Source: Porphyridium purpureum (lineage: Eukaryota). Taken from it: a stretch of 51,698 bases of DNA. The position numbers and the translations under genes are program-made. How positions within the stretch are numbered: the stretch's first letter is position 1; each line of letters opens with the position of its first letter. The stretch spans positions 2,356,001 through 2,407,698 of the forward strand of contig VRMN01000002.1 in assembly GCA_008690995.1 (NCBI GenBank), written 5' to 3'. Below, one piece after another: positions 1-51,698 of the stretch. The notes under the pieces were generated by a model. The model saw only the letters and a program-made list of their open reading frames with translations. It was not told the DNA's origin and did not search any database.

Positions 1-907
1 GCGATTGAGCTAGGCGTTTATGGCCGTGTGCCCAGTGACGGAAGTGAGATTGTCTCATGCCTGGCTTTTGCATCCAAAATGCGCGCTGAAGATGGTCTCG
101 CGGTGACGTCGCTCGACATGTCGCCGTTCATTTCAAACCTGCCTTTCGGGCGTGCCACAAATGACTTTTCGACTGCCGACGGATCTGGCAGTACGAGCCA
201 AGCGGCGAGTACCGCCGAGGCGCTGGAAATTGGTTGTGACCTCTTTATCTTCGACGAGAACGCGTGCGCGAGCAACTTTATGTATCGAGATGCGGTCATG
301 TTGGCGCTTTTAGGCAAGCACAAGGAGCCAATCACACCCTTTCTGGACCGTATCCATGTTCGTTTCGAATCGCTCGGGATCTCGAGCCTTTGGGTGGTGG
401 GCAACTGCGGTGCGTTCTTTGATGTTGCCGATACCGTGATCGTAATGGAGACTGCTACAAAGCGTATGATGTCTCGGACGAAACGAAAAGCATATCGTGT
501 GCGCAAGGTCGCGGTGGCGCGCAGCAGGTGAGCAGGGCCGTGCTAGACAATGACGTGGGACAATCGACCTCGCTGTTTTCGGACGGGAGGATCCTTTTGC
601 GCTCGCCGGCAGCGGCACGTTACAAATACAGGATACGGGGCGAATCTATTGTGGCTTGGAGGAGTTTGCCATGAAGCTTCGTGCGCTCGAGCAACTCGTT
701 GAATTGGGACAGACGCGCGTGACCGCGGATGCTGTACGATTTGTGGAGATGGCGAGCGAGCAGACCGCGCCGATGCAAGGCTTGAAGGAGCTGGTTGTGC
801 GTGTCGAGGCTGCGCTGGGCGCGAAGGGGATTGACGCCTTGGCTCCGAGCGGGTGGAAAGGTATTGGCTTCTACTCGCGGCCGCGATCAACCGCTGGCGG
901 CTTTTGA
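1..907 (+). pseudogene. C-terminal part of a predicted ABC-class ATPase (ABC_ATPase/PF09818-like), disrupted
   Basis: ORF 28-531 has DFSTADGSGSTSQAA..EALE.G..LFIFDENACASNFMYRD..KEPITPFLDRI..GISSLWVVG..G.FFDVADTVIVM. ORF 656-907, in another frame, has LEQLVELGQTR..GIDALAP..SRPR, matching the family C-terminus. Frame breaks lie between them; the 5' part is outside the window. Confidence 0.75.
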
Positions 908-2393
908 AAGTGTCCATCGACGCGTCCGTGAAGGACCAGACTTTGCTTCGAGGCATGTGTCTACGAAAGGCTTTAAAAAGCTTTGGACGCACGTATCTGT
1001 GTTTTCGAAAAGCCACTTCCAAGTAGCGAACCAAGCCGCACCGAGTGATCCCCGGGTTGGCCAATGAGGACCTTGCGCGACAGGCGGTTTCTGCTTTGCG
1101 CGGGAGTCGGTGACCACCGTGCACGAGCTGTCCCGCTCGCGCTATCCGCGCACTGTCAGCTGGACCCTGCGCCGTTCGCGCCGCACGGCGGGAGCCCCTT
1201 CTGCTGCCGGTAACACGTGTACGCAACGGTCCCTGTTGAACAGGCATGCCCGAGCGAACGGTGGGGATGATGTTACCCAAGGTGAGCGCCATTATGATCT
1301 GTGAGGAAAGACTGTTTTTATCCTGAATCACCTTGCTTCCTCGACCGGCATCCCACGCGTCCCATAGTGGGGAGCGGCGCTTGATACCATTGCGGCGCCG
1401 AGCCCGGCAGAGAAAGGTGAAGGCAATGTGTGCTGCGTGTGCGAGTTTGCACGTCCCGGAGAGCAACAGCACGGCAGGCCGGACGGGTTGCGACGCCGTG
1501 CAAACCGAGAGAGGGGAGTTGATACGCCGCGCTGCATGCCTCGCGCCTCCCCGCTTCACACGTCGCAGGTGCCGTGCACGTGACCTCGACACGTCAGCGC
1601 ACATTGTTAAACAACGCGAGTGCGCGCTTTAATTAAGATCTGAGGTACAGCGCCCGTCTGGCGGAGTGTACTCCATTCCCAACGGCTGGACTGTACTTCC
1701 ATTTCTTTAAATTCAGCGCGCCGCTCGCGGTCTATCAAAACGGCGCCGTTCAAGCACACCCGCGCGTGCTCCTTCCACGTGACGGCCACAGCCTGCCAAG
1801 CTGTACTCCACGCGTCCGCGAAAATCGCGAATCCGCGCTGCTGAGTGATAAACTCAGCCCAAGTCCCGTCGAAACTCGCGGCGGCATCGAAAAACAGGCA
1901 TGTGTTGCGCGTGCAGAAAGCGCGCCGTTTTGGCGTGCTTTGCAGGAGAGAAAAATAAAAGGATGGAATACAATTATCGCGCGATTGCATATCAGAAAGC
2001 GAGCAGTTGCCTAGTGAGACGCGCCGCTGTTTATTCGGACGGCGCTCCGTTTGCCGCGCAGGACGCTGTGGAGTTGTGAGGTGTCGCTCTCGGCACAGAA
2101 CTGCTAGTCCTTTTGCGTGGGCTAGGTTGGGTCGATAGACAGACACGTCGGGATACGCACAAAAGGCTTAAAAGCTGCGTCCGCCTTGCTCGGTCCACCG
2201 GCTTGAAGAGTGGGTAGGGGCGAACGGGAAAACGAAGGGGCGCTTGTGCGGGTCGGCATCTTAAACTCGGCTTTCGTCCTTGGCTCGGGCCACGAAGTCG
2301 TGGATCGCGTGCGTCCGGTGCTCACGGTGGATTACAAGCGAGTGTATTTTGGTGTTGTAAATCCGGTGAGGTAATCAAGCAACACAGGGAGGA

Positions 2394-5300
2394 ATGGCGA
2401 CGGCCAAGAGAGTGCCATGGGGTGAAGGTATGAAAGTGGCTGGCGCAATCGCCGACGATGTTGGGCCTGCACTTCCGTACGTTGCGGTCGCTTTCAAGGT
2501 TACCAAGATTATTATAGAGTATGCGCAGGCGGCAAAGGCGAACAAGGACTCATGCATGCTGCTCGCCAAGCGCGCCGTGTCCATCAAAAACATGCTGGTT
2601 GAATACTTTGGCCCCGATGGTGAGAAGCTCGTGAATAAGAGACACGACTTGACGCACAAAAGTCTGCTTGAGTGCCTCAGCGACCTGGAGTCTGGGCTTC
2701 AGTCCGCCTGCTCGCTCGTGAAGAAGTTTTCAAGTGCCGAAAAAGCGCATGAAAAAGTGCTTCGCGCTCTGCGGGCGAAGAACTACCTCGGCGAGTTCCA
2801 GGCGTGCGGCGATCGGCTAACCGAACTCGAGTCGCAATTATCGAACATCATCACTTCCAAAATCGCGCACGACCAAGAGCAGAATCAGCAGGAGTTGCTG
2901 CGCAAGCTAGAGCAAAATCATCTGGAGATGATGCAAGCACGAGATGCGGACAGAGTGAGGGATAGATCAATGCTCGAGCGTGAACTACGGGCTCTTCCGG
3001 AGAGGATCGCCGTTCTCCAAATGCACAGCATATCAGCGGATGTTCCGACTACGTGCGTTGGTGCAGGCATTGCCGGCAGTGGTGATTCTATGCAGCCGCA
3101 GCTCATCGAGCCGTGGTTTATAGACGTTGCTGATGTCGAAAAGGAAGAGCACGTGAAAGGTAAGAAGCGAAAGTTTGTCATACTCGGCACCGGTGGCTTT
3201 GGGACAGTTTTCCGGGGCACGTGCAGGGGGGAGACCGTTGCTGTCAAGCAAGTGAATTCATCAGGCGACAAAGCGATGCGGGAGTTTAAGAACGAGCTAG
3301 GAATGATGTGGCGAGTTTCACACGAGAACATTATTCGGACGCATGGAGGTTTTTACCCATTGGATGACGTTGACGACCATGAAGATGAAATGCCACTCAT
3401 TGTGCTCGAATACGCCCCGAAGGGTTCGCTTGAAAAGTACATGTTTGCCGATAGGAAGATGAACTTGCTTCCGAAAGCTACATTGTTGATTATTTTTCGT
3501 GGGGTTTTGGATGGCTTGAAGTATCTTCATGCAAGCAAGGTTCTCCATCGAGACATCAAGCCCCAGAACATTCTCCTGATGGAAGACTGGACGCCGAAGA
3601 TTAGCGATTTCGGGTTGGCTACCGTGAAGAACACCTGCTCATTTGCAAACACAAAGCTTGGTACAAGGGGCTATATGGCACCCGAGATTATTCGTGGTGA
3701 CCAGTACAACCGCTCTTGCGACGTGTGGTCGTACGGAGTCATGTTGTTCGAAATGCTGCTCGGCGAGGCGATGTTCGAAAGTGAATTCTCAGAATACCAA
3801 ATTTTAAAGATTCTTGAAGATCCGAAGCGAGGTGTGCCGTGGGACAGATTGAACAAGTCGGAGTACGCGAAGCAATGGCCGGCCTGGGTTGTGGAAATAG
3901 CAAGCGCGTGTCTGCAGACTACGCCCAAGAAGCGCCCGACTGTTCCGGATATCTGGCTGGAGTTTTATGGCAGTATGGGTGCGGAGGGCGCTACTGCGGC
4001 TGCAAAGTCACAGACCGCCCAATATGCGGCGTCCACATCCGGCTTGAGCACAGCAAAGTTTGATGCGTTGACAGGAAAACTTTCGCATGTCACGGTATCT
4101 GGTGGGCCAGTAGGCCCGTCATCAAGCACTGGAGGTAGCGCGGCGGGGCCAAGTGGATCTCGTCCTGTGCAGGCGCCAGAGCTGAGTGCCGATGATAAGC
4201 TCCGATACGCAGAAGAATGGGAAGTAGCAGGAAACATGGCGTACGCGTATGAGTATTTCAAGTTAGCAGCAGAAGCAGGCGCCGCGGAAGGCCAGTTCCG
4301 GCTGGGCAAGATTTTGCTCGACGGCTCGCACGGGATGAGCCAGCACTTGGAACATGGCGCCGGTTGGGTGCGCGCAGCTGCTGAGAAAGGACGCACTGAC
4401 GCCATGATTGAGTATGGCCGCTGCCACCACTCTGGGCGGGGGGTGCCGCAGAATCTAAGCTTGGCGAAGGAGTGGTATGCCAAGGCCGCAAAACTCGGCA
4501 GCCCGGCGGGGTCCGAATGGCTCAAGGCGGTGGAGACTGAAGAGCAAACAGCGCTGAGACGGCAACAGAACGAGGCCGCAAAGAGGCGGTTCGAGGAGGA
4601 CAAGAAGAAAGCGGAGCGCGATCGTCAGGCTCTGGAGCACGCAGCCGCCGTTCGTCGGGCAGCTGCAGAGGAACACGAGCGCCTCGAGAAGGAGGCGCGA
4701 GATCTTGCCGCGCGGCGCGAAGCGGAAGCTGCTGCTGCGCGGAAGCGTGAAGAGGAGGCCGCCGCCGCGGAGCAAGCGCGGCGCGAGAAGGAGGCGCGAG
4801 AGCTAGCCGCACGGCGCGCTGCCGCCGCGAAAGCGCGGCGTGAAAGGAGGCGCGGGAACTTGCCGCACAACGCGCCGCCGCCGCTGCGGAGCAGGCGCGC
4901 CGCGACGCCGCAGACTGGCAGCGACGTGGCCAGGCCGCAGAAGACGAAAAGAACTTCGCGGAAGCGCTGATTTGGTACCGCAAGGCCGCGCAAGTGGAAA
5001 ACGCCTTCTCGCAGGGCAGGGTGGGCTATTTCTATCACAAGGCTTTGGGCGGCCTGCCGCAGGACAAGCGCTCTGCGGTCGAGTGGTACCGCAAGGCCGC
5101 GGCTCAGGGAGACGCACAGGCGCAGTGCAACTTGGGCACTTGCTACGAGAACGGGGAGGGCGGCCTGCCGCAGGACACGCGCGCGGCGGTCGAGTGGTGG
5201 CGCAAGGCCGCGGATCAGGCAAGTGTAACGGCGCAGTGTGGTTTGGGCTATTGTCACGAGAAAGGGCTGGGCGGGCTGCAGCAGGACAAGCGCGCGGCGG

Positions 5301-5818
5301 TCGAGTGGTTCCGCAAGGCCGCGGCACAGGGTCTCGCAGAGGCGCAGTGCATTTTGGGCTATTATTACAGCAGCGGGGAGGGCGGTCTACCGCGGGACTC
5401 GCGCGTGGCAGTCGAGTGGTGGCACAAGGCCGCGGATCAGGGACTCGCAGAGGCGCAGTGTAGTTTGGGCTATTGTTACAGCAGCGGGGAGGGCGGTCTA
5501 CCGCAGGACGCGCGCGTGGCAGTCGAGTGGTGGCGCACGGCCGCGGATCAGGGACTCGCAGAAGCGCAGTATATTTTGGGCTATTGTTACGAGAACGGAG
5601 AGGGCGGTCTGATGCAGGACAAGCGCGCGGCGGTCGAGTGGTGGCGCAAGGCCGCGCAACAGGGACAAGCAAACGCGCAGTGTGCTTTGGCCTGTTGTTA
5701 CGAGAACGGGTCGGGCGGGCTGCCGCAGGACACACTCGCGGCGGTCCAGTGGCTGCGCAAGGCCGCGGAACAGGGAAACGCAAGGGCGCAGAAAGCGTTG
5801 AAAAGATTAAGATACTAG
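2394..5818 (+). CDS. MLKL/MCAfunc-like N-terminal helical bundle + TKL-type protein kinase + SEL1 repeats + coiled coil + ~7 further SEL1 repeats; one 1-nt frameshift at ~4843-4845
   Basis: Kinase motifs GTGGFG, VAVK, HRDIKPQN, DFG, GTRGYMAPE, DVWSYG. SEL1 motifs AQCxLGYCYExGEGGLPQDxxAAVEWWRKAAxQG. Adding one A to GAAAGG at 4842-4847 restores the REKEARELAA repeat and joins ORF 2394-4970 to ORF 4994-5818. Confidence 0.88.
5003..5790 (+). repeat. Coding tandem SEL1 repeats, ~114-bp (38-aa) unit, high internal similarity
   Basis: Recurring gcggtcgagtggtggcgcaaggccgcgg and ggcggcctgccgcaggac at ~114-bp spacing. Confidence 0.85.
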
Positions 5819-8800
5819 TGCTGAGCAGCGAAATAAAATATACAATCGCGATCTTGTTCGCGTATGAATCCCAAACATGACGAGCCGAGCGCTGACCAGT
5901 CCTGAATTTCTCGCTGTGCAACGCCACCAGTGCGTGGGTGTGGCCGTTTTGCTCTCACGATCGAGCATGCGAGAAGACCAAAGTCTTGCTTGTGTTCCGC
6001 ATTCACCCGTGTCCTGCGATTGCGATGCCCCGGCACTGAGGCAACACTTCAGCGAGTCCTCAATGCCAAGCTGGTTGTGCGAGATGACGCCCAGTCGCTT
6101 GTTCGCTCATGTTGTGCCACTGGCTTGATTTGCATGACCGTCTCAACCTGGTCGCTGTGTAAGTGTCGACAAAGGCTCTGTTCGGTTTGATTGTCGAACG
6201 GAGGACGATGAGGCACGAGCGTGCTCGGTGAGCAGTGAAGTCCTTTCTCGTCGCGGAGGTGCGCGTCTGTTTGAGCCAAGCAAGGGAAATTGACTGGGTC
6301 CGGTCGTGCTCGGGCCTCTTGCCTGTTTGCGCGTGGTGATGCGGAGACTTTGACACACGAGATCGAGTCAAACGAGGAGGAGGGGTAGGCGGACAACACA
6401 GGATTGTGCGACTGGTAAAGCATACACTCTGGTACATGGACAAGATGTGCTTGGTTCCGAGGTCCAGAGACGTACGTGGCCGAAAGAGACGTGCGCACTG
6501 GACATGCGACGTGGACGGAGCCGGCGTCCGGTCGCTGGTGTGGCTGTCACGAAAGCCTATAGTGCGGGGGTGCGTACGCGGGTCAAAGTGGAACGTCGGC
6601 AGACACGCAGCTTTGCGCGCAGGGCCGGAAAATTCCATTGTGCACCGTTTCAGACGAGGCGCGGAGGAACATGCGCACTTGCGATCACCGGCAAGGTCTT
6701 CCTGGAAAGCATTCGTGGGCGAGCGATGCTCACTGGCGCCTGTAGTTCCAATGTGCTTGGCGTTGGTCCGCGAACTGTCGCGCGAGAGAATTGCAAAGCT
6801 TGACCAGTGCGTGCGTGGCATCGCACTGAGAGCTGGTGCGGGTCCAGGCCGCAGAGTGACGGAATGGACCTGGTCTCACTCGTTCAAGGATTCAACAACG
6901 CGACAAGATACAGCATGCCGTCACGTTTTCATACCAGCTCTTTCTGTGGTATTGCGGAGAATCCGTCTCTTGCTTGCATCTGCTTCACCTTGACGCGAAG
7001 CGCGTGCAGTATGCGTTTTTGGTGAGAGGGGTCCGGTCACCCTCGTGCTTGCACGCCGCGCTAGTGTCGCCTTGCCGACGTGCATGCTCCCGCACCAGTT
7101 CTTCTGTCAGAGTATATCGCGGACGGCGCGGTGGCTGCACTTACCGGAATGTCGAGTTGAGCCCGCGACATGGGCATTCTTGCGAACTACTGCCTCCAAC
7201 TCTCATTCATGCAGCCTTGGGCACCGCAACGTCTGACGGGAAAGGCCTTACCCGGCTGTCCTGTTGACGCACCGGCCTGAGAGGCTCGTGACAAGACTAT
7301 CGCGACCGTTGGTTCTGCGGCCTTATCCGTTTCGTGATTGCTCGACTAGTACGTACCTCGATCGACGGTTCCAGCGTCGGCTTGGCAGCTTCCAGTGCAT
7401 ATGTCCTTGCGGACATTCCACGCGCAGCGCACGGTGCTTGGCCGCACATCAGATGCAGAAGAACTGCCGCACTAACCCGGGTAGTTTCGGCTCGGTCCCG
7501 CAGTGGCGCGATCGCATTTGCCGCTTTTCCAAGCGGCAGCACATCGACATTCACACGCTCCTTTTTTCGCAGCCGGCGATGGATGACGCCGCGCGCTGCT
7601 TGGCCTGCAACACCCGTAGCAGCTCGCGGTGGGTTCTGCAGGCGCTGCGTTGACCGTTGCAAGGTATACTACCTGCCGATTACCGCTGCGCACGTTGTGG
7701 AAATTGCAGTTCTGATCGTGCACCCGCGCCGCATCTAAAAAAATAATCAGCTGCAGCGCCGTGTGCATAGTCCTCTTTACCTTTTACCATCACGGGAACA
7801 CGAATAGTGCCGACTTCTTGCGGCAGCAGCGCAGCCAATCGTGCAGGTGACTGGATCTCGTATTCAGTTTCTAAACAAATGGCAAGATACCTACCTCCTT
7901 CAGCACCTTGAATGCAGAGACAGCGCACTCTCGTTCTTTCCATGTGGCGCACACAAACCTTGCGCGTGTGCATTCGCCCGAGTCATGTCGCCTTCTTTTG
8001 CCTACTTAGCGAGGCGCTTCGTGCACTTGTCGTCAGTACTTGCCGTGGAGAGTTGGTGGCAGAAAATCATAAGATGAAATAGACGACTGCTTATGCAGCC
8101 GAACGCGGCAAAGTGCGGCTCTCGTCAGTTCCTCAATGGCATCGCATACGTCAACGAGTCCCGTGCTCCAGTTCCACCGACAGCCAGCGCCAGCGCCAAG
8201 CTTTACGAACCGGTCATCGGCGCCTGCACAATTGCGTGTTCGAACCTGAAACAGCCCCAGCATTCGTCTTTCTCGCCAGAAGCTTTGTACGACATGCTTT
8301 GAGGAGCCCAATGGTTTCGTCCTTTTCCCATGACACTGACCGACACGCAGCCACATTGTCGTGGACGCTGTTACGGTCAGTGCGGACGACACGGCTTGAT
8401 TTCTCCGGGGAAACGCGCACAAACAACGACTTGCACGTACCCAACCGCTGCAACAGCACAACACGAGTTTGTGTTTGCCTCGCGTGTGGTTCACAAATCT
8501 CATTTAGTCCACCGATATTCTTTCTTCTGGTGCATGTCCTTTACGGACGCTCGTTCTCGATCGTCTCTGCTCCGCTGACGAGTTTAGCTCGGGCCCGGCG
8601 TTCTCAAGTGTCCCATCGTGTGGCCGAACGTCCGTTCCAAGTTCTACCTCGCGTAACCCACCCGTCCGTGAACGACATCATCCATGTTGCAAACCACAGC
8701 TTCATGTCCACACTCACGGTCAACAGTCGCCAGTCATGGGCCACGGATCAGCATCGCCACCGAGTCGCGACGCAACGCGACAACACTCCGACATGGCAGC

Positions 8801-10249
8801 AGCAGACAAGACGGAAGGAGCTGTGGCATATCGAGCGGACCGCAGACGGGAGACCTTGGAAGCCGCTGTTTGCGTTGAGAAACACGAACCGCCGCGTCCC
8901 ACGGTTCGTTCTCGCCGTTCACCCGTTGCGCCACGACGGGTCTGTTGTTCTCGAACCAGCTTCCACAAACCCAGGAAGAAGCCAAACATCCCATTATCAC
9001 TCTAGCAGAAATTCCCTTTCAGCTCGATGTGTGAAGGTGAGGCCGTGGCCGCGACACCAACTTCCGAGGCGTCGCGACCAGATCTGAACCCGTTGCAGGT
9101 AGCTGTCGCCAGCGCCAGAGTCGCGCCTGTACCGGGCTTGTGGCAAGGGCGCTGTTCTGGGAACACCTGGCCGGCACATTTGGACTGGCAGCGTGGCTGT
9201 GCGAGAAAGCGCCACAGTACGTGAGTGCACTGCTGGAGCGGACGCAAGACGAGCAGCAGCAGGCGTAGAAACGCGAGCACTGTGACTAGTTCTGGGAAAT
9301 GGCGTAGACATTTGGAATTGGTGAGATTGACGTACAGAACGCGACGCCTCGGAAGGATCGCACGTGCGCAAGCGGCGCGCGAGAGTCGTCGGGTGGTGAG
9401 CGCGCGAGGTGCAGCTCTGCTAATGAGCAGGACAAGAGAAGACGGCAAGGTTTCGTTCAGAGCAAGAGTCAAAGGTTACTGCGACTTTTGTGTAGTTATT
9501 CAGGTGACATGTGTTGACTCATTTCACGACACATCGGCACTAGAGGAGCAAGTGAATCACTTCCATCTGACCTCGTACCGCCATCGCATTGAGCATTTGA
9601 TTGATTGAGTGCTGGGATCGACTCGAGGACAGCCAAGCTTCGCGCAGACTATTTTTTTATCGGCTGACTTGAACCATGCTGCATTTGTTTCCAAGCTCGC
9701 ATGATCGACTTGGTAGACGTTTGCGGACACAAGGGCATGTGAGCATGAGACGGAGCGCTGTGCTTCCTGCATAGAGCATATGCCAACTCCTCTTATCCTC
9801 TTCTCGTGACACATACTTTAAAACTTGACCCGGCGAGCGTTTCACGAACGCGCAGTGGGGCTCAAGTGCAACTCTGCGCCTCTCGCTTGCACGAGATCTC
9901 CTCCAGGACCCCGTCAGGATTCCGCCGCATGGTGGCGCCCTCGTTGAGGACGCGCAGACTTCTGTTTCTCATGCATCGGCTTTGTCGGAGGCGCCGGTCG
10001 GGCCGCACCCGTGAGAAGAGATGTCTGAGGTGAGCTCTCCGTGGCACGTCGCAAAGATTGAACACTCGCGGTGCACGTTACCCCTGTCAACGAACCGTCG
10101 TCCAGACACCTTGGGCATATGGCGACGGAAGGCAAAGAAAACCAATTAGCTCGTCGCTGAACACACGCAGAATCTACAAATCGACCAAGTGCTGCGAGTG
10201 CTCCGCAGCTATGCTTCTCACAAACGTGTCAGCGCGTCTGCCGAGGCAT

Positions 10250-11230
10250 GGATTCTGCGATCAAGAAACTGTACAATATTAAGGATACTTATCCTGAGAG
10301 ATCTGCATCGAGTCCCAGTCCTGCGCGTACAGTCCCACCGGCCACGTACCCAGCTCCGGGAACCGCCGCACAATCGCCCTCATCTTTGTTCGCCGGCTCG
10401 GTTGAGCGCGGAACTACAAATACTCCTCCAAATTCAAAACCGCATAAATCCCCAGCAACGCGTACCCACCTTTAGCACGCACCGAGTCGCCATCCAAGAC
10501 ATCCACCACGAACTCCTAGTATGTTCGCCCAATTTCCTCTCCGCTACCCACTTTTCAATCTTCCTCATGTCTGGGAATGAGGGTTGCACAAGCTCTTGAA
10601 ACTCCCTTGTGTCGTTCAGTGCCTCGCCATTCACTTTGAGCTCTCTCACTGTCTTCACCGCTGCGGCGTCAACCTCCAAGACCTCCTCCAGCAATCGAGC
10701 CACCAGCTCACGTCAGATCGTCAAGGGATGTTTCTGCAAGCACGATCTCCAACTCGTCGCGTGGCGGCCGCACGAACGGACCCGCGGACTGTGACACAAG
10801 CGGCGCGGCCTCAGCCTTGATGCCCGCCGTCAGTTCTATGCTGCCGCCCGCCGCCTCGACCAGATCTGGCTTCATTCCCTTCTGAACCATCGCCAATAGC
10901 CGCGACACAGTCTTAAATCGCTCCACATTCAGCGACGAAAACTCCCCTTGGCTGGTCGCAAGGCCCCAGATCTCATTCAGTAAGCGGCTTCGCAGTCCTG
11001 ACTTGACCAAAAATGCGACCGCTTTCTGCACGTCCACCCCTCTGCTTCCGTCCGCGTCGGCCAGCTTCAACTACTTCTCGAGCAGCGAAGTCTCCGACGA
11101 CGTGCGCCAGCGCAACGAAGCGCGAACAAAAAAGGTATTAGCTCAATGCCCCCCTGCCGCGAGCTGCCACATTCGATCCAGCACCAAGGTCGACAGCCTC
11201 ATATTTGCGAAATGCCCGAGTGCCTCGTGC
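10250..11230 (-). pseudogene. Decayed EH (Eps15-homology) domains, followed by a probable kinase N-lobe relic, downstream of the WD40 array
   Basis: 10708-11070 reads LADADGSRGVDVQKAVAFLVKSGL..LLNEIWGLA..FKTVSRLLAMVQ (EH). The WD40 ORF tail EALGHFANMRLSTLVLDRMWQLA is EH-like. Both are in one frame, separated by TGA 11143-11145 and TAG 11071-11073. LVQPSFPDMRKIEK resembles LIEPWFIDVADVEK before the kinase domain of the gene at 2394; LNIVQFL lies near 10270 (weak). Confidence 0.6.
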
Positions 11231-13905
11231 GCGTCCCACACCCTGACGGTGTTGTCGCCGCTGCCGGACGCGATGAACTTGCCGTCGGGCGAAAAGTGCA
11301 CCGCGCGCACCCCGTCTGAGTGCCCCTCCATGGTGCGCACGCACGCGCCGGTGTGCGCGTCCCACACCCTGACGGTGTTGTCGCCGCTGCCGGACGTGAT
11401 GAACTTGCCGTCGGGCGAAAAGTGCACCGCGGTCACCCAATCAGAGTGCCCCTCCATGGTGCGCACGCACGCGCCGGTGTGCGCGTCCCACACCCTGACG
11501 GTGTTGTCGCCGCTGCCGGACGCGATGAACTTGCCGTCGGGCGAAAAGTGCACCGCGCGCACCCCGTCTGAGTGCCCCTCCATGGTGCGCACGCACGCGC
11601 CGGTGTGCGCGTCCCACACCCTGAAGGTGTTGTCGTCGCTGCCGGACGCGATGAACTTGCCGTCGGGCGAAAAGTGCACCGCGGTCACCCAATTAGAGTG
11701 CCCCTCCATGGTGCGCACGCACGCGCCGGTGTGCGCGTCCCACACCCTGACGGTTTTGTCCCAGCTGCCGGACGCGATGAACTTGCCGTCGGGCGAAAAG
11801 TGCACCGCGGTCACCCACTTAGAGTGCCCCTCCATGGTGCGCACGCACGCGCCGGTGTGCGCGTCCCACACCCTGACGGTGTTGTCGCCGCTGCCGGACG
11901 CGATGAACTTGCCGTCGGGCGAAAAGTGCACCGCGCGCACCCCGTCTGAGTGCCCCTCCATGGTGCGCACGCACGCGCCGGTGTGCGCGTCCCACACCCT
12001 GACGGTGTTGTCGCCGCCGCCGGACGCGATGAACTTGCCGTCGGGCGAAAAGTGCACCGCGAGCACCGCCATAGAGAACCGCAAAGAGAACACCGCGGTC
12101 ATCCTCTTAGAGTGCCCGTACATGGTGCGCACGCACGCGCCGGTGTGCGCGTCCCACACCCTGAAGGTGTTGTCGTCGCTGCCGGACGCGATGAACTTGC
12201 CGTCGGGCGAAAAGTGCACCGCGGTCACCCACTTAGAGTGCCCCTCCATGGTGCGCACGCACGCGCCGGTGTGCGCGTCCCACACCCTGACGGTGGTGTC
12301 GCCGTTGCCGGACGCGATGAACTTGCCGTCGGGCGAAAAGTGCACCGCGGACACCCCACCTGAGCGCCCCTCCATGGTGCGCACGCACGCGCCGGTGTGC
12401 GCGTCCCACACCCTGACGGTGTTGTCGCCGCTGCCGGACGCGATGAACTTGCCGTCGGGCGAAAAGTGCACCGCGCGCACCATATTTGAGTGCCCCTCCA
12501 TGGTGCGCACGCACTCGCCGGTGTGCGCGTCCCACACCTTGACGGTGTTGTCGCCGCTGCCGGACGCGATGAACTTGCCGTCGGGCGAAAAGTGCACCGC
12601 GCGCACCATATTTGAGCGCCCCTCCATGGTGCGCACGCACGCGCCGGTGTGCGCGTCCCACACCCTGACGGTGTTGTCGCCGCTGCCGGACGCGATGAAC
12701 TTGCCGTCGGGCGAAAAGTGCACCGCGAGCACCCCGTTTGAGTGCCCCTCCATGGTGCGCACGCACGCGCCGGTGTGCGCGTCCCACACCCTGACGGTGT
12801 TGTCGCCGCTGCCGGACGCGATGAACTTGCCGTCGGGCGAAAAGTGCACCGCGGTCACCCTACTTGAGTGCCCCTCCATGGTGCGCACGCACGCGCCGGT
12901 GTGCGCGTCCCACACCCTGACGGTGTTGTCCCAGCTGCCGGACGCGATGAACTTGCCGTCGGGCGAAAAGTGCACCGCGCACACCCCGTCTGAGTGCCCC
13001 TCCATGGTGCGCACGCACGCGCCGGTGTGCGCGTCCCACACCCTGACGGTGTTGTCGCCGCTGCCGGACGCGATGAACTTGCCGTCGGGCGAAAAGTGCA
13101 CCGCGCGCACCATATTTGAGTGCCCCTCCATGGTGCGCACGCACTCGCCGGTGTGCGCGTCCCACACCTTGACGGTGTTGTCGCCGCTGCCGGACGCGAT
13201 GAACTTGCCGTCGGGCGAAAAGTGCACCGCGCGCACCATATTTGAGCGCCCCTCCATGGTGCGCACGCACGCGCCGGTGTGCGCGTCCCACACCCTGACG
13301 GTGTTGTCGCCGCTGCCGGACGCGATGAACTTGCCGTCGGGCGAAAAGTGCACCGCGCGCACCCCGTTTGAGTGCCCCTCCATGGTGCGCACGCACGCGC
13401 CGGTGTGCGCGTCCCACACCCTGACGGTTTTGTCCCAGCTGCCGGACGCGATGAACTTGCCGTCGGGCGAAAAGTGCACCGCGCGCACCCAATCAGAGTG
13501 CCCCTCCATGGTGCGCACGCACGCGCCGGTGTGCGCGTCCCACACCCTGACGGTTTTGTCCCAGCTGCCGGACGCGATGAACTTGCCGTCGGGCGAAAAG
13601 TGCACCGCGGTCACCCACTTAGAGTGCCCCTCCATGGTGCGCACGCACGCGCCGGTGTGCGTGTCCCACACCCTGACGGTGGTGTCGCCGTTGCCGGACG
13701 CGATGAACTTGCCGTCGGGCGAAAAGTGCACCGCGAGCACCCCGTCTGAGTGCCCCTCCATGGTGCGCACGCACGCGCCGGTGTGCGCGTCCCACACCCT
13801 GACGGTGTTGTCGCCGCCGCCGGACGCGATGAACTTGCCGTCGGGCGAAAAGTGCACCGCGGTCACCCCGTCTGAGTGCCCCTCCATGGTCATAATCGGG
13901 GCCAT
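11143..13905 (-). CDS. WD40 protein with 21 near-identical repeats (HET-E/HNWD-type repeat consensus); no NACHT domain in the window
   Basis: 21 copies of MEGHSxxVxAVHFSPDGKFIASGxxDxTVRVWDAHTGACVRT; open frame throughout; start codon uncertain. Confidence 0.88.
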   Translation of the reverse strand: MAPIMTMEGHSDGVTAVHFSPDGKFIASGGGDNTVRVWDAHTGACVRTMEGHSDGVLAVHFSPDGKFIASGNGDTTVRVWDTHTGACVRTMEGHSKWVTAVHFSPDGKFIASGSWDKTVRVWDAHTGACVRTMEGHSDWVRAVHFSPDGKFIASGSWDKTVRVWDAHTGACVRTMEGHSNGVRAVHFSPDGKFIASGSGDNTVRVWDAHTGACVRTMEGRSNMVRAVHFSPDGKFIASGSGDNTVKVWDAHTGECVRTMEGHSNMVRAVHFSPDGKFIASGSGDNTVRVWDAHTGACVRTMEGHSDGVCAVHFSPDGKFIASGSWDNTVRVWDAHTGACVRTMEGHSSRVTAVHFSPDGKFIASGSGDNTVRVWDAHTGACVRTMEGHSNGVLAVHFSPDGKFIASGSGDNTVRVWDAHTGACVRTMEGRSNMVRAVHFSPDGKFIASGSGDNTVKVWDAHTGECVRTMEGHSNMVRAVHFSPDGKFIASGSGDNTVRVWDAHTGACVRTMEGRSGGVSAVHFSPDGKFIASGNGDTTVRVWDAHTGACVRTMEGHSKWVTAVHFSPDGKFIASGSDDNTFRVWDAHTGACVRTMYGHSKRMTAVFSLRFSMAVLAVHFSPDGKFIASGGGDNTVRVWDAHTGACVRTMEGHSDGVRAVHFSPDGKFIASGSGDNTVRVWDAHTGACVRTMEGHSKWVTAVHFSPDGKFIASGSWDKTVRVWDAHTGACVRTMEGHSNWVTAVHFSPDGKFIASGSDDNTFRVWDAHTGACVRTMEGHSDGVRAVHFSPDGKFIASGSGDNTVRVWDAHTGACVRTMEGHSDWVTAVHFSPDGKFITSGSGDNTVRVWDAHTGACVRTMEGHSDGVRAVHFSPDGKFIASGSGDNTVRVWDAHEALGHFANMRLSTLVLDRMWQLAAGGH
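11230..13890 (-). repeat. 126-bp tandem repeat array encoding WD40; one unit has an in-frame 36-bp insertion (~12060-12100)
   Basis: Direct periodicity of gacgcgatgaacttgccgtcgggcgaaaagtgcacc. Confidence 0.97.
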
Positions 13906-14172
13906 CGCGCATGCTGCTCCATGTCCCACTGCATCCGTCCGCACCGCACGTTTCTTTCTTTCTCCCCCAGCCCCGCCTCTCCCCTCTAATTTCCCGCGTG
14001 CGGCTTTTTTAATATCGCGGCAAGCCGCGAATCCACGTGTGCTTTATGATTTCGTGCCGCACTGCGCCGTGTCGCATGTGCAAACGCCCCCGGAAACCGC
14101 GCACCTTGGCCGTTGTGCGAAATTGTGCCCGTTTTGGCGGCGTGCGATACAGTAGCGTGGAAAAGTACAATT

Positions 14173-14492
14173 CTTTAAATTCTCGCACGCTTGATGATGA
14201 CAAGCGCACGAACCCGGATGACACAACCTTTCGCAGATGACCGAACCCCAGCAACACGACGCACACAGCACAGAGAACACAACCACACGACGCACACAAC
14301 ACAGACGACGAATACCCGGGGCGTGGAAAATCCAACGTATAGGGCCTCTACTATTGCCCTTCGCGTCGGCACAGACAGCACCGGTCTCGACAGGGGCAGG
14401 GTGTCGTAACGGACAAAGCCGCCGTCTGCCTTCAGTGCTCTAAGAGCACCGAAACCCCCCAGACGCGATGTGCTGCTGGCTCTGCTACACAG
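14173..14492 (-). mobile_element. Truncated 3' LTR end of a family-C LTR retrotransposon, inverted
   Basis: Reverse complement of ~30135-30454. It ends at the LTR terminus (..AATTTAAAG) with no PBS, and breaks at AGGGTTA. Confidence 0.92.
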
Positions 14493-15587
14493 GGTTATAT
14501 AGGCGAAAAATACCTGCAGCGAGAAATTTTAGCCTTGAACGGTAGGGTAACGTGACTTAAAATCATAAAACAAGGTTACTTTACTATGGAATGCCGCTGT
14601 TGTGGGGGTACGCTGCGGAACCCTAAAGTTAATGTAAGCGCGTCCGCAAAACAGGTGCGTTTTGCTAAATGAAATTCGGTTACTATGAAAAAAAATTACT
14701 TTACTAGAGCTGATTTTACTATTCAAACGCACGTATTTAGAGGCTTTGTGCCCATTTCAATGTCATCCTCAGCAAAGTAATTTGTATTGCATAGACATCA
14801 CAAATTGTAATGCATTGCAGCGTCATCCCATGTGAAGGACACGGGACTATATGAGAATGACACTGTTTGATGATTTAAATAAGCATAGAAGGATAGGCTA
14901 TAATTATGATCATGCCGGCGGCGAAGGAGGGGAGGTCGACGCGAAGGGGAAGAAGGTTGGATCCGGATGGTTGTCGAGCGCGGGCGGGCGCGGGCGAGCG
15001 CGGTGGGCGCGCGGGCGGGCGGCGCAGTGGGCGCGGCGGGCGGGCGCAGGCGGCGCGGGCGCGGCGGGCGCGGCGGCGGGCGCTGTTCGGCGCGGGCGCG
15101 GTGGGGTGCGGGCACGGGCGGGCGGCAGTGCGCGAGTGGCGCGGCGGTGGTAGCCGGGCAGAAGTGGCGCGGCGTGCGTGAGAATGTTGGATAGGCACTG
15201 GGCAGTGCTTCACACGAGCGGCACGAGGACGGCGCACAGGCGCGCGATCCGTTTCAACAGCTGTGTGCATTGCGCACTTGCGAGCTGAACCTAACCAACA
15301 TGCTCGAATGCGTCAAGGCAAGGATGCTGGCGAATGTGAGCGGGATGCTTTTGAGTGGTAAGCCGGGCACTGGTTTGGGCATGGATGTGTTGCGTGAGGG
15401 CGCAGTATGCATGCGCTGGCGTGAGAATGGAGTGCGTGATTGAATGCCACGAAGCGTGCCATGGATGATGTTTTCATTGCTGCCGTCTCGTTACGAGCGA
15501 CTGCTCGCTTGCGCGATTCTCAAGCGACAGAGGTGGGTTGCGTTTTGGGCGGCCGGGCTATGACAACACCTTTGATGATCGAACGAT

Positions 15588-15711
15588 GCTGGGCTCGCTG
15601 TGCTGGGCTCGCTGTGCTGGGCTCGCTGTGCTGGGCTCGCTGTGCTGGGCTCGCTGTACTGAGCTCGCTGTGCTGGGCTCGCTGTGTGGGCTCGCTGTGT
15701 GGGCTCGCTGT
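15588..15711 (+). repeat. 14-bp minisatellite (GCTGGGCTCGCTGT)n; also at 36824-36933 with one fewer unit
   Basis: Direct tandem repeat. Confidence 0.93.
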
Positions 15712-16721
15712 TCGTTGCGTCCCGTCAGGCAGTGAGCTTCAGGGCACGCGTACTGTTGCACACGAGGCGGCTGCGCACAACAAGCTGGTGCGTTCATCGG
15801 GCGCGGTGCGCGGCTTGCAAAGAGCGTGGGCTAACGTTGGATGTTGCGGTGCGCGCACCTTTCAAGGCAGAAAGAGATGGATTGCATTTTTGGCCGCCGG
15901 GCTGGGCGACACTTTTGATGGCTGCGCGGTACGGGCTCGCTACGCCCTGTGCGCGTTGTGGACCAGCAAACTGTGGCAACACCTTTCCTTTTCGCGAGAT
16001 ATGGGCTCGCTGTGCACTGTGGCTTGCGTGCCGTTAAGCGCCAAGCTTTAGCGTGAGTGCATTGGTGAAAAAGAGGCGGCGTTGTGCGTCGATCTTGCTC
16101 GTTCGTTGTCCGCGGGGCGCACACGACGCAAAGAACGTGGGCAGTGGTTGAATGTCGCGATGCGCGTCGACGCCAAGCCTGCGCACTAAGACCGCGCGCA
16201 GCCGGAGAACGTAGGCGACGTAGCCTGAATCCGCATCTCGGCGTGACCGGTGCAACAGTGCCAGTTTCGTTATGCTGTGTCTTGCCAGATCGCAATGGCG
16301 CTGGCGCGATCTTGCACGTGTGCGCTCGTGAATGGGCTGCCGCGATTGTTGGTGGGACGTCGGCTCTGGAGTTGCGCAGACAAACGGCAGCCGAGGGCTG
16401 GCGCGAAAAATGGGGCGCCGATGGGGTGGTGCGGAAATCGTGGCGGTGACGGGCTGGTGAAAAGATCATGGCTGCGGCGATCGCGTCGCTACGCGCATGC
16501 CACACTGTTATATGTGTGCGATCAGCTCTGGCGCCGCTTCTCGCGAAACTTCGAGCTACTGCTGAAAGCATGTTACGAAAATAAAATACAACGTAGCCAA
16601 GAAAACTTGAGCCAGCGCTTTGCAGCAGACTCAAGACATACCCTTGAAAGACACGGACTTGCCATGTGTCATGCACAACTTTTCGAAGGCAAAGTGTGAG
16701 AATTGTGAGCGCGGGGAATGT

Positions 16722-16810
16722 ACTGAACACTACCGAAGACCACAGAACACTATAGGAGACCACAGAACACTACGAAAAGCCGCTGGACACTACCGAAGAC
16801 CACAGAACAC
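16722..16810 (+). repeat. 20-bp satellite (GACCACAGAACACTACAGGA family), segment left of element A
   Basis: Tandem units, continued at 22572. Confidence 0.9.
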
Positions 16811-17594
16811 CTTGGAATTTCTCCCTTTCTGCTTTGTAACCGAATCAACAAAACCGGATCGCTTCACCGATAACAGGAACTGGAAACCGCCACACCCCGG
16901 AAACTGACAAACCGACGACGAACCGACACACCGAAACGAACGGAAGGACAAGCAGGACAATCAGAGAAAAGTGGCTAGAAAGGAAGAGAGGACAGAAAAT
17001 TCAACTTATAGGGGACTACGAGAGGGAGTGGACCGGTCTTGACAAGTGAAGGGTGATGGAAGGTACGTTTAAACCCCAGCTGCCTTTTTAAAAACACTCC
17101 AGACCGATATCCGCTCGCACAACACGCTAGCGTGCCTCTCCCGCAAATCCAACCCAAGTCTTCCAACGACTGCCTCAATCCAACTAACCAATTCTCTTTT
17201 TATTCTATTTGCCCTTACCTCTTCTTCTACCTTGACCTGGAAATTCCTGGGAACCAGCTTGCCCCTTCGTCCTTTTATACCCTTCGTCCTTGCTCTTTCC
17301 AGCAAGGACGGGAGAACAAATTTCTCCAACAGGACGAATTTCCACCACAGGTTTTGATTCGTTCCACAACTCGCAACCACAGCCGGCCACGTATCCGAAA
17401 AATGGCCGGGAAGGCGCGTCAAGAACGAATCCAGAAGCTTCGGCCGGCCTTTGACCTTTGCACAAGGTCACACAAAACGACAATGACAAACATTTCGCAG
17501 GTCCGAGATCATCACGCTTCTCGAACAATCTTTCATCATAGAACTTTCTAGGGTTTTGTACTCAAAACCCTACGGCGTCTCTCGGGGCGGAACC

Positions 17595-20500
17595 CTAAAA
17601 TTCCACGCTCCTCCTTCCGGTCTGAGGGACGCGTAACTTCTCCCAGCACTTAATGTGGCCCTCCGGAAATAAGGCCTTGGTCATTAAGTCCGCCACATTT
17701 TCGTCCGTCTTCACAAATGCCAGTTTCACAAGTTTCTGCTTTTCGCACACCTGATGCAACCAGGCCAAATCTGTTGCTCGGGTTATCGCCATATGATGCA
17801 ACTTTGGCGAGTACCCCATCTCTATTGCTCGCATCACAGCTTGATTGTCACACATCAAAATCACCGAGAACTCTCCGTCACGTATACTTCGCAAGAAAGA
17901 CAATGCAGGAAACAACGAGAGTTGCACAGTTTCCTCTAGGGCAGCCAACTCCGACTCTGAAGTCGACGAGCTCACGAAACGCTGCTTTCTCGAAGACCAA
18001 TCCACTAGGTACTTGTAATCTCCAGCAACTAAGTACGTTGCTCTTCCAGAAGTCGACACACGACTCTCTGGACAACCAGCAAAGTCAGCATCCGTGTATC
18101 CAAGAATGTTCACCCCTCTGATGCCTTCCTTGAGATTCCCCAACACGTGATACTCCAATGCTTCCCGAGGTGTTTTCAAATACTGCACGACTCGTACGAG
18201 CAGCCTTTCTGCTGCCACATTCCACTTGTCAACGTACCGGGCAATCATACCGACTGCATACGCAATATCAGGTCGAACCGTTCTGGCGAGCCACATCAGC
18301 CTCCCGACGTGTTCTCTTACTTTCAAAGTCTTCCAGATGACTTGATAATTCAGAACTTCCTCGCCATCTAGCTTCTCAGATGGTGACTTCACGGCACGCA
18401 ATACGCGTCTAATATCCTGCTCAAATTCCCGAATGACCACATCTTGATACTCTTGATTCGCCAAACTCACGCTCCCATTTTTGAGGGAAATGCTCGTCCC
18501 CAGGAATCTCAAGGATCCTCCTTCCGTCAATAGTTCTGGTGCTTTTTCTATGAGAAACTCTTGTTTCAATTCTTCGATGATTCCTGGGCGTTCCTCCTCT
18601 CGACAGGCTAATAGACCATCATCCACGTACAGAGCCAACAACGCAACTGACGAACTTGCAGCATTTCTCCGGACGTACACATTCTTTTCACCATGCACGA
18701 GCTTCCACTGGAACTTTTGCAATCTCCTCCGAGCATCTTGTGAGAAATCCGAGCCGCTCCTGGGCAAGCCATACAGCGCCTTTCTCAGCCTGACTACTGT
18801 GTCTTTTGAATCACAAATTTCACGCGGTAAGTATGCAAACGTAGGTGGCCCAGACAGGTCCGCATGGAGGTATGCCGAGCTGATGTCGAAACTAACAATC
18901 TGAAGGCCCAGAATTGCAGCCACAGCTATTATCATTCGGATAGCTGACAAACCAGCAGGCGTCTCATAATCAAAAATGTCATTCGTCGCAGCTCCATCGG
19001 ACCCCCATATCCTGTTTCCCCCGGCCACCAAGCGGCACTTCACCTTGCGAAATTCTTCCGGCATCTCAGCAAATTTCAGACCGAAAATGAAATGTGTGCG
19101 TACGAAACGAGCACCAGGTTGCCTCCGGGCCTCCTCCAGCGTCAAGGGATTCTCATCCCATACCCCAAATCTCAGCATGGATTTGACTTCTTTTTCCATC
19201 GCGGCTCGTCCTTGCTCAGACGCTAACGCCGCTCCAGTTTTCAGCAAAGTCGTTAAGTTCAACTGTGGGATCGTCACTGGACCACCCGTGCCTGCTGCCC
19301 GTTCCTCGTCAACCACTCTCACTTTCAATGCCTCGATCTCTTTCTCAAGCTCCGCTTCTCGAGCTCTGAGAGCATCGATACGACGATCCAAGTCCTGCAC
19401 CGCTTCAACCGCGGATGGTTCGTCCACTTCTGGCAACTCTTCCTGCTGGCTCAGGCTCACCATCTCTCGTTCAATTCCCTTTAAAGGGAACTCATGGGTA
19501 AATGCCTTAAAATCCTGAGTGCGAATTACTTTTGGGGTCTCACTCGTCCAGTCATCCCGAGGAAGCACCAAAATTGCCATCGGATGCTCTCCAACGCCGA
19601 CGAGAATGCCAACTTTTCCTCGCGGTGCATACTTATTGTCAGGCTGATCATCTTTGTAGACCACCTTGCACCCGAATGGCAAACTAAGATTTCTCGGCGA
19701 CCATTTTTCACCACGTCGTAATTCAAACGGCGTCTTTCCAGACTTCCTGCCCACGTGAAGTCTATTCGTCATGAACGCAAAATGCTGCGCGGCGTGCATG
19801 AACCAACGCTTCCCGAGTCCGGCCTGCACAAGATTCGCACGGATTCCCTGATTCAGCGTGTGGTGAAACCGCTCCTGTTCAGCATGACTGTTTGGCCTGT
19901 ACGGAATCCCCACCTCGTGCTTTATGAGGTGTTCACGCACCAGTCTCCCCACATCTCCCTTGAACTCATTCCCATCATCCGTTCGCAAAACCTTCGGCCA
20001 TCCTCTCCCGGCTTGCACACTTTTCCAAGCGTCCGCAACCGCCGTGTGGGTTTTCGCACGTAGCCCCGCCAATGTCACCCATCCTGTGGCTCTGTCGATA
20101 TGCGTCAAAATAAACTTTGAACCATCTACCGACTTCACATTTCGCCCAGGCTCCACCAAGTCAATTCCGACTTCATCATTGAATGACAATGCACTGACAT
20201 CTTTCTCCAGCCTTCGGGCCGGGCGTCGCTTTATCTTCGCCACGACACACGTCTCACAGTCTCTTTGCATAGGCATGTGAGTCAACTCGTGTTCCGAAGC
20301 AGCCACGCTCTGATTTTTCCCGTCAAGCTCGGGAACCACTTCTTCAACATTTTCCAACGTGCATATTTCCTTCCCCTCGGGCCTCGTTTCCATCAGTCCC
20401 TTCTGCCAATCAATCTTAGGATTCACCATCTTGAGCCATTTCCACCCTAAGATGGCATCCATACGAATGGGACCGATATAAAACTCGACGTTCCCTATCC

Positions 20501-20801
20501 AGAAACCGAGGTCCACCGCAAGCACAATGGGGCCGTGCACCTTCATTCTCTGTCCTCCCGCAAGCTCGACCATGCATTCATCGCAACTGGACTTTACGCT
20601 TGCGTCCAAGAATCGGGACCCCAGGAAATTATGCGACGCTCCACTGTCAATCAAGAAGTCGATTTTTGAACCACTCACTTTCCCATGTTTGTAGAAGAGC
20701 CTTGACCTCGCACCCTCGTGCGCAACACCTTCCACAACACCCATTACAGGAGGCTCCATTCCCCTCGAGATCTCCTCCTGTCTTGGCTCTCGAGGTCTTA
20801 G
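17595..20801 (-). CDS. pol: Element A Pol: protease, integrase, coiled coil, RT (RVT_2-type), RNase H; entered by -1 frameshift
   Basis: FLIDSGASHNF; HELTH..CETC; GIDLV..LRTDDGNEF..HAEQERF; FDISSAYL, KALYGL, LYVDD; YTDADFAG, WSSRKQ, NVADLMTK. Confidence 0.95.
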   Translation of the reverse strand, partial: LRPREPRQEEISRGMEPPVMGVVEGVAHEGARSRLFYKHGKVSGSKIDFLIDSGASHNFLGSRFLDASVKSSCDECMVELAGGQRMKVHGPIVLAVDLGFWIGNVEFYIGPIRMDAILGWKWLKMVNPKIDWQKGLMETRPEGKEICTLENVEEVVPELDGKNQSVAASEHELTHMPMQRDCETCVVAKIKRRPARRLEKDVSALSFNDEVGIDLVEPGRNVKSVDGSKFILTHIDRATGWVTLAGLRAKTHTAVADAWKSVQAGRGWPKVLRTDDGNEFKGDVGRLVREHLIKHEVGIPYRPNSHAEQERFHHTLNQGIRANLVQAGLGKRWFMHAAQHFAFMTNRLHVGRKSGKTPFELRRGEKWSPRNLSLPFGCKVVYKDDQPDNKYAPRGKVGILVGVGEHPMAILVLPRDDWTSETPKVIRTQDFKAFTHEFPLKGIEREMVSLSQQEELPEVDEPSAVEAVQDLDRRIDALRAREAELEKEIEALKVRVVDEERAAGTGGPVTIPQLNLTTLLKTGAALASEQGRAAMEKEVKSMLRFGVWDENPLTLEEARRQPGARFVRTHFIFGLKFAEMPEEFRKVKCRLVAGGNRIWGSDGAATNDIFDYETPAGLSAIRMIIAVAAILGLQIVSFDISSAYLHADLSGPPTFAYLPREICDSKDTVVRLRKALYGLPRSGSDFSQDARRRLQKFQWKLVHGEKNVYVRRNAASSSVALLALYVDDGLLACREEERPGIIEELKQEFLIEKAPELLTEGGSLRFLGTSISLKNGSVSLANQEYQDVVIREFEQDIRRVLRAVKSPSEKLDGEEVLNYQVIWKTLKVREHVGRLMWLARTVRPDIAYAVGMIARYVDKWNVAAERLLVRVVQYLKTPREALEYHVLGNLKEGIRGVNILGYTDADFAGCPESRVSTSGRATYLVAGDYKYLVDWSSRKQRFVSSSTSESELAALEETVQLSLFPALSFLRSIRDGEFSVILMCDNQAVMRAIEMGYSPKLHHMAITRATDLAWLHQVCEKQKLVKLAFVKTDENVADLMTKALFPEGHIKCWEKLRVPQTGRRSVEF

Positions 20802-20807
20802 TTTTCC
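20746..20807 (-). promoter_or_regulatory. -1 ribosomal frameshift signal of A: G_GAA_AAC + H-type pseudoknot
   Basis: Heptamer directly before the gag stop; stem 1 CCTCGAGA/TCTCGAGG, stem 2 ACAGGAGG/CCTCCTGT; pol is in the -1 frame. Confidence 0.85.
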
Positions 20808-21745
20808 GGCTCTGGCGGACCACCTGCCAAGCGCTCCTTCAATTTAGGGCATTTGGGCTTAATGTGTCCACGTTCTCCACAATGGTAACACTTCACTTTG
20901 GTCTTGCCAGACTTCCGCTTGTCCATGGCTCCCAAATCCATTGGTGCGCTACCAGAATGCGACGAGAACGCCCTGCTATGAGTCGATGACGAGTTCTTGA
21001 TCACTTGACTCATATCTCCTCCGAACTTTGCAACCTGCTCAGCTGCCAACGCAACTTTCAGTGATTCTTCCAAGGTCCTTGTGTCCTGACGGGCCACCTC
21101 AATACGCAGTTTCTCCTTCAAGCCCAGCGTGAAGATGGTGTTCAGTTCTGCATCTGTCACATCTTCAACTGACAACGCTGTCATCCTGAGATTCTGCTCA
21201 AATTCTGCGACCGTCATTTTCCCTTGCTTCAACTGATACAGATTGGTGCGCGCTGTCAAATGCGCCTGCGGCGGCTCAAACGCTGTGCGCACGAAGTTTG
21301 CGAACGCATCCCATCCGGCCTCTGCAAGGCCCTTTCTCTGCTCCTCCGGACGAGCTGCCCAAAGCAGCGCTGCGTCCCTCTCGAAAAAGCGACTTGCAAC
21401 AATCACTTTCTGCGAGTCCAAAGCATCTGCGGGCATGCAGATATCCAGGTCGCTCTTCATTCGCATCAGCCATTCATTGACAACGAGCTTGTCACGCTGA
21501 CCATCAAACTTTCTCAAACTGCGCCCAATTAACGCGGCCATGGCACGATCGTTGTCACCAGACCCAGACGCCACGGTCTGCTGGCGCAACAAAACTTGCA
21601 TCATTTCATGGAGGTTACGATTCGCTTCCTGCACTTGTGCCATCATCATCTCCTGTCCCGCAATGCGCGCATGCAGCTGATTAGCTGCCTCAATCCATGC
21701 CGCATTCTCCTGCGGGACATTCATTTCCATTTCATGGCTTTCCAT
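20798..21745 (-). CDS. gag: Element A Gag with CCHC zinc knuckle
   Basis: LYQLKQGKMTVAEF, FTLGLK, APMDLG, CYHCGERGHIKPKC. Confidence 0.93.
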   Translation of the reverse strand: MESHEMEMNVPQENAAWIEAANQLHARIAGQEMMMAQVQEANRNLHEMMQVLLRQQTVASGSGDNDRAMAALIGRSLRKFDGQRDKLVVNEWLMRMKSDLDICMPADALDSQKVIVASRFFERDAALLWAARPEEQRKGLAEAGWDAFANFVRTAFEPPQAHLTARTNLYQLKQGKMTVAEFEQNLRMTALSVEDVTDAELNTIFTLGLKEKLRIEVARQDTRTLEESLKVALAAEQVAKFGGDMSQVIKNSSSTHSRAFSSHSGSAPMDLGAMDKRKSGKTKVKCYHCGERGHIKPKCPKLKERLAGGPPEPEN

Positions 21746-21762
21746 TCTCTCCAAACAACCGG

Positions 21763-21774
21763 GCGATGATACCA
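21763..21774 (-). promoter_or_regulatory. Primer-binding site TGGTATCATCGC (probably tRNA-iMet); identical at 30455-30466 and 39102-39113 (+)
   Basis: TGGTATCA immediately after the 5' LTR in A and C. Confidence 0.85.
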
Positions 21775-22571
21775 CTTGGAATTTCTCCCTTTCTGCTTTG
21801 TAACCGAATCAACAAAACCGGACCGCTTCACCGATAACAGGAACTGGAAACCGCCACACCCCGGAAACTGACAAACCGACGACGAACCGACACACCGAAA
21901 CGAACGGAAGGACAAGCAGGACAATCAGAGAAAAGTGGCTAGAAAGGAAGAGAGGACAGAAAATTCAACTTATAGGGGACTACGAGAGGGAGTGGACCGG
22001 TCTTGACAAGTGAAGGGTGATGGAAGGTACGTTTAAACCCCAGCTGCCTTTTTAAAAACACTCCAGACCGATATCCGCTCGCACAACACGCTAGCGTGCC
22101 TCTCCCGCAAATCCAACCCAAGTCTTCCAACGACTGCCTCAATCCAACTAACCAATTCTCTTTTTATTCTATTTGCCCTTACCTCTTCTTCTACCTTGAC
22201 CTGGAAATTCCTGGGAACCAGCTTGCCCCTTCGTCCTTTTATACCCTTCGTCCTTGCTCTTTCCAGCAAGGACGGGAGAACAAATTTCTCCAACAGGACG
22301 AATTTCCACCACAGGTTTTGATTCGTTCCACAACTCGCAACCACAGCCGGCCACGTATCCGGAAAATGGCCGGGAGGGCGCGTCAAGAACGAATCCAGAA
22401 GCTTCGGCCGGCCTTTGACCTTTGCACAAGGTCACACAAAACGACAATGACAAACATTTCGCAGGTCCGAGATCATCACGCTTCTCGAACAATCTTTCAT
22501 CATAGAACTTTCTAGGGTTTTGTACTCAAAACCCTACGGCGTCTCTCGGGGCGGAACCCTAAAATTCCACG

Positions 22572-22925
22572 AACACTATAGGAGACCACAGAACACTACG
22601 AAAAGCCGCTGGACACTACTGGAGACCACAGAACACTACAGGAGACCACAGAACACTACAGGAGACCACAGAACACTACAGAAGACCACAGAACACTACG
22701 AAAAGCCGCTGGACACTACTGGAGACCACAGAACACTACAGGAGACCACAGAACACTACAGAAGACCACAGAACACTACGAAAAGCCGCTGGACACTACT
22801 GGAGACCACAGAACACTACAGGAGACCACAGAACACTACAGAAGACCACAGAACACTACGAAAAGCCGCTGGACACTACTGGAGACCACAGAACACTACA
22901 GGAGACCACAGAACACTACAGAAGA
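22572..22925 (+). repeat. 20-bp satellite with 80/100-bp higher-order structure, between elements A and B
   Basis: Cycle gaacactacgaaaagccgct / ggacactactggagaccaca / gaacactacaggagaccaca / gaacactacagaagaccaca. Confidence 0.95.
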
Positions 22926-23255
22926 TGTTGAAGTACGCCCCCGGCGTAAACCCTGCAAAGTCAAGAAACGGTTTACTTTGTAATACCACTCGCGTCAAAA
23001 ACATATTCGCCTACCCAAACGCTACACTCAAAATTTCCACCCTACTCCTTGGCCCTGCAGCATTTTATACCCCTGTAGCTGCACTGTGGCGGCGGCGCGG
23101 AGATGCAAAGCGACAAGGAAACGTCAGTGTGGACTTCTAGAAACGTCGCAAACATACGTGCCCATGGCTCGTGCTAGCACGCAGGCTCGCACCCGACCGA
23201 ACACATTAAACAGTCCAAACAGTCCAAGTCGTTGACCCGGATAACCATTCAACCA

Positions 23256-26200
23256 TTAACCATTTGCACGTACATCAACACACTCCCGTCGGTCCGTGTT
23301 AGCCTGCGCTAGATTCGCAACCTCAACGCCCAACATGCGTTCACGAAGTGAGCGGAAAGCTTTTCCTTGCAGGGGCTTGGTGTGAGCGTCCGCCACCATC
23401 TGCTCCGTGGGGCAGTACGTCATCTCTATCTCGCCGCATGCAACTCTGTCGCTGACGAAGAAGTGCCTCAGAGCAATGTGTCGGGTCCGCGACGAGTTGG
23501 GACGCCCGTTACGAACTAATTTCATGGTGGCCTCGTTATCTTGGTACAACAGGGTGCTGAGGCACTCCACACCGAGCCCTCGCAGCAACCTCTCGATCCA
23601 GAGAGCTTGACCTATGCAGTCACTGATGGCGACTAGCTCTGCCTCTGTTGAGCTCTTGGACGCGAGACTCTGACGGCTGCTCTTCCCGTACACCGTTCCG
23701 CGGCCCAGGCTGACCATGCAGCCAGAGTGGCTCTTCATGTCGCTGTGCACACCAAAGGACGCGTCAATGAAACAGTGCACGCGCGGCGCTCCGACGCACC
23801 CAAGTGTGAGCCCCAGCTCGCGCGTTCCTTGCAAGTACTGCACAACCCTGCGCAGCTTTTCTCTGTCTTGTTCGGTTGGGGCTTGTACTCGACCCGTCAA
23901 GAATGATGCCGCGACCAGCAGATCTGGTCTCGCCCTCTTGCTGAGATAAAGAAGTTGACAGGCTGTCGTGTGGAAGGCTCTCGCGGAGGAAGCAGCCAGC
24001 AATGGCGAGTCTTGAACCTGAAACAGGTCGTCCAATGCGGGGGTTTTGCCACCGACCTTACCCAGCACAAATGGCTCGGCCTGCTCAATGATCTTGTCCG
24101 CGTATGCGGGCATCCTGACGGTAACTTGACCAGGTTGGTTATAGTCAAAAACCATTTGTAAATATTCAATCACACTGCCGCTGCGCATCGTGAGCACTCC
24201 GTACTCCGGCTCGAGTCCCTTTACCAGTTTGACGATCGCGGCGTCGTTTACAGCCATAATCTTCATGTCGTCCACGTGTAAAGCTAACCAGGTGTCGTCT
24301 TCATCGCTTCTGAACACGCAATAGTCTACCATGCTTCTTTGGTATCCCAACGCCGCGAGGCTTCGACATAGATGGTCATACCATAACTTTGCGCTCGTCC
24401 GGCAACCATATAATGCTTTCTTCAAGCGACAGACTAATGTACCTGAAGCAGACAAATGGCTCTGGAGTGTCGGATCAGCGGTCGTCATACACTTCGCCAG
24501 CGCCTTTGCGAACCGAACGAAAACGGGTGGATCACCGCTTGGCATCACTGCATTCAAATACGCACCTGGAAAATCTACACTGGCAACCTTTCTCCCTTGT
24601 GTTGCTGACATGGCAGCAAGCGCAAACAACGACTCAGTAGCGACTGTTGGGGACGACGTATTTGGGTACAACTCCGGATCCTGTCGATCACCCCCAGCAA
24701 CCAGTCGAGCTTTCAAGCGCACAAGCTCTCCGGTTTGTGGATCACGTTTCTCCGTCACAAACAAATGCACGGGCAAAACATTGCGCAACTCGTCTTCACT
24801 GAGTCTCCTTGTCACAGGCTCAAACACGTCGTGACCATTGGACCCCAACTGCACGAGCTCGCTCATGACCGATTCAAGTGCAGGCTCGCCATACTCCTGG
24901 ACTGCTCTCAACCATGAGACGGTCGGCGCTTTCAAACAGTGCGCTTGGACAAACTCTGTAATTAGAGCTAGCCTAATTCTACGCCTTTTTGCTTCCCCTG
25001 CGTATGTATTGCACCCGTCACTTCCGCCTTGATCCGCTGCCGTTCTTTTGGTGCTAAGTCCGCCGACAGAAGCCGGTCCAGCCTGTTCACCATGTCCGTC
25101 CAGTACGTTTTTCGTTGTCATTGTGCAATCTGCGAGATCCCACTCTGCAGGTGCCCCTTCGACCACGCCGACTTGAACAGCCTGACCTTCGCCTAAGACG
25201 TCGTGATCGTCGCTGACCTGGTAGGCAGCAGCACGTTTGTCAAGCGCGTGGATCTGTTCCTGCAGAATGGCCTCTTTTCGAGATAATTCCTCAATTCTTT
25301 TCTCGATTGCTTCGACCCGCACTCCCGGATTTTCCTCTGCGTTTTCTCCCGCTCCTGGATTACGGTTCGGTTGTGATGATTCTACTACTGCTGACGTGCG
25401 CGAATTCTCCAGAGTTTCTTCATGTTCATTCGCAGAACGCGCTGCACGTGTCTCGCTAAACGCTCCGGCTGACAAGGTCAACCCACTAGCTGTTCGAGTC
25501 GCTGCTGCCCCAGCTGGCTTGCCTGCCTCCCGTCCGGCGGTGTCATGTTTTTCTGCCTCATGCTCATGATCTTCTGTCGCGAGTTCAAGGCGCGCAGTGC
25601 CACGCATGGCGTTAACAGCGGCAACAACCTCTTGTGTAATGACAGTTTTCCTCCACCGTTGTCTGCGCAACTCTTTCTGCGACGCGAGGTTTAGAAAAGC
25701 CCACGTTCCTTCAACATTGCCTACCGGGTATAGAGCTATACAGCCGGTGGCGCGTGGTGTCATCGTGTTGTCCACCTTGGCATTCATGATGAGAACGTAA
25801 TCGCCAAAACCGAGACTCACATCGGCTGTGCTGCTAACTTTTCGCCCGGTCATTCTGGTCCACGGAGTCTCGTCATCTCGCCAACCTGTGCTGCTTGGTA
25901 CGATGTTGGCCCGGTGAGTTACATACTTCATTAGCGCTGGAACCAAGCTGGTCGGCAATGCAAAGGGTAGGCCATGGATGACAGCCCTCGCTATGTCCTT
26001 CAGCGTTCGATTGGCACGCTCCACTGCTGGTACGGCCTCTTTCGCTCCCGTGACATTTGGTAATATGCCGGACCTTTTCATGTCATCAACGATAGCAACA
26101 ATCCCCGATTCCGGGTCCGACTTGATGACCCTGATCACCACGTTGTGACCTCGCAAACTGGCAATTTGTTCTTGCAGTGCCCGGCGCAGCTCCCATGACG

Positions 26201-27098
26201 TCTTTGCTCTGATCGCTGTTGTCAGAATGAAGTGCATTGGTTTCACGACAGAAATCAAGAAGGCTTGTCCGCAGAGAAAGTGGATATCCGAATGCATCTC
26301 TTGGTAGACCTCCTCATTTCTTATCGGGACGTAGCCAACTTCCGTAGGCTTGTGTCCAGTTGCCTTTCCTTTGATCGCGGCTTCGCTTGGGCCAAACAAT
26401 TGTTCGGCTCTCTCTGCATCCCGCGCGGCCAAATTACAATTTTCAACATCCCCGCGCCTAAGCACTTTTTTCAGCACGTCGAACGAAGGGAATCCCAAGC
26501 GACGTTGTAAGTCGCGCGCTTGTTCTGCCCGGGCTATCTCTTGCTTTGTGAAGGGCGAAGGTTTGCCGCCACTAGGTAACGGTAAAGCTGAACGCTCCAT
26601 GGAGTTGTGGCGGCTGTCAGTGGAGAAGCATTTGTGTGCGGGAATGTTGTCAAGATCGTGCGTCAGGCCATTGCAAGGAGCTGCGTATGCGTTTATCTTA
26701 CCACTTACGCAACAGATATCCGCCACATACAGCCCCTGGTCCTGTCTGAAACGCACTTCCTTGTTGTCAACATCCAGAACAACAAACACGTCCCCGGCCA
26801 TGTCATACTTGGTGCCCTTGTCTTCGTTCCTCAGCTTGGCGAATGACAAGATGTTCCCGGCCACTTTCTGCGAGTAGTACACTTCGCCAAATTTGGTGTC
26901 GGCAATCTCGTCAATAAATATTCCACTTGATCCGGCGTCAATTCCGTGCAGCACGACCTTCCGGTCCGTCTTGCGCACGTTCGTAACCGCCTCACCACTC
27001 GAAAAGATATGCTCCGAAGCCATTGTATCAAGGCCCACTGTGGCCGCTTCCCTGTTTGTCGCCCGGTGGACATACACGTGTCGCAACGGGCCGCTTCC
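23256..27098 (-). CDS. pol: Element B Pol: protease, integrase lacking a clear HHCC, RT, RNase H
   Basis: GLDTMASEHIF; LQRRLGFPS..FGPSEAAIKGK; HSDIHF..KSDPE..VERANRTLK; KARLVAGG, DFPGAYL, KKALYG, LHVDD; FIDASFG, KSSTEAEL, MVADAHTKPL. Confidence 0.95.
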   Translation of the reverse strand, partial: GSGPLRHVYVHRATNREAATVGLDTMASEHIFSSGEAVTNVRKTDRKVVLHGIDAGSSGIFIDEIADTKFGEVYYSQKVAGNILSFAKLRNEDKGTKYDMAGDVFVVLDVDNKEVRFRQDQGLYVADICCVSGKINAYAAPCNGLTHDLDNIPAHKCFSTDSRHNSMERSALPLPSGGKPSPFTKQEIARAEQARDLQRRLGFPSFDVLKKVLRRGDVENCNLAARDAERAEQLFGPSEAAIKGKATGHKPTEVGYVPIRNEEVYQEMHSDIHFLCGQAFLISVVKPMHFILTTAIRAKTSWELRRALQEQIASLRGHNVVIRVIKSDPESGIVAIVDDMKRSGILPNVTGAKEAVPAVERANRTLKDIARAVIHGLPFALPTSLVPALMKYVTHRANIVPSSTGWRDDETPWTRMTGRKVSSTADVSLGFGDYVLIMNAKVDNTMTPRATGCIALYPVGNVEGTWAFLNLASQKELRRQRWRKTVITQEVVAAVNAMRGTARLELATEDHEHEAEKHDTAGREAGKPAGAAATRTASGLTLSAGAFSETRAARSANEHEETLENSRTSAVVESSQPNRNPGAGENAEENPGVRVEAIEKRIEELSRKEAILQEQIHALDKRAAAYQVSDDHDVLGEGQAVQVGVVEGAPAEWDLADCTMTTKNVLDGHGEQAGPASVGGLSTKRTAADQGGSDGCNTYAGEAKRRRIRLALITEFVQAHCLKAPTVSWLRAVQEYGEPALESVMSELVQLGSNGHDVFEPVTRRLSEDELRNVLPVHLFVTEKRDPQTGELVRLKARLVAGGDRQDPELYPNTSSPTVATESLFALAAMSATQGRKVASVDFPGAYLNAVMPSGDPPVFVRFAKALAKCMTTADPTLQSHLSASGTLVCRLKKALYGCRTSAKLWYDHLCRSLAALGYQRSMVDYCVFRSDEDDTWLALHVDDMKIMAVNDAAIVKLVKGLEPEYGVLTMRSGSVIEYLQMVFDYNQPGQVTVRMPAYADKIIEQAEPFVLGKVGGKTPALDDLFQVQDSPLLAASSARAFHTTACQLLYLSKRARPDLLVAASFLTGRVQAPTEQDREKLRRVVQYLQGTRELGLTLGCVGAPRVHCFIDASFGVHSDMKSHSGCMVSLGRGTVYGKSSRQSLASKSSTEAELVAISDCIGQALWIERLLRGLGVECLSTLLYQDNEATMKLVRNGRPNSSRTRHIALRHFFVSDRVACGEIEMTYCPTEQMVADAHTKPLQGKAFRSLRERMLGVEVANLAQANTDRRECVDVRANG

Positions 27099-28130
27099 TC
27101 ACTCGACCGTGCGCTCTTTCTTGAGCTCCAGCTTAAGTTCCTGAAGTTGACGCTGGCACTCGCCAAGTTTTTCTTCCATGGTTCGTGTGTGAGCGTCCCT
27201 GGTCTGGTTCCTTTCCAGTGCCCTCTTCTTCTTCCAGCAGTTCTTCTCCAGGTGTCCCGGGATACCACAAAAATGACACTTCCCCTTGGAACCGCCTACA
27301 TCAGCTTTTGCAACCGCAGCTATCGCTTCACCACTTACAGTGGCCGCCTCGATGGCTAACTGGGCTTCATTGGATTGCGCAACTGAAACGGACACATAAC
27401 CAGGCGCATACTTGTACGCGGAGACGTACAAAACCACGTCCTGAACGCTTGCAAATTGTCGCTCGGCATTGTGGGCTTGGCGAATTGCCTCTGCGAAGCG
27501 CGACCGCTCCAACTTATGGAAGAACTCTTCCGCCTGACGCGCTGCACTCATCTCCTCGCCTACAAGGGCGAGAACCATCGCTGCGGCCGCAAACCTGGTT
27601 TTGAAATCATCCAGAGAATCTGCTCCAATTTCTATAGCTTGAAACCGCTCACGTGCAAATGTACGGCAACGATCCACGGATGCGCCATTCGGTGTCAGGT
27701 GCACCACGACGATTAGATTTTTCAGCTGGAGAGGATCGTTGCGAGATCTTTCAAGCATCTCAAACTGCGGGCGAGCAGAAAGAGCCGCAACGGAAGACGT
27801 AGACAGCTGTCCGCGCATAATCGCATAGATTCTGGACCTCGCGAGCTCCATATCCGCGCTCCATTTGAGCGCGGTGCTCAACTGTGATTTGGCGATTTCC
27901 TTGTCTCTCCAGTTGTCGGGCTCCTCTGCGTCCGGTAGGGCCGGGCCCTCTGGGTACCTCGCATTATTGAGGTCGAAAATCGCTCCGAGCAACCCAAATT
28001 CAACAGCTGTGTAGCCTCCAAGCGCACGGAGCCATTCCGTGACTTCCTCGGCCGGCCGCATCTCGGTCGCATCATACCTCAGTAGCGGGAGTCCCTCCGT
28101 TACTCCCTTTTCGCCAATCTTCTTGGCCAT
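27099..28130 (-). CDS. gag: Element B Gag with CCHC knuckle; TGA stop in frame with pol
   Basis: CHFCGIPGHLEKNC; position between the 5' LTR and pol. Confidence 0.9.
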   Translation of the reverse strand: MAKKIGEKGVTEGLPLLRYDATEMRPAEEVTEWLRALGGYTAVEFGLLGAIFDLNNARYPEGPALPDAEEPDNWRDKEIAKSQLSTALKWSADMELARSRIYAIMRGQLSTSSVAALSARPQFEMLERSRNDPLQLKNLIVVVHLTPNGASVDRCRTFARERFQAIEIGADSLDDFKTRFAAAAMVLALVGEEMSAARQAEEFFHKLERSRFAEAIRQAHNAERQFASVQDVVLYVSAYKYAPGYVSVSVAQSNEAQLAIEAATVSGEAIAAVAKADVGGSKGKCHFCGIPGHLEKNCWKKKRALERNQTRDAHTRTMEEKLGECQRQLQELKLELKKERTVE

Positions 28131-28611
28131 TTTGTCTGCCGCACGCCGCTCGAACTTCCTGTCAGCGCCGTCGGCCTTGTCCCCCCGTACCCTTGACCGG
28201 AGATCCTACTTCCGCTCGTACTCTTGACGAAGCGGAGGAAGCGTTGAATGTTTTTGTGTTGAAGTACGCCCCCGGCGTAAACCCTGCAAAGTCAAGAAAC
28301 GGTTTACTTTGTAATACCACTCGCGTCAAAAACATATTCGCCTACCCAAACGCTACACTCAAAATTTCCACCCTACTCCTTGGCCCTGCAGCATTTTATA
28401 CCCCTGTAGCTGCACTGTGGCGGCGGCGCGGAGATGCAAAGCGACAAGGAAACGTCAGTGTGGACTTCTAGAAACGTCGCAAACATACGTGCCCATGGCT
28501 CGTGCTAGCACGCAGGCTCGCACCCGACCGAACACATTAAACAGTCCAAACAGTCCAAGTCGTTGACCCGGATAACCATTCAACCATTAACCATTTGCAC
28601 GTACATCAACA

Positions 28612-28795
28612 GAAGACCACAGAACACTACGAAAAGCCGCTGGACACTACTGGAGACCACAGAACACTACAGGAGACCACAGAACACTACAGAAGACCAC
28701 AGAACACTACGAAAAGCCGCTGGACACTACTGGAGACCACAGAACACTACTGGAGACCACAGAACACTACAGGAGACCACAGAACACTACAGAAG
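28612..28795 (+). repeat. 20-bp satellite, between elements B and D
   Basis: Same units as 22572-22925. Confidence 0.95.
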
Positions 28796-28796
28796 G

Positions 28797-29465
28797 TGTA
28801 GAATAAACCCCCGACTGGTGGTATTACAAGGCATTGAGTTACTCTAGGTCGGCACGACAACGGCGTACTTTACTTACCTTGCCAAACACGCGGTGGGCAA
28901 ACAAACTACAGCACTCCTTACGGAGACACGTTGTTCCCGCTCCCTAGGCACGCGCCCTCGCCGCCGCTTTTATACGCGCCCCCGCTGCCCGTACATGAAC
29001 GTTACGCCCGCCACACGAGCAACCACAACCTGCGCATCCGCCGTATACACCCGCCCACAAACCGTAACGTCAACCCGCACACAGACGCACAACTTCTCGG
29101 TTTGCTCACACACTCCTTTTGTGGTCGCAGTCGTGGTCAACCGCACGGATCAACTTCGCAGGCGCATCGATTCCCAACAAATTATCTCGCATCTTCACAA
29201 ACTTCGAACCTTGTAGCGGCTTCGTAAGAGCGTCCGCCAGCATGTCTTCGGTTCTACAGTGCTCTAGCACCACGAGCCCTTTCTCCACCAAGTCACGTAC
29301 AAAGAAGTGGCGTATGTCAATATGCCTCGAGCGCTTGGTCGTGCCTCGGCCGGCATTGATGAGTGCTAATGTGGCCGTGTTGTCCTGTAACACCGCCACC
29401 TTGGAAACAGCCACACCTTGGCTGCAGAGCATCTTGTATGCCCATAGGCCTTGTCCGACAGCGTC
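28797..29465 (-). mobile_element. 3' remnant of copia element D (B-related): 3' LTR ~28797-29110 plus RNase H C-terminus, truncated at CTAGGGTTAG
   Basis: ORF 29106-29432 reads LQDNTATL..RSRHIDIRHFFVRD..MLADALTKPLQG. TG..CA bounds; the CA|CACTCC junction matches B. Confidence 0.85.
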
Positions 29466-30476
29466 TAGGGTTAGAGGCGTTTTTCAGGTAGGGTGGGCCC
29501 TGCGGTTCGGCCATACCATAGTACAGTTGCTTCGGACTCTAGTACAGCTGCTTCAGACTGTAGTATTGGGTTAGTGCGTTTTGGGAAGGATGTGTGGTCC
29601 ACAGTGCAGTTCGCAGTGCAGTCAGCGTACTACAGTATAGTGAAATCATGGATTAAAAGTGTTCCGGTCCGAGAGACGCCCTGGGTGTACACCCGGAGGT
29701 ACGGCGTCTCGGAATTGTTTGAGGTACAGGGGCTTTTTCGCCCACGTGGTTTTTTACCCTGTACCTCTGGTTTGTGCATTGTTGTCTTTCGCCCCGAGGA
29801 GCCGGAGTCGCGTGTCCGAGGGAAGCAGGAGCCGCTTGGCGGCCGGCCAGCACCCATTGAGCCGCTTGCTGACGTGGCTGGCTGTGGCTTCGTTCTGTGG
29901 AACGAACGGAGGAAAGCCCAGCCTTTGGGAGAAATAATTTCTCCCTTCCGCGTCAAGGACAGCAAGGACGGCGGGGTATATAATGGGCGCGGGCCTGTGC
30001 GGTTCCCCGGATTTTCTTTAGAGCGGAAGAAGGAGAGGCAAGGGAGAAGGACACAGAGAATAAAAGGAAGAGTTGTTCTTTGGTGTCGGGTGCCTGGGCG
30101 TGGTCGTCGGAAGGCGTGGGGCCTTTTGCTGAGCCTGTGTAGCAGAGCCAGCAGCACATCGTGTCTGGGGGGTTTCGGTGCTCTTGGAGCACTGAAGGCA
30201 GACGGCGGCTTTGTCCGTTACGACACCCTGCCCCTGTCGAGACCGGTGCTGTCTGTGCCGACGCGAAAGGCAATAGTAGAGGCCCTATACGCTGGATTTT
30301 CCACGCCCCGGGTATTCGTCGTCTGTGTTGTGTGCGTCGTGTGGTTGTGTTCTCTGTGCTGTGTGCGTCGTGTTGCTGGGGTTCGGTCATCTGAGAAGGG
30401 TTGTGTCATCCGGGTTCGTGCGCTTGTCATCATCAAGCGTGCGAGAATTTAAAGTGGTATCATCGCATCGGCGAAG

Positions 30477-31433
30477 ATGGATTCTGAGGGAATGGACGTG
30501 CAGGGCCTGCAGGGCGGCGCGTCGTGGATTGAAGCTTTCAACCAGCTTCATGCTCGTATCGGAGGACAAGAAATGATGATTGTGCAGCTGCAGGAGGGAA
30601 ATCGCCTCTTGCAGGAGATGCTGCAGAATGTGATGCATCAGGCATCTGTGTCAGCTGGTCCCGGCGAAACGGAAAGGACCGTTGCATCGCTGATTGGACG
30701 CAGCTTGAGAAAATACGACGGACAGCGCGACAAACTCGTTGTGAACGAGTGGTTGTCGAGGATGAAGCAAGACTTGGACATGTGCATGCCAGCTGGAGCG
30801 CTGGAGTCGCAGAAGGTGATCGTAGCGTCGCGCTTCTTTGAGAAGGATGCCGCGCTGTTGTGGGCAGCTCGCCCTGAGGAACAGAGGATGGCATTGGCCG
30901 AGTCCGGTTGGAATGCGTTCGCGAGCTTCGTGCGGACGGCATTTGAGCCGCCGCAGGCATACCTGACTGCTCGAACGAACTTGTATCAGCTGAAGCAGGG
31001 CAAGATGACTGTTGCTGAGTTTGAGCAGCGCCTGAGGATGGTGGCTCTGTCCGTGGATAGTGTGACAGATGCCGAGCTCAACACCATCTTCACTCTCGGC
31101 CTGAAGGAGAAGCTTCGCCTTGAGGTGGCGCGTCAGGACACGAAGACGCTGGAAGAGTCGCTGAGGGCGGCGTTGGCTGCGGAGCAGGTTGGTAGGTTTG
31201 GAGGAGACATGAGGGAGGCTTTTCATGGCGCCTCGAGTCCAAACTACCGGAACAGCTCGTCGTATGCCGGGACGGCGCCAATGGATTTGGGCGTCGTGGA
31301 GAAACGCCAGCCGGAGAAGCGCAAGCATGCGGACATGGGCAAAGTCAGATGCTACCATTGCGGGCAGCGCGGCCACATCAAACCCAATTGCCCAAAGCGG
31401 AATGGGCACTTGGCGGGAGGCCCGGAAAACTAA
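30477..31433 (+). CDS. gag: Element C Gag
   Basis: Clear homolog of A Gag; APMDLG; CYHCGQRGHIKPNC. Confidence 0.93.
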   Translation: MDSEGMDVQGLQGGASWIEAFNQLHARIGGQEMMIVQLQEGNRLLQEMLQNVMHQASVSAGPGETERTVASLIGRSLRKYDGQRDKLVVNEWLSRMKQDLDMCMPAGALESQKVIVASRFFEKDAALLWAARPEEQRMALAESGWNAFASFVRTAFEPPQAYLTARTNLYQLKQGKMTVAEFEQRLRMVALSVDSVTDAELNTIFTLGLKEKLRLEVARQDTKTLEESLRAALAAEQVGRFGGDMREAFHGASSPNYRNSSSYAGTAPMDLGVVEKRQPEKRKHADMGKVRCYHCGQRGHIKPNCPKRNGHLAGGPEN

Positions 31434-31483
31434 AACCTCGAGGGAGAAGTTGGGAGGTGCACTCGAGGGGAACGGAACCTCCC
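31424..31483 (+). promoter_or_regulatory. -1 frameshift signal of C: G_GAA_AAC + pseudoknot
   Basis: Stem 1 CCTCGAG (31436-31442) / CTCGAGG (31462-31468); stem 2 GGGAGGT (31452-31458) / ACCTCCC (31477-31483). Confidence 0.85.
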
Positions 31484-34400
31484 GGGATGGGCTTTGTAGG
31501 TGAGGTCTGGCGCGCTGATGCGGCGTCGAGGTTGCTCTACAAGCGTGGAACTTTAGATGGCGAGTCTGTCCAATTTCTGGTGGACAGCGGAGCATCGCAC
31601 AATTTTCTTGGATCTCGCTTTGTCGGCAGATTTGAAGGGCGCGAGAACGGAATGGTCAAGCTTGCGGGTGGGCAAAGTGTCTTAGTGCATGGCCCGGTGT
31701 TGCAGCATGTTGATCTTGGGTTCTGGAAAGGGCCGGTCAAGTTTTATGTCGGGCCTCTGCAAATGGATGCAATTCTCGGGTGGGACTGGCTGAGTCGCGT
31801 GAACCCGAGGATTGATTGGCAGAGGGGTTCGATGGACTTGGGACTTGAAAATGTGGAAGATTGTGCGATGGTGAATGTCGTGGACGCTCTTTCCGAGTCA
31901 AGCGGAAATCAAGCGTACGATGGAGAAGAGGAGAGTGCCAGTGAAGGGGTCGAAGGAAAGATGGCCGGGATGGAACATGCGTTGACTCACATGCCGATGC
32001 GGGATGATTGTGAGACGTGTGTTGTGGCCAAGATCAAGAGCCAACCAGCAAGAAGGCTGGAGAAGGACTTGTCCACTTTGTCGCTCAATGACGAAGTTGG
32101 GATCGACCTGGTGGAGCCCGGACGTAACGTGGAAGCCATCGATGGGGCGAAGTACATACTGACGCACATCGATAGAGCGACGAGGTGGGCCACACTGGCA
32201 GGATTGAGAGCCAAAACGCATACGGCGGTTGCTGAAGCTTGGACAAGCGTGCAAGCCGGGCGAGGATGGCCAAAGGTACTGAGGACAGATGATGGAAACG
32301 AGTTCAGGGGAAATGTGAGCAATTTGGTACGGGAGAATCTCGTGAAGCATGAGATTGGCGTCCCACATAGACCAAATAGCCACGCTGAACAGGAACGTTT
32401 CCATCATACTTTGAATCAGGGGGTACGAGCAAATCTCCTGCAGTCTGGGCTGGGAAAGCGGTGGTTTTTGCATGCCGCTCAGCATTTCGTCTTCATGTTC
32501 AATCGGCTGCACCCAGACAAGAGGTCTGGGAAGTCTCCGTATGAAATGAGGTACGGTGAGAGATGGAAGCGGGGGAAGGTAGCAGTACCATTTGGATGCA
32601 AGGTGGTGTTCAAGAATGATCAACCTGAGAACAAGTATGCACCCAGAGGAAAGATTGGAGTCCTTGTTGGAGTTGCGGAGCATCCGCTGGCAATCTGGGT
32701 CCTTCCTCAGGAGGAGTGGACGAGTGCGGCACCGAGGCTGACTCGCACTCAGGACTTCAAGGCGTTCCCTGAAGTGTTTCCAATGCGGACTTTGGAAACA
32801 AGGGATGACGAGGAGGTCTCGGCACGTGAGGGTGAAATCGACTTTCACTCTAGGCAGGAAGAACCGGATAGTCAAGAGACTATGGTGTTGCCTACGAATA
32901 CGGCCGAGGCGCGTGAATCCGGGAACTTGGAGGAGGATGTTCCCCTACCTGTTGGAAGAAGGGGGAAACGAAAACCCAGGGTATCTTGGAGCCGGGAAGA
33001 GGATCAGGCCATCATGGATGGCTTACGGCTCTTTGGCTGGGGGAAGTGGGAAAGAACTCTGCAAGAATACAAGGCAGTGTTCCGCGATTCAAGAAACGGA
33101 AAGGATGTGCGAGCCCGGGCTCATAATATGGGCCTCTCGGAGGAAAATTGGAGGCAACGCGCAGGAGTTGCTCCAGAAACACCGCAATTGAACTTGACAA
33201 CTTTGTTGCAGACGAGCCAAGCTCTGGCTTCTTCGGCTGGAAGAGAAGCCATGCAAAAAGAAGTGGACTTGATGATCCGATTCAAGGTATGGGATGAGCA
33301 ACCTATTTCAAGGGAAGAAGCTCTCAAGGTCCCAGGCGCACGATTTGTGCGGACACACTTTATATTCGGATTGAAGTTCGCTGAGCTTCCGGAGGAGTTT
33401 CGCAAGGTCAAGTGTCGGCTTGTTGCTGGTGGAAATAGGATTTGGGATGCCTCAGGGAAGGTCACTCAGGATGTGTTTGACTATGAGGTGCCCGCGGGCC
33501 TGTCTGCAATCAGAATGTTGATAGCTTTGGCCGCGATCCTGGGATTGAAAATCGTGTCGTTCGATGTGACGTCGGCGTACTTACACGCTGACTTATCAGG
33601 ACCACCGACGTTTGCCATGTTGCCCCGTCACGTTCCAGGAGGAGGTGATGGACTTGTCGTTCGCTTGAGAAGGGCGCTTTATGGCTTGCCAAGAAGCGGG
33701 TCTGACTTTTCCCAGGATGCCCGCAGAAGACTTCAAAAGTTCGGGTGGGACTTGATTCACGGTGAGAAGAACGTATACGTGAAAAAGATGGCGGGAAGTG
33801 CATCTGTTGCACTCTTGGCCTTGTATGTCGATGATGGCCTGCTCGCGTGTGCCGAGAAGGATCGGGGTGAGATATTTCGAGAGTTGAGGTCAGAGTTCCT
33901 CATTGAGAAGGAGCCAGAAGTCCTCTCGGAAGGTACCCCGTTGAGGTTCCTAGGTCTCACGATCTCGGAGTCGGCGGCACGGCTTTCGTTGGATCATGAT
34001 CACTACCAAGCTTTGGTGGTGAAGGAATTCGAAGAAGAACTTGGGCAGGTGCTGCGAGCGGTGAAATCACCAGGTGAGAAGATGAATGCTGACGCTGTAT
34101 TGGATGTTCAAGTCGAACATGGACATCTGAAAATACGCGAGCATGTTGGGCGGCTGCTGTGGTTGGCCAGGACGGTCAGACCGGATATCTCGTACGCAGT
34201 TGGAGTGGTGGCTCGGTACGTGGATAGCTGGAACGTCGCAGCTGAGAGACTCCTGGTTCGCGTCATGCAATACTTGAAGGTTCCTCGTGAACCACTTGAG
34301 TATTTGCGGATGACGTCATTGAAGGTCGGTGACGTAAGCGTCTTGGGCTATGCTGATGCCGACTTCGCTGGATGTCCGGAAACGCGCAAGTCGACGTCTG

Positions 34401-34849
34401 GACGAGTGACGTACTTGGTCGCGGGTGGAAACAAGTATCTGGTCGACTGGAGCTCCAGAAGGCAACGCTTTGTGAGCTCTTCGACCTCTGAGTCTGAGAT
34501 GGCCGCTCTGGAAGAAGCGGTGCAGTTGTCTCTGTTTCCGGCATTGTCGTTTCTTCGAAGCGTGCAGGAGGGTGATTATGCGTTGACCCTGCTTTGTGAT
34601 AGTCAAGTTGTTCTCCGTGCGGTCAAGATGGGCTACTCGCCAAAGTTGCATCACATGGCAGTGACCAGAGCCACGGACTTGGCGTGGATACACCAAGTTT
34701 GCGAGAAGCAAAAGCTGGTGAGATTGGAATATGTGAGGACGGGGGAAAACGTGTCCGACTTGATGACAAAACCTTTGTTTCCGGAAGGTCATATCAGGTG
34801 TTGGACTATGTTACGCGTCCCTCAGATCGGAAGGAGGAGCATGGATTAA
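31430..34849 (+). CDS. pol: Element C Pol: protease, integrase, Myb/SANT domain, RT, RNase H
   Basis: FLVDSGASHNF; HALTH..CETC; LRTDDGNEF; WSREEDQAIMDGLRLFGWGKW; LYVDD; YADADFAG. Confidence 0.95.
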   Translation, partial: LKPRGRSWEVHSRGTEPPGMGFVGEVWRADAASRLLYKRGTLDGESVQFLVDSGASHNFLGSRFVGRFEGRENGMVKLAGGQSVLVHGPVLQHVDLGFWKGPVKFYVGPLQMDAILGWDWLSRVNPRIDWQRGSMDLGLENVEDCAMVNVVDALSESSGNQAYDGEEESASEGVEGKMAGMEHALTHMPMRDDCETCVVAKIKSQPARRLEKDLSTLSLNDEVGIDLVEPGRNVEAIDGAKYILTHIDRATRWATLAGLRAKTHTAVAEAWTSVQAGRGWPKVLRTDDGNEFRGNVSNLVRENLVKHEIGVPHRPNSHAEQERFHHTLNQGVRANLLQSGLGKRWFLHAAQHFVFMFNRLHPDKRSGKSPYEMRYGERWKRGKVAVPFGCKVVFKNDQPENKYAPRGKIGVLVGVAEHPLAIWVLPQEEWTSAAPRLTRTQDFKAFPEVFPMRTLETRDDEEVSAREGEIDFHSRQEEPDSQETMVLPTNTAEARESGNLEEDVPLPVGRRGKRKPRVSWSREEDQAIMDGLRLFGWGKWERTLQEYKAVFRDSRNGKDVRARAHNMGLSEENWRQRAGVAPETPQLNLTTLLQTSQALASSAGREAMQKEVDLMIRFKVWDEQPISREEALKVPGARFVRTHFIFGLKFAELPEEFRKVKCRLVAGGNRIWDASGKVTQDVFDYEVPAGLSAIRMLIALAAILGLKIVSFDVTSAYLHADLSGPPTFAMLPRHVPGGGDGLVVRLRRALYGLPRSGSDFSQDARRRLQKFGWDLIHGEKNVYVKKMAGSASVALLALYVDDGLLACAEKDRGEIFRELRSEFLIEKEPEVLSEGTPLRFLGLTISESAARLSLDHDHYQALVVKEFEEELGQVLRAVKSPGEKMNADAVLDVQVEHGHLKIREHVGRLLWLARTVRPDISYAVGVVARYVDSWNVAAERLLVRVMQYLKVPREPLEYLRMTSLKVGDVSVLGYADADFAGCPETRKSTSGRVTYLVAGGNKYLVDWSSRRQRFVSSSTSESEMAALEEAVQLSLFPALSFLRSVQEGDYALTLLCDSQVVLRAVKMGYSPKLHHMAVTRATDLAWIHQVCEKQKLVRLEYVRTGENVSDLMTKPLFPEGHIRCWTMLRVPQIGRRSMD

Positions 34850-35730
34850 AAGTGTTCCGGTCCGAGAGACGCCCTGGGTGTACACCCGGAGGTACGGCGT
34901 CTCGGAATTGTTTGAGGTACAGGGGCTTTTTCGCCCACGTGGTTTTTTACCCTGTACCTCTGGTTTGTGCATTGTTGTCTTTCGCCCCGAGGAGCCGGAG
35001 TCGCGTGTCCGAGGGAAGCAGGAGCCGCTTGGCGGCCGGCCAGCACCCATTGAGCCGCTTGCTGACGTGGCTGGCTGTGGCTTCGTTCTGTGGAACGAAC
35101 GGAGGAAAGCCCAGCCTTTGGGAGAAATAATTTCTCCCTTCCGCGTCAAGGACAGCAAGGACGGCGGGGTATATAATGGGCGCGGGCCCGTGCGGTTCCC
35201 CGGATTTTCTTTAGAGCGGAAGAAGTAGAGGCAAGGGAGAAGGACACAGAGAATAAAAGAGGAGTTGGTTCTTTGGTGTCGGGTGCCTGGGCGTGGTCGT
35301 CGGAAGGCGTGGGGCCTTTTGCTGAGCCTGTGTAGCAGAGCCAGCAGCACATCGTGTCTGGGGGGTTTCGGTGCTCTTAGAGCACTGAAGGCAGACGGCG
35401 GCTTTGTCCGTTACGACACCCTGCCCCTGTCGAGACCGGTGCTGTCTGTGCCGACGCGAAAGGCAATAGTAGAGGCCCTATACGTTGGATTTTCCACGCC
35501 CCGGGTATTCGTCGTCTGTGTTGTGTGCGTCGTGTTGCTGGGGTTCGGTCATCTGAGAAGGGTTGTGTCATCCGGGTTCGTGCGCTTGTCATCATCAAGC
35601 GTGCGAGAATTTAAAGGAAATGCGTACTTTCTGGGTTACTCTAGGGTTAAAGGAGGTTTTGCGGGTTGGGTTAGCTTACCTCATCTCTAGTACAGTTCAC
35701 GATCCACACTGTACACTACTGTAGGGTCTT

Positions 35731-38292
35731 AGGGTTATATAGGCGAAAAATACCTGCAGCGAGAAATTTTAGCCTTGAACGGTAGGGTAACGTGACTTAA
35801 AATCATAAAACAAGGTTACTTTACTATGGAATGCCGCTGTTGTGGGGGTACGCTGCGGAACCCTAAAGTTAATGTAAGCGCGTCCGCAAAACAGGTGCGT
35901 TTTGCTAAATGAAATTCGGTTACTATGAAAAAAAATTACTTTACTAGAGCTGATTTTACTATTCAAACGCACGTATTTAGAGGCTTTGTGCCCATTTCAA
36001 TGTCATCCTCAGCAAAGTAATTTGTATTGCATAGACATCACAAATTGTAATGCATTGCAGCGTCATCCCATGTGAAGGACACGGGACTATATGAGAATGA
36101 CACTGTTTGATGATTTAAATAAGCATAGAAGGATAGGCTATAATTATGATCATGCCGGCGGCGAAGGAGGGGAGGTCGACGCGAAGGGGAAGAAGGTTGG
36201 ATCCGGATGGTTGTCGAGCGCGGGCGGGCGCGGGCGAGCGCGGTGGGCGCGGCGGGCGCGGGCGGCGCGTGGCGGCGGCGCGCGGGCGCGGTGGGCGCGC
36301 GGGCGCGGCGGGCGCGGCGCTGTTCGCGGGCGCGCGGTGGGGTGCGGGCACGGGCGGGCGGCAGTGCGCGAGTGGCGCGGCGGTGGTAGCCGGGCAGAAG
36401 TGGCGCGGCGTGCGTGAGAATGTTGGATAGGCACTGGGCAGTGCTTCACACGAGCGGCACGAGGACGGCGCACAGGCGCGCGATCCGTTTCAACAGCTGT
36501 GTGCATTGTGCACTTGCGAGCTGAACCTAACCAACATGCTCGAATGCGTCAAGGCAAGGATGCTGGCGAATGTGAGCGGGATGCTTTTGAGTGGTAAGCC
36601 GGGCACTGGTTTGGGCATGGATGTGTTGCGTGAGGGCGCAGTATGCATGCGCTGGCGTGAGAATGGAGTGCGTGATTGAATGCCACGAAGCGTGCCATGG
36701 ATGATGTTTTCATTGCTGCCGTCTCGTTACGAGCGACTGCTCGCTTGCGCGATTCTCAAGCGACAGAGGTGGGTTGCGTTTTGGGCGGCCGGGCTATGAC
36801 AACACCTTTGATGATCGAACGATGCTGGGCTCGCTGTGCTGGGCTCGCTGTGCTGGGCTCGCTGTGCTGGGCTCGCTGTACTGAGCTCGCTGTGCTGGGC
36901 TCGCTGTGTGGGCTCGCTGTGTGGGCTCGCTGTTCGTTGCGTCCCGTCAGGCAGTAAGCTTCAGGGCACGCGTACTGTTGCACACGAGGCGGCTGCGCAC
37001 AACAAGCTGGTGCGTTCATCGGGCGCGGTGCGCGGCTTGCAAAGAGCGTGGGCTAACGTTGGATGTTGCGGTGCGCGCACCTTTCAAGGCAGAAAGAGAT
37101 GGATTGCATTTTTGGCCGCCGGGCTGGGCGACACTTTTGATGGCTGCGCGGTACGGGCTCGCTACGCCCTGTGCGCGTTGTGGACCAGCAAACTGTGGCA
37201 ACACCTTTCCTTTTCGCGAGATATGGGCTCGCTGTGCACTGTGGCTTGCGTGCCGTTAAGCGCCAAGCTTTAGCGTGAGTGCATTGGTGAAAAAGAGGCG
37301 GCGTTGTGCGTCGATCTTGCTCGTTCGTTGTCCGCGGGGCGCACACGACGCAAAGAACGTGGGCAGTGGTTGAATGTCGCGATGCGCGTCGACGCCAAGC
37401 CTGCGCACTAAGACCGCGCGCAGCCGGAGAACGTAGGCGACGTAGCCTGAATCCGCATCTCGGCGTGACCGGTGCAACAGTGCCAGTTTCGTTATGCTGT
37501 GTCTTGCCAGATCGCAATGGCGCTGGCGCGATCTTGCACGTGTGCGCTCGTGAATGGGCTGCCGCGATTGTTGGTGGGACGTCGGCTCTGGAGTTGCGCA
37601 GACAAACGGCAGCCGAGGGCTGGCGCGAAAAATGGGGCGCCGATGGGGTGGTGCGGAAATCGTGGCGGTGACGGGCTGGTGAAAAGATCATGGCTGCGGC
37701 GATCGCGTCGCTACGCGCATGCCACACTGTTATATGTGTGCGATCAGCTCTGGCGCCGCTTCTCGCGAAACTTCGAGCTACTGCTGAAAGCATGTTACGA
37801 AAATAAAATACAACGTAGCCAAGAAAACTTGAGCCAGCGCTTTGCAGCAGACTCAAGACATACCCTTGAAAGACACGGACTTGCCATGTGTCATGCACAA
37901 CTTTTCGAAGGCAAAGTGTGAGAATTGTGAGCGCGGGGAATGTACTGAACACTACCGAAGACCACAGAACACTATAGGAGACCACAGAACACTACGAAAA
38001 GCCGCTGGACACTACTGGAGACCACAGAACACTACAGGAGACCACAGAACACTACAGGAGACCACAGAACACTACAGAAGACCACAGAACACTACGAAAA
38101 GCCGCTGGACACTACTGGAGACCACAGAACACTACAGGAGACCACAGAACACTACAGAAGACCACAGAACACTACGAAAAGCCGCTGGACACTACTGGAG
38201 ACCACAGAACACTACAGGAGACCACAGAACACTACAGAAGACCACAGAACACTACGAAAAGCCGCTGGACACTACTGGAGACCACAGAACAC
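35731..38292. repeat. Subtelomeric block type I, copy 2, ending in the 20-bp satellite (~37944-38292)
   Basis: Near-identical to 14491-16810 apart from the G-rich tract and minisatellite copy number. Confidence 0.93.
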
Positions 38293-39297
38293 CATGGATT
38301 AAAAGTGTTCCGGTCCGAGAGACGCCCTGGGTGTACACCCGGAGGTACGGCGTCTCGGAATTGTTTGAGGTACAGGGGCTTTTTCGCCCGCGTGGTTTTT
38401 TACCCTGTACCTCTGGTTTTGTGCATTGTTGTCTTTCGCCCCGAGGAGCCGGAGTCGCGTGTCCGAGGGAAGCAGGAGCCGCTTGGCGGCCGGCCGGCAC
38501 CCATTGAGCCGCTTGCTGACGTGGCTGGCTGTGGCTTCGTTCCGTGGAACGAACGGAGGAAAGCCCAGCCTTTTGGGAGAAATAATTTCTCCCTTCCGCG
38601 TCAAGGACAGCAAGGACGGCGGGGTATATAATGGGCGCGGGCCTGTGCGGTTCCCCGGATTTTCTTTAGAGCGGAAGAAGAAGAGGCAAGGGAGTACGAC
38701 ACAGAGAATAAAGGAAGAGTTGTTCTTTGGTGTCGGGTGCCTGGGCGTGGTCGTCGGAAGACGTGGGGCCTTTTGCTGAGCCTGTGTAGCAGAGCCAGCA
38801 GCACATCGTGTCTGGGGGGTTTCGGTGCTCTTGGAGCACTGAAGGCAGACGGCGGCTTTGTCCGTTACGACACCCTGCCCCTGTCGAGACCGGTGCTGTC
38901 TGTGCCGACGCGAAAGGCAATAGTAGAGGCCCTATACGTTGGATTTTCCACGCCCCGGGTATTCGTCGTCTGTGTTGTGTGCGTCGTGTGGTTGTGTTCT
39001 CTGTGCTGTGTGCGTCGTGTTGCTGGGGTTCGGTCATCTGAGAAGGGTTGTGTCATCCGGGTTCGTGCGCTTGTCATCATCAAGCGTGCGAGAATTTAAA
39101 GTGGTATCATCGCATCGGCGAAGATGGATTCTGAGGGAATGGACGTGCAGGGCCTGCAGGGCGGCGCGTCGTGGATTGAAGCTTTCAACCAGCTTCATGC
39201 TCGTATCGGAGGACAAGAAATGATGATTGTGCAGCTGCAGGAGGGAAATCGCCTCTTGCAGGAGATGCTGCAGAGCGTGATGCATCAGGCATCTGTG
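38293..39297 (+). mobile_element. Truncated family-C copy: 5' LTR 38293-39101, PBS, first ~58 gag codons
   Basis: Matches 29647-30650, then switches to GTTACTCTAGGGTTAGGG. Confidence 0.94.
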
Positions 39298-39322
39298 GTT
39301 ACTCTAGGGTTAGGGTTACTCT
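39297..39322 (+). repeat. Interstitial telomere-like seed (TTACTCTAGGG + TTAGGG); also 35633-35649, 39451-39486, 42984-43004, 51257-51277
   Basis: ggttactctagggttagggttactct, always G-rich on the + strand. Confidence 0.8.
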
Positions 39323-39452
39323 GAAATCGTTTTACATTATAAATCTAGAGGGCCTAAGTACTTTACCTATGTATCAGCAAAGTCAGTGCGACTCTGCTTC
39401 CGATTCCGAGAGTACCTCGCCTACAAAGAGGCGCCTGCCCGTCTCCAGCCAG
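39323..39452 (-). mobile_element. 130-bp 3'-end fragment of the CRE-like element between two telomere-like seeds
   Basis: Matches 43005-43135. Confidence 0.9.
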
Positions 39453-39564
39453 GGTTACTCTAGGGTTAGGGTTACTCTAGGGTTACAGGCGTTTTTGAGG
39501 TAGGGTGGGGCGTAGCGTAGGGTTCCTCACTTCGTGTTGAGGGTGCAGTGAGTACACTGGTCCT

Positions 39565-42500
39565 AGGGTTACATAGGGCGTTTGCACTCGCACTCGCTTG
39601 AAACCTCGTTTTATATAGTAAAACGTGGTTGTTTTGATATAAGAAACAGCGAGGTTTTAGTGATTTTTGCATAGTACAATGCCTCTGTTTTAGTAAGAAA
39701 AGTGTGTACTATAAAGGATAATTTATTCGCTATGAGAAACTAAGCATGTAAAAACGACCCAAACATTGCGGTGTAATGCATTGTATTGCCATCCCTAATG
39801 GAGAACGAGGAAGCATATAAAAACGACACTGTTTGGATATCTTACTAGAGCATACGAGAATGCCATAGTATTATGATGATGGTGACGGCCAAAGGGACGA
39901 GATTGACGCAAGGGCGGAGGTGTGTGGGCGATGGTGCGTTATACAGGTGGAAAAAAAAGTAGGGCAGATTGTCCAAAGTCCAAAGTTGCGATTTGTATAG
40001 TAAAATGGTATCGTTTTAATATAGAAAAATTTTACTATAGAGGTTCGTGTCCAAAGTTGACTTTTTCATATGTAAATGGCATTGTTTTAGTACGAAAAAT
40101 TTAGCATAGAAAGACGACCCCCAAAAATGGGTGGTAATGCATTACATGGGCATCCCGAATTGGCTGTGAATAAGCATAGTAAAACAGTATTAGTTTGCTA
40201 TGGTACCGAGCATGGAAAATTGGCACTGAAATGTCATAAAATGCGCATCAAGCTGGACTGAGGACGAAGTGCCTGTTGCGCGATCAGCGGGTGGTGCGGG
40301 CGGCGGGGTGAGAGACGTGGAGCGCGAACGGTTGGGCGCGGGCGGGCGCGGCGGCCGGCGGGCACGGCGGGTGCGGGCGCGGGCAGTCGGGCGGTGGGGC
40401 GCGTGGGGCGTGGGCACGGGCGCGCGGAGGTACGCGAGTGGTGTCGGGCGGTGGCGTCGCGCGCGTCGGCGGGTAACGACTGGGCAAGATTTTGGTTGGC
40501 GTCTCGCACGGCACGAGCCAGCACTTGGAGCAAGGCGCGAGGTTGGGGCGCGCAGCAGCTGAGAAATGACACACGGAAGCCATATGGTAGGTTGATGTTA
40601 AAAAACATTAAAAAATTGTTTACTCAAGTATGCTACAAATTTGTCATTCAAAATGGATATTGAATGATAGCCCGTGCTCACGCGCTCACAACGATATGCT
40701 TTGTATGTGAAACGATGCTTGTATGGCTGAGATATATGACTGTAAGTACCTTTGCAGCGGGTACGCCATTCGCAATGGTGGGTACATGATCCGCAGCCAT
40801 GGGTCCGGCATCCGCATATGCTGAACCCCTCAAATCACGGGTGCCAGCAGAACTTCTACCCTAGAGGTACAGTATCTTCATACTGGGGACGCGGTATCCG
40901 CTTATGATGGGCATGCCAGCCGCAGCATGTGTACAGTCACGCGAAACATAGTGGGCACGTGATTTGCAGGGTGGGTACGTGATCCGCAAGGTGGGGACGC
41001 GAGCCGCAAGGTGGGTACGCGAGCCGTAAAGTGGGTACGTGATCCGCACGTTGGGTCGAGTCAATAAGGGTACCATAATAAAATGGTGTTGATTTACTAT
41101 AAGTGAGTACAACAACGATACTGTACAGTTGCACAGGGGAAAAGAAGAGTAGATTGTCCATAGTCCAACGTTGCGTTCTGCATAGTACCACGGTATCGTT
41201 TTAATATGAAAATAATTTACCATAGCGGTTCGTGTCCATAGTTGCCTTTTTTATAGGTGAATGGCATTGTTTTAGGCTGAAAGATTTAGCATAGAAAGAC
41301 GACCCCCAAAATGGGTGGTAATGCATTACATAGGCATCCCGAATTCGCGGTGAATAAGCATAGTAAAACAGTATCATTTTGATATGATACCCGAGCATAG
41401 CAAATTACCATTGAAATGTCATAAAATGCGCATCAAGCTGGACTCAGGACAAAGTGCCTGTTGCGCGATCAGCGGGTGGTGCGGGCGGCGGGGTGAGAGA
41501 CGTGGAGCGCGAACGGTTGGGCGCGGGCGGGCGCGCGGGCGCGGGCGGGCGCAGTCGGGCGCGGGCGCAGGCGCAGTCGAGCGGTGGGGCGCGTTGGGGC
41601 GCGTTGGGGCGTGGGCCGGCAAGGAGAAATGAGATTGTCTTGGGAAGTAGAGTGGGATCGCGAAGTGCGAAATGGACCTCGCTGCAGCGCAGCAGGGTGA
41701 AGGAGAAGCCACTTTCACGGAGCATGCGAGCGGCGAGAAGGAGAAGCAAGATTTGCGGCGTACTGCGCCGCCGCCGCCGAGCAAGCGTGCCGAAAGGAGG
41801 CGCAAAATTCGCCGGACAATGTGCCGCGGAGCATGTGCGGCGCGAGGAGGTGCGAGGTGATGTTGCACAACGCGATGGCGCAGCCGCCGCCGAGCAAGCG
41901 CGCCACAAGGAGGCACGGGATTCGCCGCACAACGGGCCAGTGCTGTGGAGCATGCGCGACGCAATGAGATGCGAAAAGATGTTGCACGACGCGAGGGTGC
42001 AGCCGCCGCCGTGCAAGCGCGCCGCTAGGAAGAGGCGCAAGAGCTTGCCGGATAACGCACCGTTGCCGCGGAGCACGCGCGCCATGAGCAGGTGCGAGAT
42101 GTCACACAACGCGCCACTGTAACGGAGCAGGCGCACCGCGAGGAGGCGCGAGATTCGGCCGAACAATGCGACGGCGCCGCCGCCGCCGAGCAAGCGCACC
42201 GCGACGCTGCAGACGGCCAGCAACGTGGTCAGATTGTCGAGGACGACGACGGCCTTGCGGAATCGCTGATGTGGTTACGAGAGATGGCGCTGTTTGGAGA
42301 CGCGTACGCGTAGGTCAGGCCGGGCCATGTCTATAGCGAGGGTTGGGGCAGGGTGCGCGAGGACGGTCACGCGGCGGTCGAGTGGTGGCACAAGGCCGCG
42401 GAACAGGGGCTTGCAGTGGCGCAGTTTTACTTGGGCTTTCTTTACAAAGGTGGGGATGGTGATCTGCCAAGAACGGAAGCGCAGCGGTCGAGGAGTTCCG

Positions 42501-42983
42501 CAAAGTCGCGGATCATGGCGATACGCGGGCGCCGTTTCTTTTGAGCTTTTGCTGTGACAGCGGGCGGGGCGGTGCGCCAGAGGACAAGCGCTCAGCGATC
42601 GAGTGGCCACGCAAGGCCGCCGAATATGGAGACGCACTGGCACAGTGCGATTTGGGCGCTTCGTTTTCTAATGAGTCAGGCAGGCTGTGCGAGGACAAGC
42701 TCGCGATGGGTTAGTGGTGGCGCAAGGCCACGGAGTAAGGAACCGCAGGGAAGCAATAAAATTTATGCACTTGCTACCGTATTGGTTAAGGCAGTGTGCG
42801 CAAATCCAGACGCGACAGCTGCGCAAGGGATGAGCGCGGGTGCGCTTGAGCACACGTGAGAATGAGCATGAGTGAGCACGAGTGAGCACGAGTGAGCACG
42901 AGTGAGCACGAGTGAGCACGGATGATCGCACAGAACACTACTCCAGACGACAGAACACCACCGAAGACTACAGAACACTACTG
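39565..42983. repeat. Subtelomeric block type II, copy 1 (AT-rich modules, G-rich tracts, SEL1-gene relics, 10-bp minisatellite, short satellite)
   Basis: Near-identical to 47799-51256; internal duplication ~39955-40330 vs ~41145-41520; (GAGTGAGCAC)n at ~42860-42920. Confidence 0.92.
40480..42830 (+). pseudogene. Decayed fragments of a paralog of the kinase-SEL1 gene (40480-40590 and ~41620-42830); repeated at 48728-51095
   Basis: ctgggcaagattttg..gagccagcacttgga..cgcgcagcagctgagaaa aligns to 4302-4400; EQAHRDAADGQQRGQ and AAVEWWHKAAEQGLAVAQFYLG align to 4890-5200; stops and frameshifts present. Confidence 0.85.
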
Positions 42984-43004
42984 AGGTTACTCTAGGGTTA
43001 CTCT

Positions 43005-46000
43005 GAAATCGTTTTACATTATAAATCTAAAGGGCCTAAGCTCTGTACCTATGTATCAGCAAAGTCAGTGCGACTCTGCTTCCGATTCCGAGAGTACCTC
43101 GCCTACAAAGAGGCGCCTGCCCGTCTCCAGCCAGTGCTGCGAGGCAACTGGCAGAGTCGGGCCCGGGTGCCGTAGAAGCACCGCCGCCGCCACCGAGCGG
43201 TACACCGCGAGCGACAGCGACCGGTGGAGCGCCGTGCTCGCCAGCATCTTGCTGACTCCACGGTGCCGCATGTACGCCGCCACCAGAGTCTCCAGAAACG
43301 CGGCTCCGCACTGTTCGCGCCGGCCGTACGTGTCCAGAATGACCGCCTGGAACGACACGCCAGCAGCGTCGCCGGTGCGCGCAGCAGCCTGGAAGGAGGC
43401 CTGCTTGCGACGCGCCGCTGCCGCCAGTGCCGCTCCGTCGGACCGCCTGGTGCCGGTGCGGTCGGGCACCACCACCGCCCACATCGACCCACGTGCTGTC
43501 CACGCGCAGGTCGCCCGGCCGGCGCAAGTCAGCCGCGCCGGGAAGAGCGCACCTCGCGCTCCACCGGCAAACCAGCGCGCGCGCAAAGGCAACCACGGCG
43601 TCGACCACCAGTGCGTGCCGACCGTACCGCGACGGCCCGAGGCGAGCGCGTGGTGACCGTGCTGGTCCAGCGCGCCCCGCAGACGGCATCCGAGCTGCCC
43701 GATAGCGCCGGACACGGACGCCGCGCTGCGTGGCTCACAGACAGGCCAGCATGTGTCGCACAGCCACGCGCCATGCAGCTGCACTCGGCGGCGCGCTTCC
43801 GTGCGTGCCGGCCAGCTGCGTGGCAGACGGCATCCCGAGCCACGCCAGCGCGTGCGGCGAGCTGACGCTGCGACGTCGGTGAAAGTCTGGGTCGGACGGG
43901 GCCGGCGCGTGGGACCAATCTGAGCACCATTGTCGATAAAAGCGACGGCTCCCACGTGCCTGCGAGTCCAGCAGGGCTTCCACATCTTCGTCTGGCTCCA
44001 GGCGCCACTGCGCCACGGCGTGTGCGTCTCCGTCAAACCTTCGCCACCACTGCGCGAGCGACGGAGGGTACACGCGTGCGGGCGGGTTGTCCACCACGCG
44101 CGCGGCAGCACGACTGCCGGCGGCAAACGCAAACGGCGCAATGTCTGCCACTGCGGTCAGTCCCAAGCCGCCAAGCGAGCACGGCAGCCGCCACTCGGCC
44201 TTGCACGGCTCGCCGACCTCGTGTGCCATCACACCCAGCGCGCGCGCGACAATGCTGCGCCACGCGCGGTCAAACTCGGCAAAGATGCGAGTCACGACGG
44301 GCGGAGGCATGGTGCGCGCCAGGTGCATCAGGCGCTTTGGCCCGACGCTGCCCCGCAGGAGGTAGAACGCCTCTTCGGGGTGGCTGAGCTTGGCCACCTG
44401 CTCCGCCAGCTGGAGCACCTGCGCGCTCGCGTTGGTGATCGGCACGAGCGACTCGCCACTGCCGGTAAAGTCGAGCGGCACACCGAGCAGCTGCGCTTGG
44501 TCCCACGCCAGACGCGGCAGGTCGGCGAGTCCCGCGGGCACGACTGCCGTGTGCATTCCGGGAGGCAGTACCAGCTGCGTCTTGGTGCGGTTCACGCACA
44601 TGCCGTGCACGGCCGCGTCGCTCGAAAAGGCGTCCAGGAAGCCTTCCAGCTGCGCGAGCGGCCCCACAATGCTGCCGTCGTCCAAGTACCAGAACGACGA
44701 CAAGCCCGGCGACTCGGTGTCTGCCAGCACCTTGTGCAGCACCAGCGAGAACAGCAAGGGCCCCAGCGGGTCGCCCTGCTGCACGCCGCACGCGCTGGCC
44801 AGCACATGGGCGCCCACTCGCAGCGGAGCCGGATGCGCGTACGTTGAGCGCACCAGCGGCCACAGCGCGGGGAAACGGCCCTGCACGATGCGCATCAGCG
44901 TGGGCCGGTCGACGCAGTTGAACGCGTTCGCAATGTCGACGAGCAGCACGGCTGTGCCTGGACTCTGCATCGCGGGCGCGTCCCCAGCACCGCGCCTTCG
45001 AGCCCGGCCGGGCGTCCCACGCCGTACTGGTCGGGCCGGAGCGACTCGGCTGCGTCGCTGCCCAGGTGTGCCAGCACCAGCTTGCCCAGCACGCGCCGCA
45101 GCAGCTCGCCCACTGCAATCGGTCGGACGCCGCCGTCCTTCTTCTTGAGCGGGATGAGGCGTGCGTGGCTCCACAGCGCGCCAGCTTGCGGATGCAGACC
45201 AACACTGGCGATGCGCTTGAACGCGAGAGCCACGGCCCCGAGCGCCGTGTCACCCGCCACGGGCGTGCGGATGACCTGCTGCAGCACGCCTATGGACCAC
45301 CGCGACGGTCCGCACCCGCTGGTGTGCGGAATGGCCAGAATGGACTTGCGCACCGCCTGCGCGTCCCACGGCACGCGCATGCACTGCAGCTGGTCGATAC
45401 TGACCGACTCGACTGGTGCGACGAGCGCTGCGTCGTGGCTGCCGCTGCGAGCCCCTGCCTCTGGATGCAGCTCGCGCAAGCGCGCCAGCACCGAGTCCGT
45501 GACGTCGTGCACACCCGCCGACTCGACCAGTCGCGCCGCGGCGCCAATGTGGTTGGCGCGCACATGCTGCACGATGCGGTGCTCCACGGCCTCTGGTGGT
45601 ATGGGTCTGAGGTGTTGACCGTCCACCACAGGCACCGAGTCGAGCAGTGGCTCGAGCGCATCGGAGCGCCACATCTTGAGCCGCGTCGCCAGGTATCTTG
45701 CCCGCGCGCGCGTGCTCTGGCGCTCCATGGGCAGGCACAGCACCAAAGTCGGAAACACCCACAGCTTTCCGAGCGCGCGGACTTGTGCGGCCTCGGACGC
45801 GGCTTCGGCCAGCTCCGTGAGCATGCTGCTGAACTCGAGCGCAACGTCCGGCGCAAACTTTGCCGGTACGCGCTTCCACGTGCGCACGCGCAGCCCCAGC
45901 ACCCAATCTACCGTTTGAAGAATGGTGAGTATGGGGGCGTCGAGCAGCGGCGACGGCGGATGCGCAGCGGCGTGACGCGCCGTCGACACATGCGTGTCTG

Positions 46001-47606
46001 CGGCCGTGTCGGAGCCACTGCGGTGTCGTCGCATGCTCCGCTTGCGCCCGCTCGCTATGCAGACTGCGCGACCGCCGTGCCCTTCAAATGCCACAGCACA
46101 ACGCGCAGGATCCCGGCATCGACTGCGCTGGTGGCGCACGGACAGCGCAGGCAGCAAGCACATCGCGCCGCACGCCCGGCGTGCCAGCCCAACCGCTCTG
46201 AGCGCGTCCGGTGGCACTGCGGCAAGTGTTTCAGCCGAGTGATTACTGCCCGCCAAGTGCCGCAGCAGCCCAGCTGGCTCGGCCCACGAGGCCTCACAGC
46301 CTGCCACGGGGCACGCGTTCCACAGCGCTCGGCACGCTGGACACTGGCACGCGTCTTGGGGCTGCACGTCGCGCACCGCCCATCCGCACGCGTTTCGCCT
46401 CAAGTGCAGGCTGGACAGAAGCTCGGCACTCGCTGGCTCCGTCGGATGTGCCGCACGCCAGTGCTTGCCCAGCTGAGCCGCACTCTGGTAGCGTCGCATG
46501 CACTCGGCGGCCGGACATGCGTGCGGCGCTTCGAGCTGCGCCATCCGAGCCACGCTGCGTCGCGAAATGTCAAAGCCCGCCGGACGGAGCATGCGAGCAG
46601 AGCTGCGAACAGATGCGCTGTGGCCAAGCACGGCATCCCTGACCGCTATGTGTGCGGCAGGCCCCGCACGCTGGCGCGGTCGTCGTGCGGACCGACGTGT
46701 GGCGCGACCGTCTGCCGAGTCTGCGACACTGTGCGGAGATGCCACTGGCGCGTGCGTGGCTGCCAGCACCCTAGAGCTGGAGATGTGCGCATCCACCACC
46801 GCACTCTCTCGCGCAGGACCAGCACGCTCACGCAGTTCCACTGGTCCACCCGGCCGACTTTGTAGCCGGCCTCGCCCAGACGCTCGACGAGCGCGGGGGC
46901 GTGCGGGAGCCCATTCCGCGTCGCTTTCCTCACTTGAGGCTAGAAGACTTGCGCCGCGCGGACCGGGCCCTTCCCACGAGTCAGAAAGTGTCTCACTCAT
47001 GAGCCCCGAAGGGCGAAGCCGCCGAGGGAGCCGGAGTCACAGCGTGGACCTCCGGAAGTGCGGGAGCGGCAAACTCTTGGCCGCTGGCACGGCCCACTGC
47101 GGAACGGTGGGCGTGGGCCGTCTTGCACTGCATGCAGCGTGCGCGGTGCTGGTCCCGAGAGTGCGCAGAGCCGCTGAGCGCATGCCATGCTCCACACGGG
47201 TCTGCAGCGAGTCCTGCCTCGGCAAGCGCGTCTGTCGAGACCGCGTGATGCGCGCCGCGGTGGCGCGGTTTGCGTGGCGCACCATGCTGGCCTCGCGCGC
47301 CGCTCGGAACAAGCAGGCCGGAAACGGGCAGCGCAGCGCCTCGTCCGAGCTTTCGGAACGACTCGAGTCGCCGGCGTCAGAAGTTCCGGCGACCGGTGCA
47401 TGCTGCACAGCGTCATTCAACAGACAGGCGGCAGTGCTCAGACCCGCACTGTTCTGCTGCGCGTGCTCAACGCCTCTGTCTACTGCAGACTCTTGCTGCG
47501 CTGCTTCCGCCGTCACTCTAGGCACTTCTGCAGCCGCCCGGGAACGCTTGGGCAAAGTAGCCCGGGACGGAGACACCGTGCGCGATAACGCGGCAGCGGC
47601 GGGTCG
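43005..47606 (-). mobile_element. Non-LTR retrotransposon, CRE-clade-like (zinc fingers, RT, restriction-like endonuclease), with several frameshifts
   Basis: CPAAEC..HWRAAH and CPVAGC..HLAGSNH; LIPLKKKDGGVRPIAVGELLRR; QYGVG; VDIANAFN; GVQQGDPLGPLLFSL; WYLDD; GGLGL; RPGDLRV..VDV..K..ILDTYGR. Spread over ORFs 44895-47000, 43735-45174, 43036-43689 and 43065-44141. Confidence 0.9.
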
Positions 47607-47798
47607 CTAGGGTTACAGGCGTTTTTGAGGTACGGTGGGGCAGATCCTAGGGTAGGGTTTCTCTGCGCATACAGGTACAGCGATTACACTTGATCCAGCA
47701 GTACAGTATGTATAGGTTACAGGCGTTTTTGAGGTAGGGTGGGGCGTAGCGTAGGGTTCCTCACTTCGTGTTGAGGGTGCAGTGAGTACACTGGTCCT

Positions 47799-50700
47799 AG
47801 GGTTACATAGGGCGTTTGCACTCGCACTCGCTTGAAACCTCGTTTTATATAGTAAAACGTGGTTGTTTTGATATAAGAAACAGCGAGGTTTTAGTGATTT
47901 TTGCATAGTACAATGCCTCTGTTTTAGTAAGAAAAGTGTGTACTATAAAGGATAATTTATTCGCTATGAGAAACTAAGCATGTAAAAACGACCCAAACAT
48001 TGCGGTGTAATGCATTGTATTGCCATCCCTAATGGAGAACGAGGAAGCATATAAAAACGACACTGTTTGGATATCTTACTAGAGCATACGAGAATGCCAT
48101 AGTATTATGATGATGGTGACGGCCAAAGGGACGAGATTGACGCAAGGGCGGAGGTGTGTGGGCGATGGTGCGTTATACAGGTGGAAAAAAAAGTAGGGCA
48201 GATTGTCCAAAGTCCAAAGTTGCGATTTGTATAGTAAAATGGTATCGTTTTAATATAGAAAAATTTTACTATAGAGGTTCGTGTCCAAAGTTGACTTTTT
48301 CATATGTAAATGGCATTGTTTTAGTACGAAAAATTTAGCATAGAAAGACGACCCCCAAAAATGGGTGGTAATGCATTACATGGGCATCCCGAATTGGCTG
48401 TGAATAAGCATAGTAAAACAGTATTAGTTTGCTATGGTACCGAGCATGGAAAATTGGCACTGAAATGTCATAAAATGCGCATCAAGCTGGACTGAGGACG
48501 AAGTGCCTGTTGCGCGATCAGCGGGTGGTGCGGGCGGCGGGGTGAGGGCAATGGGGGCGCAGACGAGTTCAGGCGCGGGCGGGCGCGGGCGGGCGCCAGC
48601 GGAAGACACGGGCGGGTGCGGGCGCAGGCGCAGTCGGGCGGTGGGGCGCGGTGGGGCGTGGGCACGGGCGCGCGGAGGTACGCGAGTGGTGTCGGGCGGT
48701 GGCGTCGCGCGCGTCGGCGGGTAACGACTGGGCAAGATTTTGGTTGGCGTCTCGCACGGCACGAGCCAGCACTTGGAGCAAGGCGCGAGGTTGGGGCGCG
48801 CAGCAGCTGAGAAATGACACACGGAAGCCATATGGTAGGTTGATGTTAAAAAACATTAAAAAATTGTTTACTCAAGTATGCTACAAATTTGTCATTCAAA
48901 ATGGATATTGAATGATAGCCCGTGCTCACGCGCTCACAACGATATGCTTTGTATGTGAAACGATGCTTGTATGGCTGAGATATATGACTGTAAGTACCTT
49001 TGCAGCGGGTACGCCATTCGCAATGGTGGGTACATGATCCGCAGCCATGGGTCCGGCATCCGCATATGCTGAACCCCTCAAATCACGGGTGCCAGCAGAA
49101 CTTCTACCCTAGAGGTACAGTATCTTCATACTGGGGACGCGGTATCCGCTTATGATGGGCATGCCAGCCGCAGCATGTGTACAGTCACGCGAAACATAGT
49201 GGGCACGTGATTTGCAGGGTGGGTACGTGATCCGCAAGGTGGGGACGCGAGCCGCAAGGTGGGTACGCGAGCCGTAAAGTGGGTACGTGATCCGCACGTT
49301 GGGTCGAGTCAATAAGGGTACCATAATAAAATGGTGTTGATTTACTATAAGTGAGTACAACAACGATACTGTACAGTTGCACAGGGGAAAAGAAGAGTAG
49401 ATTGTCCATAGTCCAACGTTGCGTTCTGCATAGTACCACGGTATCGTTTTAATATGAAAATAATTTACCATAGCGGTTCGTGTCCATAGTTGCCTTTTTT
49501 ATAGGTGAATGGCATTGTTTTAGGCTGAAAGATTTAGCATAGAAAGACGACCCCCAAAATGGGTGGTAATGCATTACATAGGCATCCCGAATTCGCGGTG
49601 AATAAGCATAGTAAAACAGTATCATTTTGATATGATACCCGAGCATAGCAAATTACCATTGAAATGTCATAAAATGCGCATCAAGCTGGACTCAGGACAA
49701 AGTGCCTGTTGCGCGATCAGCGGGTGGTGCGGGCGGCGGGGTGAGAGACGTGGAGCGCGAACGGTTAAGACGCAGGCGGGCGCAGACGGGCGCGGGCGGG
49801 CGCGCAGGCGCAGTCGGAAGGGCGCAGGCACAGGCGCAGTCGAGCGGTGGGGCGCGTTGGGGCGCGTTGGGGCGTGGGCCGGCAAGGAGAAATGAGATTG
49901 TCTTGGGAAGTAGAGTGGGATCGCGAAGTGCGAAATGGACCTCGCTGCAGCGCAGCAGGGTGAAGGAGAAGCCACTTTCACGGAGCATGCGAGCGGCGAG
50001 AAGGAGAAGCAAGATTTGCGGCGTACTGCGCCGCCGCCGCCGAGCAAGCGTGCCGAAAGGAGGCGCAAAATTCGCCGGACAATGTGCCGCGGAGCATGTG
50101 CGGCGCGAGGAGGTGCGAGGTGATGTTGCACAACGCGATGGCGCAGCCGCCGCCGAGCAAGCGCGCCACAAGGAGGCACGGGATTCGCCGCACAACGGGC
50201 CAGTGCTGTGGAGCATGCGCGACGCAATGAGATGCGAAAAGATGTTGCACGACGCGAGGGTGCAGCCGCCGCCGTGCAAGCGCGCCGCTAGGAAGAGGCG
50301 CAAGAGCTTGCCGGATAACGCACCGTTGCCGCGGAGCACGCGCGCCATGAGCAGGTGCGAGATGTCACACAACGCGCCACTGTAACGGAGCAGGCGCACC
50401 GCGAGGAGGCGCGAGATTCGGCCGAACAATGCGACGGCGCCGCCGCCGCCGAGCAAGCGCACCGCGACGCTGCAGACGGCCAGCAACGTGGTCAGATTGT
50501 CGAGGACGACGACGGCCTTGCGGAATCGCTGATGTGGTTACGAGAGATGGCGCTGTTTGGAGACGCGTACGCGTAGGTCAGGCCGGGCCATGTCTATAGC
50601 GAGGGTTGGGGCAGGGTGCGCGAGGACGGTCACGCGGCGGTCGAGTGGTGGCACAAGGCCGCGGAACAGGGGCTTGCAGTGGCGCAGTTTTACTTGGGCT

Positions 50701-51256
50701 TTCTTTACAAAGGTGGGGATGGTGATCTGCCAAGAACGGAAGCGCAGCGGTCGAGGAGTTCCGCAAAGTCGCGGATCATGGCGATACGCGGGCGCCGTTT
50801 CTTTTGAGCTTTTGCTGTGACAGCGGGCGGGGCGGTGCGCCAGAGGACAAGCGCTCAGCGATCGAGTGGCCACGCAAGGCCGCCGAATATGGAGACGCAC
50901 TGGCACAGTGCGATTTGGGCGCTTCGTTTTCTAATGAGTCAGGCAGGCTGTGCGAGGACAAGCTCGCGATGGGTTAGTGGTGGCGCAAGGCCACGGAGTA
51001 AGGAACCGCAGGGAAGCAATAAAATTTATGCACTTGCTACCGTATTGGTTAAGGCAGTGTGCGCAAATCCAGACGCGACAGCTGCGCAAGGGATGAGCGC
51101 GGGTGCGCTTGAGCACACGTGAGAATGAGCATGAGTGAGCACGAGTGAGCACGAGTGAGCACGAGTGAGCACGAGTGAGCACGAGTGAGCACGGATGATC
51201 GCACAGAACACTACTCCAGACGACAGAACACCACCGAAGACTACAGAACACTACTG
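47799..51256. repeat. Subtelomeric block type II, copy 2
   Basis: Starts 8234 bp after copy 1; near-identical. Confidence 0.92.
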
Positions 51257-51277
51257 AGGTTACTCTAGGGTTACTCT

Positions 51278-51698
51278 GAAATCGTTTTACATTATAAATC
51301 TAAAGGGCCTAAGCTCTGTACCTATGTATCAGCAAAGTCAGTGCGACTCTGCTTCCGATTCCGAGAGTACCTCGCCTACAAAGAGGCGCCTGCCCGTCTC
51401 CAGCCAGTGCTGCGAGGCAACTGGCAGAGTCGGGCCCGGGTGCCGTAGAAGCACCGCCGCCGCCACCGAGCGGTACACCGCGAGCGACAGCGACCGGTGG
51501 AGCGCCGTGCTCGCCAGCATCTTGCTGACTCCACGGTGCCGCATGTACGCCGCCACCAGAGTCTCCAGAAACGCGGCTCCGCACTGTTCGCGCCGGCCGT
51601 ACGTGTCCAGAATGACCGCCTGGAACGACACGCCAGCAGCGTCGCCGGTGCGCGCAGCAGCCTGGAAGGAGGCCTGCTTGCGACGCGCCGCTGCCGCC
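51278..51698 (-). mobile_element. 3' end of another CRE-like copy, running off the window
   Basis: Matches 43005-43425, with the same GGTTACTCT|GAAATCG junction. Confidence 0.93.

Follow-up and report, generated by a model that had tools for sequence, protein, structure and literature searches.

Porphyridium purpureum LTR retrotransposons with a Ty3/gypsy-type Gag and protease and a Ty1/copia-type integrase, reverse transcriptase and RNase H

Elements A and C in the window, the whole 51,698-nucleotide stretch of Porphyridium purpureum contig VRMN01000002.1 that was analyzed, are intact LTR retrotransposons and recent insertions (Table 1). Aligned with each other, the two LTRs of C showed 5 mismatches and 33 gap columns. 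Repeats, nested insertions and truncated copies are stacked throughout the region, and the span of the initial annotation, 16811..35616, also takes in element B and part of a fourth element. B served as an internal control, and no Ty3 Gag match was found in it with Pfam. Rfam gave zero matches in positions 16000-36000 at E ≤ 1. Gag and Pol of A and C are encoded in separate open reading frames, with Pol in the -1 frame, a point on which the initial annotation was silent; the protease (PR), integrase (IN), reverse transcriptase (RT) and RNase H (RH) form a single open frame, PR-IN-RT-RH, in both. A Myb-like domain was found in C and not in A.

Table 1. Features of elements A and C and of other repeats in the window
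Element	Feature	Position	Strand	Details
A	whole LTR retrotransposon	16811..22571	-	5-bp TSD at 16806-16810 and 22572-22576
A	5' LTR	21775..22571	-	797 nt; ends CG..AG
A	LTR inverted repeat	2 nt inside each end		perfect, 8 bp, TGGAATTT/AAATTCCA
A	primer-binding site (PBS)	21763..21774	-	TGGTATCATCGC; directly adjoins LTR
A	gag	20798..21745	-	315 aa; N-terminal helix, Ty3-type capsid, PMDLG motif, single CCHC knuckle
A	predicted -1 frameshift signal	20746..20807	-	G_GAA_AAC (20801-20807), stop, then two-stem structure (20746-20795)
A	protease, Ty3-type	20406..20702	-	ILG motif
A	integrase	19485..20294	-	compact HHCC finger, DDE core, copia-type SH3-like tail
A	reverse transcriptase	18444..19211	-	RVT_2 (copia)
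A	RNase H	17670..18110	-	copia-type
A	polypurine tract (PPT)	17608..17618	-	GGAAGGAGGAG; adjoins 3' LTR
A	3' LTR	16811..17607	-	797 nt; 3 mismatches with 5' LTR
B	copia element	22926..28611	-	TG..CA LTRs of 355 nt, identical; LLS-like protease
C	whole LTR retrotransposon	29647..35616	+	TSD GAAAT at 29642-29646 and 35617-35621
C	5' LTR	29647..30454	+	808 nt; ends CA..AG
C	PBS	30455..30466	+	12 nt, identical to PBS of A
C	gag, Ty3-type	30477..31433	+	318 aa; 72% identity to gag of A
C	predicted -1 frameshift signal	31424..31485	+	G_GAA_AAC, stop, two-stem structure
C	protease, Ty3-type	31529..31819	+	ILG
C	integrase	31973..32782	+	compact HHCC finger
C	Myb-like domain	32978..33127	+	between IN and RT; Pfam E 6e-5, just under cut-off
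C	reverse transcriptase	33239..34009	+	RVT_2
C	RNase H	34337..34777	+	
C	PPT	34829..34839	+	directly before 3' LTR
C	3' LTR	34840..35616	+	777 nt
C family	second copy, incomplete	38293..39297	+	LTR, PBS, ~60 gag codons; begins with same CA end
C family	3' piece of another LTR	14173..14493	-	ends AG

The Gag proteins of A and C contained the motifs LYQLKQGKMTVAEF, FTLGLK and APMDLG and one CCHC knuckle. Both matched Pfam Retrotrans_gag (2.5e-9 and 1.7e-10) and Ty3_capsid (1.5e-8 and 3.3e-8), all over the curated cut-offs, and neither element had a Pfam match to Retrotran_gag_2, Pol_BBD or RVT_1 at E ≤ 0.05. The capsid is of the Ty3 type, and the Gag is not of the copia type (Retrotran_gag family). 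The best matches to Gag in the ESM Atlas carried Retrotrans_gag at 0.95. A profile built from four Porphyridium Gags, with no Ty3 seed, matched the capsid regions of dArc1 (1.6e-6), dArc2, Ty3 (0.0064) and PEG10, and met the Drosophila Copia VLP at the zinc knuckle only. Foldseek searches with a Gag model of pLDDT 65, whose input alignment included a Ty3 protein, ranked the Ty3 capsid and PEG10 at the top at E values of 0.007-0.015, none of them ≤ 0.001; a single-sequence model (pLDDT 43) was too poor and was set aside. Fold comparison of the C-terminal capsid domain did not tell the types apart (Z of 12.5 for PEG10, 10.9 for MLV and 10.8 for Copia), and neither did PDB sequence searches with Gag alone or Pol alone. 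Gag was assigned from profile and structure matches.

LLS is the protease motif of nearly all copia elements and ILG the state of most non-copia proteases, according to Llorens 2009 (PMC2774666), whose additional file 3 lists the few copia proteases without LLS, which may bear on novelty. The proteases of A and C contained LIDSGASHNF (A) or LVDSGASHNF (C) and DAILGWxWL..VNPxIDW; the motif is ILG, and the protease is not of the LLS type (Pol_BBD). It matched Pfam Asp_protease_2 and gag-asp_proteas weakly, under both cut-offs in A and over one in C, and a local copia PR profile scored it at ≤ 0.3 bits. The PDB-profile matches were ASPRV1 (5e-5) and then DDI1, and those in the ESM Atlas were RVP_2/RVP clusters at 0.94. 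In the protease tree, seven rows made up of the A/C side and Ty3 were separated from 27 copia rows with support of 100/96, with only two true Ty3 references on that side (P0069 and P0085); since both had been retrieved by searches that started from PR or Gag of the query itself, this tree and the per-domain score table are biased towards a Ty3 grouping.

Between PR and IN, the per-domain scores flipped from Ty3 references to copia references. RT contained KCRLVAGG, YVDD and KALYGL (RALYGL in C), and RNase H contained DADFAG and WSSRKQ (WSSRRQ in C); apart from these variants and that of the C protease, the motifs in all five domains were as the initial annotation had described them. RT matched RVT_2 over the cut-off (1.6e-18 and 5.2e-17), and RT/RH scored 21-72 bits to ten copia references versus ≤ 0 to Ty3 references; neither an RVT_1 RT nor a Ty3 RNase H was present. 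The majority of matches to the IN region were copia polyproteins, with a weak match to SH3_retrovirus. In the RT-RH tree A and C fell inside a 36-row compact-finger clade (100/100) and in a 15-row, mostly Porphyridium subclade (98/97), and in the IN tree they fell among compact-finger copia integrases. The order PR-IN-RT-RH, the copia-type RT and RNase H and the copia-type integrase are all features of Ty1/copia. The per-domain assignments proposed earlier, as far as they were run, came out as expected for a chimera: PR grouped with Ty3, Gag matched Ty3-derived capsids, and IN and RT-RH grouped with copia.

The integrase finger, H-x3-H-x6-C-x2-C, departs from the canonical copia integrase. The initial annotation had listed this compact finger along with the chimeric features. 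It is present in both elements but does not belong to the chimeric combination; seen in 48 of 150 matches, it marks a wider copia clade, the other members of which have copia-type (LLS-like) proteases. One of them, P0246, has a finger closely like that of A and an LLS-like protease.

Three more Porphyridium families (P0088, P0089/P0236 and P0243/P0106) had the same build as A and C at ~30-33% identity. The AU test did not reject a single origin of the Ty3-fronted families (p=0.48); the best RT-RH tree did not join them into one clade (4 changes, with most intervening rows lacking a front end). Sister families in the same subclade showed a second front-end swap (AU p ~1e-58). Synonymous sites between A and C were near or at saturation (pS 0.69-0.83), dN was 0.09-0.33 across all five domains, and all five domains are under purifying selection. 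Ty3-fronted members could be confirmed in Porphyridium records only, with three among 150 matches, all named Porphyridium; in 110 of the 150 no front end could be called by the profiles used. None of 26 metagenome loci had a Ty3 front end, all callable ones being canonical copia. Scans for related loci gave 0/34, no pattern match and 0/29 stretches in viral contigs, and 0/33 in prokaryote genomes.

In a region so full of nested insertions and truncated copies, an assembly artefact or a dead accident of one element inserting into another might be suspected, and the initial annotation had argued from two diverged intact families against an artefact. That argument holds and is extended. In both elements PR-IN-RT-RH reads through as a single frame, each element has matching LTRs and a TSD, and the junction is common to two families with saturated synonymous sites and to the three more. 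A DNA contig from another run covered 31243-33933 without a gap, and an RNA-library contig covered 30425-32138 without a gap (the library may hold DNA). The bridging contigs and the three further families refute this explanation, to which we assign a negligible probability, and indicate an old lineage. A public gene model, P0004, has gag and pol in one frame with the knuckle dropped, and was read as a gene-calling artefact because the RNA-library contig crosses the gag-pol junction without a gap.

The reading held as probable is that the intact and likely still active elements A and C carry a Ty3/gypsy-type Gag-PR on a copia-type IN-RT-RH, likely because of an old module replacement in a divergent copia lineage. 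This supports the inter-superfamily recombinant lineage proposed earlier, although 'recombinant' rather than 'ancestral relic' is what we infer. Alternatively, the Ty3-like Gag and the ILG protease could be ancestral features retained by a branch near the copia base, with LLS and a Gag of their own arising later in the other copia lineages. ILG is typical of most non-copia proteases (PMC2774666); in an RT-only tree with one Ty3 outgroup, A and C as sister of the outgroup were not rejected (AU p=0.29), and neither was one clade of Ty3-fronted elements, so that the root could fall on that branch. The RT tree does not fix the copia root, and the direction of change is read from nesting. Supported branches nest A and C among compact-finger relatives with LLS-like proteases, and the front end specifically resembles the crown Ty3 products PEG10, Arc and Ty3; the PM[DE]LG motif has a counterpart, PMKLG, in a fish Ty3 Gag. 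Swapping of front ends is demonstrated within the subclade of A and C, and all confirmed members are from a single host species. We therefore regard descent from such an ancestral branch as unlikely. Were it true, A and C would be a missing link rooting the LTR-retrotransposon tree and not a later hybrid; that they are living relics from near the Ty1/copia-Ty3/gypsy split, with the enzymes and gene order of copia, an ancestral Ty3-like capsid and ILG protease and an integrase joining untrimmed ends, is similarly doubtful.

Gag-Pol is predicted to be made by a -1 frameshift at G_GAA_AAC with a two-stem structure. The heptamer, the -1 offset and a 5-nt spacer are common to A and C, and 15 of 15 stem pairs are kept between them, two of them changed on both sides. 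The candidate pseudoknot is drawn from two sequences, with 121 of 500 shuffles equally good, and single-strand folding yielded stem 2 alone (z of -3.8 in A and -1.0 in C). The heptamer of PEG10 differs, being G_GGA_AAC. PEG10 also frameshifts with a pseudoknot stimulator (PMC5009743), and G_GAA_AAC was not found in the searched part of that review.

The canonical 5'-TG..CA-3' next to the TSD was found in element B and is lacking in A (CG..AG) and C (CA..AG). Among the 17 loose ends listed, at least ten lay at the LTR ends of A, each of them either on CG/AG or beyond it and not one on the inner TG/CA; among the 15 rows listed for C, at least three lay at its right end, all outside AG. For A taken by itself, a 6-bp TSD that includes the terminal C is another possible reading. 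The end structure suggests an insertion step without end trimming. The copia families TGTT, AACA, TARE1 (TA..CA) and AcCOPIA1 (TG..TA) also have ends off TG..CA with ordinary TSDs (PMC5659011); those four retain TG or CA, intact or altered by one base, on at least one side, whereas A and C are canonical at neither end, and in A a TG/CA inverted repeat survives 2 nt inside. With their ends, A and C make it possible to test directly if a terminal CA and 3' trimming are required by an LTR integrase, and pipelines demanding TG..CA would miss or mis-call both elements.

In the proposed cycle, one RNA would be driven by the LTR. Its first ORF would give Gag, and a -1 frameshift at G_GAA_AAC, with help from the two-stem structure downstream of it, would give Gag-Pol. 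Packaging of the RNA would fall to the Ty3-type capsid and cleavage of the polyprotein to the ILG-type protease. Synthesis at the PBS would start from a host tRNA, likely Met, and that of the second strand from the PPT. On joining the cDNA ends, the copia integrase would leave the two terminal bases in place, which would account for their presence between the TSD and the inner TG/CA. The crossover that built the lineage would lie between PR and the integrase finger; it probably arose by a template switch between co-packaged RNAs or by recombination of elements nested in one another.

Beyond the initial annotation, the analysis added the predicted frameshift, the unusual LTR ends, the Myb-like domain of C and the second swap in sister families. 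The cross-superfamily combination is stable, being found under purifying selection in at least five families of one alga. Together with the swap in sister families, this points to capsid-protease and IN-RT-RH as modules that can be exchanged, and it provides natural test cases for capsid-polymerase coupling. The REXdb study describes recombination among copia lineages and the removal of elements with chimeric signs as likely prediction errors (PMC6317226). No published description of the hybrid architecture was found in a search that lacked most subscription journals, Repbase and GyDB.

The possibility that A and C belong to an already described red-algal or diatom copia clade (GalEa, including PyRE10G and CoPorcru, or CoDi), with a Gag and protease merely resembling those of Ty3, appears very unlikely. 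GalEa elements are reported from Porphyridium cruentum (CoPorcru1/2) and Porphyra yezoensis (PyRE10G) (PMC3587641, PMC5445492) and are, like A and C, red-algal copia elements; the trees contained no GalEa or CoDi reference sequences. However, the GalEa-like CoRex1 is described with an HX4HX30CX2C finger, the PBS TGGTAGCAGAGC and TG..CA ends, and A and C differ in all three. The title of Peddigari 2008 claims a gypsy-like integrase for its copia-like red-algal element, that of Porphyra, whereas in A and C the copia likeness lies in the integrase and the Ty3 likeness in Gag/PR.

The nearest relatives of the hybrid lineage are the compact-finger copia elements P0094, P0096, P0100 and P0246, from marine and other metagenomes and transcriptomes. 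A and C agree with Ty1/copia (Pseudoviridae) in PR-IN-RT-RH order, RVT_2, copia RNase H, SH3-like IN tail, 5-bp TSD, tRNA-type PBS and PPT, and differ in having Retrotrans_gag/Ty3_capsid instead of Retrotran_gag_2, ILG instead of LLS, the H-x3-H-x6-C-x2-C finger, CG..AG or CA..AG ends and Pol in the -1 frame. With Ty3/gypsy (Metaviridae), PEG10 and Arc they share the capsid and protease type, PM[DE]LG and the single CCHC knuckle, but their RT is RVT_2 and not RVT_1, their RNase H and IN are copia-type, and IN precedes RT. Gmr1-like Ty3 elements also have IN upstream of RT behind a Ty3 front end (PMC2774666, PMC3587641); these are gypsy elements with a moved integrase, whereas the RT (RVT_2), RNase H and IN of A and C are copia-type.

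Element boundaries and reading frames were obtained by comparing the window with itself and by translation, and three full LTR elements (A, B and C) were found between 16811 and 35616. Database proteins 99-100% identical to the RT and RNase H (RH) of A carry the name Porphyridium purpureum. In B, a separate copia element that served as an internal control, gag and pol share one frame with a single TGA between them (27099-27101), possibly a site of stop-codon readthrough. The protease (PR) motif of B is unusual (LDTMAS), and its Gag has no Pfam capsid match. The fourth copia element, D, shares 45% identity with B across about 100 aa.

Retrotransposon features in the window
Feature	Position	Strand	Remarks
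Element A	16811-22571	-	LTRs 797 nt, 3 mismatches between them
A gag	20798-21745	-
A pol frame	17595-20843	-	1082 codons
Element B	22926-28611	-	355-nt TG..CA LTRs, identical
Element D	28796-29465	-	fragment; RNase H end and apparent 3' LTR, cut at TAGGGTT motif
Element C	29647-35616	+	LTRs 808 and 777 nt, 5 mismatches, 33 gap columns
C gag	30477-31433	+
C pol frame	31196-34849	+	1217 codons
Truncated C copy (C2)	38293-39297
C-type LTR piece	14173-14493		inverted

The initial annotation had described A and C as Ty3/gypsy-type Gag and PR on a Ty1/copia integrase (IN), RT and RH. Both Gags exceeded the Pfam cut-offs for Retrotrans_gag and for Ty3_capsid, and neither matched the copia Gag models in Pfam. 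In the ESM Atlas, Gag fell into Retrotrans_gag clusters at 0.95 and PR into RVP_2/RVP clusters. A profile seeded with four Porphyridium Gags and no Ty3 sequence matched the capsid regions of dArc1 (1.6e-6), dArc2 (2.9e-4), Ty3 (0.0064) and PEG10 (0.016), as well as the capsid end and knuckle of HIV-1 Gag (5.6e-6); its match to the Drosophila Copia VLP was confined to the knuckle. When the predicted structure of A Gag (pLDDT 65, from an input alignment containing one Ty3 protein) was searched with Foldseek, Ty3 capsid and PEG10 took the top ranks, yet none reached E ≤ 0.001. The Gag C-terminal domain scored alike in VIA-align against PEG10 (Z 12.5), MLV (10.9) and Copia (10.8) and is therefore not diagnostic; the Ty3 N-terminal domain gave Z 6.2. 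Both Copia capsid domains are similar to other retrovirus-like capsids (PMC11835246, partial text). The protease motif of A and C is ILG, and LLS is found in nearly all copia proteases (PMC2774666, partial text). PDB matches of the protease were ASPRV1 and DDI1. A 34-row PR tree set A, C, three other Porphyridium families and two Ty3 references against 27 copia proteases (100/96), a grouping biased by the references having come from searches with the query's own domains.

The RT of both elements is RVT_2 in Pfam. A profile restricted to IN-RT-RH, containing nothing of the front end (Gag and PR), was searched against 1.84 billion representatives. Among its best 150 hits, 48 had the compact H-x3-H-x6-C-x2-C finger in IN, 37 a canonical copia front end and 3 one of Ty3 type; 110 had no front end callable by the profiles used. 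In the 52-row RT-RH tree, A and C fell inside a compact-finger clade of 36 rows (100/100) and, within it, a subclade of 15 rows (98/97); the 47-row IN tree placed them beside the same relatives (94/87 for 10 rows). Capsid and PR scored 19-20 and 19-23 bits to the Ty3 references, RT and RH 30-72 and 21-56 to the copia references, and IN 13-75 to copia references and 14-23 to the single Ty3 IN, so that the best-scoring superfamily changes from Ty3 to copia between PR and IN. The RVT_2 assignment, both trees and these scores uphold the copia-type back end, as the Gag models, Atlas clusters, ILG motif and PR tree do the Ty3-type front end.

A and C have saturated or nearly saturated synonymous sites (pS 0.69-0.83), and dN between them is 0.09-0.33 across capsid, PR, IN, RT and RH, so the combination has long been maintained as a unit. 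At least half of C's sampled words were present in 20 of the 24 runs among those listed, from 11 studies, and four of those runs were compared with C at contig level. One DNA contig from another run reaches from the end of gag into RT (31243-33933), and one contig from an RNA library covers 30425-32138 free of gaps, though contigs are no proof of transcription. The divergence of A from C and the contigs crossing the junctions agree with the earlier view that no assembly artefact is involved, and the chimeric build is genuine.

Pfam scans of 30, 29 and 11 proteins confirmed a Ty3 Gag, Ty3-type protease and RVT_2 in P0088, P0089/P0236 and P0243, all Porphyridium by name, with Pols about 31-33% identical to that of A where aligned. 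An AU test on 27 of the 52 RT-RH rows did not reject a single origin of this Ty3-fronted group (p=0.48), and LLS-like proteases occur in compact-finger relatives, including P0246, whose finger closely resembles that of A. With the root of the tree not fixed, these results make a module swap likelier than descent of A and C from a lineage that kept a Ty3-like front end from near the copia/Ty3 split; the latter, less likely reading agrees with an RT placement of A/C as sister to the sole, long Ty3 outgroup, which was not rejected (p=0.29). The recombinant origin proposed initially is therefore favoured as the likelier reading.

The same RT-RH subclade contains three further Porphyridium families (P0238, P0240 and P0241), known from public gene models and concordant with one another, that have a canonical copia Gag and Pol_BBD protease. 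Their INs cluster with canonical copia (100/99), and moving their RT-RH there was rejected (AU p about 1e-58). Judged from these sequences, a canonical copia Gag-PR-IN on a divergent-clade RT-RH would be a second such swap in this host, and module exchange thus appears habitual in this subclade. Extra domains (C-terminal AAA_28, zf-CW, CCCH fingers in Gag) were seen in the compact-finger copia polyproteins P0100, P0128, P0134, P0137 and P0182.

Between its IN and RT, C carries a Myb-like domain (Pfam 6e-5, slightly below cut-off) that A lacks. Its best PDB matches, TRF1 (4e-4) and B-Myb (9e-4), are too near each other to tell apart. Six relatives, one with a canonical front end, have similar stretches, and P0090 is Pfam-positive. 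A role in target choice would be a guess.

In both elements pol lies in the -1 frame relative to gag, which ends CCG GAA AAC TAA and so contains the heptamer G_GAA_AAC; slippery sites can have GGA as their first triplet. Five nt separate the heptamer from a 7-bp stem, and the loop of this stem can base-pair with 8 nt lying downstream. All 15 structure pairs are kept in A and C (two changed on both sides, one on one side), against 30-63% pairing in slid controls. A shuffle test, on two sequences only, was not significant (121/500), and single-strand folding recovered stem 2 alone. A -1 frameshift at this heptamer, with the two-stem structure, is the predicted route of Gag-Pol expression. PMC5009743 describes frameshifting stimulated by a pseudoknot in the Ty3-derived gene PEG10, and +1 frameshifting in the yeast elements Ty1 and Ty3; G_GAA_AAC was not found in its available text.

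The LTR ends bordered by the 5-bp TSDs are CG..AG for A and CA..AG for C, and PBS and PPT directly adjoin the LTRs. A has a perfect inverted repeat, TGGAATTT/AAATTCCA, set 2 nt in from both ends; C has AA in place of the inner CA on the right. The truncated C copy begins CA, and the inverted LTR piece finishes in AG. Among 17 loose ends listed from other runs (with 30 further rows), 10 fall at the ends of A, each of them on or beyond CG/AG, including three at 16811 (one mixed with a PBS junction) and one exactly at 17607, and none falls at the inner TG/CA. Of 15 rows listed for C, three fall at the right end, 1-4 nt beyond AG. In the simplest mechanism, integrase would join the cDNA ends untrimmed, leaving the two terminal bases that retroviral-type integrases remove. 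The first base beyond AG is G in most flanks seen, a small, listing-biased sample hinting at a target-site preference. CG..AG and CA..AG are absent among the known non-canonical ends in the available text of PMC5659011 and PMC3601003; the latter gives AGT..ATT/ACT for Zam.

A 20/80-bp minisatellite (16725-16810, 22567-22925, 28609-28792, 37945-38292) holds A, B, D and the truncated C copy, and may be either a hot spot for insertion or a safe haven. TAGGGTT / GGGTTACTCTAGGGTTA motifs, mainly on the + strand (29466, 35642, 35730, 39305, 39461-39564, 42993, 47608-47798, 51266), lie at several block junctions and truncations, including the ends of D and C2, and look like telomere-type repeats of a subtelomeric mosaic. 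Two segmental duplications have about 98% identity (14491-16810 with 35731-38032; 39481-43425 with 47715-51698). A 966-codon frame (11143-14043, -) has about 21 near-identical 42-aa repeats, 94% alike in DNA and WD40-like by eye. The regions 2370-4970 and 5047-5791 (+) hold a Sel1-repeat protein kinase and, after it, tandem repeats of 111 nt; blocks of related repeats lie near 42100-42750 and 50400-51000.

Judged by their RT and the order of their genes, A and C are Ty1/copia elements; their Gag and protease are not of copia type, nor are their RT and RH of Ty3 type. Their architecture was not found described in the literature searched. A Porphyra study reportedly concerns, as its title has it, a copia-like element with a gypsy-like integrase. 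A Gmr1-like identity was rejected, since the RT is RVT_2. GalEa occurs in red algae (PMC5445492, partial text), but A and C do not match the features of the GalEa-like CoRex1, compared by description (PMC3587641, partial text). Symbiodinium elements were classed as copia by order and RT, with nothing on front ends in the available part of PMC5776459, and REXdb discarded elements of chimeric appearance (PMC6317226, partial text).

Follow-up and report, generated by a model that had tools for sequence, protein, structure and literature searches.

A predicted Myb domain of TRF-like build between integrase and reverse transcriptase in copia-type LTR retrotransposons of Porphyridium purpureum

The stretch of Porphyridium purpureum DNA analysed here, called the window throughout, is 51,698 nucleotides long and holds a complete LTR retrotransposon, element C, together with related and unrelated mobile elements and a 20-bp satellite; no tRNA genes were found within it. 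Its features are as follows, in order of position.

14173..14493, reverse strand: family-C LTR fragment of 321 bp, with a WD40 ORF about 130 bp away and a break at a GGGTTA junction, without Myb
16811..22571, reverse strand: element A, a sister family without Myb, with target duplication AACAC in the 20-bp satellite
22926..28611, reverse strand: element B, a distant copia element without Myb, with TG..CA LTRs, inserted in the 20-bp satellite
29642..29646 (left copy) and 35617-35621 (right copy), forward strand: target-site duplication of element C, GAAAT, 5 bp
29647-35616, forward strand: element C, with LTR pair, primer-binding site, polypurine tract and GAAAT duplication
29647..30454, forward strand: 5' LTR of element C, starting CATGG and ending TAAAG, not TG..CA
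30455..30466, forward strand: primer-binding site of element C, common to element A
30477..31433, forward strand: gag of element C, Ty3 type (Retrotrans_gag, Ty3_capsid, CCHC knuckle)
31196..34849, forward strand: pol ORF of element C, 1217 codons
32957..33139, forward strand: predicted Myb/SANT domain, TRF-like in build and with a basic arm at its N-terminus, pol residues 588-648
34829..34839, forward strand: polypurine tract of element C
34840..35616, forward strand: 3' LTR of element C
35633..35649, forward strand: short telomere-type seed (GGGTTA), 11 bases past the target duplication
37945..38292, no strand assigned: 20-bp satellite (80-bp higher-order), with further parts at 16725-16810, 22567-22925 and 28609-28795
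38293..39297, forward strand: truncated family-C copy (LTR and the first part of gag) within the 20-bp satellite, ending in a break at a telomere-type junction, without Myb
42993..47610, reverse strand: frameshifted non-LTR element with C2H2 fingers and an RVT_1 reverse transcriptase (RT), telomere-type motifs at both ends

Element C is an intact, young LTR element that belongs to copia by its pol order and its RT. Its LTRs are 99.35% identical over aligned bases, and an empty site with a single GAAAT is present in public contigs (runs X7 and X5). The primer-binding site is one that we take to be of the initiator-tRNA type. The gag ORF overlaps pol, which lies in the -1 frame and would be reached by a frameshift. 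The pol ORF encodes a gypsy-type protease, an integrase (HHCC, DDE core and SH3), an acidic linker, the Myb domain, RVT_2 and RNase H, with protease, integrase core, SH3, Myb and RVT_2 recognised by Pfam in this sequence; it has the copia order PR-IN-RT-RH and a copia-type RT (RVT_2, E 5e-17). An LTR pair, primer-binding site, polypurine tract and 5-bp target duplication, all usual for copia, are present; the TG..CA termini, which are usual without being strictly defining, are absent, the LTRs of both C and A having C at the start and G at the end. Copia-type Gag and protease are likewise a usual, not strictly defining, Ty1/copia feature, and were found in P0258 and P0263, the profiles in C, A, P0022, P0092, P0096 and P0265 being of Ty3 type. 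In the RT/RNase H tree, one underlying run of which omitted P0110, P0123, P0129 and P0134, element C falls in a separate lineage beside the canonical copia sequences.

A preliminary description of this DNA had counted three family-C copies in the window, of which one is a complete element and the other two are fragments without Myb. A public P. purpureum protein is 99% identical to element C over the region searched, and the family C cluster has 17 members, 15 of them listed, on at least 11 contigs, with copies about 98% identical to each other. The whole Myb domain is carried by 12 of the 15 listed members, with about three variable positions among them; one of the remaining three consists of gag only, one stops at the start of the Myb domain and one lacks its first half. 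The start of the family C LTR had no match in metagenome contigs, and no relatives were found in the viral contigs searched.

The 59-residue segment encoded at 32957-33133, which had been read as a Myb/SANT domain with a TRF-like pattern, lies in frame between the integrase SH3 domain and the RT, and the HMM and structure searches that were proposed for it have borne the reading out. In isolation, the segment scores 29.3-29.6 bits against PF00249 (cut-off 24.4, E 9.5e-7); within the whole polyprotein it reaches 23.5 bits, narrowly short of the cut-off, and it is missing from the Pfam matches precomputed for the public homologue. The same profile matches seven of eight aligned family Myb domains at E <=1. 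TRF1 is the best sequence match among solved structures (E 4.8e-4, with 33 matches at E <=1), and Atlas also assigns Myb to the domain (0.91).

The AlphaFold model, built from an eight-sequence alignment, has three helices and a pLDDT of 84.8. Among 48,161 chains, its closest fold is the TRF1 Myb domain (Z 8.7, rmsd 1.4 over 51 residues, Z values of this size being modest for small helical domains); the top eight matches comprise TRF1, Tbf1, TRF2, NgTRF1 and one mouse single-Myb protein, with c-Myb R2 behind at Z 6.1. Foldseek with the same model gave no match at E 0.001, its best having E 0.15. Since the fold ranking places TRF1 first, the scaffold is predicted to be TRF-like, and on the model the domain is a real one, a Myb fold of TRF-like build. 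Two other assignments were considered and rejected: the SHAQKYF class, whose profile TIGR01557 gave 13.9 bits (cut-off 29.3) and matched only one of eight family members at all, and the c-Myb repeat 2 type, which has a similar helix 3, but the overall fold puts TRF first.

Homologue searches and a search of 1.84 billion representatives placed a Myb domain in the same slot between integrase and RT in ten families (C, P0022, P0092, P0095, P0112, P0103, P0104, P0129, P0096 and P0265), all of which bear P. purpureum names and whose RT/RNase H sequences are 33-67% identical. Leave-one-out profiles recovered the held-out Myb domain in all ten (16.6-75.6 bits), while the background, made up of 212 other proteins together with every reversed sequence, stayed at or below 8.4 bits. 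Once their sister family was also held out, P0129 and P0096 fell to the background level of 8-10 bits, so that their Myb assignment rests on that sister. Between C and the other nine families, identity is 20-37% in the Myb domain and 33-38% in RT/RNase H; for the trio P0092, P0095 and P0112 the values are 60-72% and 61-67%, and in several other pairs the Myb domain is lower, as for P0092 compared with P0129, P0096 and P0103 (14-25% and 36-49%). The linker upstream of the domain is unalignable between families by eye, and four families have a basic extension after it.

The Myb families fall into three RT lineages, and P0093 and P0094, relatives of other origin, do not carry the domain. Monophyly of the Myb families with A and P0094 gave an AU p of 0.094, and four state changes were counted on the tree, P0099, P0115 and P0116 not entering the count; one gain of Myb followed by losses is not rejected, and the families may alternatively have exchanged the domain early on. 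On these comparisons, the domain is a lineage trait, not a peculiarity of element C. No Myb-bearing elements were seen outside P. purpureum among 150 representatives, most of them without a taxon, in shared-word searches that may miss some. A host donor gene was not found: the region search gave family C only, and among 7995 longer proteins scored with a profile, the 11 matches comprised ten proteins of P. purpureum elements and a single fungal Myb protein with multiple repeats.

The slot itself is modular in the families compared. As had been described, the relative A lacks the segment; a heptad, coiled-coil-like stretch stands in its place and resembles, by eye, that of the distant element B. 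Other relatives have a C7H zinc-ligand module in the slot, with eight invariant Cys/His ligands in all nine aligned sequences, and P0096 and P0265 carry both, the zinc-ligand module being followed by Myb. The module had no consistent Pfam or PDB match, its best Atlas assignment reached 0.80 and its model is poor (pLDDT 53). Element A has an integrase closely related to that of C and similar LTR termini, but aligning the LTRs of the two requires about 300 gap positions. The A cluster has 16 members, compared with the 17 of C.

In TRF1, the base-reading residues are K421, D422 and R425, while R415 and R423 touch the DNA backbone (PMC2377444). Element C shares with TRF1, TRF2 and Tbf1 the fold, the longer loop between helices 2 and 3, the first two tryptophans and the basic arm, and with TRF1 the salt-bridge residues corresponding to E387-R415 and D388-R423; both backbone arginines are kept. 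Unlike TRF1, it has R, A and H at K421, D422 and R425 and A at the core position W424, and it is a single domain without a dimerisation domain. Across the ten families, the D422 position is never D and is A or S in eight, the K421 position is R in seven, and the R425 position is R in two and takes seven different residues among families of one host. The W424 position is A in nine families and W in none. The equivalents of R415 and R423 are each basic in nine families, and that of M427 is hydrophobic in all ten. Judged by its major-groove residues (K421, D422 and R425) and by W424, the domain of C is not a telobox protein.

The divergence of the recognition helix, already pointed out in the preliminary description, is confirmed (R/A/H in place of K421/D422/R425), but its explanation as loss of binding through decay is unlikely, because the helix 3 signature is conserved across deeply split families and thus looks like a stable feature. 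The Myb domain of TERB1 offers a comparison: it is TRF-like, carries A, H and H at the K/D/R positions, and has lost DNA binding yet is functional; in TRF1, R425V alone abolishes DNA binding (PMC8867601). Unlike TERB1, element C is basic at the K421 position and its domain lies in a transposon polyprotein.

The seed GGGTTA at 35633 is separated by 11 bases from the 5-bp duplication and by 16 from the LTR of the complete C copy, which agrees with the roughly 12 bp originally given, although as a telomere signal the distance fails, being within chance. Outside the elements, 2.5% of the window is within 16 bases of such a hexamer, and to the right of 14 kb the share is 4.5%; with six intact junctions (C1, C3, C4, A, B and E) the chance of one match is about 14-24%. 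The short motif distances of C3, C4 and E stem from truncated ends, not insertion sites. The complete copy sits in a target of about 300 bp with six GGGTTA motifs; the other two C junctions in the window, one in the 20-bp satellite and one beside the WD40 gene, have no telomere-type motif at their intact ends. Besides A, B and C, the satellite has taken in a fourth LTR element, which is truncated (28796-29465). Element A and the C fragment at 38293 share one register of the satellite, consistent with an integrase core common to both choosing the site, and the Myb-less B is in the satellite as well.

In public contigs, none of seven distinct readable C flanks (by eye, among the matches listed) contained a telomere hexamer within the 27-36 bases available, one of these flanks lying behind a slightly diverged LTR, one stopping two bases short and five mixed-consensus matches being uncounted; flanks of about 30 bases are blind to tethering from farther away. 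None of the three junctions in the window and none of the seven public flanks lies inside repeats, where a telomere-specific element would take a fixed position. One flank is in a 4.2-kb contig at depth 210, compared with 1156-1629 for the subtelomeric unit, a difference that is only a hint. Several public C flanks start with GAAA, to which no weight is given, since contig sampling favours window-like flanks.

If accession order is taken as position, the contigs forming unbroken accession blocks, five C records lie at 10-71% of the length of the largest contig, and five of 16 C records have an A record no more than 30 genes away (1.4 expected, p ~0.009). The assembly has 52 contigs and the accessible text of its paper makes no mention of telomeres (PMC6811547), so that chromosome ends joined wrongly might account for internal C positions. 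Families with and without Myb occur at common insertion sites, and since A, without Myb, is as abundant as C and found in the same places, no effect of Myb on site choice is visible. Telomere targeting by element C is unsupported, and by the features tested C is not a telomere-specific element.

The window nevertheless looks subtelomeric, although no long terminal telomere array is present in it. It contains 23 copies of GGGTTA, 21 of them on one strand, compared with 11.3 expected, and none of 100 shuffles reached 23; the motifs occur in short seeds at broken ends of several elements and around the non-LTR element at 42993-47610. By its RT motif, this element is presumably CRE/MoTeR-like; Pfam did not confirm an REL endonuclease in it. 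As in MoTeR1 of Magnaporthe, which is related to CRE/SLACS, telomere-type motifs flank both of its ends, and its 5' end is toward the side to which the G-rich strand points (PMC7367193). The window resembles MoTeR arrays, where insertions of LTR elements occur as well (PMC7367193); the counterpart of MoTeR1 in it is the non-LTR element, not element C. The non-LTR element is a better candidate for telomere targeting in the window than element C.

Myb domains of retrotransposons are known from non-LTR elements, namely R2 and R4/Dong, where target choice is tied to Myb and target-primed reverse transcription occurs at fixed sites; the Myb domain of R2 works with zinc fingers (PMC7998251), much as P0096 and P0265 pair a zinc-ligand module with Myb. 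Element C differs from these in being an LTR element that uses a DDE integrase, makes variable 5-bp duplications and lacks a fixed site.

TRAS elements likewise have a Myb domain of the site-specific non-LTR type. A TRAS study describes engineered TRF1 fusions, its accessible text leaving the native Myb domain unmentioned (PMC2868851). In Copia, domain gain is rare, the accessible part of one survey reporting that none passed its filter among 4,811 plant consensus sequences (PMC9289625). The precedent closest to element C is CoDi-A, a group of diatom copia elements with a chromodomain at the integrase C-terminus (PMC2774666), and the Ty3 chromoviruses similarly carry a host chromatin-type module there (PMC2774666, PMC12477314). 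The position of Myb in element C corresponds to that of such targeting modules, as had been noted. Unlike in the chromodomain integrases, the module is Myb/SANT and alternates or coexists with a zinc-ligand module and a coiled coil, and its targeting role is inferred; should it hold, element C would work like chromodomain-tailed integrases. No Myb domain in an LTR integrase was found described in the literature searched, whose coverage stops short of most subscription journals and of Repbase, and a Myb-tailed integrase in an LTR element is apparently undescribed.

Tentatively, and with a little less than even confidence, we favour the reading that Myb remains part of the integrase tail and anchors the integration complex on DNA or chromatin, with no recognition of telomere repeats. 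What is established is the presence of the domain, its predicted fold and its retention in families whose RTs are 33-67% identical. It would have been captured once, early, from a host single-Myb gene, and later lost or replaced in A and P0094. A protease cut just before the RT would leave Myb on the mature integrase, as its place upstream of a conserved pre-RT motif suggests. The basic arm, together with those backbone-contacting arginines that are kept, would then grip DNA or nucleosomes with a sequence preference that is low or differs by family, the integrase core would pick the exact bond, and a regional bias towards repeat-rich domains, subtelomeres included, may result, Myb-less families being found there too. 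Since the net charge of the domain ranges from +7 to -8 over the families, one DNA-tether mechanism cannot fit P0104 and P0129 unchanged; these strongly acidic domains (-7 and -8) and the success of the Myb-less A weigh against a tether. So may TERB1, by analogy, as a case in which a TRF-like Myb domain, altered at these residues, has ceased to bind DNA altogether. If the tether reading is correct, the domain is a candidate for a new class of Copia targeting module, an old and selected integrase-tail tether.

A more doubtful alternative is that Myb is a protein-binding adaptor without DNA binding, which links the integrase to a host protein of telomeres or heterochromatin. The integrase of Ty5 binds Sir4 in a comparable manner. 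The change of two of three base-reading residues and of the third tryptophan, as in TERB1, would fit an adaptor, as would the two families with acidic domains and the clustering of C and A in repeat-rich places; the strongly basic arm of C and the backbone arginine positions, basic in nine of ten families, argue against it, as do the Myb-less families that reach the same places. It is rather improbable, too, that the captured telomere-protein Myb is a swappable aiming cassette, with the helix of each family tuned to a different mark and that of C aimed at non-standard telomere or subtelomere repeats.

PIF/Harbinger transposons have a Myb protein, and in an analogous way the domain might act on the element itself, by binding cDNA ends or LTRs, in nuclear import or in control of its own transcription. 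Helix 3 varies between families as the LTRs do, the arm is basic, four families have the basic extension and target choice shows no visible effect; that A manages without Myb, with a closely related integrase and similar LTR termini, nevertheless makes such a role unlikely.

The central suggestion of the preliminary description, that the integrase reads telomeric DNA directly, is not supported. In its wider form, Myb would recognise the repeat of the host telomere, or else a variant like the 11-bp unit of the window, and direct adjacent insertion. A survey including the species left its telomere repeat unsettled, so that a variant is possible (PMC3622300), and the TRF-class fold, the subtelomere-like window, the six GGGTTA motifs around the complete copy and the retention of K421 as R in seven families are consistent with this. 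Two of the three major-groove residues are, however, changed and variable across the ten families, the R425 position taking seven residues in families that share one host, and the readable public flanks listed lack telomere repeats, one of them in the low-depth contig. The motif-free junctions of the other two copies in the window, the spread of C over at least 11 contigs, with internal positions by accession order on the largest, and the Myb-less families at the same sites add to this, and telomere reading must be considered quite improbable. Least likely is a neutral passenger in a tolerant linker, for which the loss of Myb in A and P0094, the thriving of A and the youth of family C (too few variable Myb positions for a selection test) could be cited, but the domain is in frame and conserved about as well as the RT across splits of about 35% identity, next to a linker that cannot be aligned.

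With ten Myb families, a close Myb-less sister and relatives with a zinc module, one small genome offers a natural series in which the site choice of copia integrases becomes testable. The motifs of the window are candidates for the Porphyridium telomere repeat. If any of these Myb domains reads DNA, it would make a natural DNA-guided integrase, and if the domain is an exchangeable aiming device, P. purpureum would harbour LTR retrotransposons aimed by a sequence-reading domain of their own, which could serve as a probe for the Porphyridium telomere.

The Gag and protease of six related families, among them the complete element C (29647-35616, + strand) and its sister A (16811-22571, - strand), are of Ty3 type (30477-31800 and 20798-21808 in the window) and are joined to a copia-order integrase-RT-RNase H. 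In contrast, the polyproteins P0258 and P0263 combine a copia-type Gag and protease with an RT related to that of these six families, and from this difference in sequence the 5' module, Gag together with protease, seems to have been swapped. Instead of the termini TG..CA, the LTRs of both C and A have a C as their first base and a G as their last, and both elements are flanked by clean, 5-bp target duplications.

The integrase tail is also variable. Directly after the SH3 domain, the polyprotein P0265 (895-955) and its relatives carry an unannotated C7H zinc-ligand module, the eight ligands of which are invariant in all nine aligned proteins (alignment A2), and which in two families stands in tandem with the Myb domain. 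The module lacks a consistent match in Pfam, PDB or Atlas, and its predicted model is poor. Coiled-coil-like tail segments are alike in the pol genes of A (17595-20843) and B (23256-27098), although these elements are only distantly related, which suggests, from sequence likeness, an exchange between families. Another related copia polyprotein, P0105, ends in an AAA_28 P-loop domain (1213-1375, E 4.6e-13), which may be either a genuine fusion or a gene-model artefact.

The elements lie among the following features:

16725-16810, 22567-22925, 28609-28795, 37945-38292: satellite of 20-bp units, arranged in a higher-order repeat of 80 bp
14491-16810 = 35731-38032: duplicated non-coding unit, 98-99% identical, each copy beginning at GGGTTA
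39481-43425 = 47715-51698: duplicated non-coding unit, 98-99% identical, each copy beginning at GGGTTA
42993-47610, - strand: frameshifted non-LTR element, CRE/MoTeR-like, telomere-type motifs at both ends
2370-5818, + strand: protein kinase, then Sel1 repeats, adjoining the repeat domain
11143-14043, - strand: WD40 gene, about 21 repeats about 95% identical in DNA, adjoining the repeat domain

Four different LTR families have inserted in the satellite, A and C in a common register. Decayed Sel1-repeat fragments within the second duplicated unit resemble the gene at 4844-5818.

Four unrelated elements are broken at 14493, 29466, 39298 and 39452, each break being directly followed by a short telomere-type seed, one of which mixes a 6-bp and an 11-bp unit. 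These breaks may be a record of telomerase healing, and the seeds may hint at the host telomere repeat. The non-LTR element, which we take to be CRE/MoTeR-like from its RT motif and of which further 3' fragments lie at 39311 and 51266, is the window's best candidate for telomere targeting.
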